Assembly (NCBI GenBank): GCA_018668595.1
Contig: JABJCP010000035.1
Coordinates: forward strand, 216,978-280,977
Source: Candidatus Woesearchaeota archaeon
GTDB taxonomy: Archaea > Nanobdellota > Nanobdellia > Woesearchaeales > UBA11576
Length of the DNA stretch: 64,000 bases
Direction of reading: 5' to 3'
The notes under the pieces: generated by a model
Database searches by the model: none
Told to the model about the DNA's origin: nothing
Seen by the model: only the letters and a program-made list of their open reading frames with translations
Shown here: positions 1 through 64,000 of the stretch, piece after piece
Position numbering within the stretch: the stretch's first letter is position 1
Layout of the letters: every line of letters begins with the position of its first letter
Program-made: the position numbers and the translations under genes

Positions 1-9057: not shown

Positions 9058-9960
9058 TTATTCAGCAAACATTTTTCCTATTGTGCTTCTATTGAGCCAA
9101 TATTGATGATCTTGAGTCATTTGTTCTTGATTTAAAAAATATATTCTATCCAGTTTTTCATATGATGTTTGAATATCTTTTGCTTTTTTTCCCACAAGAA
9201 CTCCATATGTTTCGAATTGATCTAGTTTGTGCTTTTTGATTTTTGCACTTTTGGATCCTGTTAAAACTTTTGCAAGCGTGCTTACTCCAAATCTTCCTTT
9301 TGCTTCAACTAAACATTCAATCATACTATCCATTGTTGCTTGTTCTTCTTCGGTTAGCTCTGTATTTTCTATTTTGTCAAAATGATTCTCGAGCATTTTC
9401 ATTGCATATTCATGTCTTGGAGATTGATTTTTTTCAGGTTCGTAGTCGCATCCTTTTGCTGTTGAGTGTCCTTCAGAAAATTTATTACAAACGCACCATT
9501 CCATTCCTTTCGGCGTTTCGAAACCTTTGTATCCTGGCACGTAGGTATGATCTTCATTATTTAGTGTAGCATCCATTATCATCCATGCAACAATTACGTC
9601 TTTGAAATCATTTTGTAAGTATGAACTGTATTTTGAAATAAGTGCTTTTTCTTTATCATCTTCAGAAGACATCATGGAGTAAGAATATACTGTTCTATGT
9701 TCAAAATCTCCTCGTAATGCATATACTATTCCTGCATTTTTAACAACATTTTTTTTATTAGAGAAAGCAGCAAATCTTTTAGTTAATCCTGCAAAGTATT
9801 GATCGTGAGCTTCTTGATTTTTAGTATGCATTCCCCATAATTGATCTGCAAGTTCATCTCGAGTTAAATCTTCTAGATTAAAATTATCCTTATCTTTTTT
9901 CATTCGTGCGAATAGTTTTGCTTTAAATTCTTCTTCTGTTATTTCTTGGATTGGTTTCAT
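9058..9960 (-). CDS. Hypothetical protein with Cys/His cluster and C-terminal RQC-like winged helix
   Basis: WCVC...C...RH cluster. ECLVEAKGRFGVSTLAKVLTGSKSAKIKKHKLDQFETYG matches the RecQ RQC pattern. Confidence 0.7.
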   Translation of the reverse strand: MKPIQEITEEEFKAKLFARMKKDKDNFNLEDLTRDELADQLWGMHTKNQEAHDQYFAGLTKRFAAFSNKKNVVKNAGIVYALRGDFEHRTVYSYSMMSSEDDKEKALISKYSSYLQNDFKDVIVAWMIMDATLNNEDHTYVPGYKGFETPKGMEWCVCNKFSEGHSTAKGCDYEPEKNQSPRHEYAMKMLENHFDKIENTELTEEEQATMDSMIECLVEAKGRFGVSTLAKVLTGSKSAKIKKHKLDQFETYGVLVGKKAKDIQTSYEKLDRIYFLNQEQMTQDHQYWLNRSTIGKMFAE

Positions 9961-9983
9961 TTTATTTCTTGCCTTTTTCTTTT

Positions 9984-11210
9984 TTAATTATTATTTTCAA
10001 TTTCAATTTGCTCTGGTTTATTTTCTGCATCACAAATTATTGTTTTTTCTAAATTATCTTGTATAAATTTAATTACCCAGTCATTGTCATCAACAACTTT
10101 CGAATAAAAGTTAAGAACCTGATCTGGTTGAGCTTTTAAGAATTTCATAACTTCATCAAGTGTTTTCTGCGGACCAACTAGCATTGGCAGTTCTTGATCT
10201 ACTCGTTTACCAATTCCTGTAAATTTTGAATAAATGCAAGATGGGTTTTTTATTTGATCAAGCACAGTTAGAATTTGTTCTTTGTCTATTGCACCATCGG
10301 GAAAATCAAATTTTTCATGACTCGCATATTCTTTTTTGATCTTGTTTAGCACAGCTCTTTTTTTTGGTTTGTAATTTAGTATGTATAAGCATTTTGAATG
10401 TTGCAATGATCGTTTAGCAAACATTTTAATTGTTTCTGGAATCTGTTTTTCTGATTTACCAAAGAATAATCCTGATTCGTATGTGAAATCGTGTTCTGAA
10501 AGAGAAGGTTTATTTGCTTTCCATAAAACACTGGATTCCATTATGTTTAGTCCAAACGGTTTAAGTTCTTTATCATGTGTTTCGCTTAAGCGGTTTGGTT
10601 GTACATATACTCCGACACAGTCAGATTTTACTTTCTTAACAAGTTCTGCAATCCTATCATTAGAATCTGCATATTCTTCTTTTGCATGCTTCAAAACTCT
10701 TTGTTTTACTTTCCCATTTGCTCGTTTGAGTGTTAGTATTTTTTGTTTACCTTTGACTCCTGTAAGTGAATATGTTTTGACAACAGGCATGCCAAATATT
10801 GATTTCCAGTAATTTGAATATTTTGGATGTAGGACCATAAATATTTTTTCAGCGTTTTCTGTTGTAGTAAAATTATTATGTTCCACTAGGTTTGTAATTT
10901 TTCTTCCAATTTTCTTTTGATTTTCTGTTGCATCATCATGTAAAAAGCACAATCCTCTATCTGGATAATCACAGTATGCTTCAATAACCCTAAGAATTCT
11001 TTCATCAGCTCTAAAATTAGCATTTTCCACTTTACCGGTTTCAGTCTCAATATACTTGCCATCAAGCAAAAAATCCAGAACATAATTTTCTGCTATGTCT
11101 CTTTCTTTCGGATCATCACTTCCATGACGTGGACCTAGATTTAGATATCTATCATTCATATACGCAACAACTTTCTTTTCCAATGGTGAAGATCCGAATA
11201 TTCCTGGCAT
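9984..11210 (-). CDS. Hypothetical protein, fusion of array family A (N-half) and family B (C-half)
   Basis: Likely start MPGIFGSSPLEKKVV at 11210. A motifs DFLLDGKY and LTLKRANGKVK. B motifs ELVKKVKSDCVGVYVQ and LPMLVGP. Confidence 0.8.
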   Translation of the reverse strand: MPGIFGSSPLEKKVVAYMNDRYLNLGPRHGSDDPKERDIAENYVLDFLLDGKYIETETGKVENANFRADERILRVIEAYCDYPDRGLCFLHDDATENQKKIGRKITNLVEHNNFTTTENAEKIFMVLHPKYSNYWKSIFGMPVVKTYSLTGVKGKQKILTLKRANGKVKQRVLKHAKEEYADSNDRIAELVKKVKSDCVGVYVQPNRLSETHDKELKPFGLNIMESSVLWKANKPSLSEHDFTYESGLFFGKSEKQIPETIKMFAKRSLQHSKCLYILNYKPKKRAVLNKIKKEYASHEKFDFPDGAIDKEQILTVLDQIKNPSCIYSKFTGIGKRVDQELPMLVGPQKTLDEVMKFLKAQPDQVLNFYSKVVDDNDWVIKFIQDNLEKTIICDAENKPEQIEIENNN

Positions 11211-11211
11211 T

Positions 11212-11772
11212 TTATTGTTCACCTTTTGATTCTGCATAAGCTTCTCTTGCATATTTCAAAACTTTCTTCTTAACTTTTCCATTTGCTCGTCTAAGTGTTA
11301 GTTTTTTGAACCATCGTTCTCCTTTAAATTTATATTTTTCAATTCTTTTTTTACGTAAGTTTAATATTGCCAAACCTTCATAGTTTGGATCAAGCACCAC
11401 CAAAACATTTCCTGCATATTCTGCATTTGTAAATTCAGTTTCCTCAACTTTTCTTATCAGTTTTCTTGCAATTCTTTTATGCATATCTGTTGGATTTTCG
11501 TGTAAGAATACAAAACCTTTTCCAGTATGATCTCCATATGCTTGTAATGTTCTGTAAAGATGTTTATCTGCTTCAAATGGAGAATTTTCTACTTTACCAG
11601 TTTCTGTGTCAAGATATTTTCCATCAAGTAAAAAGTCAAGAACATATCTATCTGAAATTTCTTGTTCTTTTGGGTTTGGACTTCCATCTCGTGGTCCTAA
11701 ATTCAGATATCTATCATTCATATACGCAATAACTTCTTTTTCAAGTTCTGATCTTCCGACGAGTGTTGACAT
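11212..11772 (-). CDS. Hypothetical protein, array family A
   Basis: SELEKEVIAYMNDRYLNLGPR...DFLLDGKYLDTETGKVE...LTLRRANGKVK. Confidence 0.8.
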   Translation of the reverse strand: MSTLVGRSELEKEVIAYMNDRYLNLGPRDGSPNPKEQEISDRYVLDFLLDGKYLDTETGKVENSPFEADKHLYRTLQAYGDHTGKGFVFLHENPTDMHKRIARKLIRKVEETEFTNAEYAGNVLVVLDPNYEGLAILNLRKKRIEKYKFKGERWFKKLTLRRANGKVKKKVLKYAREAYAESKGEQ

Positions 11773-12375
11773 TTACTCAGCACCTCTTAGATCAGCTTGA
11801 GGTATTTTTGGTTCTGCATAAGCGTTTTTTGCATATTCCAACACTCTTTGTTTTACTTTTCCATTTGCTCGTCTTAGTGTTAGTTTTTTGTATCTTTTTT
11901 CATCTTTGAATTTGTATTCTGAAATAGCTTTTTTTCGAATTGTTGAAAGTCCGTTTCTTCCTTGAAATTCAGGACAGATGTAAATAAATGCCATTGTTGC
12001 ATACCTAGTATTTGTTAGTTTAGTAGTTTCTAAAATATTGATTATTTTTCTTGCAATTTTAATGTGCATTTCATTTGGTTTGTATCCATTATCATACTCA
12101 TTTTTCCACGCAAATCTTTCTTTTTCACAGAAGTCATTGTATGCACAACTCATTCTAAAAATTAAGTCTTCTCCTTTAAATGGAGCAGGTTCTACTTTTC
12201 CAGTTTCTATATCTAAATATTTTCCGTCGAGTAAAAAATCATGAGCATATCTATCTGCTATTTCCATTTGTTTAGGATCTCGACTACTATATCTATTGCC
12301 AATAGTAAGAAATCTTTTATTCATAATTCCAACAACTTCTTTTTCAAGTTCTGAAGTTCCAAATGATTCAGTCAT
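11773..12375 (-). CDS. Hypothetical protein, array family A
   Basis: SELEKEVVGIMNKRFL...DFLLDGKYLDIETGKVE...LTLRRANGKVKQRVL. Confidence 0.8.
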   Translation of the reverse strand: MTESFGTSELEKEVVGIMNKRFLTIGNRYSSRDPKQMEIADRYAHDFLLDGKYLDIETGKVEPAPFKGEDLIFRMSCAYNDFCEKERFAWKNEYDNGYKPNEMHIKIARKIINILETTKLTNTRYATMAFIYICPEFQGRNGLSTIRKKAISEYKFKDEKRYKKLTLRRANGKVKQRVLEYAKNAYAEPKIPQADLRGAE

Positions 12376-13005
12376 TTACTGATCACCTCTTAGATCAAAT
12401 TCAAGTTCTCTTGGTTGTATTATTCTGTCACACATAATTATTTTATCTACACTTGTTGATATGTAGTCTCCTGAGTTTTCTGCTACGCCAATTGCATTAT
12501 AAAATTCAATTATTTTTTTTGGATTTTGTCTTAGTTGTCGCATTAGTTCAACTTGTATTCTTTTTGGACCAACTATTGCAGGCAGTGAATGTAACTTACC
12601 ACATATTTCATAAGGTAAAATAACTGTGGCATCACCATATTTTTCATTAAACCGTAAAACCCATTCTTTCGCATTAAATATATCTGTACAAGTTTCAATT
12701 TTATTTGCTTTTTTTCTAACAACGTTTTTGTTTAAGCTGTAGTGTAGAATATGCAGAGCATCTTGGTCTACATCATTAGGTCTAATATTTTTTTGACTTT
12801 TTGCAATATTTTTTATTTTGTTTGGTATAAATGGATTATGGATCGAGTTGTGTTCAGAAATATGACAACATACATAGTGCAATAAATCTGATCCATTAAC
12901 ATCGCAACCATACAGTTTAAAGTCAGGAAATATTTTTTGCATTCCTTTAGGATCAAAATATGCTGTTGCACATTCTCTTTTCACTCTTTCAATTAAATCT
13001 TTCAT
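12376..13005 (-). CDS. Hypothetical protein, array family B
   Basis: MKDLIERVKREC...LPAIVGP...NPKKIIEFY...PRELEFDLRG. Confidence 0.8.
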   Translation of the reverse strand: MKDLIERVKRECATAYFDPKGMQKIFPDFKLYGCDVNGSDLLHYVCCHISEHNSIHNPFIPNKIKNIAKSQKNIRPNDVDQDALHILHYSLNKNVVRKKANKIETCTDIFNAKEWVLRFNEKYGDATVILPYEICGKLHSLPAIVGPKRIQVELMRQLRQNPKKIIEFYNAIGVAENSGDYISTSVDKIIMCDRIIQPRELEFDLRGDQ

Positions 13006-13685
13006 TCTCCGCCTCGTAGATCATAATTAACTTCTCTAGGTTTTCCCAACAAATCATAAATCAAAACTCTTTTATTTCTTTCCTGAGTTTCTGTTACATA
13101 TGTTTCATTAGCAGGAGTTAAGATTGATTTAGAAAATTCATATACTTTCTCAGGATTTTTCTTAAATTCGTCAATAACTTGTTGAGTCAATTCTCTGTTT
13201 CCAATAATTTGATAATTGTGAAAAAGTTCAATATGTATTACTGTTGGATCTTTAAATTTTTCTTCAAACCATTTTATGTATTCTTTAGAGTCAATCAAAT
13301 CTTTTTTTGCTTTTTCCAAATTCAGTTTAGGATTGTTTTCAATCATTCTTTCAAGAAACCACTGTCCTGTTTTTTCTACTCCTTCTAATTCTTTTCTAAC
13401 TTTTTTCTTATTCAGTCCAAAATGAACCACACATAACTCTTCAATTAGTTCTTTAGTTTCAAATCCGTCCGGAGTCCTAACTAATCTTTTTACTCTTTTC
13501 GGAAATGATAAATATTTGAATCCGAATTTTGGCAGGTGTTGCCAGGGTGTTGCTATGTAAATAAAAGTAGAACTTTTTTTACCTTCAAGACCGAATGTAG
13601 GATCATCGCTTTTTTGAAGTAATTGTCCTGCTTGTACAAATACTCCTGCACATTCTTTTTTCACTCTTTCAATTAAGTCTTTCAT
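13002..13685 (-). CDS. Hypothetical protein, array family B
   Basis: MKDLIERVKKECAGVFVQ...NPEKVYEF...PREVNYDLRG. Confidence 0.8.
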   Translation of the reverse strand: MKDLIERVKKECAGVFVQAGQLLQKSDDPTFGLEGKKSSTFIYIATPWQHLPKFGFKYLSFPKRVKRLVRTPDGFETKELIEELCVVHFGLNKKKVRKELEGVEKTGQWFLERMIENNPKLNLEKAKKDLIDSKEYIKWFEEKFKDPTVIHIELFHNYQIIGNRELTQQVIDEFKKNPEKVYEFSKSILTPANETYVTETQERNKRVLIYDLLGKPREVNYDLRGGE

Positions 13686-13730
13686 TTTTTGTCATATTTT
13701 TATTTTGTTTCTATTTTGTTTTTATTTTTC

Positions 13731-14171
13731 TTAAAAAAATCTTGATCCAAAATATGTTGCTGCATATCCAAATGCTGTTAGTGTTCCTGTTTTGAATATT
13801 GTTGTTCCAACTTTTTTTGTTACGCTCAGTCCTTGAGTTTTTTCCACAATTTTATCAAGTGTGTTTTCAATTTTTTCTGAATTTGATTTATACTCTGGTT
13901 TTTTTCTATAACTCTCTCTTACTTTTTCAGAGCCTGCAATTTTTCCAGTATATTTAATTAAACTAGTAACTCCTGCAGTTAATATTGAATTTACTGCAGT
14001 TGGTGATCCTAAAATTGCTGCTTTTATTGTTGGATCCATGTTGTATCCTTGCACATCTGACATCGCTACATATGATCCTGCTGCTACGGGCCATACATAT
14101 GTCAGTGCAATTCCTGCTGCTTTTCCTACTAATTTTGAAACTCGACCTTTGTTTTCTTTTACATTTCCCAT
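13731..14171 (-). CDS. Hypothetical membrane-associated protein
   Basis: 146-aa ORF with Gly/Ala-rich hydrophobic segments. SD AGGGGA. Confidence 0.65.
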   Translation of the reverse strand: MGNVKENKGRVSKLVGKAAGIALTYVWPVAAGSYVAMSDVQGYNMDPTIKAAILGSPTAVNSILTAGVTSLIKYTGKIAGSEKVRESYRKKPEYKSNSEKIENTLDKIVEKTQGLSVTKKVGTTIFKTGTLTAFGYAATYFGSRFF

Positions 14172-14239
14172 ATTCTTCTCCCCTGCTGTGCTTTCTACCT
14201 CTTTAATATATTATAATATAATAGAAATAGCTCTACCCT

Positions 14240-14278
14240 TTATAAGCTTTTCGCTTTTTAACTACTTTAGAGTGGTTA
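14240..14278 (-). promoter_or_regulatory. Palindromic site plus BRE/TATA promoter
   Basis: Minus strand: ACCACT-ctaa-AGTAGT-taaaaagcgaaaag-CTTATAA. Confidence 0.7.
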
Positions 14279-14290
14279 TAAATAAAGAAT

Positions 14291-14947
14291 TCAATCAGAA
14301 TGGATTATTAAGTCATAATGCTTAATAAGCTCTTCAGCTAAATCCACAACTAGTTTAGATTTACTTTCATTTTTGCTTTTTTGAAAAGTAGACATTGAAC
14401 AATCCCAAATCATTTGCCCAAATTGAATTCCTTTTTCAATTAAATCAGAATTTTTCAAATCTTCTCGAGTCCATTTGTGTTTTATCAAATTAAATAAGTG
14501 CTGATGCGCATATAATTCTTGTACATCAAAATGACATTGAAAATTAACATAATCTGAGTCAAAAAGATTTACTCTTTTTCTATTCGCAAATTGTTTCCAG
14601 TAGGTTTGCTGAGGTAAAAAAATTCCTGATTTTTCAATTTGTTCTAATGAACAAGTAAACTTACCGACGAACAAATAACAATCAATTGCTAATTTATCTA
14701 GTGTTTCCTGATCATTATTTTTTTTTAATTCATCTTTAAAATACAATGAATATTTATTCATTAAATCATCTACACTGATTTTTTTTGACACAATATCTCG
14801 TGCATTTCGCATTACTTGAACATGTGTTAATGCATCAATTCCATACCAAAGAATTTCGTGCCCGTAAGTGGTACAGCTGTTAATTTCTTCAACAGTTAAT
14901 GCATTTAATTGAGTTTTTATAGATTCATCTAATATTGGATAATTCAT
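14291..14947 (-). CDS. Hypothetical protein
   Basis: 218-aa ORF with a TATA-like sequence about 25 bp upstream. Confidence 0.65.
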   Translation of the reverse strand: MNYPILDESIKTQLNALTVEEINSCTTYGHEILWYGIDALTHVQVMRNARDIVSKKISVDDLMNKYSLYFKDELKKNNDQETLDKLAIDCYLFVGKFTCSLEQIEKSGIFLPQQTYWKQFANRKRVNLFDSDYVNFQCHFDVQELYAHQHLFNLIKHKWTREDLKNSDLIEKGIQFGQMIWDCSMSTFQKSKNESKSKLVVDLAEELIKHYDLIIHSD

Positions 14948-15003
14948 ACTTCTAGCTATACGTTACGTATTTTTAAATTTTTATATGTTTAAGAATTAAT
15001 TAA

Positions 15004-15933
15004 TTATCTTCTTCTGCCAGATCCTGCTGCGCCCATTCTTCTAGCGCCTGATCTGCTGTACTTTATCTTTCGTTCTTTAGTTGCTTTTCTTCTTGCAGAA
15101 TAACATTCATCACAATATATTGGTGTATCTTTTGTTGGCGTGAATGGAACTGTGCATTCAACTCCACATTTGAAACACTTTGTTTTATGTTGTGGTTTAG
15201 AATCAAAATCAGGTCTTCCAAATCTTTCTCGAGTTTTTGCTCTTCCTCTTCGGGTTATTGGATCTTCATATTCATCTCTCGCACTAGTTCTTGGACCGTC
15301 TGAATGTGATGAACTTGATCTATTAAATTCAGTATAATTTGCTGATCTTTTTCTATCTCTTCTTATTTTTCCAAATGGATTAGGAGGCTCTACAAATTCT
15401 GCTTTTTTTCTTTTTGAAACTTCTCGTCGATCTTCTCTTGGTTTTTTAGGCCCTTTCCGATCATCATCTGGTCTACTACTCTCTCGACTATACTTTTTTC
15501 CACTACTTTGCCTATCATCATATCTGCTAAATTTCTTACGATCATCAGTTGGTTTACTTCGACCTCTTTCACTTTCTCTACTTTTTGGCCGATCATCATC
15601 TCGCGAACTTCGCGAAGAAGTTCTACTGCTCCCTCTATTATATTCTCTTCCGCGAGGTTTATCATCATCACGCTTACTTCGACTTCTTAGTCCCTCGCGT
15701 CCGCTACTTCTACTTGGTCGATCACCTTCTCTGCGACTTTTACTAGGTCCTCTTGAAGAACTACTGCTGCGAGTTCTTCCGCTACTTGGTCGATCATCAT
15801 CTCTTCGAGGTCCTCTTCTTTCACTACGTCCACTACTTGAACGATCATCATCGCTAGATCTTCCAGAACTTTTTCTACTAGAATTCCGTTCTGATTTAGA
15901 TCTTACTCTTCTTGGTGTGCTTAGTTTGCTCAT
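15004..15933 (-). CDS. Arg/Ser/Asp-rich low-complexity protein with C-terminal CxxC-x17-CxxC domain
   Basis: About 240 aa of RS/DDDR repeats, then HKTKCFKCGVECTVPFTPTKDTPIYCDECY. Confidence 0.8.
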   Translation of the reverse strand: MSKLSTPRRVRSKSERNSSRKSSGRSSDDDRSSSGRSERRGPRRDDDRPSSGRTRSSSSSRGPSKSRREGDRPSRSSGREGLRSRSKRDDDKPRGREYNRGSSRTSSRSSRDDDRPKSRESERGRSKPTDDRKKFSRYDDRQSSGKKYSRESSRPDDDRKGPKKPREDRREVSKRKKAEFVEPPNPFGKIRRDRKRSANYTEFNRSSSSHSDGPRTSARDEYEDPITRRGRAKTRERFGRPDFDSKPQHKTKCFKCGVECTVPFTPTKDTPIYCDECYSARRKATKERKIKYSRSGARRMGAAGSGRRR

Positions 15934-16021
15934 ATTTATCTATATTTTCAGGACTTATTTATAAATATATATGGTGGGATTTCACAAACTATAAAAAGAT
16001 ACTAATAATCAATCAATTAAA

Positions 16022-18781
16022 ATGACTACAATACCTCAAAATAATAAAACTTCTTGGATAAAAAATATTATCATAATTGTTTTTGTGCTTATTTTCATTG
16101 GAATCTTTGCATTAGCAGGATTAATAACTGATTTTTATTGGTTTGATGCTTTGGGTTTTGCAAACATTTTCACTATTTCATTATCAACTAAAATCTTAAC
16201 ATTTGCAGTAGCAGCAGTATCTTTTTTCATATTCCTGTTTATCAACCTAGCAATATCTTCAAAAATTAATACATTGAAAAAACAAAAAGAGGTATTATCT
16301 CTGAAATTTAAATCATTAATAGCATTAGTAATTTCGATATTTGTGGGATTTACTGCAACTTCTGCTTGGTTTACTATCCTTAAATATTTGAATCGAACAA
16401 GTTTCAATATTGCAGATCCAATTTTTGCAAAGGATGTTTCATTTTATGTTTTTACTCTTCCATTTTATTCAGCAATTTGGACATTTGTTTTTGCAACTGT
16501 TTTTGTAACATTAATTTTAGTAATTTTGGATTATGTTAAATCAATTATTAGTAATAAATTACAAACAACAATTGATCCTGTAAAAGCAGCTAATGATCCA
16601 TTCGGACTCAAAACAGCATTTTCTCTTCTCAAAAATCATGCAGCAATTCATTTGTCAGTTTTAGCAGCAATGATATTTACACTTCTTGCAGCAAGACATT
16701 ATTTATCATTTTTCTCAATCATGTTTTCAGAACAGGGAATTGTTGTGGGTGCAGGTTATGCAGATGTTGTTGCATACCTTCCAATTTTAAAAATTCTAGC
16801 AATCGTTGCATTAATTGTTGCAGCATTATTCCTTGTATGGACGTTTGTAATTGCAAAGCAGCCTAACTTAAAAAAGAGACATATTATTTTCTATGCATTA
16901 TTCATATACATTCTATTTTTATTCGTTGGACCAACTATTATTCCTGGAGTTATTCAATCATTTAAAGTTTCTCCGAATGAAATAAACTTGGAAAAACCTT
17001 TTATTGAAAATAATATAGAATTTACAAGAATAGCATATGGTCTTGAAAATGTTGAAGAAAGTGAATTTGAAGTAGCAAAGTCTATCACTCCAGAACTTTT
17101 AGAAGCGTCGCCTGAAACCATGGATAATATTCGTATTCTTGATTGGCGTCCTCTTACAAAAACTTACAAACAAACTCAAGAAATTAGATTATATTATGAT
17201 CTCTCAGGAATTGACATAGATCGTTACAATATTGATGGCAAGTATACTCAAGTTATGCTTGCACCTAGAGAATTAGAACAGACTCAAATCACTCCGAATG
17301 CTCAAACATGGGTTAATATTCATATGGTTTATACTCATGGTTTTGGCGTTGTTATGAGTCCTGTAAATAAGGTCACAAGTCAAGGTCTTCCAGAGTATTT
17401 AATAAAAGATATTCCGCCTATTTATGCAGTTGATGAACCTTTATTAAAAATAGATCAACCGCAGATTTATTATGGTGAAAAGTATGGTTCTTTTGTTTTA
17501 ACAAATACTAATACAAACGAGTTTGATTATCCTAAAGGTAATAGTAATGAATATTTGAGATACGATGGAAAAGGAGGCGTTACTCTTAATTCTTTTTGGA
17601 AAAAGGTTTTAATGGCAATTCGTTTTGCAGACATAAAAATACTTCTTTCAGAAGATATAACTCCAGAAAGTAAAGTTATGTTTAATCGTCAGATTCAGGA
17701 GAGGATTTCAAAAATCACTCCTTTCTTATCTCTTGATGCAGATCCTTATCTTGTAATAAATGAGGGGAAACTTTATTGGATTCAAGATGCTTACACATCA
17801 ACAGGCAACTTCCCATATTCTGCAAAGTATGGTGGAATTAATTACATAAGAAATTCTGTTAAGGTTGTTGTTAATGCATATGATGGAGATGTTAGTTTTT
17901 ATGTTGTTGATAAAAAAGATCCTTTAATGCAAACTTATGCAAAGGTTTTCCCAAAGCAATTCAAAAGTTTTGATCAGATGCCTGAAGGATTAAAATCTCA
18001 TTTGAGATATCCTGAAGATTTATTTAAAATTCAGTCTCAGATTTATAGTACATATCACATGGATGATGCAACTGTTTTTTATAATAAAGAAGATGCTTGG
18101 CAGATTCCGTATGAAGTTTATGGTGTTGGTCAACAAACTGTTGTCGAGCCGTATTATATGGTTATGAATCTTCCTGATGAAACAGAAGAAGAATTTGTTT
18201 TAATGACATCATTTACTCCAATTAAAAAGGATAATATGATTGCTTGGATGGCTGCACGTTCTGATGGAGATAATTATGGTAAACTTTTACTTTACAAATT
18301 TCCAAAAGATAAACTTGTATACGGACCGTTGCAGATTGAGGCAAAGATCGACCAGGATTCTGAGATTTCTCAGCAGTTAACTTTATGGTCTCAACAAGGA
18401 TCAAGAGTAACAAGAGGAAACTTATTAGTAATACCTATACAAGACAGTCTGCTCTACATCGAACCATTGTATATTCAGGCAGAAACTGGTCAGCTTCCAG
18501 AACTTAAAAGAGTTCTTATTTCTGACGGAGAACGTGTTGTGATGGAAGTAGATTTAGGAACTGCTCTTGAAAGTTTGTTTGGTAAATCTAAAACTCCAAA
18601 ACCAATTGAATATAATGACGAAGGAATAGAAATTTTACAAACTGATGCAGATTTAATTAATGAAGCTAATCAATATTACACTGATCTTCTAACCTCGATG
18701 ACTAATAATGATTGGGTTTCATTTGGAGAAAACTTTGATAATCTTGGTAAAGTTTTGGATGAATTAAACTCTGAAGAATAA
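16022..18781 (+). CDS. UPF0182 family membrane protein
   Basis: TDFYWFDALGF, DPIFAKDVSFYVF, GAGYADV, DIDRY, YTHGFG, YIRNSVK, RYPEDLF, GNLLVIP. Confidence 0.93.
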   Translation: MTTIPQNNKTSWIKNIIIIVFVLIFIGIFALAGLITDFYWFDALGFANIFTISLSTKILTFAVAAVSFFIFLFINLAISSKINTLKKQKEVLSLKFKSLIALVISIFVGFTATSAWFTILKYLNRTSFNIADPIFAKDVSFYVFTLPFYSAIWTFVFATVFVTLILVILDYVKSIISNKLQTTIDPVKAANDPFGLKTAFSLLKNHAAIHLSVLAAMIFTLLAARHYLSFFSIMFSEQGIVVGAGYADVVAYLPILKILAIVALIVAALFLVWTFVIAKQPNLKKRHIIFYALFIYILFLFVGPTIIPGVIQSFKVSPNEINLEKPFIENNIEFTRIAYGLENVEESEFEVAKSITPELLEASPETMDNIRILDWRPLTKTYKQTQEIRLYYDLSGIDIDRYNIDGKYTQVMLAPRELEQTQITPNAQTWVNIHMVYTHGFGVVMSPVNKVTSQGLPEYLIKDIPPIYAVDEPLLKIDQPQIYYGEKYGSFVLTNTNTNEFDYPKGNSNEYLRYDGKGGVTLNSFWKKVLMAIRFADIKILLSEDITPESKVMFNRQIQERISKITPFLSLDADPYLVINEGKLYWIQDAYTSTGNFPYSAKYGGINYIRNSVKVVVNAYDGDVSFYVVDKKDPLMQTYAKVFPKQFKSFDQMPEGLKSHLRYPEDLFKIQSQIYSTYHMDDATVFYNKEDAWQIPYEVYGVGQQTVVEPYYMVMNLPDETEEEFVLMTSFTPIKKDNMIAWMAARSDGDNYGKLLLYKFPKDKLVYGPLQIEAKIDQDSEISQQLTLWSQQGSRVTRGNLLVIPIQDSLLYIEPLYIQAETGQLPELKRVLISDGERVVMEVDLGTALESLFGKSKTPKPIEYNDEGIEILQTDADLINEANQYYTDLLTSMTNNDWVSFGENFDNLGKVLDELNSEE

Positions 18782-18839
18782 TTAATAATAAAATAAGAAA
18801 GAATAAAATATTTTTTTAATTTTTTCATTTCACTTTTTT

Positions 18840-19385
18840 TTAAGGTTTAGTGATTTTTCCTTCAAACACATTCCCGTACTCATACTTCTCTTCGTGGAAA
18901 CTTGCTTTTCCTTGTTGGTATTTAGTATACAACATAACTAGTTCTTGTGGAGAACAATCTTTTATGGGATCTAATTCGCTTAGCATTTTTGATGGTTCAA
19001 ATACAATTCCTCTTTCGTCAGGTACTCGTCTTGCCATTCCTAACCATACTGCTTCTTCGTGATATAATCCGCTGTCTTTAAATTCTTCTACTAAGAATGC
19101 AACATCTTTTCCTAGTCCAAACATTTTTTGTTCTAGTTCACTCATGTGTTTAATTCCATTATGAATATATTCAAAACTCAGAAGTCTTTTTGCTATATTC
19201 AGATATGCAGTATGTTGGCCACTTTTTATTGCTTGGTCTGGAAATCGTATCATTGAGTTTTGTTTCTCAACAACCCATTTTTTTACTTCTCTCATATATG
19301 CTTCTTTTAGAAACGTCTCTCTATCTTCATTGGGAATAGGTTGAAGTTGTACGCAGTTCATCCGGTCAAGTTTTTTGTTAATCAT
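18840..19385 (-). CDS. Hypothetical protein
   Basis: 181-aa ORF, no recognised motif. Confidence 0.6.
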   Translation of the reverse strand: MINKKLDRMNCVQLQPIPNEDRETFLKEAYMREVKKWVVEKQNSMIRFPDQAIKSGQHTAYLNIAKRLLSFEYIHNGIKHMSELEQKMFGLGKDVAFLVEEFKDSGLYHEEAVWLGMARRVPDERGIVFEPSKMLSELDPIKDCSPQELVMLYTKYQQGKASFHEEKYEYGNVFEGKITKP

Positions 19386-19509
19386 TTTATTATTTATGAT
19401 TTAAATGGGTTATAAGAGTTTAGCTCTGTTTTTGAGTCATATTAAAAAATTAAAGTATGTATTTAAATTGAATACAATATAAAAAATTAAGATTAAGCAA
19501 ATTTAATTA

Positions 19510-19800
19510 TTACAAATCGTAGTTTTCTTTAACCTTATTATCTAGTGTTCCAATAATTGGTTTGCCATCAAGCTCTACAACTGCAATATTTCCATCAATT
19601 ACATAGAATTTATCCACAAGTCCATTTTTGTTCAGATCGCCTTCTTGTAGTTCATATCCTGCTCTTGCTCTTATTCTTTCAGCATCGCCTTCATTACATT
19701 GATTAACTCCGAATCCTATTCCTACTATCACTGTTGCAATGCTAAGTCCTTGTCCAATGTTTGAAAAAAAGCTTGAATTGTACCAACTGTCTTTTGCCAT
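19510..19800 (-). CDS. Small membrane-anchored protein with a DxNxNG Ca-binding-like loop
   Basis: N-terminal TM segment, GDLNKNGLVD, SD AGGGGG. Confidence 0.65.
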   Translation of the reverse strand: MAKDSWYNSSFFSNIGQGLSIATVIVGIGFGVNQCNEGDAERIRARAGYELQEGDLNKNGLVDKFYVIDGNIAVVELDGKPIIGTLDNKVKENYDL

Positions 19801-19876
19801 TTTTTTGCCCCCTGATTAAACATTTAAGTTCATTTAACTTAGTTATGGCCTATTTTTTATAAACTTTTCTTTTTAA

Positions 19877-19892
19877 ACTACTTCGAAGTAGC
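19877..19892. promoter_or_regulatory. Palindromic site between divergent TATA boxes
   Basis: ACTACT-tcga-AGTAGC. TTTATA lies 13 bp away on the minus strand and 15 bp away on the plus strand. Confidence 0.7.
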
Positions 19893-19940
19893 AATAAATC
19901 AGTAAATTTTATAAATAAGGAGGATATTTTTAACACTAAA

Positions 19941-20252
19941 ATGCGTCAATATTCAGAAGAATCAATAAAGCATAAATTTAAGGGAGACTACTGCCTTGTT
20001 GTATTCAGTAATGAACAAGGAGGATATTCAATTCATCATCCTGTTAGGAATAAGTTTCTGGATAAAGTTATAGACTTGCTAAGATCGCCAAATACTCTTG
20101 ACGCTTGTTATGTTGGAATCAATAAACAAATTGCAGAAGAAATTACAGCAGAAATAATGCAAGTAGAACATGAAACCAACAATTGTAAATACATAAAATC
20201 TGAAGAGTCAGTTCTTGATGATTTGGATAATTTATTGGTTAATGGGAACTAA
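19941..20252 (+). CDS. Hypothetical protein
   Basis: 103-aa ORF downstream of a TATA box. Confidence 0.6.
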   Translation: MRQYSEESIKHKFKGDYCLVVFSNEQGGYSIHHPVRNKFLDKVIDLLRSPNTLDACYVGINKQIAEEITAEIMQVEHETNNCKYIKSEESVLDDLDNLLVNGN

Positions 20253-20287
20253 AAATGGTTGAGACAAAAGTTTAGGGGGAAAATAAA

Positions 20288-20572
20288 ATGGGAGCATTAA
20301 GAGAAACATTAGATTTTATTGGAGAACATCCGTTCTTAACAATCATAGGATTGTGTGTTATTGGTGGTACAATTGAGCAAACAGTAAAGTATGCATCGAG
20401 TAGTGATGATCCAGAAATTCAACACGAACAATCTGTTGGAGATAAGGTTGATGATACATTTATTGAATTTGATGGTACAAAATACTATTCAAAAATCGAC
20501 GGAGTTTCTGTTGAAGATAAGTGTGTTTGCAAACCACAAGATTATCAAAAGAAACCAGATTACGAATTATAA
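20288..20572 (+). CDS. Small membrane-anchored hypothetical protein
   Basis: N-terminal TM segment (HPFLTIIGLCVIGG). SD AGGGGG. Confidence 0.65.
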   Translation: MGALRETLDFIGEHPFLTIIGLCVIGGTIEQTVKYASSSDDPEIQHEQSVGDKVDDTFIEFDGTKYYSKIDGVSVEDKCVCKPQDYQKKPDYEL

Positions 20573-20673
20573 TTTTTTTTTAATTATTTGTAGTTTTTCA
20601 ACTTTTATTTATTTTTATTATTTTAGTTATTTTATTCTAAAGATTTATAAAATATAACTCTATTTAGTTATCC

Positions 20674-21282
20674 ATGCCTAATAAAATAACTCACTTCCTT
20701 TTCGACCTTGACAAAACTTTAATCTCTACAAAAATCTACTCGGATCTCTATCCTGCTTTAATAAAAACTATCAAACAAAAATTTGACCTAACAGAAAATG
20801 AAATCAATGATAAAGCAGAATCGGCAAAACTCAAAAAGAACAAAGAGGGTGTTTGGGATTCTGGAGAGCTTTCAAAAACATTCAACATTCTAGAGTCTTA
20901 TTATGAATTACTCGAGAGCAGATTTAAAGTAGTTCCTGTTCTTCTACCGTATGTAAAACCAGTTCTAAAAAAACTAAAACAAGAAAACAAAATAATAGCA
21001 ATCGTTTCAAATTCAATGACAGAAACAATTAAGATGTGCATTCATGAAACTGGAATTTCAGAATTTGTAGATTTTACTTTTTCTCCTGACAACACAAAGT
21101 ATGCAAAAGAAGATGTCGAATTTTGGAAAGCACTAATAAAAAAACACAATCTTAATCCAAATAATTGTTTAATGATTGGCGACGATCCAGTTAATGATAT
21201 AGCAATTCCTAAATCAGTCGGATTTAATACATTTCACATATCTAGTCCAGATATATTAAAAGAAGTTTTAGATTTAATTTAA
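20674..21282 (+). CDS. HAD-superfamily hydrolase
   Basis: FDLDKTL motif I, IVSN motif II, K motif III, MIGDDPVND motif IV. Confidence 0.9.
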   Translation: MPNKITHFLFDLDKTLISTKIYSDLYPALIKTIKQKFDLTENEINDKAESAKLKKNKEGVWDSGELSKTFNILESYYELLESRFKVVPVLLPYVKPVLKKLKQENKIIAIVSNSMTETIKMCIHETGISEFVDFTFSPDNTKYAKEDVEFWKALIKKHNLNPNNCLMIGDDPVNDIAIPKSVGFNTFHISSPDILKEVLDLI

Positions 21283-21305
21283 TTAATCATTTAGTTATTT
21301 GATTA

Positions 21306-22217
21306 TTAGTTTTTATTTAATTTTTTAATATCTATTTCTACAAATTCGCCATACAAAGAAACGGGTTTTTTATTTGCATTAGAAATAAATATTTTCTTTT
21401 CAGTTAAATCAATTACAAAACTTTGGTATGTTCCGTCATTAGTTAATGATTTGGAACTGTCTCCATAGTCTAATCCATTTTCATGATCTTTTAAAATTCT
21501 AATCATTTGTTTAGTAGTCAATTTTTTCTTATTCCGCATAAGTTTATTCATAGATTTCAGTCGCAGTTCACTATGATATATTGGACCATTATGAAGCTTT
21601 TTCATTTTTTCTGTTTGAAAATGTGTTGTGCAACATATAAATTTTTCTTTGGTACTTACAACATCCATTTTAGTAGGATTAGTAGAAACAATTTTGCTTT
21701 TTTTCTCTTTTTCAGAATTAATTAATACATTGAGTGATCTGCAAGTTGGATTTTTTTGAATTATATTTTCTGCTTGTTTTATTGTTTTGCTTTCTTCTAA
21801 TATTTTTCTCATCAGTATAGGTGTTGCGAGTAATTTTTTGTTTGATTTTTCTCGTACAAATAATATTTGGTGAGAATGTGCAGAAATTCCTTTTTCATTG
21901 AATCCATTTATTACTCCAACACATAATGGAATTGCAACATGAGTAAATTCTTGTTTATTTTTATTGGAATTATTGTTAACAGTAATTATCAATGGTCGTC
22001 CATGTTTTAGTGCAAATTTAGTTAATAAGGGCATAAGATCTGTATTTCTTCCAATTAAAGTTTTTATTTTTGTATGGTGTGCAATCGTCGAGCAATGAAA
22101 TCCATACTCTTTAAGCACATCAAAGTAAAAATTTGCAAAAAATAAGTGTTCATATTGTATTCCTGATCCATCAGAGTATCCTTTTATTTCATCTAAATAT
22201 TCTTTTGGAATCTTCAT
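21306..22217 (-). CDS. Peptidase C45 / Ntn-hydrolase (true N-terminus probably extends upstream)
   Basis: Autocatalytic CSTIA, LIGRNTD, GFNEKG, TTHF. The open frame upstream encodes DPYKIGLAHG but has no ATG/GTG/TTG. Confidence 0.82.
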   Translation of the reverse strand: MKIPKEYLDEIKGYSDGSGIQYEHLFFANFYFDVLKEYGFHCSTIAHHTKIKTLIGRNTDLMPLLTKFALKHGRPLIITVNNNSNKNKQEFTHVAIPLCVGVINGFNEKGISAHSHQILFVREKSNKKLLATPILMRKILEESKTIKQAENIIQKNPTCRSLNVLINSEKEKKSKIVSTNPTKMDVVSTKEKFICCTTHFQTEKMKKLHNGPIYHSELRLKSMNKLMRNKKKLTTKQMIRILKDHENGLDYGDSSKSLTNDGTYQSFVIDLTEKKIFISNANKKPVSLYGEFVEIDIKKLNKN

Positions 22218-22608
22218 TTTCTTGAAATGCTTTTTAGATATTTTAATTAAAATATTAAGAACGAGTTTTGTGATTGGATTTTTTAGTAATTTTATTATTT
22301 TATAATTTTCTTTATGTTGTAGAATTAATTTGCCATGAGCAAGACCTATTTTGTAGGGGTCTGATTCATTAATGTACAGGTAGTCAACATTATTGATTGT
22401 TTTAATGTAAGATTTTGTTTGTTTTGTTTTTATCGCCTTTTTTTTGTTATTTTGGTTATTTTTGGTTATTGGTAGTGTTTGGTTTTTTCAAATCTATAAA
22501 TAGATTTCGATTCATTTTTCAGTAAAACTTATATATGATAATTTTATTAATATAGTAAATTATAGGGTTTTAATTAAATTCATTGAATAAAAAATTGGGG
22601 TGCATTGT

Positions 22609-23811
22609 ATGAAAAAGAGTGTAAGGTTTCTATTAGTATTATTAGTTTTATTTTCTTTATTTGTTGTAATGTCAACATCGGTTATTGCGTCTATTAACTG
22701 TGCTGGAGAATTGTGTGATGAAAATCATCACTGTAATGCTGACGCAACAGCTTGCATTCCTAATTGCTTTGAAACTGATTTTGGCATTAATCAAAACAAT
22801 GCAGGAGTTGTAACTGCGTTTATTGAAGAGTATAATGAAGTTCGTACTTATGCTGATTATTGTGAAGATGATGGTCGTTTGCGCGAATATCATTGTGGTT
22901 ATACTGGGCGGGTTTATGGGGCTAGCGATCCTTGTGCTGAAGGTCGCTTTTGCTATGAAGGGGAGTGTATTGAAGCATGCGAAAACAATTTTGATTGTCT
23001 AATTGATAGTAGTTCTAGGTGTGATGCAGGAGGTGATTGCTCTGCTTGCATTTCCAATTCTGATTGTAGTCACATTGCAGGAAAACCAATTTGTGAGGGT
23101 GGTGTTTGCCGTTCTTGTCTAGCAGATTCTGAATGTACTCAAGACGATAGATCCAGGTGTTCTTGGGGTATATGTGCAAGTTGTGTTGATAATTCTGATT
23201 GCACTCATATTTCTGGTAAGTCTAATTGTGATTCAGGTGTTTGTGTAGCTGAGCAAGAAGAACCTAGAAATCCTGTTGTTTGTAATTCTGATTTTGATTG
23301 TTTGGATGGTTTTGTGTGTAGTAATTCTGCTTGTGTTGTTCCTCCTCCTGAGCAAGATGAACCTAGAAATCCTATTTCTTGTGTTGTTGACGAGGATTGT
23401 TTAGATGGTTTTGAGTGTGGTATTGGTTCTGCTTGTGTTCAAATTCAAGTAGATCCTCAAGTTCAACCTCAAGCAGATCCTTATTCAGAATTTATTCTTG
23501 GTTGGAGAGAATTAAGTGTGGTTGATATAATTGGAACACGAAATGATGGAACTCAGGAAGAATTACATTACTCTGTCGAGACTGGAAGATTCGAAGAAGG
23601 TTTGAGTGGTAGTGCTGATGCAACCGTAAGGCTAACTCAGTCTACGCTCGAGGAGATTGCTGAAAATAGAGAATTGGGAAGATCTTTCTTTACTAAAATA
23701 AGATCTGGCGAAATTGATTTCAGACTAACTCAGAGAGATGGTTTTTTCAATAGATTAGGTAACTTACTAACTGGAAATTTCCTATTGGATGTGTTTTTTG
23801 GAGACGAGTAA
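22609..23811 (+). CDS. Secreted Cys-rich repeat protein with C-terminal SCP2-like domain
   Basis: Signal peptide MKKSVRFLL..., Cys-rich repeats, and a C-terminal domain shared with the next gene. Confidence 0.85.
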   Translation: MKKSVRFLLVLLVLFSLFVVMSTSVIASINCAGELCDENHHCNADATACIPNCFETDFGINQNNAGVVTAFIEEYNEVRTYADYCEDDGRLREYHCGYTGRVYGASDPCAEGRFCYEGECIEACENNFDCLIDSSSRCDAGGDCSACISNSDCSHIAGKPICEGGVCRSCLADSECTQDDRSRCSWGICASCVDNSDCTHISGKSNCDSGVCVAEQEEPRNPVVCNSDFDCLDGFVCSNSACVVPPPEQDEPRNPISCVVDEDCLDGFECGIGSACVQIQVDPQVQPQADPYSEFILGWRELSVVDIIGTRNDGTQEELHYSVETGRFEEGLSGSADATVRLTQSTLEEIAENRELGRSFFTKIRSGEIDFRLTQRDGFFNRLGNLLTGNFLLDVFFGDE

Positions 23812-23817
23812 ATTAAA

Positions 23818-26601
23818 ATGTCTTCGCCAACAAAAGAATGGGTGTTCAGCACGAATGCGAAAACTAAATTTTTAATTTTTCCAATTTTAATACTTTTTTT
23901 GTTAATTATATCTACTCCTGCTTTTGCAGCATGGGTTTGTTCTGATAGTGATGGTGGAGAAATAACTAGTGTTGCAGGAATTGCAGTTTATACGCATACA
24001 GATAATGATAGAACTATAGAATATCCTGATGCTTGTCAGGAAAACGGACAAATTAAGGAATTTTATTGTCAAAATAACCGTGTTTATTATAGAACATCTA
24101 ATTGTGCTGCAGGTAGTGTTTGTGATAATGGTGCTTGTGTTCAAAATGAAGTTTTATGTGAAGATTCCGACGGAGGACAGTTCATTAACATTGCTGGAAC
24201 TGTTAATGCATTTTATGCACCTTATCAGAGATTTTATGATTATGATGATGCTTGTTTAGAAGATGGAAGAATAAATGAATATTTTTGTCGAGATAATTCT
24301 GCATATTATAGAACTTATAGTTGTGATGAGGATTATGTTTGTGAAGATGGTGCTTGCATAGAAGAAGAAGTTGAAGATGTCGAATGTGAATCCAATAATG
24401 ATTGCGAAGGTTCAGATGTTTGTTTTGAAGCTGAGTGCATGAGTGTTTATGATGTTCATTGTGAAATTCAAGAAATTCCTGAAATTTGTATTGAATACAA
24501 TATGACCTGTAAACAAGGTTTTTGTACATCGCGTGGCGAGGTTTATTGTGATAATGATTTTGATGAAGATAGAGATGGATTAATTGATTGTGAGGATTCT
24601 GATTGTAGTCTTGTTGATTATTGTTGGGGTTGCGCAAGTAATGACGATTGTGAAGTTGAAGGAGATATTTGTTGGAGAGGGATTTGTTACAACAGATTTG
24701 AATTGCCTTGCGGTCGTTTTAATAATATCGATTGTTCAAATTTAGATCTGACATGCAAACAAAATTTTTGTGCTGCTGAAAATGAAGTAAATTGTAGTAA
24801 TGAATTAGATGAAGATAGAGATGCTAGAACAGATTGTTTTGATTCAGATTGTTTTGAAGATCCTGTTTGTAATGAACAAGAGATTTGTGGAAATAATCGT
24901 GATGATGATGGTGATGGTTTTGTGGATTGCGATGATGATGATTGCATTCCTCGTGATGGTTGTGAACTTTGTGTAGATAATGATGGTGGAAGAAATTATT
25001 CTATCTCAAGCAATGTTAGACATTATGATTATCGTTTAGCAAGATATGTGGTTCACGAAGATATTTGTTATGGGAATAATGGTGTGAGTGAACAGTATTG
25101 TTCAGGAAATCAACATAATCAAGATACTGTTATGTGTGAACAAGGAACTCATTGTGTGGACGGTGCTTGTGTTCCTCATAATGAAAATTGCAATAATGAA
25201 ATTGATGATGACAATGATGAATTGATTGATTGTTTCGATCCTGATTGTATTCCTGTAGATGGTTGTCCTGAATGTTCAGATACTAATCCTGATAATAACA
25301 AATCTATTCGAGGAGTTGTTACATACTTTGACCCTGACTGGTATAATTATCGAACTGTAGCAGATGGTTGCGCTTCTGCTCTTGGTGGAGTGTATGCAAT
25401 AAGATCAACAAATTATTATTGTCGAGATGGCGAGATGATTTCTACGGAGATTAGATGCGGGACAGATTATAGATGTCATAATGGTGCTTGTGTTCCAAGA
25501 TTTGAAATATGCAATAATAGTATTGATGATAATTATGATGGTTCTGCAGATTGTGCTGATTCAGAGTGTAGTAATGAAGTTATTTGTGGCGCTCCAATTG
25601 AAGTTTGTGACGACGGATTAGATAATAACAATGATCAATTAGTTGATTGTCTTGATCCAACTTGTACAGAAGATGTTGCATGTATAATAGAACTGGAAGT
25701 TTGTGATGATGAATTAGATAATGATAAAGATAATCGTATTGATTGTTTTGATTCTGATTGTGATGATTCAGATTCTTGTGTTGTTGTAAATTGTTCTGAT
25801 TCTGACGGTAATGATGAAGGTCAAGTTTATGGTGAAGCATTCCATGTTTTTGCAAATGGTCAGACTACGAGAACTTATTCGGATAGGTGTTCTAATGCAG
25901 GACCAATTCAAAGAGTGGTTGAACATCGTTGTGATCGTAATGGTGAAGTGGATTATTACACTATTCAATGTGCAGATTTGGAGCGTGGTTTTGGGTATCC
26001 TCATCGTTGTGTCGATGGAGCATGCATTGCTACAGACGAATTTAATTGTTATGATGGTGTGGATAATGATGCTAATGGATTGATTGATTGTGTAGATTTT
26101 TATTGTGAAAATCAAGAAGGATGTCTTAGAACAGAAATTTGTGATAATGAATTTGATGATGATTTTGATGGGTTGACAGATTGTGCTGATTCTGATTGTA
26201 TTCAAGATGAGGTTTGCGGAGGTCTTGGAGATGATGTTGAGGATGATGAATCTGATTTAGCAAATGCAGAAGTAAATAATTTTATTGATTTTGTTCTTGG
26301 TTGGAGAGAATTAAACATTATAAACTTTGTCGGAATAAGAGAAGATGGTAGTGCGCAGGAGTGGAATTATCAAATGAATTCAGGAGTTGTTAGATTTGGT
26401 TTAAGTGACGACGCTGACGCAACAGTTAGATTAACTCAGGAAACTGTAGAAGAACTAATGCAGAATGGAAATATAGGTCAATCTTTTTTTGATAAAATCC
26501 TTGAACAAGAAATAGAATTTGAAGTTAATCGAGAAGGCGGATTTTTTGAAGAGCTTGGTAATTTATTGACAGGTAATTCAATTTTTGATATATTTAGATA
26601 A
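23818..26601 (+). CDS. Secreted Cys/Asp-rich repeat surface protein with the same C-terminal domain
   Basis: Signal peptide, 5 CxDxDGG-type modules, 9 CxDxxDxDxDGxxDCxDxDC-type repeats. Confidence 0.88.
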   Translation: MSSPTKEWVFSTNAKTKFLIFPILILFLLIISTPAFAAWVCSDSDGGEITSVAGIAVYTHTDNDRTIEYPDACQENGQIKEFYCQNNRVYYRTSNCAAGSVCDNGACVQNEVLCEDSDGGQFINIAGTVNAFYAPYQRFYDYDDACLEDGRINEYFCRDNSAYYRTYSCDEDYVCEDGACIEEEVEDVECESNNDCEGSDVCFEAECMSVYDVHCEIQEIPEICIEYNMTCKQGFCTSRGEVYCDNDFDEDRDGLIDCEDSDCSLVDYCWGCASNDDCEVEGDICWRGICYNRFELPCGRFNNIDCSNLDLTCKQNFCAAENEVNCSNELDEDRDARTDCFDSDCFEDPVCNEQEICGNNRDDDGDGFVDCDDDDCIPRDGCELCVDNDGGRNYSISSNVRHYDYRLARYVVHEDICYGNNGVSEQYCSGNQHNQDTVMCEQGTHCVDGACVPHNENCNNEIDDDNDELIDCFDPDCIPVDGCPECSDTNPDNNKSIRGVVTYFDPDWYNYRTVADGCASALGGVYAIRSTNYYCRDGEMISTEIRCGTDYRCHNGACVPRFEICNNSIDDNYDGSADCADSECSNEVICGAPIEVCDDGLDNNNDQLVDCLDPTCTEDVACIIELEVCDDELDNDKDNRIDCFDSDCDDSDSCVVVNCSDSDGNDEGQVYGEAFHVFANGQTTRTYSDRCSNAGPIQRVVEHRCDRNGEVDYYTIQCADLERGFGYPHRCVDGACIATDEFNCYDGVDNDANGLIDCVDFYCENQEGCLRTEICDNEFDDDFDGLTDCADSDCIQDEVCGGLGDDVEDDESDLANAEVNNFIDFVLGWRELNIINFVGIREDGSAQEWNYQMNSGVVRFGLSDDADATVRLTQETVEELMQNGNIGQSFFDKILEQEIEFEVNREGGFFEELGNLLTGNSIFDIFR

Positions 26602-26621
26602 TGACAACCATATAATAAATA

Positions 26622-29600
26622 ATGAATATAAAAAATAATTTCAGGTGTGTTGTATGTTTTTTGATATTTGTAGTTTTGTTAGTGTTCAATTCAATATTTG
26701 TTTTTGCAACAGACATTGATGATTGCTCTATTCTTTCTTCACCAGGACTCTACATGCTTAATACTTCGCTAACTGATGAGTCAACAGATTGTATTACTAT
26801 TACTTCAAGTAATGTTCATCTTGATTGTCAGAACAATCTTATCGACGGGCAAAACGCAAATTCAGGAATAGTAGCTTCAGCATCTGATGGTTCTGAATAT
26901 ACTAATTTATCAATAACTAATTGTAATGTAACTCAGTTTTCTATAGGTATTGAGTTTGATTATGTTGATCATTCAAACATTTCTTCGGTTTATGTGTTTG
27001 GTAATGCTGATGATGGAATGAATCTAAATAATATAGATAATCTTACAATTAAAAATTCTAATATTAGTGCAAATACTGATAATGGTATTGAGGCAACAAA
27101 CTCTGCAGATATTTTAGTGCTGAATAACAACTTCTCATCTCATTCAGGTAGTGGTGATGTGGGGATTTATATTTTAAACACAGGAAATAGTGATTGGAAT
27201 GTTAGTGACAATACTTTTTCAGGTAATTATTATGGTTTGTATTACTTAATGCCTGGCGGGTCAGGTTTTACTTTTTCAAATAATATTTTTGATGGCAATA
27301 CAGATTCAGGAGTAGCAGTTTATTATGGTGATAATGGAATTTTTAGAGATAATATTTTCACAAATAATAAGTACGGGATTAATATAAAACATGCAGATGC
27401 AGAGGATAATGAGTTTTACAATAATCAAATTAATGATAGCACTACTTATGCTATTAATTTTGGTAGTTCTTCAATGATGGATCAGATTTTTGAAGGTAAC
27501 ACTGTCGGAAATTCAACTTATCTTCACTGTTCAAAAAATCATTCTTGGCAAAAAAGTAATTATGTGATTACAGATAATAAAATATCAAATCAAGGTTCTG
27601 TTAATTTGTATTACTGTAATAATTCGGTTCTAAATAATATTACTGTGCTAAATGCAGATACTTATGGTTTGGAATCATATTATAGTAACAATGTTACAAT
27701 TTCCAGTTCAGAATTTTCAGCAGCAGGTAATGATGGAGTTTATGTTGACAATTCAAACATAACAATTCAACATTCAACAATTTCAGATAATGTTGATAAT
27801 GGTATAGAATTGCATTATGCAGATGGAACAATAATTTTTAACACAACAGTTTCAGGTCATTCAGGTAGTTCAGACATTGGGATTTATATTACTGGAGATG
27901 ATAATGATTATTGCAATATATCTCAAAATAATTTTAGTGGTAATTACTATGGTGTTTATCATCATGATGCAGATTCAGCAGGAATTTCTGTTTCAGATAA
28001 TCGTTTTGAACAAAATACTAAGTCAGGAGTTATGATTTATTCTGGTGATAATGCAGTTTTTCGTAATAATGTTTTTGTTGGAAACTATTATGGTGTTGAT
28101 GTTAGCCATACTAATGCAGAGGATAATGAGTTTTATGATAATCAATTTAATGGCAGCACTACTTATGCTATTAGGTTTGGTTCTGTTTCTTTCATGGATC
28201 AAATTTTTTCAGAAAACCTCGTCGATGGTTATGAATATTTTCATTGTTATAATAATCATTCTTGGTCTGCTGAGAATTCAAATATTGAAACTGTTAAGGT
28301 TACAAATTATGGATCATTAAATATTTATTCCTGTAATAATTCAATTGTCTCAAACATAACTGCAACTAATAATTCTGCAGATGGGTTGTATATTTCTACA
28401 TCATTCAACATTACAGTTTCAAACTCAAATTTTTCTTACAATACAGATGATGGAATTGAAGTTGAAGATTCAAATAATCTTACTTTTCAAAATTCTGTTT
28501 TATTATTAAATACTGATAATGGGATGGAAGCTAATGATTGTGATTCTGTTTTTATCATCGGGTTGAATGTTTCTAACCAAAGCGGTAGTGGAGACATTGG
28601 AATTTACATTAATTCTAATAATAATTATTGGAATGTTTCAGATAGTAATTTTACAGGTAATTATTATGGTCTTTATTATAACTCTGTAAATGGAGTAGGA
28701 AATTATATAGGTAATAATTTTTTCTATGATAATTTAATTTCAGGAATTCATATTTATTATGGAGATAATGCAGTTATTAATGACAATGATTTTACAAGTA
28801 ATAAATATGGTGTGAATTTTGCAAATGTTGATTCAGGAAGTAACTTAGTTTATAGAAATAATTTTAAATCAAGTACAACTGATCATGCTACTCATTTGGG
28901 AACTAATCATTTTAATTCATCTACAACTTTAGGGGGAAATTATTGGGATGATTTTGACCAGGTGGGTGAGGGTTGCAGCGACGGTAATAGTGATGGTTTT
29001 TGTGATGCAACATACAACACTTCTGGTTTAACTCCTGCTACTGATTATCTTCCTTATGCACAAGAAGTCAATCACAGCGCAACTCAAACTCAGTCACCGA
29101 CAACATCAAACATTTCTGTTACTGCAGTTCAAAATCAATCTATTATTGAGGGTTCTCAAATCACAATAAATATTTCTTTTACTCAATCAATCTCATCTTC
29201 ATACAATGCATCTGTTAATTGGAGCGATGGAACCGCAGTAAGTATGTCATTAAATGTATCTAGTCCTTTCTCTCTAAACCACACTTTTTATGATGATGGA
29301 ACATTCACAGTTAATGCATCTATTGTTAATGAGTCTGGAACTGGTTTTGATTTAGTTTTAATAGAAGTAAATAATTCTGCACCGACTATAGAGGGAAATA
29401 TAAGTTACCTAGTTGAACTCAATACTCTAGTCACACTTAATCTTAACTTTTCAGACTTAGGTGTTAATGATACTCACTCACTTGATATAGATTGGAATGA
29501 TACTCAAATAGATCAGGAAACTCTAACTTCAGATTTTGTTATTAACAATACTCATAATTACACTATTGCAGGAAATTATTCTGTTTTGATTAATGTTACT

Positions 29601-30701
29601 GATTCTGATGGTGCTTCAACAACTCAAAATGTTTCTGTTAATGTAACAAATTCAACTGGTGATGTTTGTGGTGATGGTGCAATAACTGGCGTCGAGGTTT
29701 GTGATGGAACTAATTTTACAACAACTTGTTCTGCTCAAGGTTTTGATGGCGGTAGTTTAACTTGTGCAGGTGATTGTTTGTCTTATAGTACTTCAAGTTG
29801 TACTACTGATTCTGGGGGAGGAGGGTTTCATAGAAGAAGGAGTAGTGGTGCAACAACTTCGCCTGCAGATACAACAGAAACAGAAGTTACAGAGGAAATA
29901 ACTGAAGAGTTAGAAGAAGAATTAGAAGAAAATCTTACAGAAGAGATTGAGGAGGAATTAAATCTTACAGAAGAAATAAACATTACAGAAATAAATGTAA
30001 CTGAAATGAACATTACAATTAATGAAACTCTAAATATAACTAACCTCACTTTTACATTCCAACAATATCTCGAACCTATTTTTGTAGAGTTTACTGCAAA
30101 CGCATCTAATATTTTTTCATTTCAACCGCAGTTAGAAACTATTTTTGCTGATCTCACAGGGGATGCTGTAGATATTTATTCTTTCCAAGGAAATCTAAAT
30201 CTTGTGTTTGGAGATTTAACAAATCAACAAATTGAAATTCCTATTAATGTGACTTATTCATTCAAACCAACCCTGGAGGATTTATTTTTGGAAATGGATA
30301 ATGAAGAGATTCAAATCGAATTTTTAAATTTAACTGCAAACACGACATTTAATGAATCATTTAATTTTTCATTCCAGCCAGTACTCGACCAGTTATTTGA
30401 AGAATTAAAGCGTGCAAACATTTCGCAGGATCAGGATGTTCAAATTAATTTCACTTTCCAACCAGATCTCGAGGATATCTTTGACGAAATGGATCAAGAA
30501 GAGATTTTAATTGAAGAGTTGAACATGACAATTGCAAATAATTCAACAAACATCACTGCTGAATTGACAAACTTCACATTCGAGCCATTCATCAGCAGTG
30601 TTGTAACCTCACTTGAAGGCATGTCTGTTTTCTCTTTTGAAACTGATCTTAATGAAATTCTTGCAGCAAGTGAGGGGATAGACGTAGATTTTGAATCTTA
30701 A
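26622..30701 (+). CDS. Large secreted glycoprotein: parallel beta-helix (NosD-like), PKD-like domains, Cys-rich module, acidic repeat tail
   Basis: Signal peptide, N.F.GNYYG beta-helix repeats, GGNYWDD motif, VNWSDG/IDWND PKD-like segments, CGDGAITGVEVCDG, many NxT/S sequons. Confidence 0.88.
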   Translation: MNIKNNFRCVVCFLIFVVLLVFNSIFVFATDIDDCSILSSPGLYMLNTSLTDESTDCITITSSNVHLDCQNNLIDGQNANSGIVASASDGSEYTNLSITNCNVTQFSIGIEFDYVDHSNISSVYVFGNADDGMNLNNIDNLTIKNSNISANTDNGIEATNSADILVLNNNFSSHSGSGDVGIYILNTGNSDWNVSDNTFSGNYYGLYYLMPGGSGFTFSNNIFDGNTDSGVAVYYGDNGIFRDNIFTNNKYGINIKHADAEDNEFYNNQINDSTTYAINFGSSSMMDQIFEGNTVGNSTYLHCSKNHSWQKSNYVITDNKISNQGSVNLYYCNNSVLNNITVLNADTYGLESYYSNNVTISSSEFSAAGNDGVYVDNSNITIQHSTISDNVDNGIELHYADGTIIFNTTVSGHSGSSDIGIYITGDDNDYCNISQNNFSGNYYGVYHHDADSAGISVSDNRFEQNTKSGVMIYSGDNAVFRNNVFVGNYYGVDVSHTNAEDNEFYDNQFNGSTTYAIRFGSVSFMDQIFSENLVDGYEYFHCYNNHSWSAENSNIETVKVTNYGSLNIYSCNNSIVSNITATNNSADGLYISTSFNITVSNSNFSYNTDDGIEVEDSNNLTFQNSVLLLNTDNGMEANDCDSVFIIGLNVSNQSGSGDIGIYINSNNNYWNVSDSNFTGNYYGLYYNSVNGVGNYIGNNFFYDNLISGIHIYYGDNAVINDNDFTSNKYGVNFANVDSGSNLVYRNNFKSSTTDHATHLGTNHFNSSTTLGGNYWDDFDQVGEGCSDGNSDGFCDATYNTSGLTPATDYLPYAQEVNHSATQTQSPTTSNISVTAVQNQSIIEGSQITINISFTQSISSSYNASVNWSDGTAVSMSLNVSSPFSLNHTFYDDGTFTVNASIVNESGTGFDLVLIEVNNSAPTIEGNISYLVELNTLVTLNLNFSDLGVNDTHSLDIDWNDTQIDQETLTSDFVINNTHNYTIAGNYSVLINVTDSDGASTTQNVSVNVTNSTGDVCGDGAITGVEVCDGTNFTTTCSAQGFDGGSLTCAGDCLSYSTSSCTTDSGGGGFHRRRSSGATTSPADTTETEVTEEITEELEEELEENLTEEIEEELNLTEEINITEINVTEMNITINETLNITNLTFTFQQYLEPIFVEFTANASNIFSFQPQLETIFADLTGDAVDIYSFQGNLNLVFGDLTNQQIEIPINVTYSFKPTLEDLFLEMDNEEIQIEFLNLTANTTFNESFNFSFQPVLDQLFEELKRANISQDQDVQINFTFQPDLEDIFDEMDQEEILIEELNMTIANNSTNITAELTNFTFEPFISSVVTSLEGMSVFSFETDLNEILAASEGIDVDFES

Positions 30702-30729
30702 AGTTGATTATTATTTTTTTTCTTTTTCA

Positions 30730-30790
30730 TACAATTATTGTACTTATCTATACAATTTTTGTATAAAAAAATAGAAAAGTTTATATATTA
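30730..30790 (+). promoter_or_regulatory. Twin TACAA-N3-TTGTA palindromes upstream of BRE/TATA
   Basis: Copies at 30730-30742 and 30751-30763, 21 bp apart, followed by gaaaag-TTTATATA. Confidence 0.6.
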
Positions 30791-30810
30791 TAATCGTTTT
30801 TTTATTAATT

Positions 30811-31431
30811 ATGCCGCACAACAAAGAAAGAATTAATACGAATAGATTATTTAATTTAATTAAATCTATTTCATCTTTTGTAGATAGAGAAATATTTTTT
30901 TATGCACTAGGAGGAACTGCTTTAACATTATTGAATATTAAAAATTCAACCTTGGATGTTGATATTAATATTGAATCAGAAAAAGATTATTTATATGTTT
31001 GCGAGTTATTTGATCAAATTGGATTTAAAAAATCAGGTCCTATTAGATGGATCAGTCAAGAAGGAATAGCATTTGATATTTTTCATGGTTCATATATTTT
31101 AGGTACGGATCTTCTGCATGATTGTTTAAACAAGTCAAAATTTATTGAGTCTTTTGGTAAAATTAAACTTTACGCATTGAATCCATTAGATATTATAATT
31201 AGTAAATTAGCAAGGGGCGATGATAGAGATTTTGAAGATATTAAATCTATATTTAAGTCAGAAAAAATCGATTTAAAAGAGCTTGTGGACAGGTACAAAA
31301 AAACAATGGAAACTTCTATTGTTTCAAATTCTAAACAAAAATTATTGGATTTGATTGAAATAAAATTTAGTGAATGGGAATATGATTTAGATGCTAAGTT
31401 AATTGGAGAGGTTAAAAAATGGGACAACTAA
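30811..31431 (+). CDS. Nucleotidyltransferase (DUF6036/AbiEii-like)
   Basis: ALGGTAL...STLDVD and SKLARGDDRDFEDI motifs. Confidence 0.8.
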   Translation: MPHNKERINTNRLFNLIKSISSFVDREIFFYALGGTALTLLNIKNSTLDVDINIESEKDYLYVCELFDQIGFKKSGPIRWISQEGIAFDIFHGSYILGTDLLHDCLNKSKFIESFGKIKLYALNPLDIIISKLARGDDRDFEDIKSIFKSEKIDLKELVDRYKKTMETSIVSNSKQKLLDLIEIKFSEWEYDLDAKLIGEVKKWDN

Positions 31432-32270
31432 GTGCACCTCTAATTGAAAAAGAATTAGATAGTGCAGGATATGCTATGCTTGGAAATGGTGGTAAGATAG
31501 AGAAATTGATTATTAACATAATTAATTCTAAAAATATGAGATACCTTAAAGCAATTCCTTTTCTTATTTACAAACATGATCCAGATTTAATTTCTTTAAG
31601 TAAAAAAAATAAGAACAAAGATTTATTCAACGAATTATTAAACATAACCAAAAAACTTTTTTTTGATTTTAATATTAATAAAGAACTGCCTTTAATTAGT
31701 AAGGTGAATACGCCGATTAAATTATTGAACTATCAAGAATTTAAAGAAGAATTTGAACTTCAAATGAAAAATCAAACATCGAGTGACTTGTTAATAGATA
31801 AACAAAAATTTCATTCCGAGAGAAATTTACATTTTTGGCTGTCACAAATATTTACTAATAAAGAAAAACAAATTTTACAGAGAATTCTGGGCGACAAACC
31901 AATAAGTAGGACAGATTATGAATATTATTCTAGAAAAACAAAGAAGAAAATAAGAAGTATAATTAATTTGCAGGATTTTTCTAAATCTTTATTAGAAAAA
32001 GCACCTAAATTAGATCCTGATTTATTTACATTAAAATCTGATTTAGAAAATTGGATTAATAAACAAGAAAAAACCAAAATAATTGTATTAAATTACTTTA
32101 CAAAAGAGGGATTAATTTCAATCAGCTTTAGAAAAATTAAAAATTTGAATGGTAAGAACTCACTTTCTTATGAAAAACAAACATTCAATATTGTCAAAAA
32201 GTTAAAAGAGATTTCTGATGAGCGCATAACTTATTTGCTTAATAAATATCCTAAGCACGATTTTAGTTAA
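31419..32270 (+). CDS. Hypothetical partner of the nucleotidyltransferase
   Basis: Overlaps the upstream gene. Embedded SD GAGG. Confidence 0.65.
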   Translation: MGQLSAPLIEKELDSAGYAMLGNGGKIEKLIINIINSKNMRYLKAIPFLIYKHDPDLISLSKKNKNKDLFNELLNITKKLFFDFNINKELPLISKVNTPIKLLNYQEFKEEFELQMKNQTSSDLLIDKQKFHSERNLHFWLSQIFTNKEKQILQRILGDKPISRTDYEYYSRKTKKKIRSIINLQDFSKSLLEKAPKLDPDLFTLKSDLENWINKQEKTKIIVLNYFTKEGLISISFRKIKNLNGKNSLSYEKQTFNIVKKLKEISDERITYLLNKYPKHDFS

Positions 32271-32680
32271 TATTTGCTTTATTATTACTTCTAACCCTCA
32301 CTTTTCTTTTTTTCTTTATTATTTAATTATTTTTAAACGAAATAATCTCGACAATAATTAAATAAAATACAGAATAGATTAAAAAACAATCCTGACACGA
32401 AAAGCAATTAATTCCAACACAATTATACAATAACATTAACAAAGAAAATAGAATAATTTTAACAATTCAATTCAATAAATTCAACATAGAAAATCCCGAC
32501 ATAAAATAGGGATAACATCAAAATAATAAAAACTTAAAACATTCAATCAAAGATAAAATAAATTAAGAATAATATAAGAAATAAAAATTAAAACATTTAA
32601 TCAAAGATAGCATTCTATAAACGCCAAAATTTATAAACTCAACACCCATTCCTAACATAAAAGAGGTTCTGGAGGATATT

Positions 32681-33412
32681 ATGTCTCGTTTATTATACAA
32701 AAACATAGAAGATAGAGCAAAGATTGAAGAATTAATCAGATTAGATGACTCTATATTGGGTCGTTATCAAGGTTATTCTCCTAAAGCAGACTATACCTTT
32801 CTAACTGCGCCTATGAAACATCAAAGTGGTTTTATGTCTGTTCATAATCCTATTAGTATTGAATTTTACAGAAAATTTCTAAAAGATTCAACTTTATTAG
32901 ATTTAGGTTGTGGAAGCGAAGAATCTTACTCTTTAATGATTTCTTTTGCTGCATTGTGCGGAGTGAAAAAATATGGGGGGATTAACAAATTTGATATTCC
33001 GACCAATTATTATTCAATTGATCAAATAAAAAATATAATTTTAGAAAAAAAGTTATGCAATCAAGATCAACTTCCCGAAATTCAGTTCGCAAATGAAGAT
33101 ATGTTAAAATTTCTCTCAAAACAAGAGAACAACTCAGCAAACATTGTGATGTTTGGTATTGATGAAATTATTATTCCTTTTGAATTTAAAGAATATCATC
33201 AGGAGCTTGCAAAACAAATAGCGGCAGTGATTCCTAAAAGAGGCTTTGCAGCAGGTTCTAACACTCCTCATCTTCAAAATGTAGAAAAATATGGTTTGAC
33301 AAGAATGACTGAGCTTACAGAAGGATTAAGATTAAGATCGCGTGTTATTAAATCTAGAACTTTTAATAATCAGGATAGAGAAATAGGAGATCAAATTTAC
33401 ACAAAAACTTAA
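32681..33412 (+). CDS. Class I SAM-dependent methyltransferase-like protein
   Basis: LLDLGCG motif I, EDMLKFL. SD GGAGG. Confidence 0.65.
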   Translation: MSRLLYKNIEDRAKIEELIRLDDSILGRYQGYSPKADYTFLTAPMKHQSGFMSVHNPISIEFYRKFLKDSTLLDLGCGSEESYSLMISFAALCGVKKYGGINKFDIPTNYYSIDQIKNIILEKKLCNQDQLPEIQFANEDMLKFLSKQENNSANIVMFGIDEIIIPFEFKEYHQELAKQIAAVIPKRGFAAGSNTPHLQNVEKYGLTRMTELTEGLRLRSRVIKSRTFNNQDREIGDQIYTKT

Positions 33413-33477
33413 ACTTTTTAATCAAAAACAAAACATTTTAATTCTTAAAACATTTAATCAATAATTAAATTCTTCAA

Positions 33478-33957
33478 TCACTTAATCAAACTCCCCATAA
33501 CATCCTGAAAAAATATTTCTGAACCTTTATGCATTACACTCTCACGACCAACAAAATAACTATACTCTCCATCAAACTTAAACTCATACTTGAAATCGCC
33601 AGAACAAAATCCATCTAATCCTCTGAATGGAACCGAAGCTGAAGAAGCAAGCAAAGCAGACTTCAAAAATCCATAAGTTTCATTAATAAAATCCTCAGAA
33701 AGTCTATCATCAACCTGGCCTTGATAACTCATAGTCCATACTGGTTTTTCCTTAAAATACATAATTTCTTTACCCGGAGCCCATTCATGCCCTGAGTAAA
33801 AATCAACATATTTCCAATCTCCATTTAAAACTAAAAATCCTTTATGTCCATCAATTATCTTTGCTCTATTTCTCTCCCTAACCTCTTTTGGCGCACAATA
33901 TGTCTGACTATGCATTTTATGTATTGTTTCTAATAAGTCTTGTTTTGTAAATGTCAT
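33478..33957 (-). CDS. DUF5680-like protein
   Basis: YVDFYSG...PVWTMSYQG...FLKSAL...PFRG...FVGRE pattern, recalled from the family. Confidence 0.75.
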   Translation of the reverse strand: MTFTKQDLLETIHKMHSQTYCAPKEVRERNRAKIIDGHKGFLVLNGDWKYVDFYSGHEWAPGKEIMYFKEKPVWTMSYQGQVDDRLSEDFINETYGFLKSALLASSASVPFRGLDGFCSGDFKYEFKFDGEYSYFVGRESVMHKGSEIFFQDVMGSLIK

Positions 33958-34062
33958 ACTTTTAGCTATTCGTTGGTGCTTTAAATGTATTTCCTTGATT
34001 TGCTAATAATATTCAATCAAAAAATAGAAAAATATGTATATTATTAATTATTTGCTTAAATC

Positions 34063-34275
34063 ATGGAATTATCTAAAGAAACATTGGCTAAGATTAAAAA
34101 ATCTGAAGAAGACATTAAAGCAGGGCGAGTTTACACTCTTGAAGAAGTTAAGAAAGAAATAGGATTAACCGAAAATGAAAATTCTGAATTTGACCAATCT
34201 GTACAACACATTCAGAAAAAAAAGATGAAAGAATTGTGGGATAATGAGCAAGATTCTGAATGGGATGAAGCTTAA
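34063..34275 (+). CDS. Orphan antitoxin-like small protein
   Basis: SEEDIKAGRVYTLEEVKKEIG and ELWDNEQDSEWD motifs typical of archaeal antitoxins. Confidence 0.6.
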   Translation: MELSKETLAKIKKSEEDIKAGRVYTLEEVKKEIGLTENENSEFDQSVQHIQKKKMKELWDNEQDSEWDEA

Positions 34276-34757
34276 CTTTTTTATCACAAATTTCCACACT
34301 AGTTTACATAATTAAATTCTCCCAAATTCTGGTCGACATTTTCCCGCACAAATAATCAATCTACCCTAAATCGCACTCGATCATAACATCCTGTCCGTGA
34401 ACCTTGGTTCCCTAAATCAAACCCCTCAAACTAACTTTTTCATTTTCGTCGGTATTTTCCCGCACTTTCTATCATCATCCCAAAACTTCCAGAGGAAGTT
34501 TGACATTATTCCATAATTTGCCATTTTTTTAAATTCAGCATATTCGACATTTTGCCGAAACATTCATCAATCTATTTCCAACACAAAAAACATGGTTAAT
34601 TTTCAAAAAAAGTTTAATTAATTGCCAACCCAAACTATTCATTTCAAAAGATCTTCTCGCACAAAGCTCATATCAAAGTTTGCTAAAAACATTCTATCAA
34701 AAACTAAACATTACAGGAGCATTATTATTATAAATCCAATGATCCTAATTAATTTCG

Positions 34758-35207
34758 ATGATGCCTGAAGAACTTGCAAATCCAAAACAAATTAACTACA
34801 AAAACTTAGCTCAAGCTGCAATCATTCTAACAAATCCAATTCATTTGTGCGCAGTCACTCATTGTCTTCTAAGTAAAAAAATAACTTCATTAGATCAATT
34901 AGTAAAAATAAAAAACCAAGAGTGTAAAAAAATAGGAATTGATCAAGAATATGTTAAAATTTTTTATAATCCATTTCAAACAGTTGGTTTTTGTGGAGAT
35001 TTAATTTGCAATGAAACAAACAAACCAGTCAAGAAATACATTGAACTGGGCGGATTATTCGCAACTCGTGCAGGGGTGCGACACGAATTATATCACATTC
35101 TAAAAAATCATAAAGCAAAATCAAATCTCAAAGAGTATTTATTAGAATATTATTTTATTCACGAACCGCAAGCTGATTTGTATCAAATGTTTGGAATAAA
35201 GATTTGA
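34758..35207 (+). CDS. Hypothetical protein with HExxH motif
   Basis: VRHELYH followed by a downstream HEPQA. Confidence 0.6.
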   Translation: MMPEELANPKQINYKNLAQAAIILTNPIHLCAVTHCLLSKKITSLDQLVKIKNQECKKIGIDQEYVKIFYNPFQTVGFCGDLICNETNKPVKKYIELGGLFATRAGVRHELYHILKNHKAKSNLKEYLLEYYFIHEPQADLYQMFGIKI

Positions 35208-35276
35208 TTATTTGATTAACAGTTCATAATTAACATATGATAATAAAAAAGAATGAAAAATTAAAATTTAAAAAAA

Positions 35277-35711
35277 TTAGTTGTAAGGTGAATCTGTAAT
35301 TGACACTGCTGCAAGACCAAGCATAAATCTATCTCCATCAACCATTATCTCTTTTACATCTGAGTTTGGTAATCTGTTGAGAATAGTGTGTGATCTGATT
35401 GTTTTAGCGAGCTCTTCACTTACAGGAATTAGGTGTATTTCTCCTTGAATTCCAGTATAAATATCCTGCCATTGAATTTTAGATTCTCTTGCTCGTCCAG
35501 ACATGTGATCAGATGCATTTGGTTTATATTTATTTTCTTCTTCTTGTTGTAGAAATTTTGCTTCTAGAGTGCTTATTTCTGTACATTTTTTATGTGCTTC
35601 AAGTTTTGCTTTTGCGTCATTAGCATTTAATTTCATTACTGCAACTTGCGGATAATATTTTGCGGCACCTCTCCAATCAACATCAAATACATAAAATTTA
35701 TCGTTACTCAT
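35277..35711 (-). CDS. Hypothetical protein
   Basis: 144-aa ORF. SD GGAGG. Palindrome-TATA promoter. Confidence 0.7.
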   Translation of the reverse strand: MSNDKFYVFDVDWRGAAKYYPQVAVMKLNANDAKAKLEAHKKCTEISTLEAKFLQQEEENKYKPNASDHMSGRARESKIQWQDIYTGIQGEIHLIPVSEELAKTIRSHTILNRLPNSDVKEIMVDGDRFMLGLAAVSITDSPYN

Positions 35712-35761
35712 TATTTTCAGCCTCCGTGCTGTGTTATTATATTGTTATATTGACAAAAGTT

Positions 35762-35799
35762 TATTTAAATCTTTCGCCTTTTTACTACTTTAAAGTCAT
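35762..35799 (-). promoter_or_regulatory. Palindromic site plus BRE/TATA promoter
   Basis: Minus strand: ATGACT-ttaa-AGTAGT-aaaaaggcgaaaga-TTTAAATA. Confidence 0.65.
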
Positions 35800-35915
35800 A
35801 ATCAATAAAATATTCTAAATTCTAAACAAATAAGTAGTTTGTTAGCAAAATGCGCATTTTCAAATAATATATACTTATATTGCTGAATATATTACTATTT
35901 CTTAGGGTAATGAAG

Positions 35916-36437
35916 ATGAAATACAGAAAAGCTTATGTTCCAATAGATCCTAATAAACCAATTATGAGGGGAATCAAAACACCATCTGAATTAGAGAAAA
36001 AAGTAATTCGAGATAAGCGAGTTAATGGTATTTTTAGAAAACTAACGGATTGGTACTACAAACCTAAGTCTTTTGAGAGAAGTGGTAAGATGTATACTCG
36101 ACTTGGTGTTAGGTATTTTCAAAAAGGATTGATGAATAGTTATGGTGGTCTTTTGAGGTTTCTGGGAGGAAAAAAGGGTCCTGGTAATTATTTTATTGGA
36201 AACAAGAGAACTGTATCTGATATGGTGACTTATGAAGGCTGGACTAGATTCAATGAATTAATTCACATGCCTCTTATGTTTACTTGCGGTTATGACATGC
36301 TTGAAAATTTATCTCAAGGAAATTATGGTGCTGCTGCAGGAGAAGGGGCATTAGTTTTGCTTAACAGTTATTGCGTATTTCTTCAACGTTACAACAGAGC
36401 TAGAGTTTACAACACATTAGATCTCAAGTTAAAATAA
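35916..36437 (+). CDS. CrtO-like acyltransferase family protein, paralog 1
   Basis: FERSGKMYTRLGVRYF, TRFNELIH, NSYCVFLQRYNRAR. Confidence 0.7.
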   Translation: MKYRKAYVPIDPNKPIMRGIKTPSELEKKVIRDKRVNGIFRKLTDWYYKPKSFERSGKMYTRLGVRYFQKGLMNSYGGLLRFLGGKKGPGNYFIGNKRTVSDMVTYEGWTRFNELIHMPLMFTCGYDMLENLSQGNYGAAAGEGALVLLNSYCVFLQRYNRARVYNTLDLKLK

Positions 36438-36523
36438 TCAATTTTCAATTTTTATTTTTTATTTTTTATTTATCAATTTCTAATTTTTTGTCACATGCCT
36501 AAAACATTCTATCAAAAACTAAA
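36379..36523 (+). repeat. Direct repeat identical to 38089-38226 except one 7-bp indel
   Basis: ttcttcaacgttacaacagagc...ctatcaaaaactaaa at both positions. Confidence 0.95.
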
Positions 36524-36553
36524 TAATATTATTTGTTTTTTTGTGTTGTTGTA

Positions 36554-37297
36554 TTAGTTATTGTTTAAAATTTGCTCTAGGTTAACGAATTTTGCTCCTA
36601 ACTTTTTCATTTCAGCTATTGCTTTTAGTGATGTTTCCTCGGCAAATCCTCTGATGGCATCTTCAACAACATAACATTGAATTCCGAGTTTTTGCATTCC
36701 TGCTACTGCGGTTTTAATTGAATAGTCTGTAGAAACGCCATAAACAACTGCTTCATCAATCAGCCTATCGCCTATTAATAAGAATTCCATTGCGGGATTA
36801 GAAAAAACGTCAAAATGTTCTCTTTCAACATAACTAGGATATCTTATTTGATCTGTACGTTTGATTGATTTTAACGTATAGTTTATGTAGGCATTCCATC
36901 TTCTTAATTTGAGTATGTCCTTGGTGGTTTTTAATTTAAGATTGGATTGTGAAGAAATATAAGTTCCTCGGTCGCAATATCTTTGATTGTTTTCGCGTGC
37001 AAACGCGCGAAATGTAGTTTCCCCGATTTTTAATTCTCCTTTAGTTTGGTCTATACAATAATTAGTTGAGTGTTCTATTTTTTCTGAATTGGATTTGTCT
37101 GTTGGATCGGTTGATTTATGAAAATTTTTAATCACAGAACCGAGTATTTGGATGCTATTAGAATATGCATACTTTGTTAGTTGATGTGCTGATTGTTTAA
37201 TATTTTCAGCACCAGGAACGTAAAACGCGCCGTCTTTGTTCATTAAATCATTTTGTGTATCTATATCGCAAAATATTCTCATTTTATTTAACTCCAT
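36554..37297 (-). CDS. Isochorismatase/nicotinamidase-like protein, catalytic Cys replaced by Ser
   Basis: DIDTQNDLM..GAFYVPGAE, YGVSTDYSIK (canonical G.ATDYCV), VVEDAIRG. Confidence 0.8.
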   Translation of the reverse strand: MELNKMRIFCDIDTQNDLMNKDGAFYVPGAENIKQSAHQLTKYAYSNSIQILGSVIKNFHKSTDPTDKSNSEKIEHSTNYCIDQTKGELKIGETTFRAFARENNQRYCDRGTYISSQSNLKLKTTKDILKLRRWNAYINYTLKSIKRTDQIRYPSYVEREHFDVFSNPAMEFLLIGDRLIDEAVVYGVSTDYSIKTAVAGMQKLGIQCYVVEDAIRGFAEETSLKAIAEMKKLGAKFVNLEQILNNN

Positions 37298-37622
37298 TTA
37301 ACTTGCTTAAGTTGATAGTTTTATTAGTGCATATTAGTGTATGATGTACAATTATATAATCGTTTGTTGTATTTATCAGGACTACATTGAATAATTAATT
37401 AAAAGACTATTTGATATTCGAAATAGAATTTAATAATTGGTTTTTTTAAGTATGATTAATTGAATATTTTGAATGCTAAACTCTTTGGATGAATGCGGAG
37501 TTGGTTTTTCAAAGGTTTTTTGTTAACTCTAAATTATTACTAAATTAATTAGAAAAACACGTAGTTTATAATGATATGTACTTATATTCCGCGCATACTT
37601 GCTATTTCTCAGGGTAATAAAA

Positions 37623-38147
37623 ATGAAATACAGAAAACCTTACAGTCCAATAGATCCTAATAAACCAATTATTGGAGGAATTAAAAATCCATCTGATTTA
37701 GAGAGCAAAATATTGGCTAAGAAAAAGAATGATCTTGGTATTTTTAGAAAACTAACAAATTGGTATTATAGGCCTAAGTCTTTTGAGCGAAGTGGTAAAC
37801 TGTATACTTGGCTAGGGGTTAAATATTTTCAAAAAGCCTTGATGGGAACTTATGGAAAATTTATAAAAAAACTTGGAGGTGCTAGACATCCTTCAAACTA
37901 TTTTGTTGGTGAAAATAGGACGGTTCCTAATATGCTGACTTACGAATCAGGAACTAGATTTAATGAATTTATTCATACTCCTTTGATATTTATTTGTGGA
38001 AAAAACACAATTCAAAGCGCATCTGAAGGAAGAATTGACGAAGCAGTTGTTCATGCAGCGTTCATGGCACTTAACTTTTACTGCACAATTCTTCAACGTT
38101 ACAACAGAGCTAGAGTTTACAACACATTAGATCTCAAGTTAAAATAA
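37623..38147 (+). CDS. CrtO-like acyltransferase family protein, paralog 2
   Basis: FERSGKLYTWLGVKYF, TRFNEFIH, NFYCTILQRYNRAR. Confidence 0.7.
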   Translation: MKYRKPYSPIDPNKPIIGGIKNPSDLESKILAKKKNDLGIFRKLTNWYYRPKSFERSGKLYTWLGVKYFQKALMGTYGKFIKKLGGARHPSNYFVGENRTVPNMLTYESGTRFNEFIHTPLIFICGKNTIQSASEGRIDEAVVHAAFMALNFYCTILQRYNRARVYNTLDLKLK

Positions 38148-38226
38148 TCAATTTTCAATTTTTATTTTTTATTTATCAATTTCTAATTTTTTGTCACATG
38201 CCTAAAACATTCTATCAAAAACTAAA
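38089..38226 (+). repeat. Direct repeat, second copy
   Basis: Matches 36379-36523. Confidence 0.95.
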
Positions 38227-38345
38227 CTAATTCATCTATTTTATCGTCGAGAGTCGGCATTTTACTAAAAGTTTATATACTAGTTTTTCAATTATAGTTC
38301 TTGTAAAATCTCGAATTTTAAACAAACGGAGATTAATTTTCAAAA

Positions 38346-38882
38346 ATGGAGGTGAGTATTTTCGCAAAGACTAAAATAGTTCTACAAACACATGAACCAA
38401 GTATGAATCCTACGTCAGAGGAACTTGCAAAGATTGTTATGGCACGAATTGGACTTGAACCTAGAAAATTAGGAAGTACTGATAAAATGTATCGTTGTCT
38501 TCTTGAATTGTATGAGCGTGCAAAGGTTTCTTACAGAGAAAAAAAGTTAGAATCTTCAGTTATGACTGTCGAGGAAATGGCATTTTATGCAGGAATTACT
38601 AGGCAGACAATGTACGATTACCTCAAGCGTTGGCTTATTTTAAATTTAATAGAAAAGACTAGTTACATTAAAGAAAACAAAGTTGTTATTGGCTACAAAC
38701 TCAATGGGAATACATTGGAGCAAGCTTTTGAAAAAGCACATCATAACATTACAAAGAATCTAAATGAGACAATGCAGTACATACAACAGCTTCAGAAACT
38801 AATAAAGAATGAGAAGATCAGTAATACTCAAAAACTAAAGGCAACAGAAGATACATTAACCACAACAGATTTAGCAAGTTAG
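38346..38882 (+). CDS. Winged-HTH protein
   Basis: MTVEEMAFYAGITRQTMYDYLKRWLILNLIEK followed by a coiled tail. Confidence 0.75.
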   Translation: MEVSIFAKTKIVLQTHEPSMNPTSEELAKIVMARIGLEPRKLGSTDKMYRCLLELYERAKVSYREKKLESSVMTVEEMAFYAGITRQTMYDYLKRWLILNLIEKTSYIKENKVVIGYKLNGNTLEQAFEKAHHNITKNLNETMQYIQQLQKLIKNEKISNTQKLKATEDTLTTTDLAS

Positions 38883-38936
38883 AATTCTAGAACAAGTACA
38901 AAAACAGCAACACTAAGTCTGCATAATACAAACACA

Positions 38937-39118
38937 GCAGCACTACCTTGGCATACAGTTGAATTAGTTTACTAATTCAATTGTGTTAAAACGCAGTTTT
39001 GATTCTGTCAGCGACGAGCATAGCGAGAAGCTGATTTATTGTGATAAAACGGCTGATTCATGCAAGCCGTTTTAGTTATTTCAAATTCATAGAATTTGAT
39101 GAATTGCCGTAGTGCTGC
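38937..39118 (+). ncRNA. Dispersed ~180-nt structured element, copy 2
   Basis: Terminal stem gcagcactac/gtagtgctgc. Hairpin taaaacggct-GATTCATGCA-agccgtttta. Confidence 0.8.
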
Positions 39119-39411
39119 AAAAAATAAGTAGTCAAGTAGATCTATATTTCTAAAAAATAAGTCTCACAACATCTCATCAAAACCTAAATCTTTCCATCAA
39201 AAATAAACTAAAACATTCAATCAAAAACTAAATTCTATAAACACTACAAATTAAGAAATAATCCAAACACATTGTCGACAAAACACCAATTCAACACAAT
39301 CAAATAATAAAATAAATATTATCCAATAACAAAGTAGAAATAAAACAAACATGAATAATTAAAATAAAAACAATTGTCGAAATAATACAAACAGAAAAAT
39401 ATCAAATTTAA

Positions 39412-40587
39412 TCAAACTTGTTTTGTTTCAAAAAAGTGAGTGTTAAAAAACTCGGAGCCTTTGGCCATAATTTTCTTTTTTCCTTTTACAGATTCAAATA
39501 CTTTTTTTTGCTTAGTGGTTAATTCAGAATTATACTTTGCTTCAATTAAATATTCTTTAGTGATAAAATCTATTTCAGTTAAATTTTCAATAAAATAACT
39601 AGGATTAAGATGTTTAATTTTCAGAAATACTAAGTTTTCATAACTAGCACCTAAATCTCTAAATCCTGTAATCATATTTTTAATGCCGACATCCCCTATA
39701 TATATTTTCTTTGGAGCGGTAGTTTGCTGATTGTGAGATTTTGCAAATTTGTCGACGGTGTAAAACAAATATGCTTTTTCAAAATAATTTACAAATCGTT
39801 TAATAGAATCCACTGAAATATGGAGAATTCTAGAAAGTTTATTATAACTTATTATTTTACCTGCGCGCTCACATAAAAGCACAAACAATTCTTTAATAAT
39901 TTTTTCATTTGTAATTTTATAGTTTACTATTATATCTTTGTAGATTATACTTTGAACTAATTCATTTAAATATTCTTTATCTTCTGTAATAACATATTGT
40001 GGAATTCCTCCAATTTTCAGATAATCTTTAAAATATGATTCTTTAAGTTCTTGATCTGCTTTTGAAATTTTGATTTTTTTGAAATCTAAAAATTCTTGGA
40101 ATGTTAAAGGCATTACTTCGATTGTTTTTGTTCGTCCAGTTAACAAAGAACTTTTATCTCTCATTAACGTTGCAATGGAGGAAGAACATATCACTTTAAT
40201 ATTTTCTGAGTCATAGATGCTTTTCAGTTCTTGTTCAAATTCATCTTTGGCAGTTACTTCATCAAGAATTAAATAAAAAAAATCCTTAACAGATTTTTTA
40301 TGAATTTCCCTGTATTTTTCAATTATCTGATGAATGTTAAAGTTCAAGAGTTTAAATGTATCAAGACTAACATAGCATATATCTGTTGGTTCGGTATTTT
40401 CTAATAATTTTGAGATTATTTGTTTAAGAATTGTTGTTTTTCCAATTCTGCGAAGTCCTGTAAGAAATATAATTTCTTTTGAATCTAAATTGCTTATTAT
40501 TTTTTCTACGTAAAATTCTCGTTTAATGCTACTCTCTTCAAATTTTGATTCCCACCAAGCGTTTTGTTTAAAGAGTTCTGATTCCAT
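39412..40587 (-). CDS. AAA+ ATPase (AAA_14 plus DUF4143 type)
   Basis: GLRRIGKT Walker A, LILDEV Walker B, LTGR, PLTFQEF, GGIP, KKIYIGDVG, EIDF...EAK. Confidence 0.88.
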   Translation of the reverse strand: MESELFKQNAWWESKFEESSIKREFYVEKIISNLDSKEIIFLTGLRRIGKTTILKQIISKLLENTEPTDICYVSLDTFKLLNFNIHQIIEKYREIHKKSVKDFFYLILDEVTAKDEFEQELKSIYDSENIKVICSSSIATLMRDKSSLLTGRTKTIEVMPLTFQEFLDFKKIKISKADQELKESYFKDYLKIGGIPQYVITEDKEYLNELVQSIIYKDIIVNYKITNEKIIKELFVLLCERAGKIISYNKLSRILHISVDSIKRFVNYFEKAYLFYTVDKFAKSHNQQTTAPKKIYIGDVGIKNMITGFRDLGASYENLVFLKIKHLNPSYFIENLTEIDFITKEYLIEAKYNSELTTKQKKVFESVKGKKKIMAKGSEFFNTHFFETKQV

Positions 40588-40620
40588 ATGACACAAAAAG
40601 TTAAACTAGTTTATAAACTT

Positions 40621-40667
40621 TACGATATAATAGTACAAATTATGAATTTTTGTACGATGTCATCGTA
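40621..40667. promoter_or_regulatory. Two TACGAT-N3-ATMGTA palindromes at the ATPase promoter
   Basis: tacgat-ata-atagta at 40621-40635 and tacgat-gtc-atcgta at 40653-40667, next to the TATA at ~40610-40617. Confidence 0.55.
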
Positions 40668-40735
40668 TAGTTTTTAAATAAGACTATGTTTTTAAATTTA
40701 ATAATTTATTTAATATTTCAAAAGAAAAGTGAAGA

Positions 40736-41272
40736 TTAGCTAAGATTTTTCCCAACAATTATTCCGCTAGTCCCATCAGCATAAAATCTTGGAACTAATA
40801 CCAAATCTTTAAAATTGAATTTTTTAAGTAAATGGTATGATTCTCCGTTTACACCTTTCCAACAAGTTGCATAAGTTTGTTTAGAATCTGTTTTTTTTAT
40901 ATCTTCTAAAATTCGATTAACTAATTCAACGCCTATTCCTTTTTTTCTATAATCTTTTTTTACTGCGAGCATTTCAATAGCTTTTGCATTTTCTTCATAC
41001 TTAAAGTCTGAATAAAATGCTGTTGAATCTTCATAAAGAAGTCTTTCTAAATCAGGAATTGTTCGATAAAGTCCAAAACCAACAGGAACATTATTCTCAT
41101 AAGCCATCACAACTCCAGTTCCAGGATTATTTAACCAAGGAAGAATTATTGGAAGATATTCTGCTTTAGATTCACGACCATTAGGGCCTTTGAATAATTC
41201 AAATGCTAAATCTAGAACAAACTCGGGGTCAGATTCGTTTTTGAATGCATTAGATATTAACTCTATTGCCAT
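40736..41272 (-). CDS. GNAT family N-acetyltransferase
   Basis: LAVKKDYRKKGIG acetyl-CoA binding motif A. Confidence 0.88.
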   Translation of the reverse strand: MAIELISNAFKNESDPEFVLDLAFELFKGPNGRESKAEYLPIILPWLNNPGTGVVMAYENNVPVGFGLYRTIPDLERLLYEDSTAFYSDFKYEENAKAIEMLAVKKDYRKKGIGVELVNRILEDIKKTDSKQTYATCWKGVNGESYHLLKKFNFKDLVLVPRFYADGTSGIIVGKNLS

Positions 41273-41314
41273 AATCGTGTAGATTTAGAAGGTGCTATTT
41301 AAAGTTTATTATTA

Positions 41315-41336
41315 TTAACCACTACCAAGTGGTTAA
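41315..41336. promoter_or_regulatory. Perfect palindromic site between divergent promoters
   Basis: TTAACCACT-acca-AGTGGTTAA. A TATA-like box lies 14 bp from the core on both strands. Confidence 0.75.
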
Positions 41337-41403
41337 AAAGCGAAAGATTTATAAATAGTAATCAGTTTAGAAGCTCTAAATATTAAATTTGTGTTGAGAT
41401 AAA

Positions 41404-43524
41404 ATGGCGAAAAAATTAAAAGAAGATTTATCGAAATCATTAGACCAGAGATTAAAAGATGAGCTTAATTTTTCTGATAAAGATGTTGATTCCTTTAAAT
41501 CTGCTCGTTTTTCTTTACGTGCAGATCAACCTTCAAAAAAATTAGAGTTAATTGAACAAAATCCTGATTTATTGTTTAAGTATGTTCGGGTTTGTAAGGA
41601 TCTATTTCCTAAATACTACTTCTACTTGGGTGGATTAACTGCAATTTGGAAATGTCCAATTGATTTTTATGAAAAATTAGATACTCTTACAGAAATCTTA
41701 GATCATATTAGTGCAAAGCCAGAATATGCTTCTACAGATTGGCTTACATCAGGTTTCAACCATCTATTTGAAAACAAAAAACTTTATACTAAATTAAAAC
41801 AAAACAAAAAATATGTTTTAGAATTATTTGAACGTTTTGGTTTAGCAGCAGTAAGTTTACTTCAGTTACCTAACCGAGAAGTTTTGAAATTTACTGATGA
41901 ATTCGAAGAAATTTGTAAATATGTAAAATCTGATTCAAAAAAATCATTAGATTGTATCAATAAACGTAGAGATTTTATTAATTCTCAAAATTTATCTTAT
42001 ATTATTGAATTTGCAAAAAGTATTGAAGGAGATGAAACTTACTCTTTGAGCGGCGCATTTACTTTATCTGCACTTGGAAAATTTGATATTGGCGAAAAAA
42101 AATCTTGGGAACTTTTAAAAAAATATAGGAGTGGTATGTGGGGTTTGCTTAATGGTTTAGATGAAGTTAAATTATCTAAATACAATCAAAGACCAGATTG
42201 TTTTTTTAAATTTGAAGAAACGTATGGTTGGATAACGGATATAATTTTAGATTTTTCATCACGTAAAAATTTTGATTTCGTTATTAATCAATTAAATACA
42301 TATAATTTTCTTGAGTGGTTTGAAAAACCTAGTTATTTATTGAGATGCATTCCTGAATCTTCAGTAGATTTAGAAACAATTAATAAACTCCCTGATGAGT
42401 TTTTGAATGCGAATCCAGAACACACATTGGATTTATTCAAGCGTTATGGTTGTGCTGTTTTTTCTGTTCTTGAAAAAGAATTTAAAAATCCTGGCTTTGA
42501 AAAAAAGCATAGATCGTTTATTGAAAAAGTGAGTGAGTATGATCCTGAAGGTGATTGGTTAAGAACTATTGATGTTGATTTGATTGAGTCTCGACCAGAA
42601 TTTGTATTAGAATTAGCAAAACATGCGAAATATTGTACGCATAATGTTTTTGAATTATTCGGGTATATAGATCAGAAGATGCTTGAGTCTATATTAAATT
42701 CAGAAGAAGACATTCTTAAAATTGCAAAGTTGGCAGGAGTTGGTGCTGCAGGAGCAATTCATAGATATCATGATGAATTAAACAATCCCAAACTAGTAAA
42801 AAAAAGATTAAAAGTTTGTGAAAAAAATAAAGAATTATTTGGCATTACTCATTTTGGTCGTTATGAACCAGAAACTTTAGAAGAAAATCTACAAAATTTA
42901 GAAACTCCTAATGATGGTTCTAAACCTATTTGTTTGTCTATTCTTAATCAGTACGATTGGAATACTGCATTTGAAACTAATAAAGTGATTGGTAAGTTAG
43001 GAAGATTTAGCAAAGGATACAGATTTGTAAATTATGAAACTGATAATTCTCCTGATATTTTTAGAATAATTAAAGAAACTTATGAGCGAGAAGGAGAAAT
43101 TTCAGTATTGCTTTTAGGCGGACATGGAACTTCTGTCTCAATGTGTTATGGGCATAGCCTTTATACAGATAATTTGCATTCCAGCGATGACATAATTGAT
43201 TCAGGCCAAGGAGAAAAATATTTTTCAGTTTTAGATCAAGAAAAATTAGCAGAATTAGAATATTGTTTTGCTCCTGACGCAAAGATTGTTTTAATGGGTT
43301 GCAGTAATGCGAAAAAAAACTATTGGTCAAATGAAGATAATTTAATGAAATCAGTTTCAAAAGCACTTCCTGGAAGAAGAGTTTATGCACCCAAAGAAGA
43401 TTGTAATGTTATAAATCCAAAATTCTACAAAACAGGATTACTCAAAACTGTTCAATTTCAATGGTGGGATGACATGGAAGGAAAATCAATAAGAAATCTT
43501 TCAGCTTCAATTTGTCAGAGATGA
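41404..43524 (+). CDS. Large helical protein with C-terminal clan-CD-like His/Cys domain
   Basis: LLLGGHGT...IVLMGCSNA dyad-like motifs in the last ~200 aa. Confidence 0.65.
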   Translation: MAKKLKEDLSKSLDQRLKDELNFSDKDVDSFKSARFSLRADQPSKKLELIEQNPDLLFKYVRVCKDLFPKYYFYLGGLTAIWKCPIDFYEKLDTLTEILDHISAKPEYASTDWLTSGFNHLFENKKLYTKLKQNKKYVLELFERFGLAAVSLLQLPNREVLKFTDEFEEICKYVKSDSKKSLDCINKRRDFINSQNLSYIIEFAKSIEGDETYSLSGAFTLSALGKFDIGEKKSWELLKKYRSGMWGLLNGLDEVKLSKYNQRPDCFFKFEETYGWITDIILDFSSRKNFDFVINQLNTYNFLEWFEKPSYLLRCIPESSVDLETINKLPDEFLNANPEHTLDLFKRYGCAVFSVLEKEFKNPGFEKKHRSFIEKVSEYDPEGDWLRTIDVDLIESRPEFVLELAKHAKYCTHNVFELFGYIDQKMLESILNSEEDILKIAKLAGVGAAGAIHRYHDELNNPKLVKKRLKVCEKNKELFGITHFGRYEPETLEENLQNLETPNDGSKPICLSILNQYDWNTAFETNKVIGKLGRFSKGYRFVNYETDNSPDIFRIIKETYEREGEISVLLLGGHGTSVSMCYGHSLYTDNLHSSDDIIDSGQGEKYFSVLDQEKLAELEYCFAPDAKIVLMGCSNAKKNYWSNEDNLMKSVSKALPGRRVYAPKEDCNVINPKFYKTGLLKTVQFQWWDDMEGKSIRNLSASICQR

Positions 43525-43744
43525 TTAGCTTACAGTTTTTACATTTTAAGATATAATTACGCAACATGTAGTTTGGAGCAAGGTGTTGATTTGTATTATA
43601 TTCAACGAATTCTTGGGCATACTGGTGTGACCATTTACAAATGTTAAAGCTAAATTTGTTAGTGGTAAGTTGAGCAGAGATGAATTTAAAGAGAAGTATT
43701 TGTTGTTAAATAGTCTTGAAAGTGTTAATTGTGGTGTTTTTTAA
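43525..43744 (+). pseudogene. Tyrosine recombinase/integrase C-terminal remnant
   Basis: Translates FYILRYNYATCSLEQGVDLYYIQRILGH, a decayed HxLRHSFATxLLExGxDxxxIQxLLGH box. No start codon, frameshifted tail. Confidence 0.8.
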
Positions 43745-43796
43745 CGAAACATTTTTATATTATAAGGTGTCAATAAGTATCACTTTATGATTTAAA

Positions 43797-44426
43797 ATGA
43801 AATATGGATTATTAGTGAAAAAATTGAATTTAATTGATAAGAATATTATTGTGTCTGATGATTTGAAGAGCTATTGCTCTATTTTAAAGATGGAGTATCT
43901 TGATGCTATTAAATATTTAATTAGGCATAAGTATCTTCATCGCATTATGAGGGGAATTTTTTATAATCCTTCAATTAGAGAGCGAAAGATGGGTGGGTTT
44001 GATATTACTTATAGAGAAGCAATTGTTAAGGCTTTGGAAATTAAAGGGGTAAATGATTGGTATTTTGGGCTTGAAACTGCACTTAAACTTAACAATCTCA
44101 CACACGAATTTTTTGTTGTTGATTACATTCTAAATGATAAAATTAGTAGACGTAAGTCTTTAGAAGTTTTTGGTAACAAAATAAAATTTGTTAAAGTTAA
44201 ACCCAAACTTTGTAAGTTAGGTATTAAAAAGTTGAAGTATATGAAATTTTCTGATGTTGAGAAAACTATTCTTGATTTTGTTTATTTGTTAAAATACAGG
44301 GGTTTTTCTGATGCTATTGTAAAAAATAAAATTATTGATTATTTAGAATTTGCTTCGAAAGAAAAATTATTAAGTTATTCAAAAAAATATAATAAAAAAG
44401 TCGAAGAGTTTGTGAGGTCACTGTGA
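43797..44426 (+). CDS. AbiEi-like type IV antitoxin
   Basis: RIMRGIFY, WYFGLETALKLNNLT and FSDVEKTILD motifs. Overlaps the toxin gene. Confidence 0.8.
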   Translation: MKYGLLVKKLNLIDKNIIVSDDLKSYCSILKMEYLDAIKYLIRHKYLHRIMRGIFYNPSIRERKMGGFDITYREAIVKALEIKGVNDWYFGLETALKLNNLTHEFFVVDYILNDKISRRKSLEVFGNKIKFVKVKPKLCKLGIKKLKYMKFSDVEKTILDFVYLLKYRGFSDAIVKNKIIDYLEFASKEKLLSYSKKYNKKVEEFVRSL

Positions 44427-45331
44427 AAGATTTAATTATTTATTTGGCAGATACTTTAAAGATTAAGAATCATTTACTATTAGAAAAAGATATTCTTCTT
44501 CACAGAATTTTAATTAGATTAATGAATACTTCTTTTAAAGAAAATTATGCTTTTAAAGGAGGGACTTGCCTTACCAAGTGCTATCTTGGTTATTATCGTT
44601 TCTCAGAAGATTTAGATTTTACTTTTATTCATCAAAATGAGTTTGAAGGGTTTAGCCAAAAAAAGTTAAGAAAAATATTATCTAAAAAAATCAATAAAGT
44701 TTTAGAACAGCTTGTTCTTCTAGCTAAAGATTTGAAACTTGATTTCAAATTAGACAAGTCAGATTCAAGATATGTGGTGCTTGGTGGTAACAATAAATTT
44801 GTAACATTTAAATTATGGTATAAACCAGTAGTTGGAGTTAAAGAAGAGTTCATAAAAGTTCAAATAAACTATTATGAATTAATTATTAATAATATTGTTA
44901 AAATGCAAGCCCATAGTTTATTTTCTTCAATACCTAAAAACGAAATTGAACTGCTTCAACCAGAGCATGTTGATTTAATAGATGACGTTGAACTTATGGC
45001 TTATTCTTTGAACGAGATTTTTCTTGAAAAAATAAGAGCTATTCTTACAAGGAGAGGAACAAAAAGCAGAGATTATATTGATTTGTATTTGATAACAGAA
45101 AAAATAAATGTTAATTTTGAGAAAGAAGAAGAAAATATTTTAAGAAAGATTAAATTTATGTTGGTTTATGATAAGTATCTGCAAAATTTGTCTGTTATTA
45201 ATCCTGAGAATTTAATTCTTGGCGAAGAAGAAAATCTTCTTTTAGAACCGCTTGATAAAAATTTTGAAAAATTCTTGCCTAGTTTTTTTGAATATTTAAA
45301 ACAATTAGAAGAAAAATTAAATGCTAAATAG
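44423..45331 (+). CDS. AbiEii/AbiGii-family nucleotidyltransferase toxin
   Basis: LLEKD, AFKGGTCL, YRFSEDLDF, EKIRA, RDYIDLY. Confidence 0.9.
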   Translation: MKDLIIYLADTLKIKNHLLLEKDILLHRILIRLMNTSFKENYAFKGGTCLTKCYLGYYRFSEDLDFTFIHQNEFEGFSQKKLRKILSKKINKVLEQLVLLAKDLKLDFKLDKSDSRYVVLGGNNKFVTFKLWYKPVVGVKEEFIKVQINYYELIINNIVKMQAHSLFSSIPKNEIELLQPEHVDLIDDVELMAYSLNEIFLEKIRAILTRRGTKSRDYIDLYLITEKINVNFEKEEENILRKIKFMLVYDKYLQNLSVINPENLILGEEENLLLEPLDKNFEKFLPSFFEYLKQLEEKLNAK

Positions 45332-45434
45332 TGAACAATTGTTTACTGTAGAGTATTTTTTTTGGGTAACTGTGTTGGCAACTATTCATTATCAAAATCA
45401 ATATTGTCTAAACAAAAAAACAAATCTTCCAATT

Positions 45435-45941
45435 TCATTTCTTCAGCATTATCTCAACAACATTCTTCAATTTATTATCTCTAACAGTCAATAAATTTAA
45501 TCTATCGACCACACATTCAAAATCTAATTCATGATTTTGTCGTATTTCTTTTATTGCGCGATTAATCTCGGCTCTAGATTCAAAAACTCCTAATGTCAAA
45601 TGTGGAATTACTGGGATCTTTTTCAAATATTTTTTATATTTTGACTTGTAAAATCTTTTATGAATTTTATTAATAACCGACTTACCCTTTCCAACAATTA
45701 AATACAAATAATATTCTGTTGGTGATGCACAAACTCCTCGAAGTCGCATTTCAAACTTACCAATTCCAGAAACTGATTTCTTAATCTGTAATAAAATTTC
45801 TTTTTTGGATTCAGAAGAAGGAATTGGATAAACAACAGTAACATGAGGTTTAATATTAGCACATCCAGGATCATATTTCCGACGTATCTTTTGAATAGAT
45901 TTTTGTTTAATCTTGGGAAATATTGTTATTGCGTAGATCAT
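45435..45941 (-). CDS. 2H phosphoesterase / 2'-5' RNA ligase family
   Basis: Two HxT motifs, PHVTV and PHLTL. Confidence 0.88.
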   Translation of the reverse strand: MIYAITIFPKIKQKSIQKIRRKYDPGCANIKPHVTVVYPIPSSESKKEILLQIKKSVSGIGKFEMRLRGVCASPTEYYLYLIVGKGKSVINKIHKRFYKSKYKKYLKKIPVIPHLTLGVFESRAEINRAIKEIRQNHELDFECVVDRLNLLTVRDNKLKNVVEIMLKK

Positions 45942-46918
45942 TTTATCAACTCTTTTGGGAAGTAATCTATTTTGTATTCATCAAATATTATTATTGATTC
46001 ATATGTTTTTATAACGTCTGAAAACTTTTCTTTTAATTCTAGCAAAACTTCTTTAAACTCTTTTGTATCTTTGACGTGTATGTCGAGCATTAAATTATAA
46101 TTTCCAATTGTATTTGTCACGTAATAAATATTGTCTTGTTCTTTGCAAAAATTAATGAATTCATTTTTTCTTTTTTTATTTGTGAGTTGAAATTGTATCA
46201 ATAACAGATGCCATTGAAAACCTAATTTGCTAACATTTATTTTGGGTTTAAAACCTTCTATTATTTGTTCTTTAATTAATTTTTTTAAATTATATCTTAC
46301 TGTGTGAACTGGAATTTTTGTTTTTTGCGATATTTGAAATGCATTTAGTCTTGCATTTTGAGAAATTGTTTCAATTATTTTTTTGTCTTGGTTATTTAAT
46401 TCTACTAGTTTTAATTTTTCAGTTTGTTTAATTTTATTTGTATTTTTAGTTTTGAGAAATTTATAGTGTATATGTTCTGATGTGATTAAGTTAGTAAACG
46501 AATATTCGTGAACATGTTCTCCGCATAGATCTAATATTTCACTAAGTAGTTCATCAAATTCTGAAATTGATTTTGAGTATGTTAATAGAATTAGATCCCA
46601 TCTTCCTGTTCCACTAACTAGCCAACCAACATAATTTAGTTTAGTTAATTTTTTTATTAAGTTTTGTTCTTGTTCTTTGTTTATTTTTTGTAGTTGTAAA
46701 AACACATAGTTTGAGTTTAATCCTAATCGACCTACATTAATTATTGTATAGAAATTGGTTATTATTTTTTTATTAATTAGTTTTTGTATTCTGTAATTAA
46801 TTACTTGTTTGCTTACGCCTATTTTATTTGAAATTAGAGTATCTGATTGTCTGGCATCTGCATCTAATTGAGCAAGGAGTTTTCTATCTTTTTCATCTAT
46901 GTCCAAAATATAAGTCAT
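45938..46918 (-). CDS. Lrp/AsnC family regulator with two tandem HTH-RAM units
   Basis: DEKDRKLLAQLDADAR...GRWDL and QDKKIIETISQNAR...GNYNL. Confidence 0.88.
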   Translation of the reverse strand: MTYILDIDEKDRKLLAQLDADARQSDTLISNKIGVSKQVINYRIQKLINKKIITNFYTIINVGRLGLNSNYVFLQLQKINKEQEQNLIKKLTKLNYVGWLVSGTGRWDLILLTYSKSISEFDELLSEILDLCGEHVHEYSFTNLITSEHIHYKFLKTKNTNKIKQTEKLKLVELNNQDKKIIETISQNARLNAFQISQKTKIPVHTVRYNLKKLIKEQIIEGFKPKINVSKLGFQWHLLLIQFQLTNKKRKNEFINFCKEQDNIYYVTNTIGNYNLMLDIHVKDTKEFKEVLLELKEKFSDVIKTYESIIIFDEYKIDYFPKELIK

Positions 46919-47042
46919 ATTCTTTATTAAGTAATAAATAGTATATAAATTTTATCATTTTGTCAATTTAATTACTGCAAAATTTTAAATATAGGTATAG
47001 TACTATTGAGTAGTATTAAAATTGAATTGAGGTGAATTGAAT

Positions 47043-47459
47043 ATGAATATTCAAAATATTAAAAATAAAATAGTACAAAAAACAAAAAGAGCAGTAGATT
47101 GCGGAATTACAATTGGTGTGTTAACGCTTTTTGGAGCAAGTATAACTATTGCAGTAAACGCGCCATTAATTCCAATTCAAGCAGGAATAGAATGTTTGCT
47201 TGACGAAGACCAAATAACTGCAGAAGGGACTTTAATGGAAATAAAATCCAGAACAATGATGCAGACAAAAGGTATGCTTTATTCGGGAGTTTTTGAATTA
47301 GATTCTGGAGAAACTATTGAGTTGTATGATTCGTCTAGAATTCTTGAAGGTAAATATTTTGCAAACAGCATTATGCTGAATTTAGAAATTGGAGAAAAAT
47401 ATGTGATGGAATTTCAAGGTTCTGATATGTTGGGCTATGTTATTACAGACACAAATTAA
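47043..47459 (+). CDS. Membrane-anchored hypothetical protein
   Basis: SD GAGGTGA, one TM segment, beta-rich C-terminus. Confidence 0.65.
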   Translation: MNIQNIKNKIVQKTKRAVDCGITIGVLTLFGASITIAVNAPLIPIQAGIECLLDEDQITAEGTLMEIKSRTMMQTKGMLYSGVFELDSGETIELYDSSRILEGKYFANSIMLNLEIGEKYVMEFQGSDMLGYVITDTN

Positions 47460-47567
47460 TTTTTTTTATTTGATTTTAGTTTTTTATTTGCTTTTAACCA
47501 AAACATTTATATATAAAACACGTTTTAATATTAAAATATATTGTAAATCTAAAATTTGGAGGTCAAA

Positions 47568-47843
47568 ATGGAATTTGCTATAACTAAACTTTCACAAAAC
47601 GGTCAGGTCGTTATACCGTCTGAAATAAGAAAAGATGCTAATCTGGCGCCATCAACTAAATTTATTGTCTTTAATCAAGGAGGAAATATTTTGCTAAAAC
47701 AGGTGACAAAAGAAGCACTATTAAGAGAAATGCAGCTTGCAGAATCAATTTTGAGAAGTGAAGAAGAAATAGCCAAAGGAAAAGTGACTAGAGTAAATGC
47801 AAAAATGTCTGATAATGAAATCGATTCTTTATTGATGGACTAA
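47568..47843 (+). CDS. AbrB/MazE-type antitoxin
   Basis: TKLSQNGQVVIPSEIRK. SD GGAGG. Confidence 0.88.
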   Translation: MEFAITKLSQNGQVVIPSEIRKDANLAPSTKFIVFNQGGNILLKQVTKEALLREMQLAESILRSEEEIAKGKVTRVNAKMSDNEIDSLLMD

Positions 47844-47852
47844 GTGACTAAA

Positions 47853-48098
47853 ATGGAAATTATTTTTTCAGAGAGTTTCAAAAAAGATTTTAAAAGAATA
47901 AAAGAGAAATCACTTAGATTGAGGTTAATTAAACAGATTAAAAAATTAGCTACGCTTCCTGATTCTGGAAAACCACTTAAACACAATCTAAAAAATCATA
48001 GATCAATTAGGATTCCTCCATTTAGAATTATTTATAGAATTGAAGATGATAAAATCATTATTAATTGTTTTGATCATAGAAAAGCAGTGTATAAATGA
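47853..48098 (+). CDS. relE: RelE/ParE family toxin
   Basis: FSESFKKDFK...GKPLK...RSIRIPPFRIIY...HRKAVY. Confidence 0.88.
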   Translation: MEIIFSESFKKDFKRIKEKSLRLRLIKQIKKLATLPDSGKPLKHNLKNHRSIRIPPFRIIYRIEDDKIIINCFDHRKAVYK

Positions 48099-48194
48099 TT
48101 GTTCCCTACTCTTTCAGCAAACTTTATATAATTTAAAATAATAAACATTGATTAATCAAATTTACTTTAAAAAGTAATAAATGAGGCGATATAT

Positions 48195-48641
48195 ATGAGT
48201 TTTTTTCATCAAACATTTAATAAATTCTATGAACTTTGGCACAAAGCAATAACAATTCATGATCATGGAAAGGATCTAAATGAATGTTTTCATACAATTA
48301 ACCAGCTTCAGGATGAAGCAGATACTAGCATTAGAATTATTAATGGGGAGATAACTTCATTAGAAAAGGTTAGTAGTGATTCTGCAGAACTTGCTAGTAA
48401 ATTGAGTTGTGCTAAAGACGCACTTAACAAACTTATTAAAGATGGTAGTAAAGAACGTTATGAGTTTATGTTAAGAAAAAAACCAGAAGCTGAATTTAAT
48501 GAATATAGGCGTAAAATAAGAAACCACATTAGCGAAATCACGCAAGAGTTAGTAAGATGTCATGATTTATTCAAAGAACTTGACAAAGATCACGAATTAC
48601 TAAAAGACAAAGAACACAAGTTCGTAGAAGAAATACAATAA
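48195..48641 (+). CDS. Hypothetical coiled-coil protein
   Basis: 148-aa ORF. SD GAGGCGA. Confidence 0.65.
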   Translation: MSFFHQTFNKFYELWHKAITIHDHGKDLNECFHTINQLQDEADTSIRIINGEITSLEKVSSDSAELASKLSCAKDALNKLIKDGSKERYEFMLRKKPEAEFNEYRRKIRNHISEITQELVRCHDLFKELDKDHELLKDKEHKFVEEIQ

Positions 48642-48660
48642 ATTTAATTTTTTTCTTTTT

Positions 48661-49887
48661 TCATCCGAACCTAAACTCATACTTCTCCAAAGCTTTATCT
48701 GCAGATTCGTATCCTTTCTTAACCATTCGTTCAATATAGCTTTTGCTCATTCCCATGTGCCATTCTAAAAAGAAGTCTTCGTCGTTAGGATCTGGGTGAA
48801 TAAATACATAATCCACATTTCTTTTAATGTCTAAATTAGAAACTAAATCTCCGACAAGTGATTCTCGACTAGAAACTAAAAAATCTTCAAACTGAGGCAT
48901 TTTTTTAATTAATTTTTCGTACTCATCTTGCACTCTATCATGAACATAATTTTTCTCATTATTTGCTTTTCTGGACGCAAGTATTTTTTCTTCTATCAAT
49001 AAGTATACTGATTGAATTACTGTTTTAATCAAACCAAATTTTTTTATTGATCCAATTTCTGGTTTGAATTGATAAGGTACGTGAGTGTATGAAACGAAAA
49101 CTAAATCTGCTCCGTTGTCAGATGCAATTTTGTAGGACAATGTTTTTCTTGTTTCTCCGTCAACAACATCTATTTTTTCTCCATTTTTGTGTTCAATACA
49201 AAAAGGATAGAAAAATTGTAAAGAGCAAGATCCTGCAACTGTCGAAGAAATATTTGCATCATTTCTGTAAATTATTCTCCCATTTTCTTGGTGATCTTTT
49301 CTGCAATATACTATTCGTTTAGTTTGATTAAGAGGTGTTGTCACAATAAATAAATCTGATGCTACTTTTGTAAAATCTTCTGTGTCTAAAAATTTGTGGA
49401 GTTTTTTTTCTAATGGGCCTAGATGTATTGGACTCATTATTGCAAGTGATTCTGGATTTATTCTTTTTTTTAGTATTTTTTTTGCACTTTTTAGCGCTTG
49501 AGTTATTGCTTGGGTATTTAGTGATGCGTAATGTAGTACGCCTCTTCGCAGTCCTGACTTTCGCAGTAGCCAATCGTTCATAAAAAGGTCGCGCATTTCT
49601 TCTGGTGAGTATCCCATTGCAACGCCTATTCCAAAAAGTGCTCCGCCACTTGAGCAAACATACATGTCTATTTTGTTATTTCCTTCTGGACCGGGTAATA
49701 ATAAGTCTGTTTTTGATCTTGAAAGAACACCTCCACTGAACTTAAATCCTACTTCCTCAAGTCGCATTCCAACGCCCATATGAAAGAAATGTGCTTTTAG
49801 ACCGCCGCCACTAGCAACCATTGCATTACGTCGTTTACCAGAAATTATAATTTTCTCTAGGTCGCTATTAGTGTATGTCTCTATCAT
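48661..49887 (-). CDS. Patatin-like phospholipase
   Basis: ASGGGLKA oxyanion loop, CSSGG nucleophile elbow, VAGSCS, VDGE catalytic Asp. Confidence 0.82.
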   Translation of the reverse strand: MIETYTNSDLEKIIISGKRRNAMVASGGGLKAHFFHMGVGMRLEEVGFKFSGGVLSRSKTDLLLPGPEGNNKIDMYVCSSGGALFGIGVAMGYSPEEMRDLFMNDWLLRKSGLRRGVLHYASLNTQAITQALKSAKKILKKRINPESLAIMSPIHLGPLEKKLHKFLDTEDFTKVASDLFIVTTPLNQTKRIVYCRKDHQENGRIIYRNDANISSTVAGSCSLQFFYPFCIEHKNGEKIDVVDGETRKTLSYKIASDNGADLVFVSYTHVPYQFKPEIGSIKKFGLIKTVIQSVYLLIEEKILASRKANNEKNYVHDRVQDEYEKLIKKMPQFEDFLVSSRESLVGDLVSNLDIKRNVDYVFIHPDPNDEDFFLEWHMGMSKSYIERMVKKGYESADKALEKYEFRFG

Positions 49888-49949
49888 ATTATTAGCTATG
49901 TAGGTGGTATTTTTAAACATTGTTATCTAAAATTTAGTCTTTATACGGT

Positions 49950-50141
49950 TTATTCTAGTTCAAATGTCTTTCTGAGAAAAGGAATTCCATAATATGCAAC
50001 TAATGCACTTAGAATTATTACAATCCAAAAAACTAACGGAGGAATTCTAAATAAAAAGAACAAAATAAAATCTACAACAACAATCACAATAAATACAATA
50101 GAAATTCCTTTAAGTAAAATTGATTTTTCTTGTTTATTCAT
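49950..50141 (-). CDS. Small two-TM membrane protein
   Basis: Two hydrophobic helices. Overlaps the ACT gene. Confidence 0.6.
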   Translation of the reverse strand: MNKQEKSILLKGISIVFIVIVVVDFILFFLFRIPPLVFWIVIILSALVAYYGIPFLRKTFELE

Positions 50142-50523
50142 TTTCAATCACTTCGACGCCTAATTCTTGAAATACTTTTTTTGCTTTTTCTAAATAATTG
50201 TCTTTTATTAAAAAATGGTCTTTAGAATATGCTGCAATAGGCATTATGCTTATTCCTTCTTTTGCTAGAGCTGTTGCGACTTTTGCAGTCACTCCTACAA
50301 CCTCCATAGAAAACAAAATGTTTAAAGTGAATATTTTCCAATCTCTTTCAATACTCATTATATTTTCTTGTTTTACTTTTGTTTGATCTAAAATAACTGT
50401 TGTTTCTGTATTGTCAATAATATTTGCAAACGCGTCAGAATCTGGTTTTTTTGCTTTGATTATTGCAAATCGTTCTTTCCAAATTGTTACTGTTGATTCA
50501 TCGAAATAGTTATCTAGTTCCAT
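50134..50523 (-). CDS. ACT-domain protein
   Basis: ETTVI...VGVTAKVATALAKEGISIMPIAAYSKDHFLI. Confidence 0.85.
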   Translation of the reverse strand: MELDNYFDESTVTIWKERFAIIKAKKPDSDAFANIIDNTETTVILDQTKVKQENIMSIERDWKIFTLNILFSMEVVGVTAKVATALAKEGISIMPIAAYSKDHFLIKDNYLEKAKKVFQELGVEVIENE

Positions 50524-50610
50524 TTTATTGTTTTTAAATCATTCAGAGTATTTAATTTTTGCTTTATTTTCACAATAAATTTATATATTATTGTAATTGA
50601 ATGCCGTAAT

Positions 50611-51003
50611 ATGTTAATTGCTAATATTAAATTCCAAAGAGCAGAAATAGGATCTTTTTCAATTAAAGACGGTGTTAGAATCAAGATTTTTTTTAGTGAC
50701 GGATCCAATAAAGTTCTTAGTTTTGAGCCTGGTTTATTGGATTTAGATAAAGATGCTCATGTTATTATTAGCAAGGTTAGGCAGTATGAGAAAGAGCTTA
50801 ACATGAAGCTAGTAGAGCGAGGAGATTCATTCTTAGATAGTTTTGTTAATGTTGTTATTGAAGATGAAGAGGGTGTAGAGGCTAAGCTAAAGGTTTTTTT
50901 ACGTAAGATTAAGGATAGCATTAGTCATTTAAGAGGTAGTCGTATGGCTACAGGTTATCTGGATACAATTAATAGAGTTAAAGGTATTAAGGAAGAATTC
51001 TGA
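50611..51003 (+). CDS. Hypothetical protein
   Basis: 130-aa ORF downstream of TTTATATA. Confidence 0.65.
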   Translation: MLIANIKFQRAEIGSFSIKDGVRIKIFFSDGSNKVLSFEPGLLDLDKDAHVIISKVRQYEKELNMKLVERGDSFLDSFVNVVIEDEEGVEAKLKVFLRKIKDSISHLRGSRMATGYLDTINRVKGIKEEF

Positions 51004-51024
51004 TTCTATTTTTTTAGTTTTTTG

Positions 51025-51165
51025 TTAAACTTCTCGCACAATTTGATCTGCACTTTTTTCAGTAACTAACTTGCCTTCTGTTGAGCAGTAAGGGCATCTT
51101 GTTGGTGCGCGATTACTTTTTGGTACGAATCTATAATTACAATTCATACATCTGTAGTTTGCCAT
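51025..51165 (-). CDS. 46-aa zinc-ribbon protein (not in the ORF track)
   Basis: MANYRCMNCNYRFVPKSNRAPTRCPYCSTEGKLVTEKSADQIVREV. Strong SD GAGGTGAT. Confidence 0.85.
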   Translation of the reverse strand: MANYRCMNCNYRFVPKSNRAPTRCPYCSTEGKLVTEKSADQIVREV

Positions 51166-51283
51166 ATTATCACCTCTTAACTCAATTTAGTTTATTATTT
51201 CTTTTCTATATAAATTTTATTCTTTACTTTTGTTCAAATTTGCAGATTTTAGGGTTTTAAACCCAAATCAACCTTTTAAAATT

Positions 51284-51322
51284 CTTACTTTTTAGTAGTA
51301 AATAAACAGAAAAATTTATAAA
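51284..51322 (+). promoter_or_regulatory. Palindromic site plus BRE/TATA promoter
   Basis: CTTACT-tttt-AGTAGT-aaataaacagaaaaa-TTTATAAA. Confidence 0.6.
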
Positions 51323-51461
51323 GAGAATTACATTTCCTATAGATAGTTTTGATTAATCTATTATTTCAACAACTGTAGTTGTTCAAATTATCAAAATCAA
51401 AACTCTCTTTGAGAATTTTGTGCAAATTTCATATGTTAATCAAAGTTCTTAATATATTAAA

Positions 51462-51950
51462 ATGGTAATGTCTAATGGATTAGGGGATGGAGAACTGGTA
51501 AAAAATCAAGAAAAAAAACTAGTTAGATTAGAAGTTATGTTACCAGAATCTAAATATGTTAAGGAATGGGGTTATTCGCAAGGAACAACATATGCAAGTA
51601 TGACACTTAATATTGCAATAAAAGCAGAATATGATTTTGATCTTATGCAAAAATTATTAGTTGATAGTGGTTTGCAAATTAATAGCATTTCAAATGGAGG
51701 AATTTTTGTTGACAAGAGATGGTTTAAAGGAGATCTGACAAAAGATTCAAGATATGATATTCGCGTTTCAGGTCAACATGATGGTGGTTTTACCAAAGTT
51801 CAATTATATGCAAATTCAAATTACAAAAAAGATAATCCTAAAATTCAAGATTTTCCAACATTAGTTAAAGTAGTTTCAGATTATATTAATCAAGTTGAAA
51901 AAACAAAAGAAGAAAAACAAGACGATCCTGATTTATTACACGACGCATAA
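51462..51950 (+). CDS. Hypothetical protein
   Basis: 162-aa ORF; start uncertain. Confidence 0.6.
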   Translation: MVMSNGLGDGELVKNQEKKLVRLEVMLPESKYVKEWGYSQGTTYASMTLNIAIKAEYDFDLMQKLLVDSGLQINSISNGGIFVDKRWFKGDLTKDSRYDIRVSGQHDGGFTKVQLYANSNYKKDNPKIQDFPTLVKVVSDYINQVEKTKEEKQDDPDLLHDA

Positions 51951-52070
51951 ACCTATGTTAATTTAATTATATATCATTTTTTTTATCTTAATTACTTTTT
52001 TCAAAAGGGGCTATGATTTATAACCAGTAAATTTAACTAGTCAGATAATTATATTTTCGGAGGGGCAAAA

Positions 52071-52658
52071 ATGGAAGATTTACAAACAATGATTCAGAAA
52101 ACAGTTTTAGAATTAGAGTTGGATGATGTGGTTCAACAAACAGTTTTTACAGGTATTGCAAACGCATTAGCTATTTCAAATTCTAAATTTCAAGAATATT
52201 GTAGTTCACCTGAACTTCAACAAAAATACGATAAAGATCCTGAAACTGTTGACGAAGAAGTGCAGATTTACAATGACATGGGTAAAAAAATGGGTTCTAT
52301 TTTTAGAAATGCTTATGATTCTCGAGATGAGTTCGAATCTCTTGGAGAACAAGCAGAAAAACTAAGAGATAATTTAGCAGATTCATTTACAGAAATATAT
52401 GTTTTATTATTATCTAATCAAGCATATAGTGATTTTATCGCTAAAAAAGTTGAAGGTCTTGCTGACTTAGGGGAAGAAGAATTAGAAAAATTAGAGCAAG
52501 AGGGTGAAGAAGGAATTGTTAACAGAACTAAAGAGTTTGCCAAAGAATTTGTTGATAAGTTAGAAGTCAAAGATGAAACAAAAACATATTTAGTATCTCA
52601 GTCCGAATTTTTAGCAAGACAATTTATTGCTGTAGATAAACGCAGTTCTTATTTTTAA
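52071..52658 (+). CDS. Acidic helical hypothetical protein
   Basis: 195 aa. SD GGAGGGG. Confidence 0.7.
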   Translation: MEDLQTMIQKTVLELELDDVVQQTVFTGIANALAISNSKFQEYCSSPELQQKYDKDPETVDEEVQIYNDMGKKMGSIFRNAYDSRDEFESLGEQAEKLRDNLADSFTEIYVLLLSNQAYSDFIAKKVEGLADLGEEELEKLEQEGEEGIVNRTKEFAKEFVDKLEVKDETKTYLVSQSEFLARQFIAVDKRSSYF

Positions 52659-52711
52659 TAAATTTTTAATATTTTAAAATTATTTTATTTAATTTCCTGG
52701 AGGGGATTTTA

Positions 52712-53242
52712 ATGATAGATGAACTTTCAAATAAAATTGAAACAGTTGTTAGGGATTGTGGAATCGATGATGTTTTTGAATCTATTGTAGGTTACGCTTT
52801 GTCAGAAAGTGCAAAAGAAGCAGTGGTAAAGTGCAAAAATTATTTAGAGTCTGAAATAAGAGTGCAGTATGAAGCAAGTTTTAAAACTTGGGAATCAGAT
52901 ATAGATTTAATTAGCAATCTTGCAGATAAAGTTGTTGAGTATTTTAAAGAAGATTTTCAAAAAAAAGATGCAATTATTAGTTTGTTAGATAATAAAGAAT
53001 TTGATTTAATGGATACATACTCTGGTTTAATTTCAGATCAGTATAAACTTTCTATGGTTGATTCAACATTTCGTAAATTTATGTCTGAAAAAATAATAGA
53101 AATTCCTCAAGAAAAATCAAATGCTGAATTCGAAAGTGAAATCTTCAAAATAACGGAAGAGTTTGCAGAAAAATTAAATTTAACAATTTATAACGATAAT
53201 AAATCTAAAGTAAATGAATATTTGCATTCTTTATTTACTTAA
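52712..53242 (+). CDS. Acidic helical hypothetical protein, possible distant paralog of 52071-52658
   Basis: SD GGAGGGG. Shares IETVV..GIDDV / IQKTV..ELDDV and TEEFAEK / TKEFAKE. Confidence 0.65.
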   Translation: MIDELSNKIETVVRDCGIDDVFESIVGYALSESAKEAVVKCKNYLESEIRVQYEASFKTWESDIDLISNLADKVVEYFKEDFQKKDAIISLLDNKEFDLMDTYSGLISDQYKLSMVDSTFRKFMSEKIIEIPQEKSNAEFESEIFKITEEFAEKLNLTIYNDNKSKVNEYLHSLFT

Positions 53243-53379
53243 GTTTATTTATTTATTTATTTTCTTGTAGTTTTATTTGGTTCATTTATTCATTCTTGCA
53301 TTTTTTTCTTTCTTTCTTTTCTCTATGTTTAACTAATATAAGCTAAATATATTTAACTTAGTTTTATATTTTTTTAGTT

Positions 53380-53778
53380 ATGGAATTCGAAAATAATAAT
53401 CCAATAAATTCAACTATAAAGCAAAATCTTGCATTGATGAATTCAACTTCAGAAGGATCTTTAATGGATATATTGATTGAAGATAGTTTAGGTGGTAATG
53501 CAGGGGATTGGAATGATTTGTCTTGTGTTGCTACAAATTTTTGTTATAATCCGAACACTGGAGCATTAATTAAGTTTGATAATTATTCTGAGGAGTCTCA
53601 AATGCTTGGTGCTTGTTCTCGCGGTTATTTTAGAATTGCGATTGATTTCAAAGAGCTTGATGACAAAGTAAGTTCTGGAATTATTGAGTTAGATGCAAGG
53701 GATGCTTCTGATTCTGCGAAAATTGTTCTTAAAAAAACAGTCGAAGAATTTAATCGTTTGAATTCGTTTTACGGCTAA
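53380..53778 (+). CDS. Hypothetical protein
   Basis: 132-aa ORF. Confidence 0.6.
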   Translation: MEFENNNPINSTIKQNLALMNSTSEGSLMDILIEDSLGGNAGDWNDLSCVATNFCYNPNTGALIKFDNYSEESQMLGACSRGYFRIAIDFKELDDKVSSGIIELDARDASDSAKIVLKKTVEEFNRLNSFYG

Positions 53779-53803
53779 ATTATTCATTTAGTAATTAAAA
53801 TTT

Positions 53804-54151
53804 GTGAGGGATGTTGAAATGGTTGTACATACAATTGATGGAAATAAAGATTATAGACAAGGATTAGAATTAACACTAAAATTGGAAGAAGATGATAAAG
53901 TTTTGTTTAGATTCAAAGGGGGTTGTGATGATCGTTCTTATCCAGTTTTGCATGTTGTAGATCAACTTCATAAAAAAGGTTTTGATATGAGACTCCTTGC
54001 TGAGTTTCCTTATGGTGCATTTAGATATGAGCCAGAAAACAATAGACCAAAAATGCCGCATGATATTTATTCATTAATTGGATCTGGCAGTGGAGATGCA
54101 GTTCATCCTCAATATGTTAATGAAATTGTTGCTAAGAAAAAGAATAGTTAA
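53804..54151 (+). CDS. Hypothetical protein
   Basis: 115-aa ORF; start may be the ATG at 53819. Confidence 0.6.
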   Translation: MRDVEMVVHTIDGNKDYRQGLELTLKLEEDDKVLFRFKGGCDDRSYPVLHVVDQLHKKGFDMRLLAEFPYGAFRYEPENNRPKMPHDIYSLIGSGSGDAVHPQYVNEIVAKKKNS

Positions 54152-54188
54152 TTTTTAATTTTTTTTTTAAATATTGTTTTTAAAATTT

Positions 54189-54617
54189 TTATTCTTCAGT
54201 CACATGCTGGATAAATGCGTTGTAATGGTTTGACATGCTGTATGGGAGTTCAGTTCCCCAAATTCCTTTAGGATTTACATAAATTCCGACGAGACATTTA
54301 GCATCTATACTATACATAAGTCGTTTACATAAAGAATGAGGATCTTGTATTCCTTCAAAGTTTTTTATAATCAATAAATAATTAGGATCGTCTGTTTGAA
54401 TTGTAGGTAATTGTTCTTCATCAAGTTTTATTTCTTTAAATTCAAAAGGTAGATTTTTTCCTGTTAATTTATCTGATAAATAATCTATACTGTTTTGAAA
54501 TATTTGTTCATTTGATCTGCAAAAAAATATTGTTGGTCCGGATTCAGAAAATGAATATCCTGTTACTAAACCATCTAATCGTTCTGTAATTTCGGTTGGA
54601 AGATCTGTATTTTTCAT
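54189..54617 (-). CDS. Hypothetical protein
   Basis: 142-aa ORF with a palindrome-TATA promoter. Confidence 0.6.
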   Translation of the reverse strand: MKNTDLPTEITERLDGLVTGYSFSESGPTIFFCRSNEQIFQNSIDYLSDKLTGKNLPFEFKEIKLDEEQLPTIQTDDPNYLLIIKNFEGIQDPHSLCKRLMYSIDAKCLVGIYVNPKGIWGTELPYSMSNHYNAFIQHVTEE

Positions 54618-54677
54618 TTTATTTGCCTGTTTATTTACTGGTCATATTGACTTTAATGTCTCAGAATATGTTTGCTA

Positions 54678-54715
54678 TTTATAAGTCTTTCTATTTGTAA
54701 TTACTGGCGAGTTAC
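54678..54715 (-). promoter_or_regulatory. Palindromic site plus BRE/TATA promoter
   Basis: Minus strand: GTAACT-cgcc-AGTAAT-tacaaatagaaaga-CTTATAAA. Confidence 0.55.
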
Positions 54716-54724
54716 TAATTGTGG

Positions 54725-55024
54725 CTAATAATGATTTGATTCTTCTTCAGATTCTTCAATCCTATAAAGCTGTCCTGAAACATAAGAGTCATCATCGTGA
54801 ATTTGTTTGATAGTCATAGCAAAAGCATTGGCTTTATACCACAGATTCTGCGCTTTAGCTCCATCTGCTATTATGCAATACGGTGTGCGTCTAGAACACC
54901 AATATTTTGATTCATTTCCAACAATAGGATTCCCAAGCGGCCTTGGGTAAACAGTCTCTCCTGTGCTTTTTTTAACAAATCTTCCATCTTTGAACAATAT
55001 CTCTTCTAGTTTGCGTTTTGCCAT
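54725..55024 (-). CDS. Hypothetical protein
   Basis: 99 aa. SD GGAGGAGG. Confidence 0.65.
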   Translation of the reverse strand: MAKRKLEEILFKDGRFVKKSTGETVYPRPLGNPIVGNESKYWCSRRTPYCIIADGAKAQNLWYKANAFAMTIKQIHDDDSYVSGQLYRIEESEEESNHY

Positions 55025-55207
55025 GTAATTCCCTCCTCCTGCATATCTGATGTGTTGTTTAGCGCTTAATCTATTGCTCTATTCCAATAATAATTAATAA
55101 AGAATACAATAAAAATGTTATGTATGTATTTTATGCCTTTTACGTACTTTAATAAAAAATAACATAAAAAAAGAAATGGAAAAAATTTAATAAAAAATTA
55201 AAAGTTT

Positions 55208-55302
55208 ATTTCAAATTTATGTTGATGAATTTAAATTTGAAATGCAGAAAATCGAGTGTAATAAGATGCTGCGCAATTCAATGCGCAGAATTACTCGATT
55301 TT
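55208..55302 (-). terminator. Two tandem hairpins 3' of rpl15e followed by T-rich sequence
   Basis: aaaatcgagt/actcgatttt with inner ctgcgca/tgcgcag, and atttcaaattta/taaatttgaaat. Confidence 0.5.
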
Positions 55303-55304
55303 TT

Positions 55305-55883
55305 TCATTTCGCTCTTCGCTTATTCGCTCTTAGTCCAGGTCTAATTTTCTCAGCACCCTTACCTTTGTTTCTCAAACCACGACTCTTTCTACCTGCACT
55401 TGTAAGTCCTCTAGTGACTCTTCTTGCTTGTCCAGGTTTAGTAGCCCACTTAAGATTTTTATCTTTTACAATTTGAGGGTGAGCTGTATCGACGAGAATT
55501 ACTTCGTGCCAATGATATTTTCCATCTTTAGCAACCCAGTATGAATTTATAACATTGCAGTTTGGATACTTTTTTTGTACTCTTTCTTCTGCAACTCTTT
55601 GATAATTTACTCCAAGAATTTTAAGTCTTCTCATTGCTTTTGGTCTTCTACCGCCTGCAAATTTAGGACGCATTCTTCCGCCTCTATTAACTCTTTGTCT
55701 TATTAGAATTATTCCTTGTTTTGCTTTATATCCTAAAGAACGAGCTCGATCTAATCTTGTAGGTCTCTCGATTCGAACTGTTACAGGCTCTCTTCGCCAT
55801 TTAATAAGCCTTTCTCTCCACAATTCAGGTATATTAGCTTTAGGTTTCTTCCAAAGCTCTTTAACGTATTTTAAATATCCCAT
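55305..55883 (-). CDS. rpl15e: 50S ribosomal protein L15e
   Basis: RIERPTRLDRARSLGYKAKQG, NSYWVAKDG, RGLTSAGRKSRGL. Confidence 0.98.
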   Translation of the reverse strand: MGYLKYVKELWKKPKANIPELWRERLIKWRREPVTVRIERPTRLDRARSLGYKAKQGIILIRQRVNRGGRMRPKFAGGRRPKAMRRLKILGVNYQRVAEERVQKKYPNCNVINSYWVAKDGKYHWHEVILVDTAHPQIVKDKNLKWATKPGQARRVTRGLTSAGRKSRGLRNKGKGAEKIRPGLRANKRRAK

Positions 55884-56026
55884 TTTTACTTAGCCTCCAT
55901 TGTTTTGCTATTTAAAGCACTCTAAATGAATTTAAAGTACTTTTTTTGAGATTCAGGTAAGCTATTACCTACATTTCTCAAACATAACAATCAAAGATGT
56001 GTTTATAAATGTTTTCCGAATATATT

Positions 56027-56064
56027 ACTACTGATGAGTGATCAATAATCGGAACATTTATATA
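56027..56064 (+). promoter_or_regulatory. Palindromic site plus BRE/TATA promoter
   Basis: ACTACT-gatg-AGTGAT-caataatcggaaca-TTTATATA. Confidence 0.7.
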
Positions 56065-56087
56065 TTAGTTCAAGACAAAAATTACTT

Positions 56088-57092
56088 ATGGTCGAAAAAA
56101 GATATGGTATAATTGCAGATTTGCACAAACATCCTGCAATTGTTGGTTTAGCAGTAGATGCACTTATCAAAGAAGGTATTGATACTTTAATTCTTAATGG
56201 AGATCTTGGAAATGATGCAGTAATTCAAGTAGCTGGAGGTCAAGCTAAAGTTTCAGGCTATGATTTTATCGACGCTGTTTTAGAAATCGTTGCTCAAAAA
56301 GGTCTTGAAACATTTGTTTCTGCAGGAGGAGTTGATAAAATTCATGTTCAACCAGGAAGTCACGAATCTGTTGCGGCATTCCATGAAGTTATAAAAGAAA
56401 AATCAAAAAAATATTCTAATATTATTAGTGTTTTTGACGTTCCAAAAGTCGAAGAAGATTCTCATCATTTAGTTTTTCTTCCAGGATCTGATTGGGTTAG
56501 TGGAGGACAATATCATGTTTTTCCTGAAAGTTCAGGTCTTAAAAGCGGAGTTTATCTTAATGATGGTTCAAATTATCATAAAATAGAAGACGATAATTTA
56601 ATGAGTCAAATTGCAGCAGATCCTAGATATAGAGACTCTCTTATGTGGGTTACTAATATGGAGGATGTTAGAGATCTTGTAACCCAACCTGATAAAACAA
56701 TTCTTGTTTCACATATACCTCCAAAATTTGATAATGTTGATAATTGTGTTGACTTTGCACATTTTTGTAAAATTAATGATGGTGGGATAGCTCCTATTTT
56801 TGCTGCAGACTATTTCAGAGCTCAAGGCGCAACGGTTGTGGAAAAAAAGGAAAATAGAGGTAATGCTGATTTAAGAAAATTAATTGATGATGTTGGAATT
56901 ACTAAAGGAGTTCATAACCATTTTCACGAATCAGGTCATAGAGCAAACAATTTAAGATCTGATTCTGTAAAACAAGGAGAATTTGTCGACGATCTTTTTT
57001 ATAATTCGGGAAGTCCTGATCAAGGTCAGTGTGGTATTTATAGTGTAAGAAGTGATGGAAAAGTTGCTTACAAAAATATTTCTTTATCTTAA
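56088..57092 (+). CDS. Calcineurin-like metallophosphoesterase
   Basis: IADLH, LNGDL, PGSHE, VSHIPP, NHFHE. Confidence 0.85.
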   Translation: MVEKRYGIIADLHKHPAIVGLAVDALIKEGIDTLILNGDLGNDAVIQVAGGQAKVSGYDFIDAVLEIVAQKGLETFVSAGGVDKIHVQPGSHESVAAFHEVIKEKSKKYSNIISVFDVPKVEEDSHHLVFLPGSDWVSGGQYHVFPESSGLKSGVYLNDGSNYHKIEDDNLMSQIAADPRYRDSLMWVTNMEDVRDLVTQPDKTILVSHIPPKFDNVDNCVDFAHFCKINDGGIAPIFAADYFRAQGATVVEKKENRGNADLRKLIDDVGITKGVHNHFHESGHRANNLRSDSVKQGEFVDDLFYNSGSPDQGQCGIYSVRSDGKVAYKNISLS

Positions 57093-58153
57093 TTCAAAGT
57101 ATTTATTATCAATTCATAACCTCGACCACCAGGAGAATTTGCTCCAATCAATCGATCACTTAAATCTGAAAATTTACCATAGAATTCACTAAGTGCATAT
57201 TTTTTTATTTCTTCATTTGTTGCAAGATTTAAATTTTTAACATTGCACACTCCCACAATTCCATCTGAATGAGTTTCAATATTAATCAATTCAATATCGC
57301 ATTTTGCAGGATCATATTGTAACATATTTGTTCCAAAAAAACTAGTTAGTGCGTGAATTTTTCCAAGTTTTAGATTAAATGCATTTATTATTGAATTCGA
57401 ATCTACTTTGTTAACTCCATTATGTGCGTGTGTTGCAAGCAAAATAACTTCATTTTTTGTAAATAGATTATAGTCTGTAGGATTAGGAATATTGAATTTT
57501 TTAGCAGAATTTTGTAAAACTAAATCTTCTTCATTATTTGGTAATCTGAATGGATTTTTTAAATTTTTTTGATTAATCAAATGAGTTCTAAATTCAATTT
57601 CGTGAGGTGTGATTTCAATAATGTGTTCTGAATCATAAAATAGCTCGACGAAATAATGTGCAATATATTCTGCAGCAGCGTGCATTGACAAAGCACAATT
57701 AAGATGATCTGTTAATGGTTTAAAATTTTTTTCTAAAACAGAGTTATTTAATGCAGTTTCATGTTGTTGTGCATATGATCTGATAAATTCTTTCATACTT
57801 TTATTTAAATTAAAATGATATCCGTGAAAAACTTCGTGAACAAAATGTTCTGGTTTAATATCTTTTTTTTCTGTTTCATTTGGAAATTCGATTATATTAT
57901 CTTTATTAAGTGGTCTATATTGTGCAATTATTGTTCCGAGTTTAGGTTTGTGTAGGGCATCGGAATTAGTTTTTTGATCTATTTCTGTTTTGAATAATTC
58001 TTGATCAAACTCAGGTTTCACAGAAGTTTTTTCAATTCGTCCTGCTTTAAATTGAATATAATTTACATTAAGAAATTTAGAAATGAGTTGACTTTTTTCA
58101 TCAACAAATTTTTGAAGCTCTGCTATTTTTCCTTCTTCACTCAATACACTCAT
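57089..58153 (-). CDS. Hypothetical zincin-like protein (HExxH)
   Basis: FVHEVFHGY plus a downstream E (AAEYIA). Start MSVLSEE inferred from the promoter position. Confidence 0.65.
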   Translation of the reverse strand: MSVLSEEGKIAELQKFVDEKSQLISKFLNVNYIQFKAGRIEKTSVKPEFDQELFKTEIDQKTNSDALHKPKLGTIIAQYRPLNKDNIIEFPNETEKKDIKPEHFVHEVFHGYHFNLNKSMKEFIRSYAQQHETALNNSVLEKNFKPLTDHLNCALSMHAAAEYIAHYFVELFYDSEHIIEITPHEIEFRTHLINQKNLKNPFRLPNNEEDLVLQNSAKKFNIPNPTDYNLFTKNEVILLATHAHNGVNKVDSNSIINAFNLKLGKIHALTSFFGTNMLQYDPAKCDIELINIETHSDGIVGVCNVKNLNLATNEEIKKYALSEFYGKFSDLSDRLIGANSPGGRGYELIINTLN

Positions 58154-58174
58154 ATATTTGGTATTGTTACAAGA

Positions 58175-58212
58175 TTTATAAAATTTATGCAAATTAATCA
58201 CTAAAAAGTAAA
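58175..58212 (-). promoter_or_regulatory. Palindromic site plus TATA promoter
   Basis: Minus strand: TTTACT-tttt-AGTGAT-taatttgcataaat-TTTATAAA. Confidence 0.6.
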
Positions 58213-58301
58213 TACTGTGTTATAATGTGTATTATTTATAAGTATAATGAGGAAATTTTACTTAATTTTAAATACCTCTTCAAAATATAGTTGATAATAC
58301 A

Positions 58302-59951
58302 ATGGAAAAAAAGAAAATCGGGATTATTGCTTCACGACTAATGTTTGCAGATTCTGTGTGTGTGAATTCTCAGAAATGGATAGATAAATTTCTAGAAATG
58401 GGATTTGATGTTCATCTTCTTTATGGTAAAATTGGTGTTAAGTCTAATTTGCCTAAATTCGAACTGGCTGAGATGGATTACAAACATAGCGAGATAAGAG
58501 CAATCAAAAGAATGGCATTTGATTCTAATCTTGATAAGGCAGGTATAAAAGCATTTGATATATTGCTTAATAATTTAATTTCAAGAATAAAAAAACCTCT
58601 TAGAAAATATATAGAGGATAACAAAATTGATTACTTGTGTGTTGAAGATATTTTAGGCGGTGGAAAAAATCTACCTTTGATTTTGACATTAAACAAAATT
58701 ATTTCAGATTTAAAGATTCCTACTATTGGTAAACATTACAAATTATTTTGGGATATTAATTATTTTACTAAAAATCTAAATATTCCTAAAATATTAAATC
58801 AACTTCCTTCTAATTCAAAGAAAATTACTCACATCACTAGCAATAGTATTGCACAAAAATCATTGGTTGAAAAAAGAAATATTTCTAGTATGATGATTCC
58901 TCATTTGATAAACTTAAAGGCAATGCAGGAATTAGATGAATTTAATAAAGAGTTTAGAAAAGAGTTTGGAATCAACAACGATCAGATTTTAATTCTCCAA
59001 CCAACTAAAATAAGTCGTACAAAAGGTGTTGAAAAGTCAATAAAACTTCTTCAAGAAATAAATAAAGCAACTAAGAAAGATAATGTTCTAATGATAACAG
59101 GACATCCTGTTTATCATAGGGGAAATTATTTTGAAGAAATTGTTAAGCGGATTAATAAAGCAGATGTTAATGTTATTTTTGCTAATGAAAAAATTAGTTT
59201 AAAGCGTCAGCAAAATGGAGATGAAAAGATTTTTTCTATTTGGGATGCTTATATTCATGCAGATATTATTTCATTTCCAACAACAGGCGTAGGTTTTGGA
59301 AATCCAGTTATTGAATCAATGACTTACAAAAAACCATTGATTGTAACTAAGTTTGAAAATTTACAGTCATTTATTGATAAGGGTGCGCAGTTTGTTGTGG
59401 TTGATCAATCAATCAATCAAGATTCTGTTAGTGATATCTGTGAATTAATTTTTGACAAAAAAAAGCGAAAGCAAGTAGTCGAAAATAATTTTAAAATAAT
59501 TAAAGATTCTTATGATGTTGATATTCTCGACGAAAAAATCACATCAATAATAAAATCCTATGAAACCGAATCATTGTTTAGGTGGATGACTAGACAAGCA
59601 AGAAGGGTTGGGCGATATGTTCCACATCCTGAAAAGTTAATTCCTGAGTTTATCAAAGGAAGACCTAGGTATAGAGCAAAACAAAATAATAGAAACAATA
59701 ATGCAAATCATAAGCAAGATTCAACAAAGTTATTGGCAAATCCTAAAGGGACTGCTCAACAAAATAAAAAACCAAAAGGAGTTTCTGAGCATGATATATT
59801 GGGTGAATATGATAAATTAACAGAGGCAGAATTTAGTGGTAAAAAAGATAGTTCAAAAGATTTTTCAGATAAAAAACAAGATCGTAGAAATAATATTTCT
59901 AAAAAACCAGTTTATAAAAAAAAACTTGGTAAAAAAACAGGCCCTCAATAA
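58302..59951 (+). CDS. GT-B glycosyltransferase family 4 with a basic disordered tail
   Basis: LQPTKISRTKGVEKSI and DAYIHADIISFPTTGVGFGNPVIESM. The first Glu of the E-x7-E motif is absent. Confidence 0.82.
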   Translation: MEKKKIGIIASRLMFADSVCVNSQKWIDKFLEMGFDVHLLYGKIGVKSNLPKFELAEMDYKHSEIRAIKRMAFDSNLDKAGIKAFDILLNNLISRIKKPLRKYIEDNKIDYLCVEDILGGGKNLPLILTLNKIISDLKIPTIGKHYKLFWDINYFTKNLNIPKILNQLPSNSKKITHITSNSIAQKSLVEKRNISSMMIPHLINLKAMQELDEFNKEFRKEFGINNDQILILQPTKISRTKGVEKSIKLLQEINKATKKDNVLMITGHPVYHRGNYFEEIVKRINKADVNVIFANEKISLKRQQNGDEKIFSIWDAYIHADIISFPTTGVGFGNPVIESMTYKKPLIVTKFENLQSFIDKGAQFVVVDQSINQDSVSDICELIFDKKKRKQVVENNFKIIKDSYDVDILDEKITSIIKSYETESLFRWMTRQARRVGRYVPHPEKLIPEFIKGRPRYRAKQNNRNNNANHKQDSTKLLANPKGTAQQNKKPKGVSEHDILGEYDKLTEAEFSGKKDSSKDFSDKKQDRRNNISKKPVYKKKLGKKTGPQ

Positions 59952-59959
59952 CTGATAAA

Positions 59960-60907
59960 ATGAGATTTTTAAAAAAGAAAAAAGTTCTTGATGAACAAAG
60001 TATTGAAGAAAAACAAGAAGTAGTTAATGATTCTGGTAATGTGTATTTAGTTCCTAAAGGATGTCCTATTTGTAGGAAAGATCTAAAAGGAAATGATCAG
60101 GTTAAGTATTTCTGTGAAAAATGTAATGTTTTATTTGATAGAAAAGATATTCGTTCTTATGAAGATCGCATAAAAGATGTAGAAGAAGAGAAAAAGTCAA
60201 AGCAAGAAAAAGAAGATAGAGAATTAAATGAAGCTAAAGAAGAATCATTGGAGCAAATAAGAAATGCAGTAGAAGAAAAAATAACAAAGTCAGAACAAGA
60301 CGATGTTTCAAAAGAAGAAACTTCTACAGAAAAACAAAAAGCAGAATCTGTGGACGAGAAAGAACAACAACTAGAAAAACCAAAAGAACAACAACTAGAA
60401 AAATCAAAAGAAAAACCAAAAGAACAAGAAATGCAAAAACCTATTGTCCAATCAGAAAAATCAAATGTTCAACCAAAAAAACCTATTGTTCAATCAGAAA
60501 AGTCTGTTGATACTGAAGATGAATTAATGCAAGCTTTGGGTATGAGTGATTCAAAAAAAAATGTAGAACAAGATGTAAAAAAAGATCCAGAACCTGCACC
60601 TCGACAATCACAATCTGAAGAAAAACAAGTTGAAGAAAAAACAGTAGAAGAAAAGCAAGTAGAAAAACCAACACAAAAAACAAAAACTAAATCAAAAGGA
60701 GAATTCACTCTCGAAACTCAAGAAAAAGTTATTGCAAGTAGTGAATCTAAAAAAATTCATGCAGGTAATTGTCATTTCGTAAGTATGATTCAACCAAATA
60801 ATCGTATTTATTTTGATTCAATTGAAGAAGGCGAAAAAAAAGGTTATGAACTATGTGTTTGTCTTAGAAGATTAAAAGCAATAATGCGTGCCAAAGCAAA
60901 AGAGTAA
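59960..60907 (+). CDS. Zn-ribbon / long charged linker / Ada-type metal-binding domain protein
   Basis: CPIC...CEKC, E/K/Q repeats, ASSESKKIHAGNC...RIYFDSIEEGEKKGYELCVC. Confidence 0.75.
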   Translation: MRFLKKKKVLDEQSIEEKQEVVNDSGNVYLVPKGCPICRKDLKGNDQVKYFCEKCNVLFDRKDIRSYEDRIKDVEEEKKSKQEKEDRELNEAKEESLEQIRNAVEEKITKSEQDDVSKEETSTEKQKAESVDEKEQQLEKPKEQQLEKSKEKPKEQEMQKPIVQSEKSNVQPKKPIVQSEKSVDTEDELMQALGMSDSKKNVEQDVKKDPEPAPRQSQSEEKQVEEKTVEEKQVEKPTQKTKTKSKGEFTLETQEKVIASSESKKIHAGNCHFVSMIQPNNRIYFDSIEEGEKKGYELCVCLRRLKAIMRAKAKE

Positions 60908-60940
60908 AAAGCATTAACAATTAATTCTAATCAATAAAAA

Positions 60941-61120
60941 GTGGCACTACCTTGGCATGGATGTTTGAACATCAGGTGTTCAATTTGTTCGAGCGTAGCT
61001 CGATTATGTCTACAATGAGCAAAGCGAATTGTTGATTTAAATCAGAAAACGACCTGATTTATGCAAGGTTGTTTTCGTTGTTTAAAATTCATAGAATTTT
61101 ATAAACTGCCGTAGTGCTAC
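60941..61120 (+). ncRNA. Dispersed ~180-nt structured element, copy 3
   Basis: Terminal stem gtggcactac/gtagtgctac. Hairpin gaaaacgacct-GATTTATGCA-aggttgttttc. Confidence 0.8.
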
Positions 61121-61271
61121 AAAATTAAAAAACTAGAACTAAAAAACAATAACTCGATTCTTCATTTTGAAATTCATTGAACTCACAAAACTCGTTTAAA
61201 ATTCAAATAAAAAAAAGAAGTTATTAAAAAAATAATAAAAAATAAATTAATAAAAAATTTAAAATAATTAT

Positions 61272-61652
61272 TTACAAGTTATACATTTCTCTGTATGTTT
61301 GAGCTTCGAATTCCATGTGGTAATTATTGTATTTAGCCCATAGATCTTTTTTATTTTTTTCATTAACTCTGATCACTTTTGCATCTCCGCCAACCATTAC
61401 AACATTGCCGCTATTATCAATAAAGCTCCATCCATCAGAGTTTCCTTCACTGTCACAAAATACATCTTCCATTTTCCAGACATCCATAATTCTTCCGCCG
61501 CTTTGGCTGATTACTATGTAGTCTCCTTCATAAGATCCAAATACTCCGCCATCTTTTTCAACGCTTTTACTCCATTTAGCACAACCTGCACTAGACATTG
61601 CTATTGCTGCTAGTCCTGTTAGAGCTAATCCTGCCATTAATTTTTTATTCAT
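61272..61652 (-). CDS. Lipoprotein-like hypothetical protein
   Basis: Signal peptide ending SAGC. SD GAGGT. Confidence 0.7.
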   Translation of the reverse strand: MNKKLMAGLALTGLAAIAMSSAGCAKWSKSVEKDGGVFGSYEGDYIVISQSGGRIMDVWKMEDVFCDSEGNSDGWSFIDNSGNVVMVGGDAKVIRVNEKNKKDLWAKYNNYHMEFEAQTYREMYNL

Positions 61653-61701
61653 TTTATTTTACCTCTCTAAGTTTAGTTAATATTTAATCATTTTACAATT
61701 T

Positions 61702-62079
61702 TTATTCTAAATCATAACAATCTGCACTTACAATATTTTTATATGACGAAAAAAATGGAATTCTAAAGCCATATGTTTTTATGTCGCAAACTTGTCCTTC
61801 TTTTTCTGCTGAGCTTAGTTTTGCTTGTAGGTCTGATGAACTATACTTTAATTCAAGAAGTGAATCTGTATTTTCAAAACTTCTTTCAACACCTGATTCA
61901 ATATCTGATGTGAAGACTACATATTTTTCTTCATCGCCATCTTTTACTCTTTCTGTTCCTACAATTTTTACTTTGTAATCAGATCTTACAAAGTGGTGTC
62001 TTCCGATTAATCCTAGTCCAACAACTGCTACTCCTGCAACAATTGCTGTTGTTTTTAATGTTTTTTTTACATCTACCAT
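61702..62079 (-). CDS. DUF1523-like membrane-anchored protein
   Basis: N-terminal TM, FENTDSLLELKYSSSDLQA, YGFRIPFFSSYKNI. Confidence 0.7.
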   Translation of the reverse strand: MVDVKKTLKTTAIVAGVAVVGLGLIGRHHFVRSDYKVKIVGTERVKDGDEEKYVVFTSDIESGVERSFENTDSLLELKYSSSDLQAKLSSAEKEGQVCDIKTYGFRIPFFSSYKNIVSADCYDLE

Positions 62080-62273
62080 TTTATTTCTACCTCTATAATT
62101 TACTCTAGTGAGTATTATAATAATTTACAATATTAGAACCTCTCTTTTTATTACTGTCAAAAGACAACAATTAATCCTTAGAAACTCGCGTCTCTTTATA
62201 AATCTTTCGATTTTTAGGGGCATTTTAGCACATATTAAGTATAAAATAGAAAAAAAATGCACAGAATTGATTT

Positions 62274-62312
62274 ATCACTAAATAGTGCTCTTAATTTAGA
62301 AAATTTTATAAA
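62274..62312 (+). promoter_or_regulatory. Palindromic site plus BRE/TATA promoter
   Basis: ATCACT-aaat-AGTGCT-cttaatttagaaaat-TTTATAAA. Confidence 0.6.
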
Positions 62313-62372
62313 TTCAGCACCCATATTTCATAATATTATTTGTTTTTTACAGAATTTAGGGGGTTTTACAAA

Positions 62373-62942
62373 GTGGGGGCAAAGCTCATAAAATTAGCTG
62401 AAATTAAGTTTCAAGATACAGACTGTGATATTCCTGAATCTAGAATAGTCTATAATGATCTTGTTCAGACATTAAAATACAATTCTTCTAAATATCTTAG
62501 ACCTGAAGTTGATTTAGAAAATAACTTGGTAAAAAATTCAATAATGGCTTTGGCTGCAAGAGATGCAGGACTTGAAAAGATTATTGTTGAAACACAAAAT
62601 TCTGAAGATCACTTGCAAATAAGATCAACATCAAAAAAATTGTTTGTTAATTATGTTTTCTTTGAATCTAATATTATTGATTCTTCTAATTTATCAAGAG
62701 CATTTAGCAATTATTTAGAAGAATGTAAAAAAGTTTTTTCAGATCATGTTGTAAATTTTGGAAAAATAAATTCTGTCAAGTTTAATATTCTCGATAAAAA
62801 TGTTTTAGAATTTTCTATTTCTGGTTTAACTGAAAGTCCCGATAACAAGCATGAATTATATGCTGTTACTAAAAAGCTTTATTCAGAATTTGAAAAAAGT
62901 TATGGGAAAATAAGGTCTGTTAATGGGATAAAATTAGAATAA
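62373..62942 (+). CDS. Hypothetical protein
   Basis: Probable GTG start after AGGGGG. Confidence 0.55.
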   Translation: MGAKLIKLAEIKFQDTDCDIPESRIVYNDLVQTLKYNSSKYLRPEVDLENNLVKNSIMALAARDAGLEKIIVETQNSEDHLQIRSTSKKLFVNYVFFESNIIDSSNLSRAFSNYLEECKKVFSDHVVNFGKINSVKFNILDKNVLEFSISGLTESPDNKHELYAVTKKLYSEFEKSYGKIRSVNGIKLE

Positions 62943-62946
62943 TAAT

Positions 62947-64000
62947 TTATAATTTTTCTATCAAACCTAGTCTTACGTATGTGTTAAATAAGGGAAATCT
63001 GGATAGTGGAATAAAATATGCATTTTCATAAGCTTCTATTGATTCATTATCTCCGTCTCTGCCTGACTTATCGTCCTGTAAAAAAAGTGATTTAAATAAT
63101 TTATCAGGCATCTTGAATGAAACAACGTTTAATGAATTGTGGATGTTGTAATCAATACTCTGATCTAGTTTTATTTTAAACGCATATTCTTTTTTAGTGC
63201 ATACAAAAAAACCGCCAGGATATTTTGATTCAAGAAGAGGAAATGACATGCGTCTATTTTCAGTTGCGTGATATAGAACAATAATTGGCCCATCTGCAAG
63301 TTTTTTAACTGCTGAAGTGTATTCGATGATGTTTTGTAAGTCAGAAAATAGTTCAACTTCTGAAAAATATTTTAGTACTTGTGATCTAAGATCTGAGATA
63401 TCTCGATTAATATGTCTGTTAATTAGAATCATGGATTCTTCTCTAATAAAATGTTTTAGTTTTTGTATGTCGACTAAAAATTCATCCCATTCTTTGAAAA
63501 TTTGTTCTTTATTTTCAAGAACATTCGAATATAATTCCACAGATTTGTAATTTCGTCTATTGCACGAATAATCTGTATCCCATAATTCTTTATTGCCTAC
63601 AAAGCGTTTAAATTTGGAGAGTATTTTGTTGACTAGATCTAGTTGTCTGGAGAGGTATTTTTCAATACTTTCAAATTTCGATTTAAATTCTTCAATATCT
63701 GAAATAGAATTTTTTATTTTTTTATCTGTTATAATTAGATTTACTAATCTATAGTGGATGAAATATAATTCTTCTTGTTCCTCTTCTTCATCTCGATATT
63801 CTTGTTCAATTAATTTTTTTATTCGTTTAAGCCTTTTTTTAACTAAGTGAAAATATTTTTTGTATAATCTTATTGAATTAGTATGGCCATAGCCTTTTCT
63901 GAGTAAACGAGCATCATCTTTTTCAAAAAAATGTTTGTTATAGAAGTCGCCTATTTTAAGTGAAAGGTCTTGAAATGTTTCTATTTTTTCAATGTGTCTG
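62947..64000 (-). CDS. Hypothetical protein, 5'-truncated by the window, with possible ADP-ribosyltransferase (ART)-like C-terminal domain
   Basis: Frame is open to the window edge. VLYHATE...GGFFVCT..EYA near the C-terminus. Confidence 0.65.
   Translation of the reverse strand, partial: RHIEKIETFQDLSLKIGDFYNKHFFEKDDARLLRKGYGHTNSIRLYKKYFHLVKKRLKRIKKLIEQEYRDEEEEQEELYFIHYRLVNLIITDKKIKNSISDIEEFKSKFESIEKYLSRQLDLVNKILSKFKRFVGNKELWDTDYSCNRRNYKSVELYSNVLENKEQIFKEWDEFLVDIQKLKHFIREESMILINRHINRDISDLRSQVLKYFSEVELFSDLQNIIEYTSAVKKLADGPIIVLYHATENRRMSFPLLESKYPGGFFVCTKKEYAFKIKLDQSIDYNIHNSLNVVSFKMPDKLFKSLFLQDDKSGRDGDNESIEAYENAYFIPLSRFPLFNTYVRLGLIEKL

What the first reader, a model, noticed from the sequence alone, without database searches (positions are those of the whole stretch)
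14240..62312. Candidate activator regulon: ACYACT-N4-AGTRGT fixed 13-15 bp upstream of TATA at eight promoter regions
Seen at 14261, 19877, 35784, 41318, 51284, 54700, 56027, 58197 and 62274 are the cores read; listed by region they are 14261-14276, 19877-19892, 35784-35799, 41318-41333, 51284-51299, 54700-54715, 56027-56042, 58197-58212 and 62274-62289 (the 54700 site is the weakest match). Each is followed after 13-15 nt, usually containing a purine-rich BRE, by a TATA box. The sites at 19877 and 41318 serve divergent TATA boxes on both sides. Established: archaeal activators such as Ptr2 (Lrp family) and TrmB-family TFB recruiters bind just upstream of the BRE. The Thermococcales TGM motif (TATCAC-N5-GTGATA) is similar but 1 bp shorter. 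The downstream genes are mostly ORFans plus the paralog array, putative peptidases, a GNAT and a phosphoesterase. Inference: a global co-activated programme, possibly a host-contact or life-stage regulon. A similar site at 46999-47014 lies downstream of a TATA, a repressing position, in the gap next to the double-Lrp gene.
Basis: partly seen in the sequence, partly recalled or inferred. Interest (0 to 1): 0.8.

Follow-up and report, generated by a model that had tools for sequence, protein, structure and literature searches.

The report
Conserved palindromic operator upstream of archaeal promoters
A 20-base palindrome sits at a fixed distance in front of the TATA box of more than a hundred genes in this Woesearchaeota (DPANN) genome and its relatives. 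It is most likely the docking site of a conserved TrmBL2-like regulator that also controls its own gene.

Summary
The element is a 20-bp palindrome, TWACYACT-N4-AGTRGTWA. Its edge lies 11-13 bp upstream of TTTATAWA, with an A-tract and a CGAAA BRE in between. A matrix trained on this genome finds 127 of 140 sites in intergenic DNA, which is 11% of the genome. Intergenic DNA holds 122 sites against 6.4 expected. Of the 127 intergenic sites, 102 have a TATA box at gap 10-14, and 24 have one on both sides.

The module recurs across the order and in other orders of the class (named records: Candidatus Woesearchaeota / Nanoarchaeia MAGs). The roughly 113 downstream genes are unrelated to one another and mostly have no Pfam family.

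The half-site resembles known TrmB-family operators (TACT-N3-AGTA; TGM, whose spacer is 1 bp shorter). The best candidate binder is a pair of TrmBL2-like proteins encoded outside the window. They were found in 60 of 61 order genomes and share a nearly invariant recognition helix. In 67 of 78 public orthologue loci the gene carries the site plus a TATA box at the canonical spacing, against 0 of 74 control flanks.

Whether binding activates or represses is not shown. The geometry favours activation at most promoters. A "host-contact" programme has no support.

The parts
14259..14278 (.). 20-bp palindromic site TAACTACTTTAGAGTGGTTA (score 22.5). It serves the minus-strand TATA CTTATAAA at 14239-14246 and the gene 13731-14171 (-), 146 aa, no Pfam hit.
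19875..19894 (.). Site AAACTACTTCGAAGTAGCAA (score 16.3) with TTTATAAA on both sides, at 19856-19863 and 19908-19915. The divergent genes are 19510-19800 (-) and 19941-20252 (+); neither has a Pfam hit.
35782..35801 (.). Site TTACTACTTTAAAGTCATAA (score 16.8). Left TATA variant TTTAAATA at 35762-35769; gene 35277-35711 (-), no Pfam hit.
41316..41335 (.). Best site in the window, TAACCACTACCAAGTGGTTA (score 22.6). Right TTTATAAA at 41348-41355 leads to 41404-43524 (+), 706 aa, no Pfam hit. Left TTTAAATA at 41296-41303 leads to the GNAT acetyltransferase gene 40736-41272 (-).
46997..47016 (.). Non-canonical site ATAGTACTATTGAGTAGTAT (score 12.7). It lies 5 nt downstream of the TATA-like TTTAAATA at 46984-46991, between that box and gene 47037-47459 (+), which is a repressor-type position. 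It is 81 nt upstream of the double-Lrp gene 45938-46918 (-).
51282..51301 (.). Site TTCTTACTTTTTAGTAGTAA (score 17.2). Right TTTATAAA at 51315-51322; gene 51462-51950 (+), reached through a long leader; no Pfam hit.
54698..54717 (.). Weakest canonical site, TAATTACTGGCGAGTTACTA (score 13.9). Left CTTATAAA at 54678-54685; gene 54189-54617 (-), no Pfam hit.
56025..56044 (.). Site TTACTACTGATGAGTGATCA (score 19.9). Right TTTATATA at 56057-56064 leads to 56088-57092 (+), no Pfam hit. A left TTTATAAA at 56002-56009 sits at gap 15, off the usual spacing, towards the ribosomal L15e gene 55305-55883 (-); that link is uncertain.
58195..58214 (.). Site TAATCACTAAAAAGTAAATA (score 15.8). Left TTTATAAA at 58175-58182 leads to the ORF 57089-58201 (-). 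The real start is probably the ATG about 30 nt after the TATA. No Pfam hit.
62272..62291 (.). Site TTATCACTAAATAGTGCTCT (score 14.6). Right TTTATAAA at 62305-62312; gene 62340-62942 (+), no Pfam hit.

Best explanation
The motif is the operator of a dimeric winged-helix regulator of the TrmB family. The most likely binder is the conserved pair of TrmBL2-like proteins of Woesearchaeales, encoded outside the window at G000:C32:91101-91916 (-) ('A') and C32:81718-82521 (+) ('B'). The 20-bp palindrome TWACYACT-N4-AGTRGTWA is centred about 22.5 bp upstream of the TATA start. An A-tract separates it from a near-consensus CGAAA BRE. From that position the bound dimer would abut TFB/TBP, so I infer that at most of the roughly 100 promoters it helps pre-initiation complex assembly (activation). 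One palindrome can serve two divergent promoters. At a minority of promoters the same site, or a half-site, lies between the TATA box and the transcription start, where it should repress. Examples are the genes divergent from double-Lrp genes and the clade-B TrmBL2-like gene itself. The regulator gene is itself a conserved target. What is shown: the motif, its spacing, its intergenic restriction, its conservation across the order and class, and the conserved site in front of the TrmBL2-like gene. What is inferred: which protein binds, and the sign of regulation.
For: Motif and spacing. Of 127 intergenic sites, 102 have a TATA at gap 10-14, 24 of them on both sides, and the gap histogram shows 25, 61 and 34 at gaps 11, 12 and 13 against about 1-6 at gaps outside 10-15. 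Symmetry: T at -32 and A at -13 are each 97% conserved, which points to a dimer rather than an extended BRE. Orientation: the BRE lies between the site and the TATA box, and the genes start on the far side. It is not a duplicated cassette: information content drops to background outside the module, and the 113 targets form only two small paralogue clusters. Conservation: a strict pattern matches in 21 of 41 related genomes while the reversed control matches in none. With a loose pattern, G033 gives 30 against 2 control and G000 gives 60 against 9, and module-like hits also appear in other orders of the class. TrmB link: known TrmB-family operators are TACT-N3-AGTA, TATCAC-N5-GTGATA and TACT-N7-8-GAGTA, and position decides activation or repression (PMC4158304, passages). 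Every one of the 41 relatives has at least 2 PF01978 genes. A and B match solved TrmBL2 structures over their full length (5box, E=5e-20). They were found in 60 of 61 order genomes and 79 of 81 class genomes, and their recognition helix PRSRSYDVLESLEKKG is nearly invariant. Self-regulation: 67 of 78 distinct upstream regions of public orthologues have a site with score 10 or more plus a TATA box (7/8 or better) at gap 10-14, against 0 of 74 downstream flanks. G000 A has TTGTTACTATCAAATAGCAA, then 13 nt, then TTTAAATA. Clade B promoters carry an AGTAGTAC half-site directly after the TATA box in 12 of 19 loci, against 0 of 11 clade-A loci. G028 has only 2 PF01978 genes yet 7 loose-pattern hits against 1 control.
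Against: No binding or expression data exist; the sequencing-run tool could not be reached. A conserved site in front of the TrmBL2-like gene also fits the reading that this gene is merely a conserved target of another factor. Thermococcus TrmBL2 is described as a chromatin protein and global repressor whose ChIP peaks carry AT-rich motifs, not this palindrome (PMC3031468 abstract in the listing; PMC11840125 passages). Promoters with the site have a BRE closer to consensus than other promoters (C-7 60% against 32%, G-6 68% against 36%), which is not what one expects of activator-dependent weak promoters. G000 also has about 31 further TrmB paralogues, and one of them could bind the site in this genome. 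Some related genomes that have the A/B pair show loose-pattern counts no higher than the control, for example G041, G047 and G030. The matrix was trained on 58 of the G000 sites, so G000 counts are partly circular; the tests in other genomes are not. Gene calls come from my own crude ORF picker.
Confidence: 0.6

Rival explanations
1. The geometry is the same and the binder is TrmBL2-like, but it acts as a repressor or silencer. The palindrome would be a high-affinity nucleation site next to the promoter, from which a TrmBL2-type filament covers BRE/TATA and keeps lineage-specific genes off until a signal releases it.
For: T. kodakarensis TrmBL2 is described as a chromosomal protein and global repressor (PMC3031468 abstract, listing). 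The core promoters next to the site are already near consensus. Targets in G000 and G033 are largely genes without known families or homologues. Repressor-type placements of the same motif exist.
Against: Nucleated spreading does not need a gap fixed to within 1 bp upstream of the BRE. Archaeal repressors typically overlap BRE/TATA or the start site, whereas sites upstream of the BRE are the activating position for TrmBL1, Tgr and VNG1451C (PMC4158304). The excess of homologue-less targets over their neighbours was not significant (5 of 25 against 11 of 35).
Confidence: 0.2
2. The palindrome is bound by a different factor: another TrmB paralogue, a double-Lrp protein, or an unrecognised protein. 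The TrmBL2-like genes would then be only conserved regulon members.
For: G000 has 33 PF01978 genes and 16 double-Lrp-like matches. Nine of 32 TrmB genes, against 171 of 2186 other genes, have a site within 250 nt upstream. Eleven of 26 double-Lrp homologue loci have a site with score 10 or more nearby. Assigning a factor from self-regulation is an inference.
Against: The motif is conserved order-wide, whereas the expanded paralogues have diversified recognition helices and their own distinct palindromes. The double-Lrp family was not found in 22 of 61 order genomes with this query, including G034, G048, G028 and G037, which have the motif. Only 1 of 26 double-Lrp loci has the canonical arrangement. 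Only the A/B pair combines near-universal presence with an invariant DNA-reading helix.
Confidence: 0.15
3. It is not a regulator site at all but a repeated promoter cassette or mobile-element remnant, copied around the genome with its BRE/TATA.
For: The whole 40-bp module (palindrome, A-tract, CGAAA, TTTATAAA) looks stereotyped.
Against: Positions N4 and all positions outside the module carry no information. Downstream genes are unrelated to one another. Both the motif and its spacing are conserved in different families and orders in front of non-homologous genes. The two half-sites are conserved symmetrically.
Confidence: 0.03

Closest known systems
Thermococcales glycolytic motif (TGM, TATCAC-N5-GTGATA), bound by TrmBL1 / Tgr
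   Same: Both are palindromic wHTH operators with a related half-site (A-T/C-C/T-A-C). Both occur upstream of BRE/TATA (the activating position) or downstream of the TATA box (the repressing position), and both define large regulons controlled by a TrmB-family protein (PMC4158304).
   Different: Here the spacer between the CAC and GTG triplets is 6 nt (T-N4-A), not 5. The exact TGM occurs once in the genome. The candidate binder is TrmBL2-like and lacks a full sugar-binding domain. The target summary shows no sugar-metabolism families. The position relative to the TATA box is far more uniform.
TrmB operator TACT-N3-AGTA (P. furiosus / T. litoralis malE promoter) and TACT-N7-8-GAGTA (Halobacterium VNG1451C)
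   Same: All share the (T)ACT...AGT(A) inverted-repeat core (PMC4158304). Many sites here read CTACT-N4-AGTAG.
   Different: The spacer is N4. The site is 20 bp with conserved outer T/A positions. The TrmB operator overlaps BRE/TATA and represses, whereas this site lies 11-13 bp upstream.
TrmBL2 (TK0471 / PF0496), chromatin protein and global repressor of Thermococcales
   Same: The candidate regulators A and B align with solved TrmBL2 over residues 12-261 (E=5e-20) and share the helix motif P-R-x-Y-D-V-L-x-S-L-E-K-K-G-F. Like TrmBL2, they are the most conserved TrmB-family members of their lineage.
   Different: TrmBL2 is reported to bind coding and intergenic DNA with little specificity (table in PMC4158304), and its ChIP peaks carry AT-rich motifs (PMC11840125). 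Here a discrete palindrome at a fixed promoter position is inferred, there are two paralogues per genome, and both have conserved self-regulatory sites.
Ptr2 (M. jannaschii) and TFB-RF1 (P. furiosus), upstream activators
   Same: The binding site lies directly upstream of the BRE, and the proposed mechanism is recruitment of TBP or TFB (cited in PMC4158304).
   Different: They belong to other protein families (Lrp; PF1088) and act at a handful of promoters. Here there are more than 100 promoters, and their BREs are strong rather than weak.

Membership tests
TGM (Thermococcales glycolytic motif) | Inverted repeat TATCAC-N5-GTGATA | tested here: not met
   The exact TGM occurs once in the genome, and the N6 version not at all. 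The relaxed half-site pair peaks at N6 (43) rather than N5 (29). The 16-mer ACYACT-Nn-AGTRGT occurs 11 times at n=4 and 0-1 times at other spacers.
TGM (Thermococcales glycolytic motif) | Placed upstream of BRE/TATA at activated promoters and downstream at repressed promoters | tested here: met
   Placement only was tested. Of 127 intergenic sites, 102 lie 10-14 bp upstream of a TATA box. Downstream placements occur at 46997 in the window and in other genomes. The regulatory outcome was not tested.
TGM (Thermococcales glycolytic motif) | Regulon of glycolytic, gluconeogenic and sugar-transport genes | tested here: not met
   The Pfam summary of 102 targets lists TrmB, AsnC, TFIIB, MazE/AbrB, DAGK, metallophosphoesterase, CofD, S6e, GT2, SLT and M10, with no glycolytic enzymes among the 25 families shown. 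Ten of the 12 window targets have no Pfam hit.
TrmBL2 subfamily of the TrmB family (candidate regulator A/B) | N-terminal TrmB-type winged helix (PF01978) | tested here: met
   A scores 71 bits (E=7.6e-20) and B scores 63 bits (E=2.4e-17); the cut-off is 25.6 bits.
TrmBL2 subfamily of the TrmB family (candidate regulator A/B) | Full-length similarity to TrmBL2 rather than to sugar-sensing TrmB | tested here: met
   5box/5bpd/5bqt TrmBL2 match at E=5e-20 over query residues 12-261. TrmB 3qph matches only residues 5-104, at E=1.3e-8.
TrmBL2 subfamily of the TrmB family (candidate regulator A/B) | No functional sugar-binding effector domain | tested here: inconclusive
   The proteins are 267-271 aa. 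A has no PF11495 hit. B has a weak partial hit (E=3.5e-6, profile positions 6-124 of 233). The sugar-binding residues were not examined.
TrmBL2 subfamily of the TrmB family (candidate regulator A/B) | Abundant chromatin-like binding with low sequence specificity | not testable with these tools
   No expression or binding data are available. The sequence evidence here points instead to discrete sites.
Upstream activator site of the Ptr2 / TFB-RF1 type | Site immediately upstream of the BRE, on a fixed helical face | tested here: met
   The gap from the 20-mer to the TATA box is 11, 12 or 13 nt in 25, 61 and 34 cases, and the BRE lies in between.
Upstream activator site of the Ptr2 / TFB-RF1 type | Stimulates TBP/TFB recruitment at an otherwise weak core promoter | tested here: not met
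   Core promoters with the site have a stronger BRE consensus than those without. Stimulation itself cannot be tested here.
Repeated promoter cassette or mobile-element remnant | Similarity extends beyond the functional elements, and the associated genes are copies | tested here: not met
   Information content is at most about 0.3 bit per position outside -33 to +8. Among 113 targets there are only a 3-member and a 2-member paralogue cluster.

The most novel reading that the evidence does not exclude
In Woesearchaeales, and more widely in Nanoarchaeia, a TrmBL2-type protein that is known elsewhere as a weakly specific chromatin protein has become a sequence-specific master regulator. Two paralogues with the same DNA-reading helix would form a conserved circuit. 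Paralogue A would be driven from a deliberately weakened upstream site. Paralogue B would be held down by a half-site just after its TATA box, together with an inverted half-site about 30 bp upstream that brackets the core promoter. Together they would switch on about 5% of the genes, mostly fast-evolving lineage-specific genes, from a fixed position next to TFB. That would be the first regulon defined for a DPANN archaeon.
Probability: 0.3. Interest if true: 0.75.

Novelty: new variant of a known kind. Interest (0 to 1): 0.62.

Why it matters
DPANN archaea are uncultivated, have few regulators, and their gene regulation is essentially uncharted. My full-text searches (TrmB + DPANN; Woesearchaeota + promoter + transcription factor + motif; DPANN + regulon + binding motif; Woesearchaeales + transcriptional regulator; TrmBL2) found no description of this motif or of a Woesearchaeal TrmB regulon. 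If the reading holds, three things follow. First, there is a testable factor-operator pair conserved over a whole order or class, with more than 100 predicted targets per genome. That makes promoters, transcription units and a co-regulated set of "dark" genes predictable directly from MAG sequence. Second, it is a case in which a chromatin-type TrmBL2 protein reads a discrete palindrome. Third, the very strict site-BRE-TATA geometry makes it a useful natural system for studying how archaeal regulators contact TFB/TBP.

Tried and rejected
Ideas tested and rejected:
- The core ACT-N4-AGT as a genome-wide over-represented word. It is not over-represented; only its position relative to the TATA box and its flanks carry signal.
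- Reversed-genome null for the matrix. It gave oddly high counts (84 at score 12 or more). I replaced it with first-order Markov simulations of intergenic DNA.
- Duplicated cassette or paralogous targets. Rejected.
- A general excess of other palindromes at the same upstream position of all promoters. None was found: 18 perfect palindromes at the site position against 23 at a control position.
- Regulon conservation between G000 and G033. Of 28 G033 downstream genes, only 5 have a G000 homologue, and none of those homologues is a G000 target. The apparent excess of homologue-less targets is not significant against neighbouring ORFs (5 of 25 against 11 of 35, p=0.39).
- The double-Lrp protein as the binder. 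Weak case.
- Function of the 706-aa target 41404-43524. There is no Pfam hit. All Atlas hits were below 0.9 or under the bar and are leads only.
- The "paralog array" at 51462-54151. An alignment of six neighbouring products shows at most one plausible pair (52071 and 52712) and no array.
- Rfam and tRNA scans of the window found nothing.

Not used: read laying, structure prediction, fold search, complex prediction, the search for homologous proteins and the search of protein representatives. Supplementary files of papers were not consulted. The motif logo of PMC11840125 (its Fig. 7h) could not be seen, so I know only that the text calls it AT-rich.

Full report
SETTING. The window is G000:C22:216978-280977. 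The assembly has 2.32 Mb in 45 contigs at 30% G+C, with 90% completeness and 3.1% contamination. It has an archaeal 16S rRNA gene. Close homologues of one of its conserved proteins lie in public records titled Candidatus Woesearchaeota, Nanoarchaeota or Candidatus Nanoarchaeia MAGs. A number of those records carry other labels that look like mislabelling or mis-binning. The organism is therefore a DPANN archaeon of the Woesearchaeales type. Its relatives in the same order have genomes of 0.6-2.1 Mb. Gene coordinates outside the tool's ORF list come from my own greedy ORF picker (2218 ORFs, 88.7% coding) and are approximate.

T at -32 and A at -13 are each 97% conserved and mirror each other around the centre. 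The element is therefore a 20-bp palindrome, T-W-A-C-Y-A-C-T-N4-A-G-T-R-G-T-W-A. It is followed by an A-tract, a CGAAA(G) BRE and TTTATAAA. The full 16-mer occurs 11 times with a 4-nt spacer and 0-1 times with any other spacer.

A symmetrised matrix built from 58 seed sites gives 140 genome hits at score 12 or more. Of these, 127 are intergenic and 13 are coding, although coding DNA is 88.7% of the genome. Intergenic DNA holds 122 hits against 6.35 expected (maximum 11) in 20 first-order Markov simulations. At score 16 or more it holds 57 against 0.35. The seeds make this partly circular, but about half of the hits are not seeds.

Of the 127 intergenic sites, 102 have a TATA box (at least 7 of 8 positions) 10-14 nt from an edge. 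For 24 of them this holds on both edges, so a single palindrome serves two divergent promoters. The gap histogram reads 25, 61 and 34 at 11, 12 and 13 nt, against about 1-6 at gaps outside 10-15. The matrix recovers all ten reader sites (scores 12.7-22.6) and adds only one weak coding-region hit in the window. TTTATAAA is its own reverse complement, so I took direction from the BRE, which lies between site and TATA, and from the genes, which start on the far side.

WHAT IT IS NOT. It is not a copied cassette. Information content falls to background outside the -33 to +8 block and within the N4 spacer. The 113 genes I assign to sites form only one 3-member and one 2-member paralogue cluster.

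THE TARGETS. In the window, 10 of 12 putative targets have no Pfam hit at E of 0.01 or better. The other two are a GNAT acetyltransferase and, at an off-peak spacing, ribosomal protein L15e. For the 102 targets outside the window, a one-call Pfam summary found only 47 families in total. These were TrmB (3 members); AsnC/Lrp, DAGK, metallophosphoesterase and MazE/AbrB (2 each); and single hits that include a TFIIB-type factor, CofD, S6e, glycosyltransferases, an SLT transglycosylase and an M10-like peptidase. Targets are less often predicted membrane proteins than the genome average (14% against 26%). They less often belong to the leaderless class that is otherwise common here, marked by a TATA-to-ATG peak at 30-33 nt. 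I found nothing that indicates a host-contact programme.

CONSERVATION. A strict pattern (16-mer, 13-15 nt, TTTATA) matches in 21 of 41 genomes of the same genus, family or order. The reversed-pattern control matches in none. A loose pattern (core, 16-18 nt, TTTATA) gives 60 against 9 control in G000 and 30 against 2 in the complete genome G033 from another family. It exceeds the control in many of the order's genomes, though not in all. Hits in other orders of the class show the same flanks (AGTAGTWAC ... GAAAG. TTTATA).

In G033, 28 of the 30 hits have a downstream ORF. Only 5 of those ORFs have a G000 homologue, and none of the homologues is a G000 target. So the element is conserved but its gene set is not, as far as this one comparison goes. 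The shortage of homologues is not significantly different from that of neighbouring ORFs.

WHO BINDS IT? According to the TrmB-family review (PMC4158304; I read the passages returned by a term search), known TrmB-family operators are TACT-N3-AGTA, TATCAC-N5-GTGATA (the TGM) and TACT-N7-8-GAGTA. The same review states that they activate from upstream of BRE/TATA and repress from downstream. The present half-site (A-C/T-C/T-A-C-T) fits this group, with a spacing of its own.

G000 has 33 PF01978 genes over the cut-off, and all 41 relatives have 2-33. In G000, 9 of 32 TrmB genes have a site within 250 nt upstream, against 171 of 2186 other genes (p=7e-4). Most of the G000 copies are a lineage expansion with varied recognition helices.

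Two copies are different. These are A (C32:91101-91916) and B (C32:81718-82521), about 10 kb apart and 64% identical. Similarly spaced pairs of TrmB-family hits lie on one contig in several relatives. A aligns with solved TrmBL2 over residues 12-261 (E=5e-20). Homologues occur in 60 of 61 order genomes at E of 1e-30 or better, usually as two copies, and in 79 of 81 class genomes at E of 1e-10 or better. A tree separates clades A and B. Both clades keep the helix PRSRSYDVLESLEKKG almost unchanged.

The self-regulation evidence is the strongest link. In 80 public orthologue loci, 78 have a distinct upstream region of at least 150 nt. Of these, 67 contain a site (score 10 or more) followed by a TATA box at gap 10-14. 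None of 74 downstream control flanks does. These sites are often asymmetric: one good half and one weakened half (AATAGCAA or AGTACTAA). G000's own A gene has such a site about 220 nt upstream of its ATG.

Clade B genes have a different conserved promoter. It has a CGTAAC BRE and an ATATTAAT box followed immediately by AGTAGTAC. This occurs in 12 of 19 clade-B loci besides G000's own B gene and in 0 of 11 clade-A loci. By eye, in most of them an inverted (G)TACT lies about 30 bp upstream, so that the two half-sites bracket the core promoter. The same clade-B promoter type appears in other orders. G028 has only two PF01978 genes and still shows 7 loose-pattern hits against 1 control.

It belongs to another expansion (16 matches in G000). 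With this query it was found in only 39 of 61 order genomes, at 23-36% identity, and only 1 of 26 homologue loci has the canonical arrangement.

A SECOND PLACEMENT. Eleven of those 26 double-Lrp loci do have a site of score 10 or more nearby. In most of the eleven shown, and at the window's own locus, the site lies 80-145 nt upstream of the Lrp gene. In most of them, as I read the printed sequences, the site lies between a TATA-like box a few nt away and the start codon of the divergent gene. The window's 46997 site is of this kind: TTTAAATA at 46984-46991, 5 nt, then the site.

MECHANISM AND ITS UNCERTAINTY. Shown: a symmetric 20-bp element, locked to within 1 bp upstream of BRE/TATA, restricted to intergenic DNA, used in both directions, conserved across an order and beyond, and present in front of the most conserved TrmB-family gene of the lineage. 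Inferred: that the TrmBL2-like pair binds it (my odds are about 2 in 3), and that binding at the upstream position activates (about 1 in 2).

For activation: the position rule known for TrmBL1, Tgr and VNG1451C, and the strict helical phasing next to TFB's BRE. Against activation: site-bearing promoters have better, not worse, BREs (C-7 60% against 32%; G-6 68% against 36%) and an extra A-tract. In addition, Thermococcus TrmBL2 is described as a repressor and chromatin protein with AT-rich ChIP motifs (the abstract in the listing; passages of PMC11840125). No expression data could be obtained: searches failed because the service was unreachable.

NOVELTY. Five full-text searches and a term search in a 2026 Nanobdellota genome preprint returned nothing on this motif or on TrmB regulators in these archaea. 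In that preprint there was no occurrence of "TrmB" or "promoter". The library covers only open-access papers and preprints. I rate the finding as a new variant of a known kind: a TrmB-family operator with position-dependent logic, but with a new spacing, a TrmBL2-type candidate binder, an unusually rigid geometry, and a DPANN-wide distribution.

CAVEATS. Gene calls are crude. Counts in related genomes are small and the genomes are not independent. Some relatives that have the A/B pair show no excess of the loose pattern (for example G041, G047 and G030). The tallies include three genomes flagged as unpublished (G268, G269, G015), but no specific claim rests on them.

Noticed in passing
G000 genome-wide, e.g. 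C35:19655-20392, C38:109475-110206, C19:26998-27720, C21:151363-152124, C22:147672-148418 (outside the window): The TrmB family is greatly expanded: 33 PF01978 genes of about 240-270 aa with diversified recognition helices. Many have a two-tier promoter. A paralogue-specific GC-containing palindrome (e.g. CCCC-N4-6-GGGG, TCTCC-N5-GGAGA, GGTGGTAAATACCACC) sits directly upstream of the proximal BRE/TATA, about 30 nt before the ATG. In several of them the generic ACT-N4-AGT site plus a distal ATATAAA box lies about 82 nt upstream. Nine of 18 such genes have a palindrome there, against 51 of 1059 other genes (p=9e-8). This suggests a network of self-regulating paralogues, each with its own operator.
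   Followed up: partly
window 45938-46918 (-) and 15 further G000 loci; L228-L256 in relatives: The tandem (double) Lrp/AsnC protein is a second expanded regulator family: 16 matches in G000 and up to 22 in a relative. It has a recurrent divergent arrangement in which the motif lies between the TATA box and the start of the neighbouring gene.
   Followed up: partly
G000 genome-wide: The distance from TTTATAWA to the start codon peaks sharply at 30-33 nt (120 of 412 promoters with that box). This implies many leaderless mRNAs. Promoters with the palindrome more often have leaders of 50-150 nt.
   Followed up: partly
between each site and its BRE, e.g. window 41336-41347: An A-tract (77-86% A at positions -13 to -9 from the TATA start, against about 45% in other promoters) lies on the promoter side of the palindrome only. 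It may be a bend or spacer needed for contact between the regulator and TFB.
   Followed up: no
L122, L127, L128, L159, L175 and others (public records): Several public MAG records that carry a typical Woesearchaeal TrmBL2-like gene with its upstream site are titled 'uncultured Methanosarcinales', 'Candidatus Aminicenantes bacterium' or 'Bacteroidales bacterium'. These are probably wrong labels or mis-binned contigs.
   Followed up: no
window 1063-5023 and 16022-18781: UvrC and UvrB genes (bacterial-type excision repair) and a 919-aa UPF0182 membrane protein lie in the window of this DPANN genome.
   Followed up: no
window 41404-43524 (+): This is the 706-aa product behind the best site. It has no Pfam hit. 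The Atlas structure search gives only sub-threshold resemblance of its C-terminal 200 residues to domains found fused to PAAR, RHS or DUF4347 proteins. This is a lead only.
   Followed up: partly
The others do not.
   Followed up: partly
G000 as a whole: At 2.3 Mb (90% complete, 3.1% contamination) this genome is larger than every related genome sampled in the order (0.6-2.1 Mb) except G332, which is also about 2.3 Mb. It has among the largest TrmB and double-Lrp repertoires sampled. Regulator expansion appears to go with genome size.
   Followed up: no
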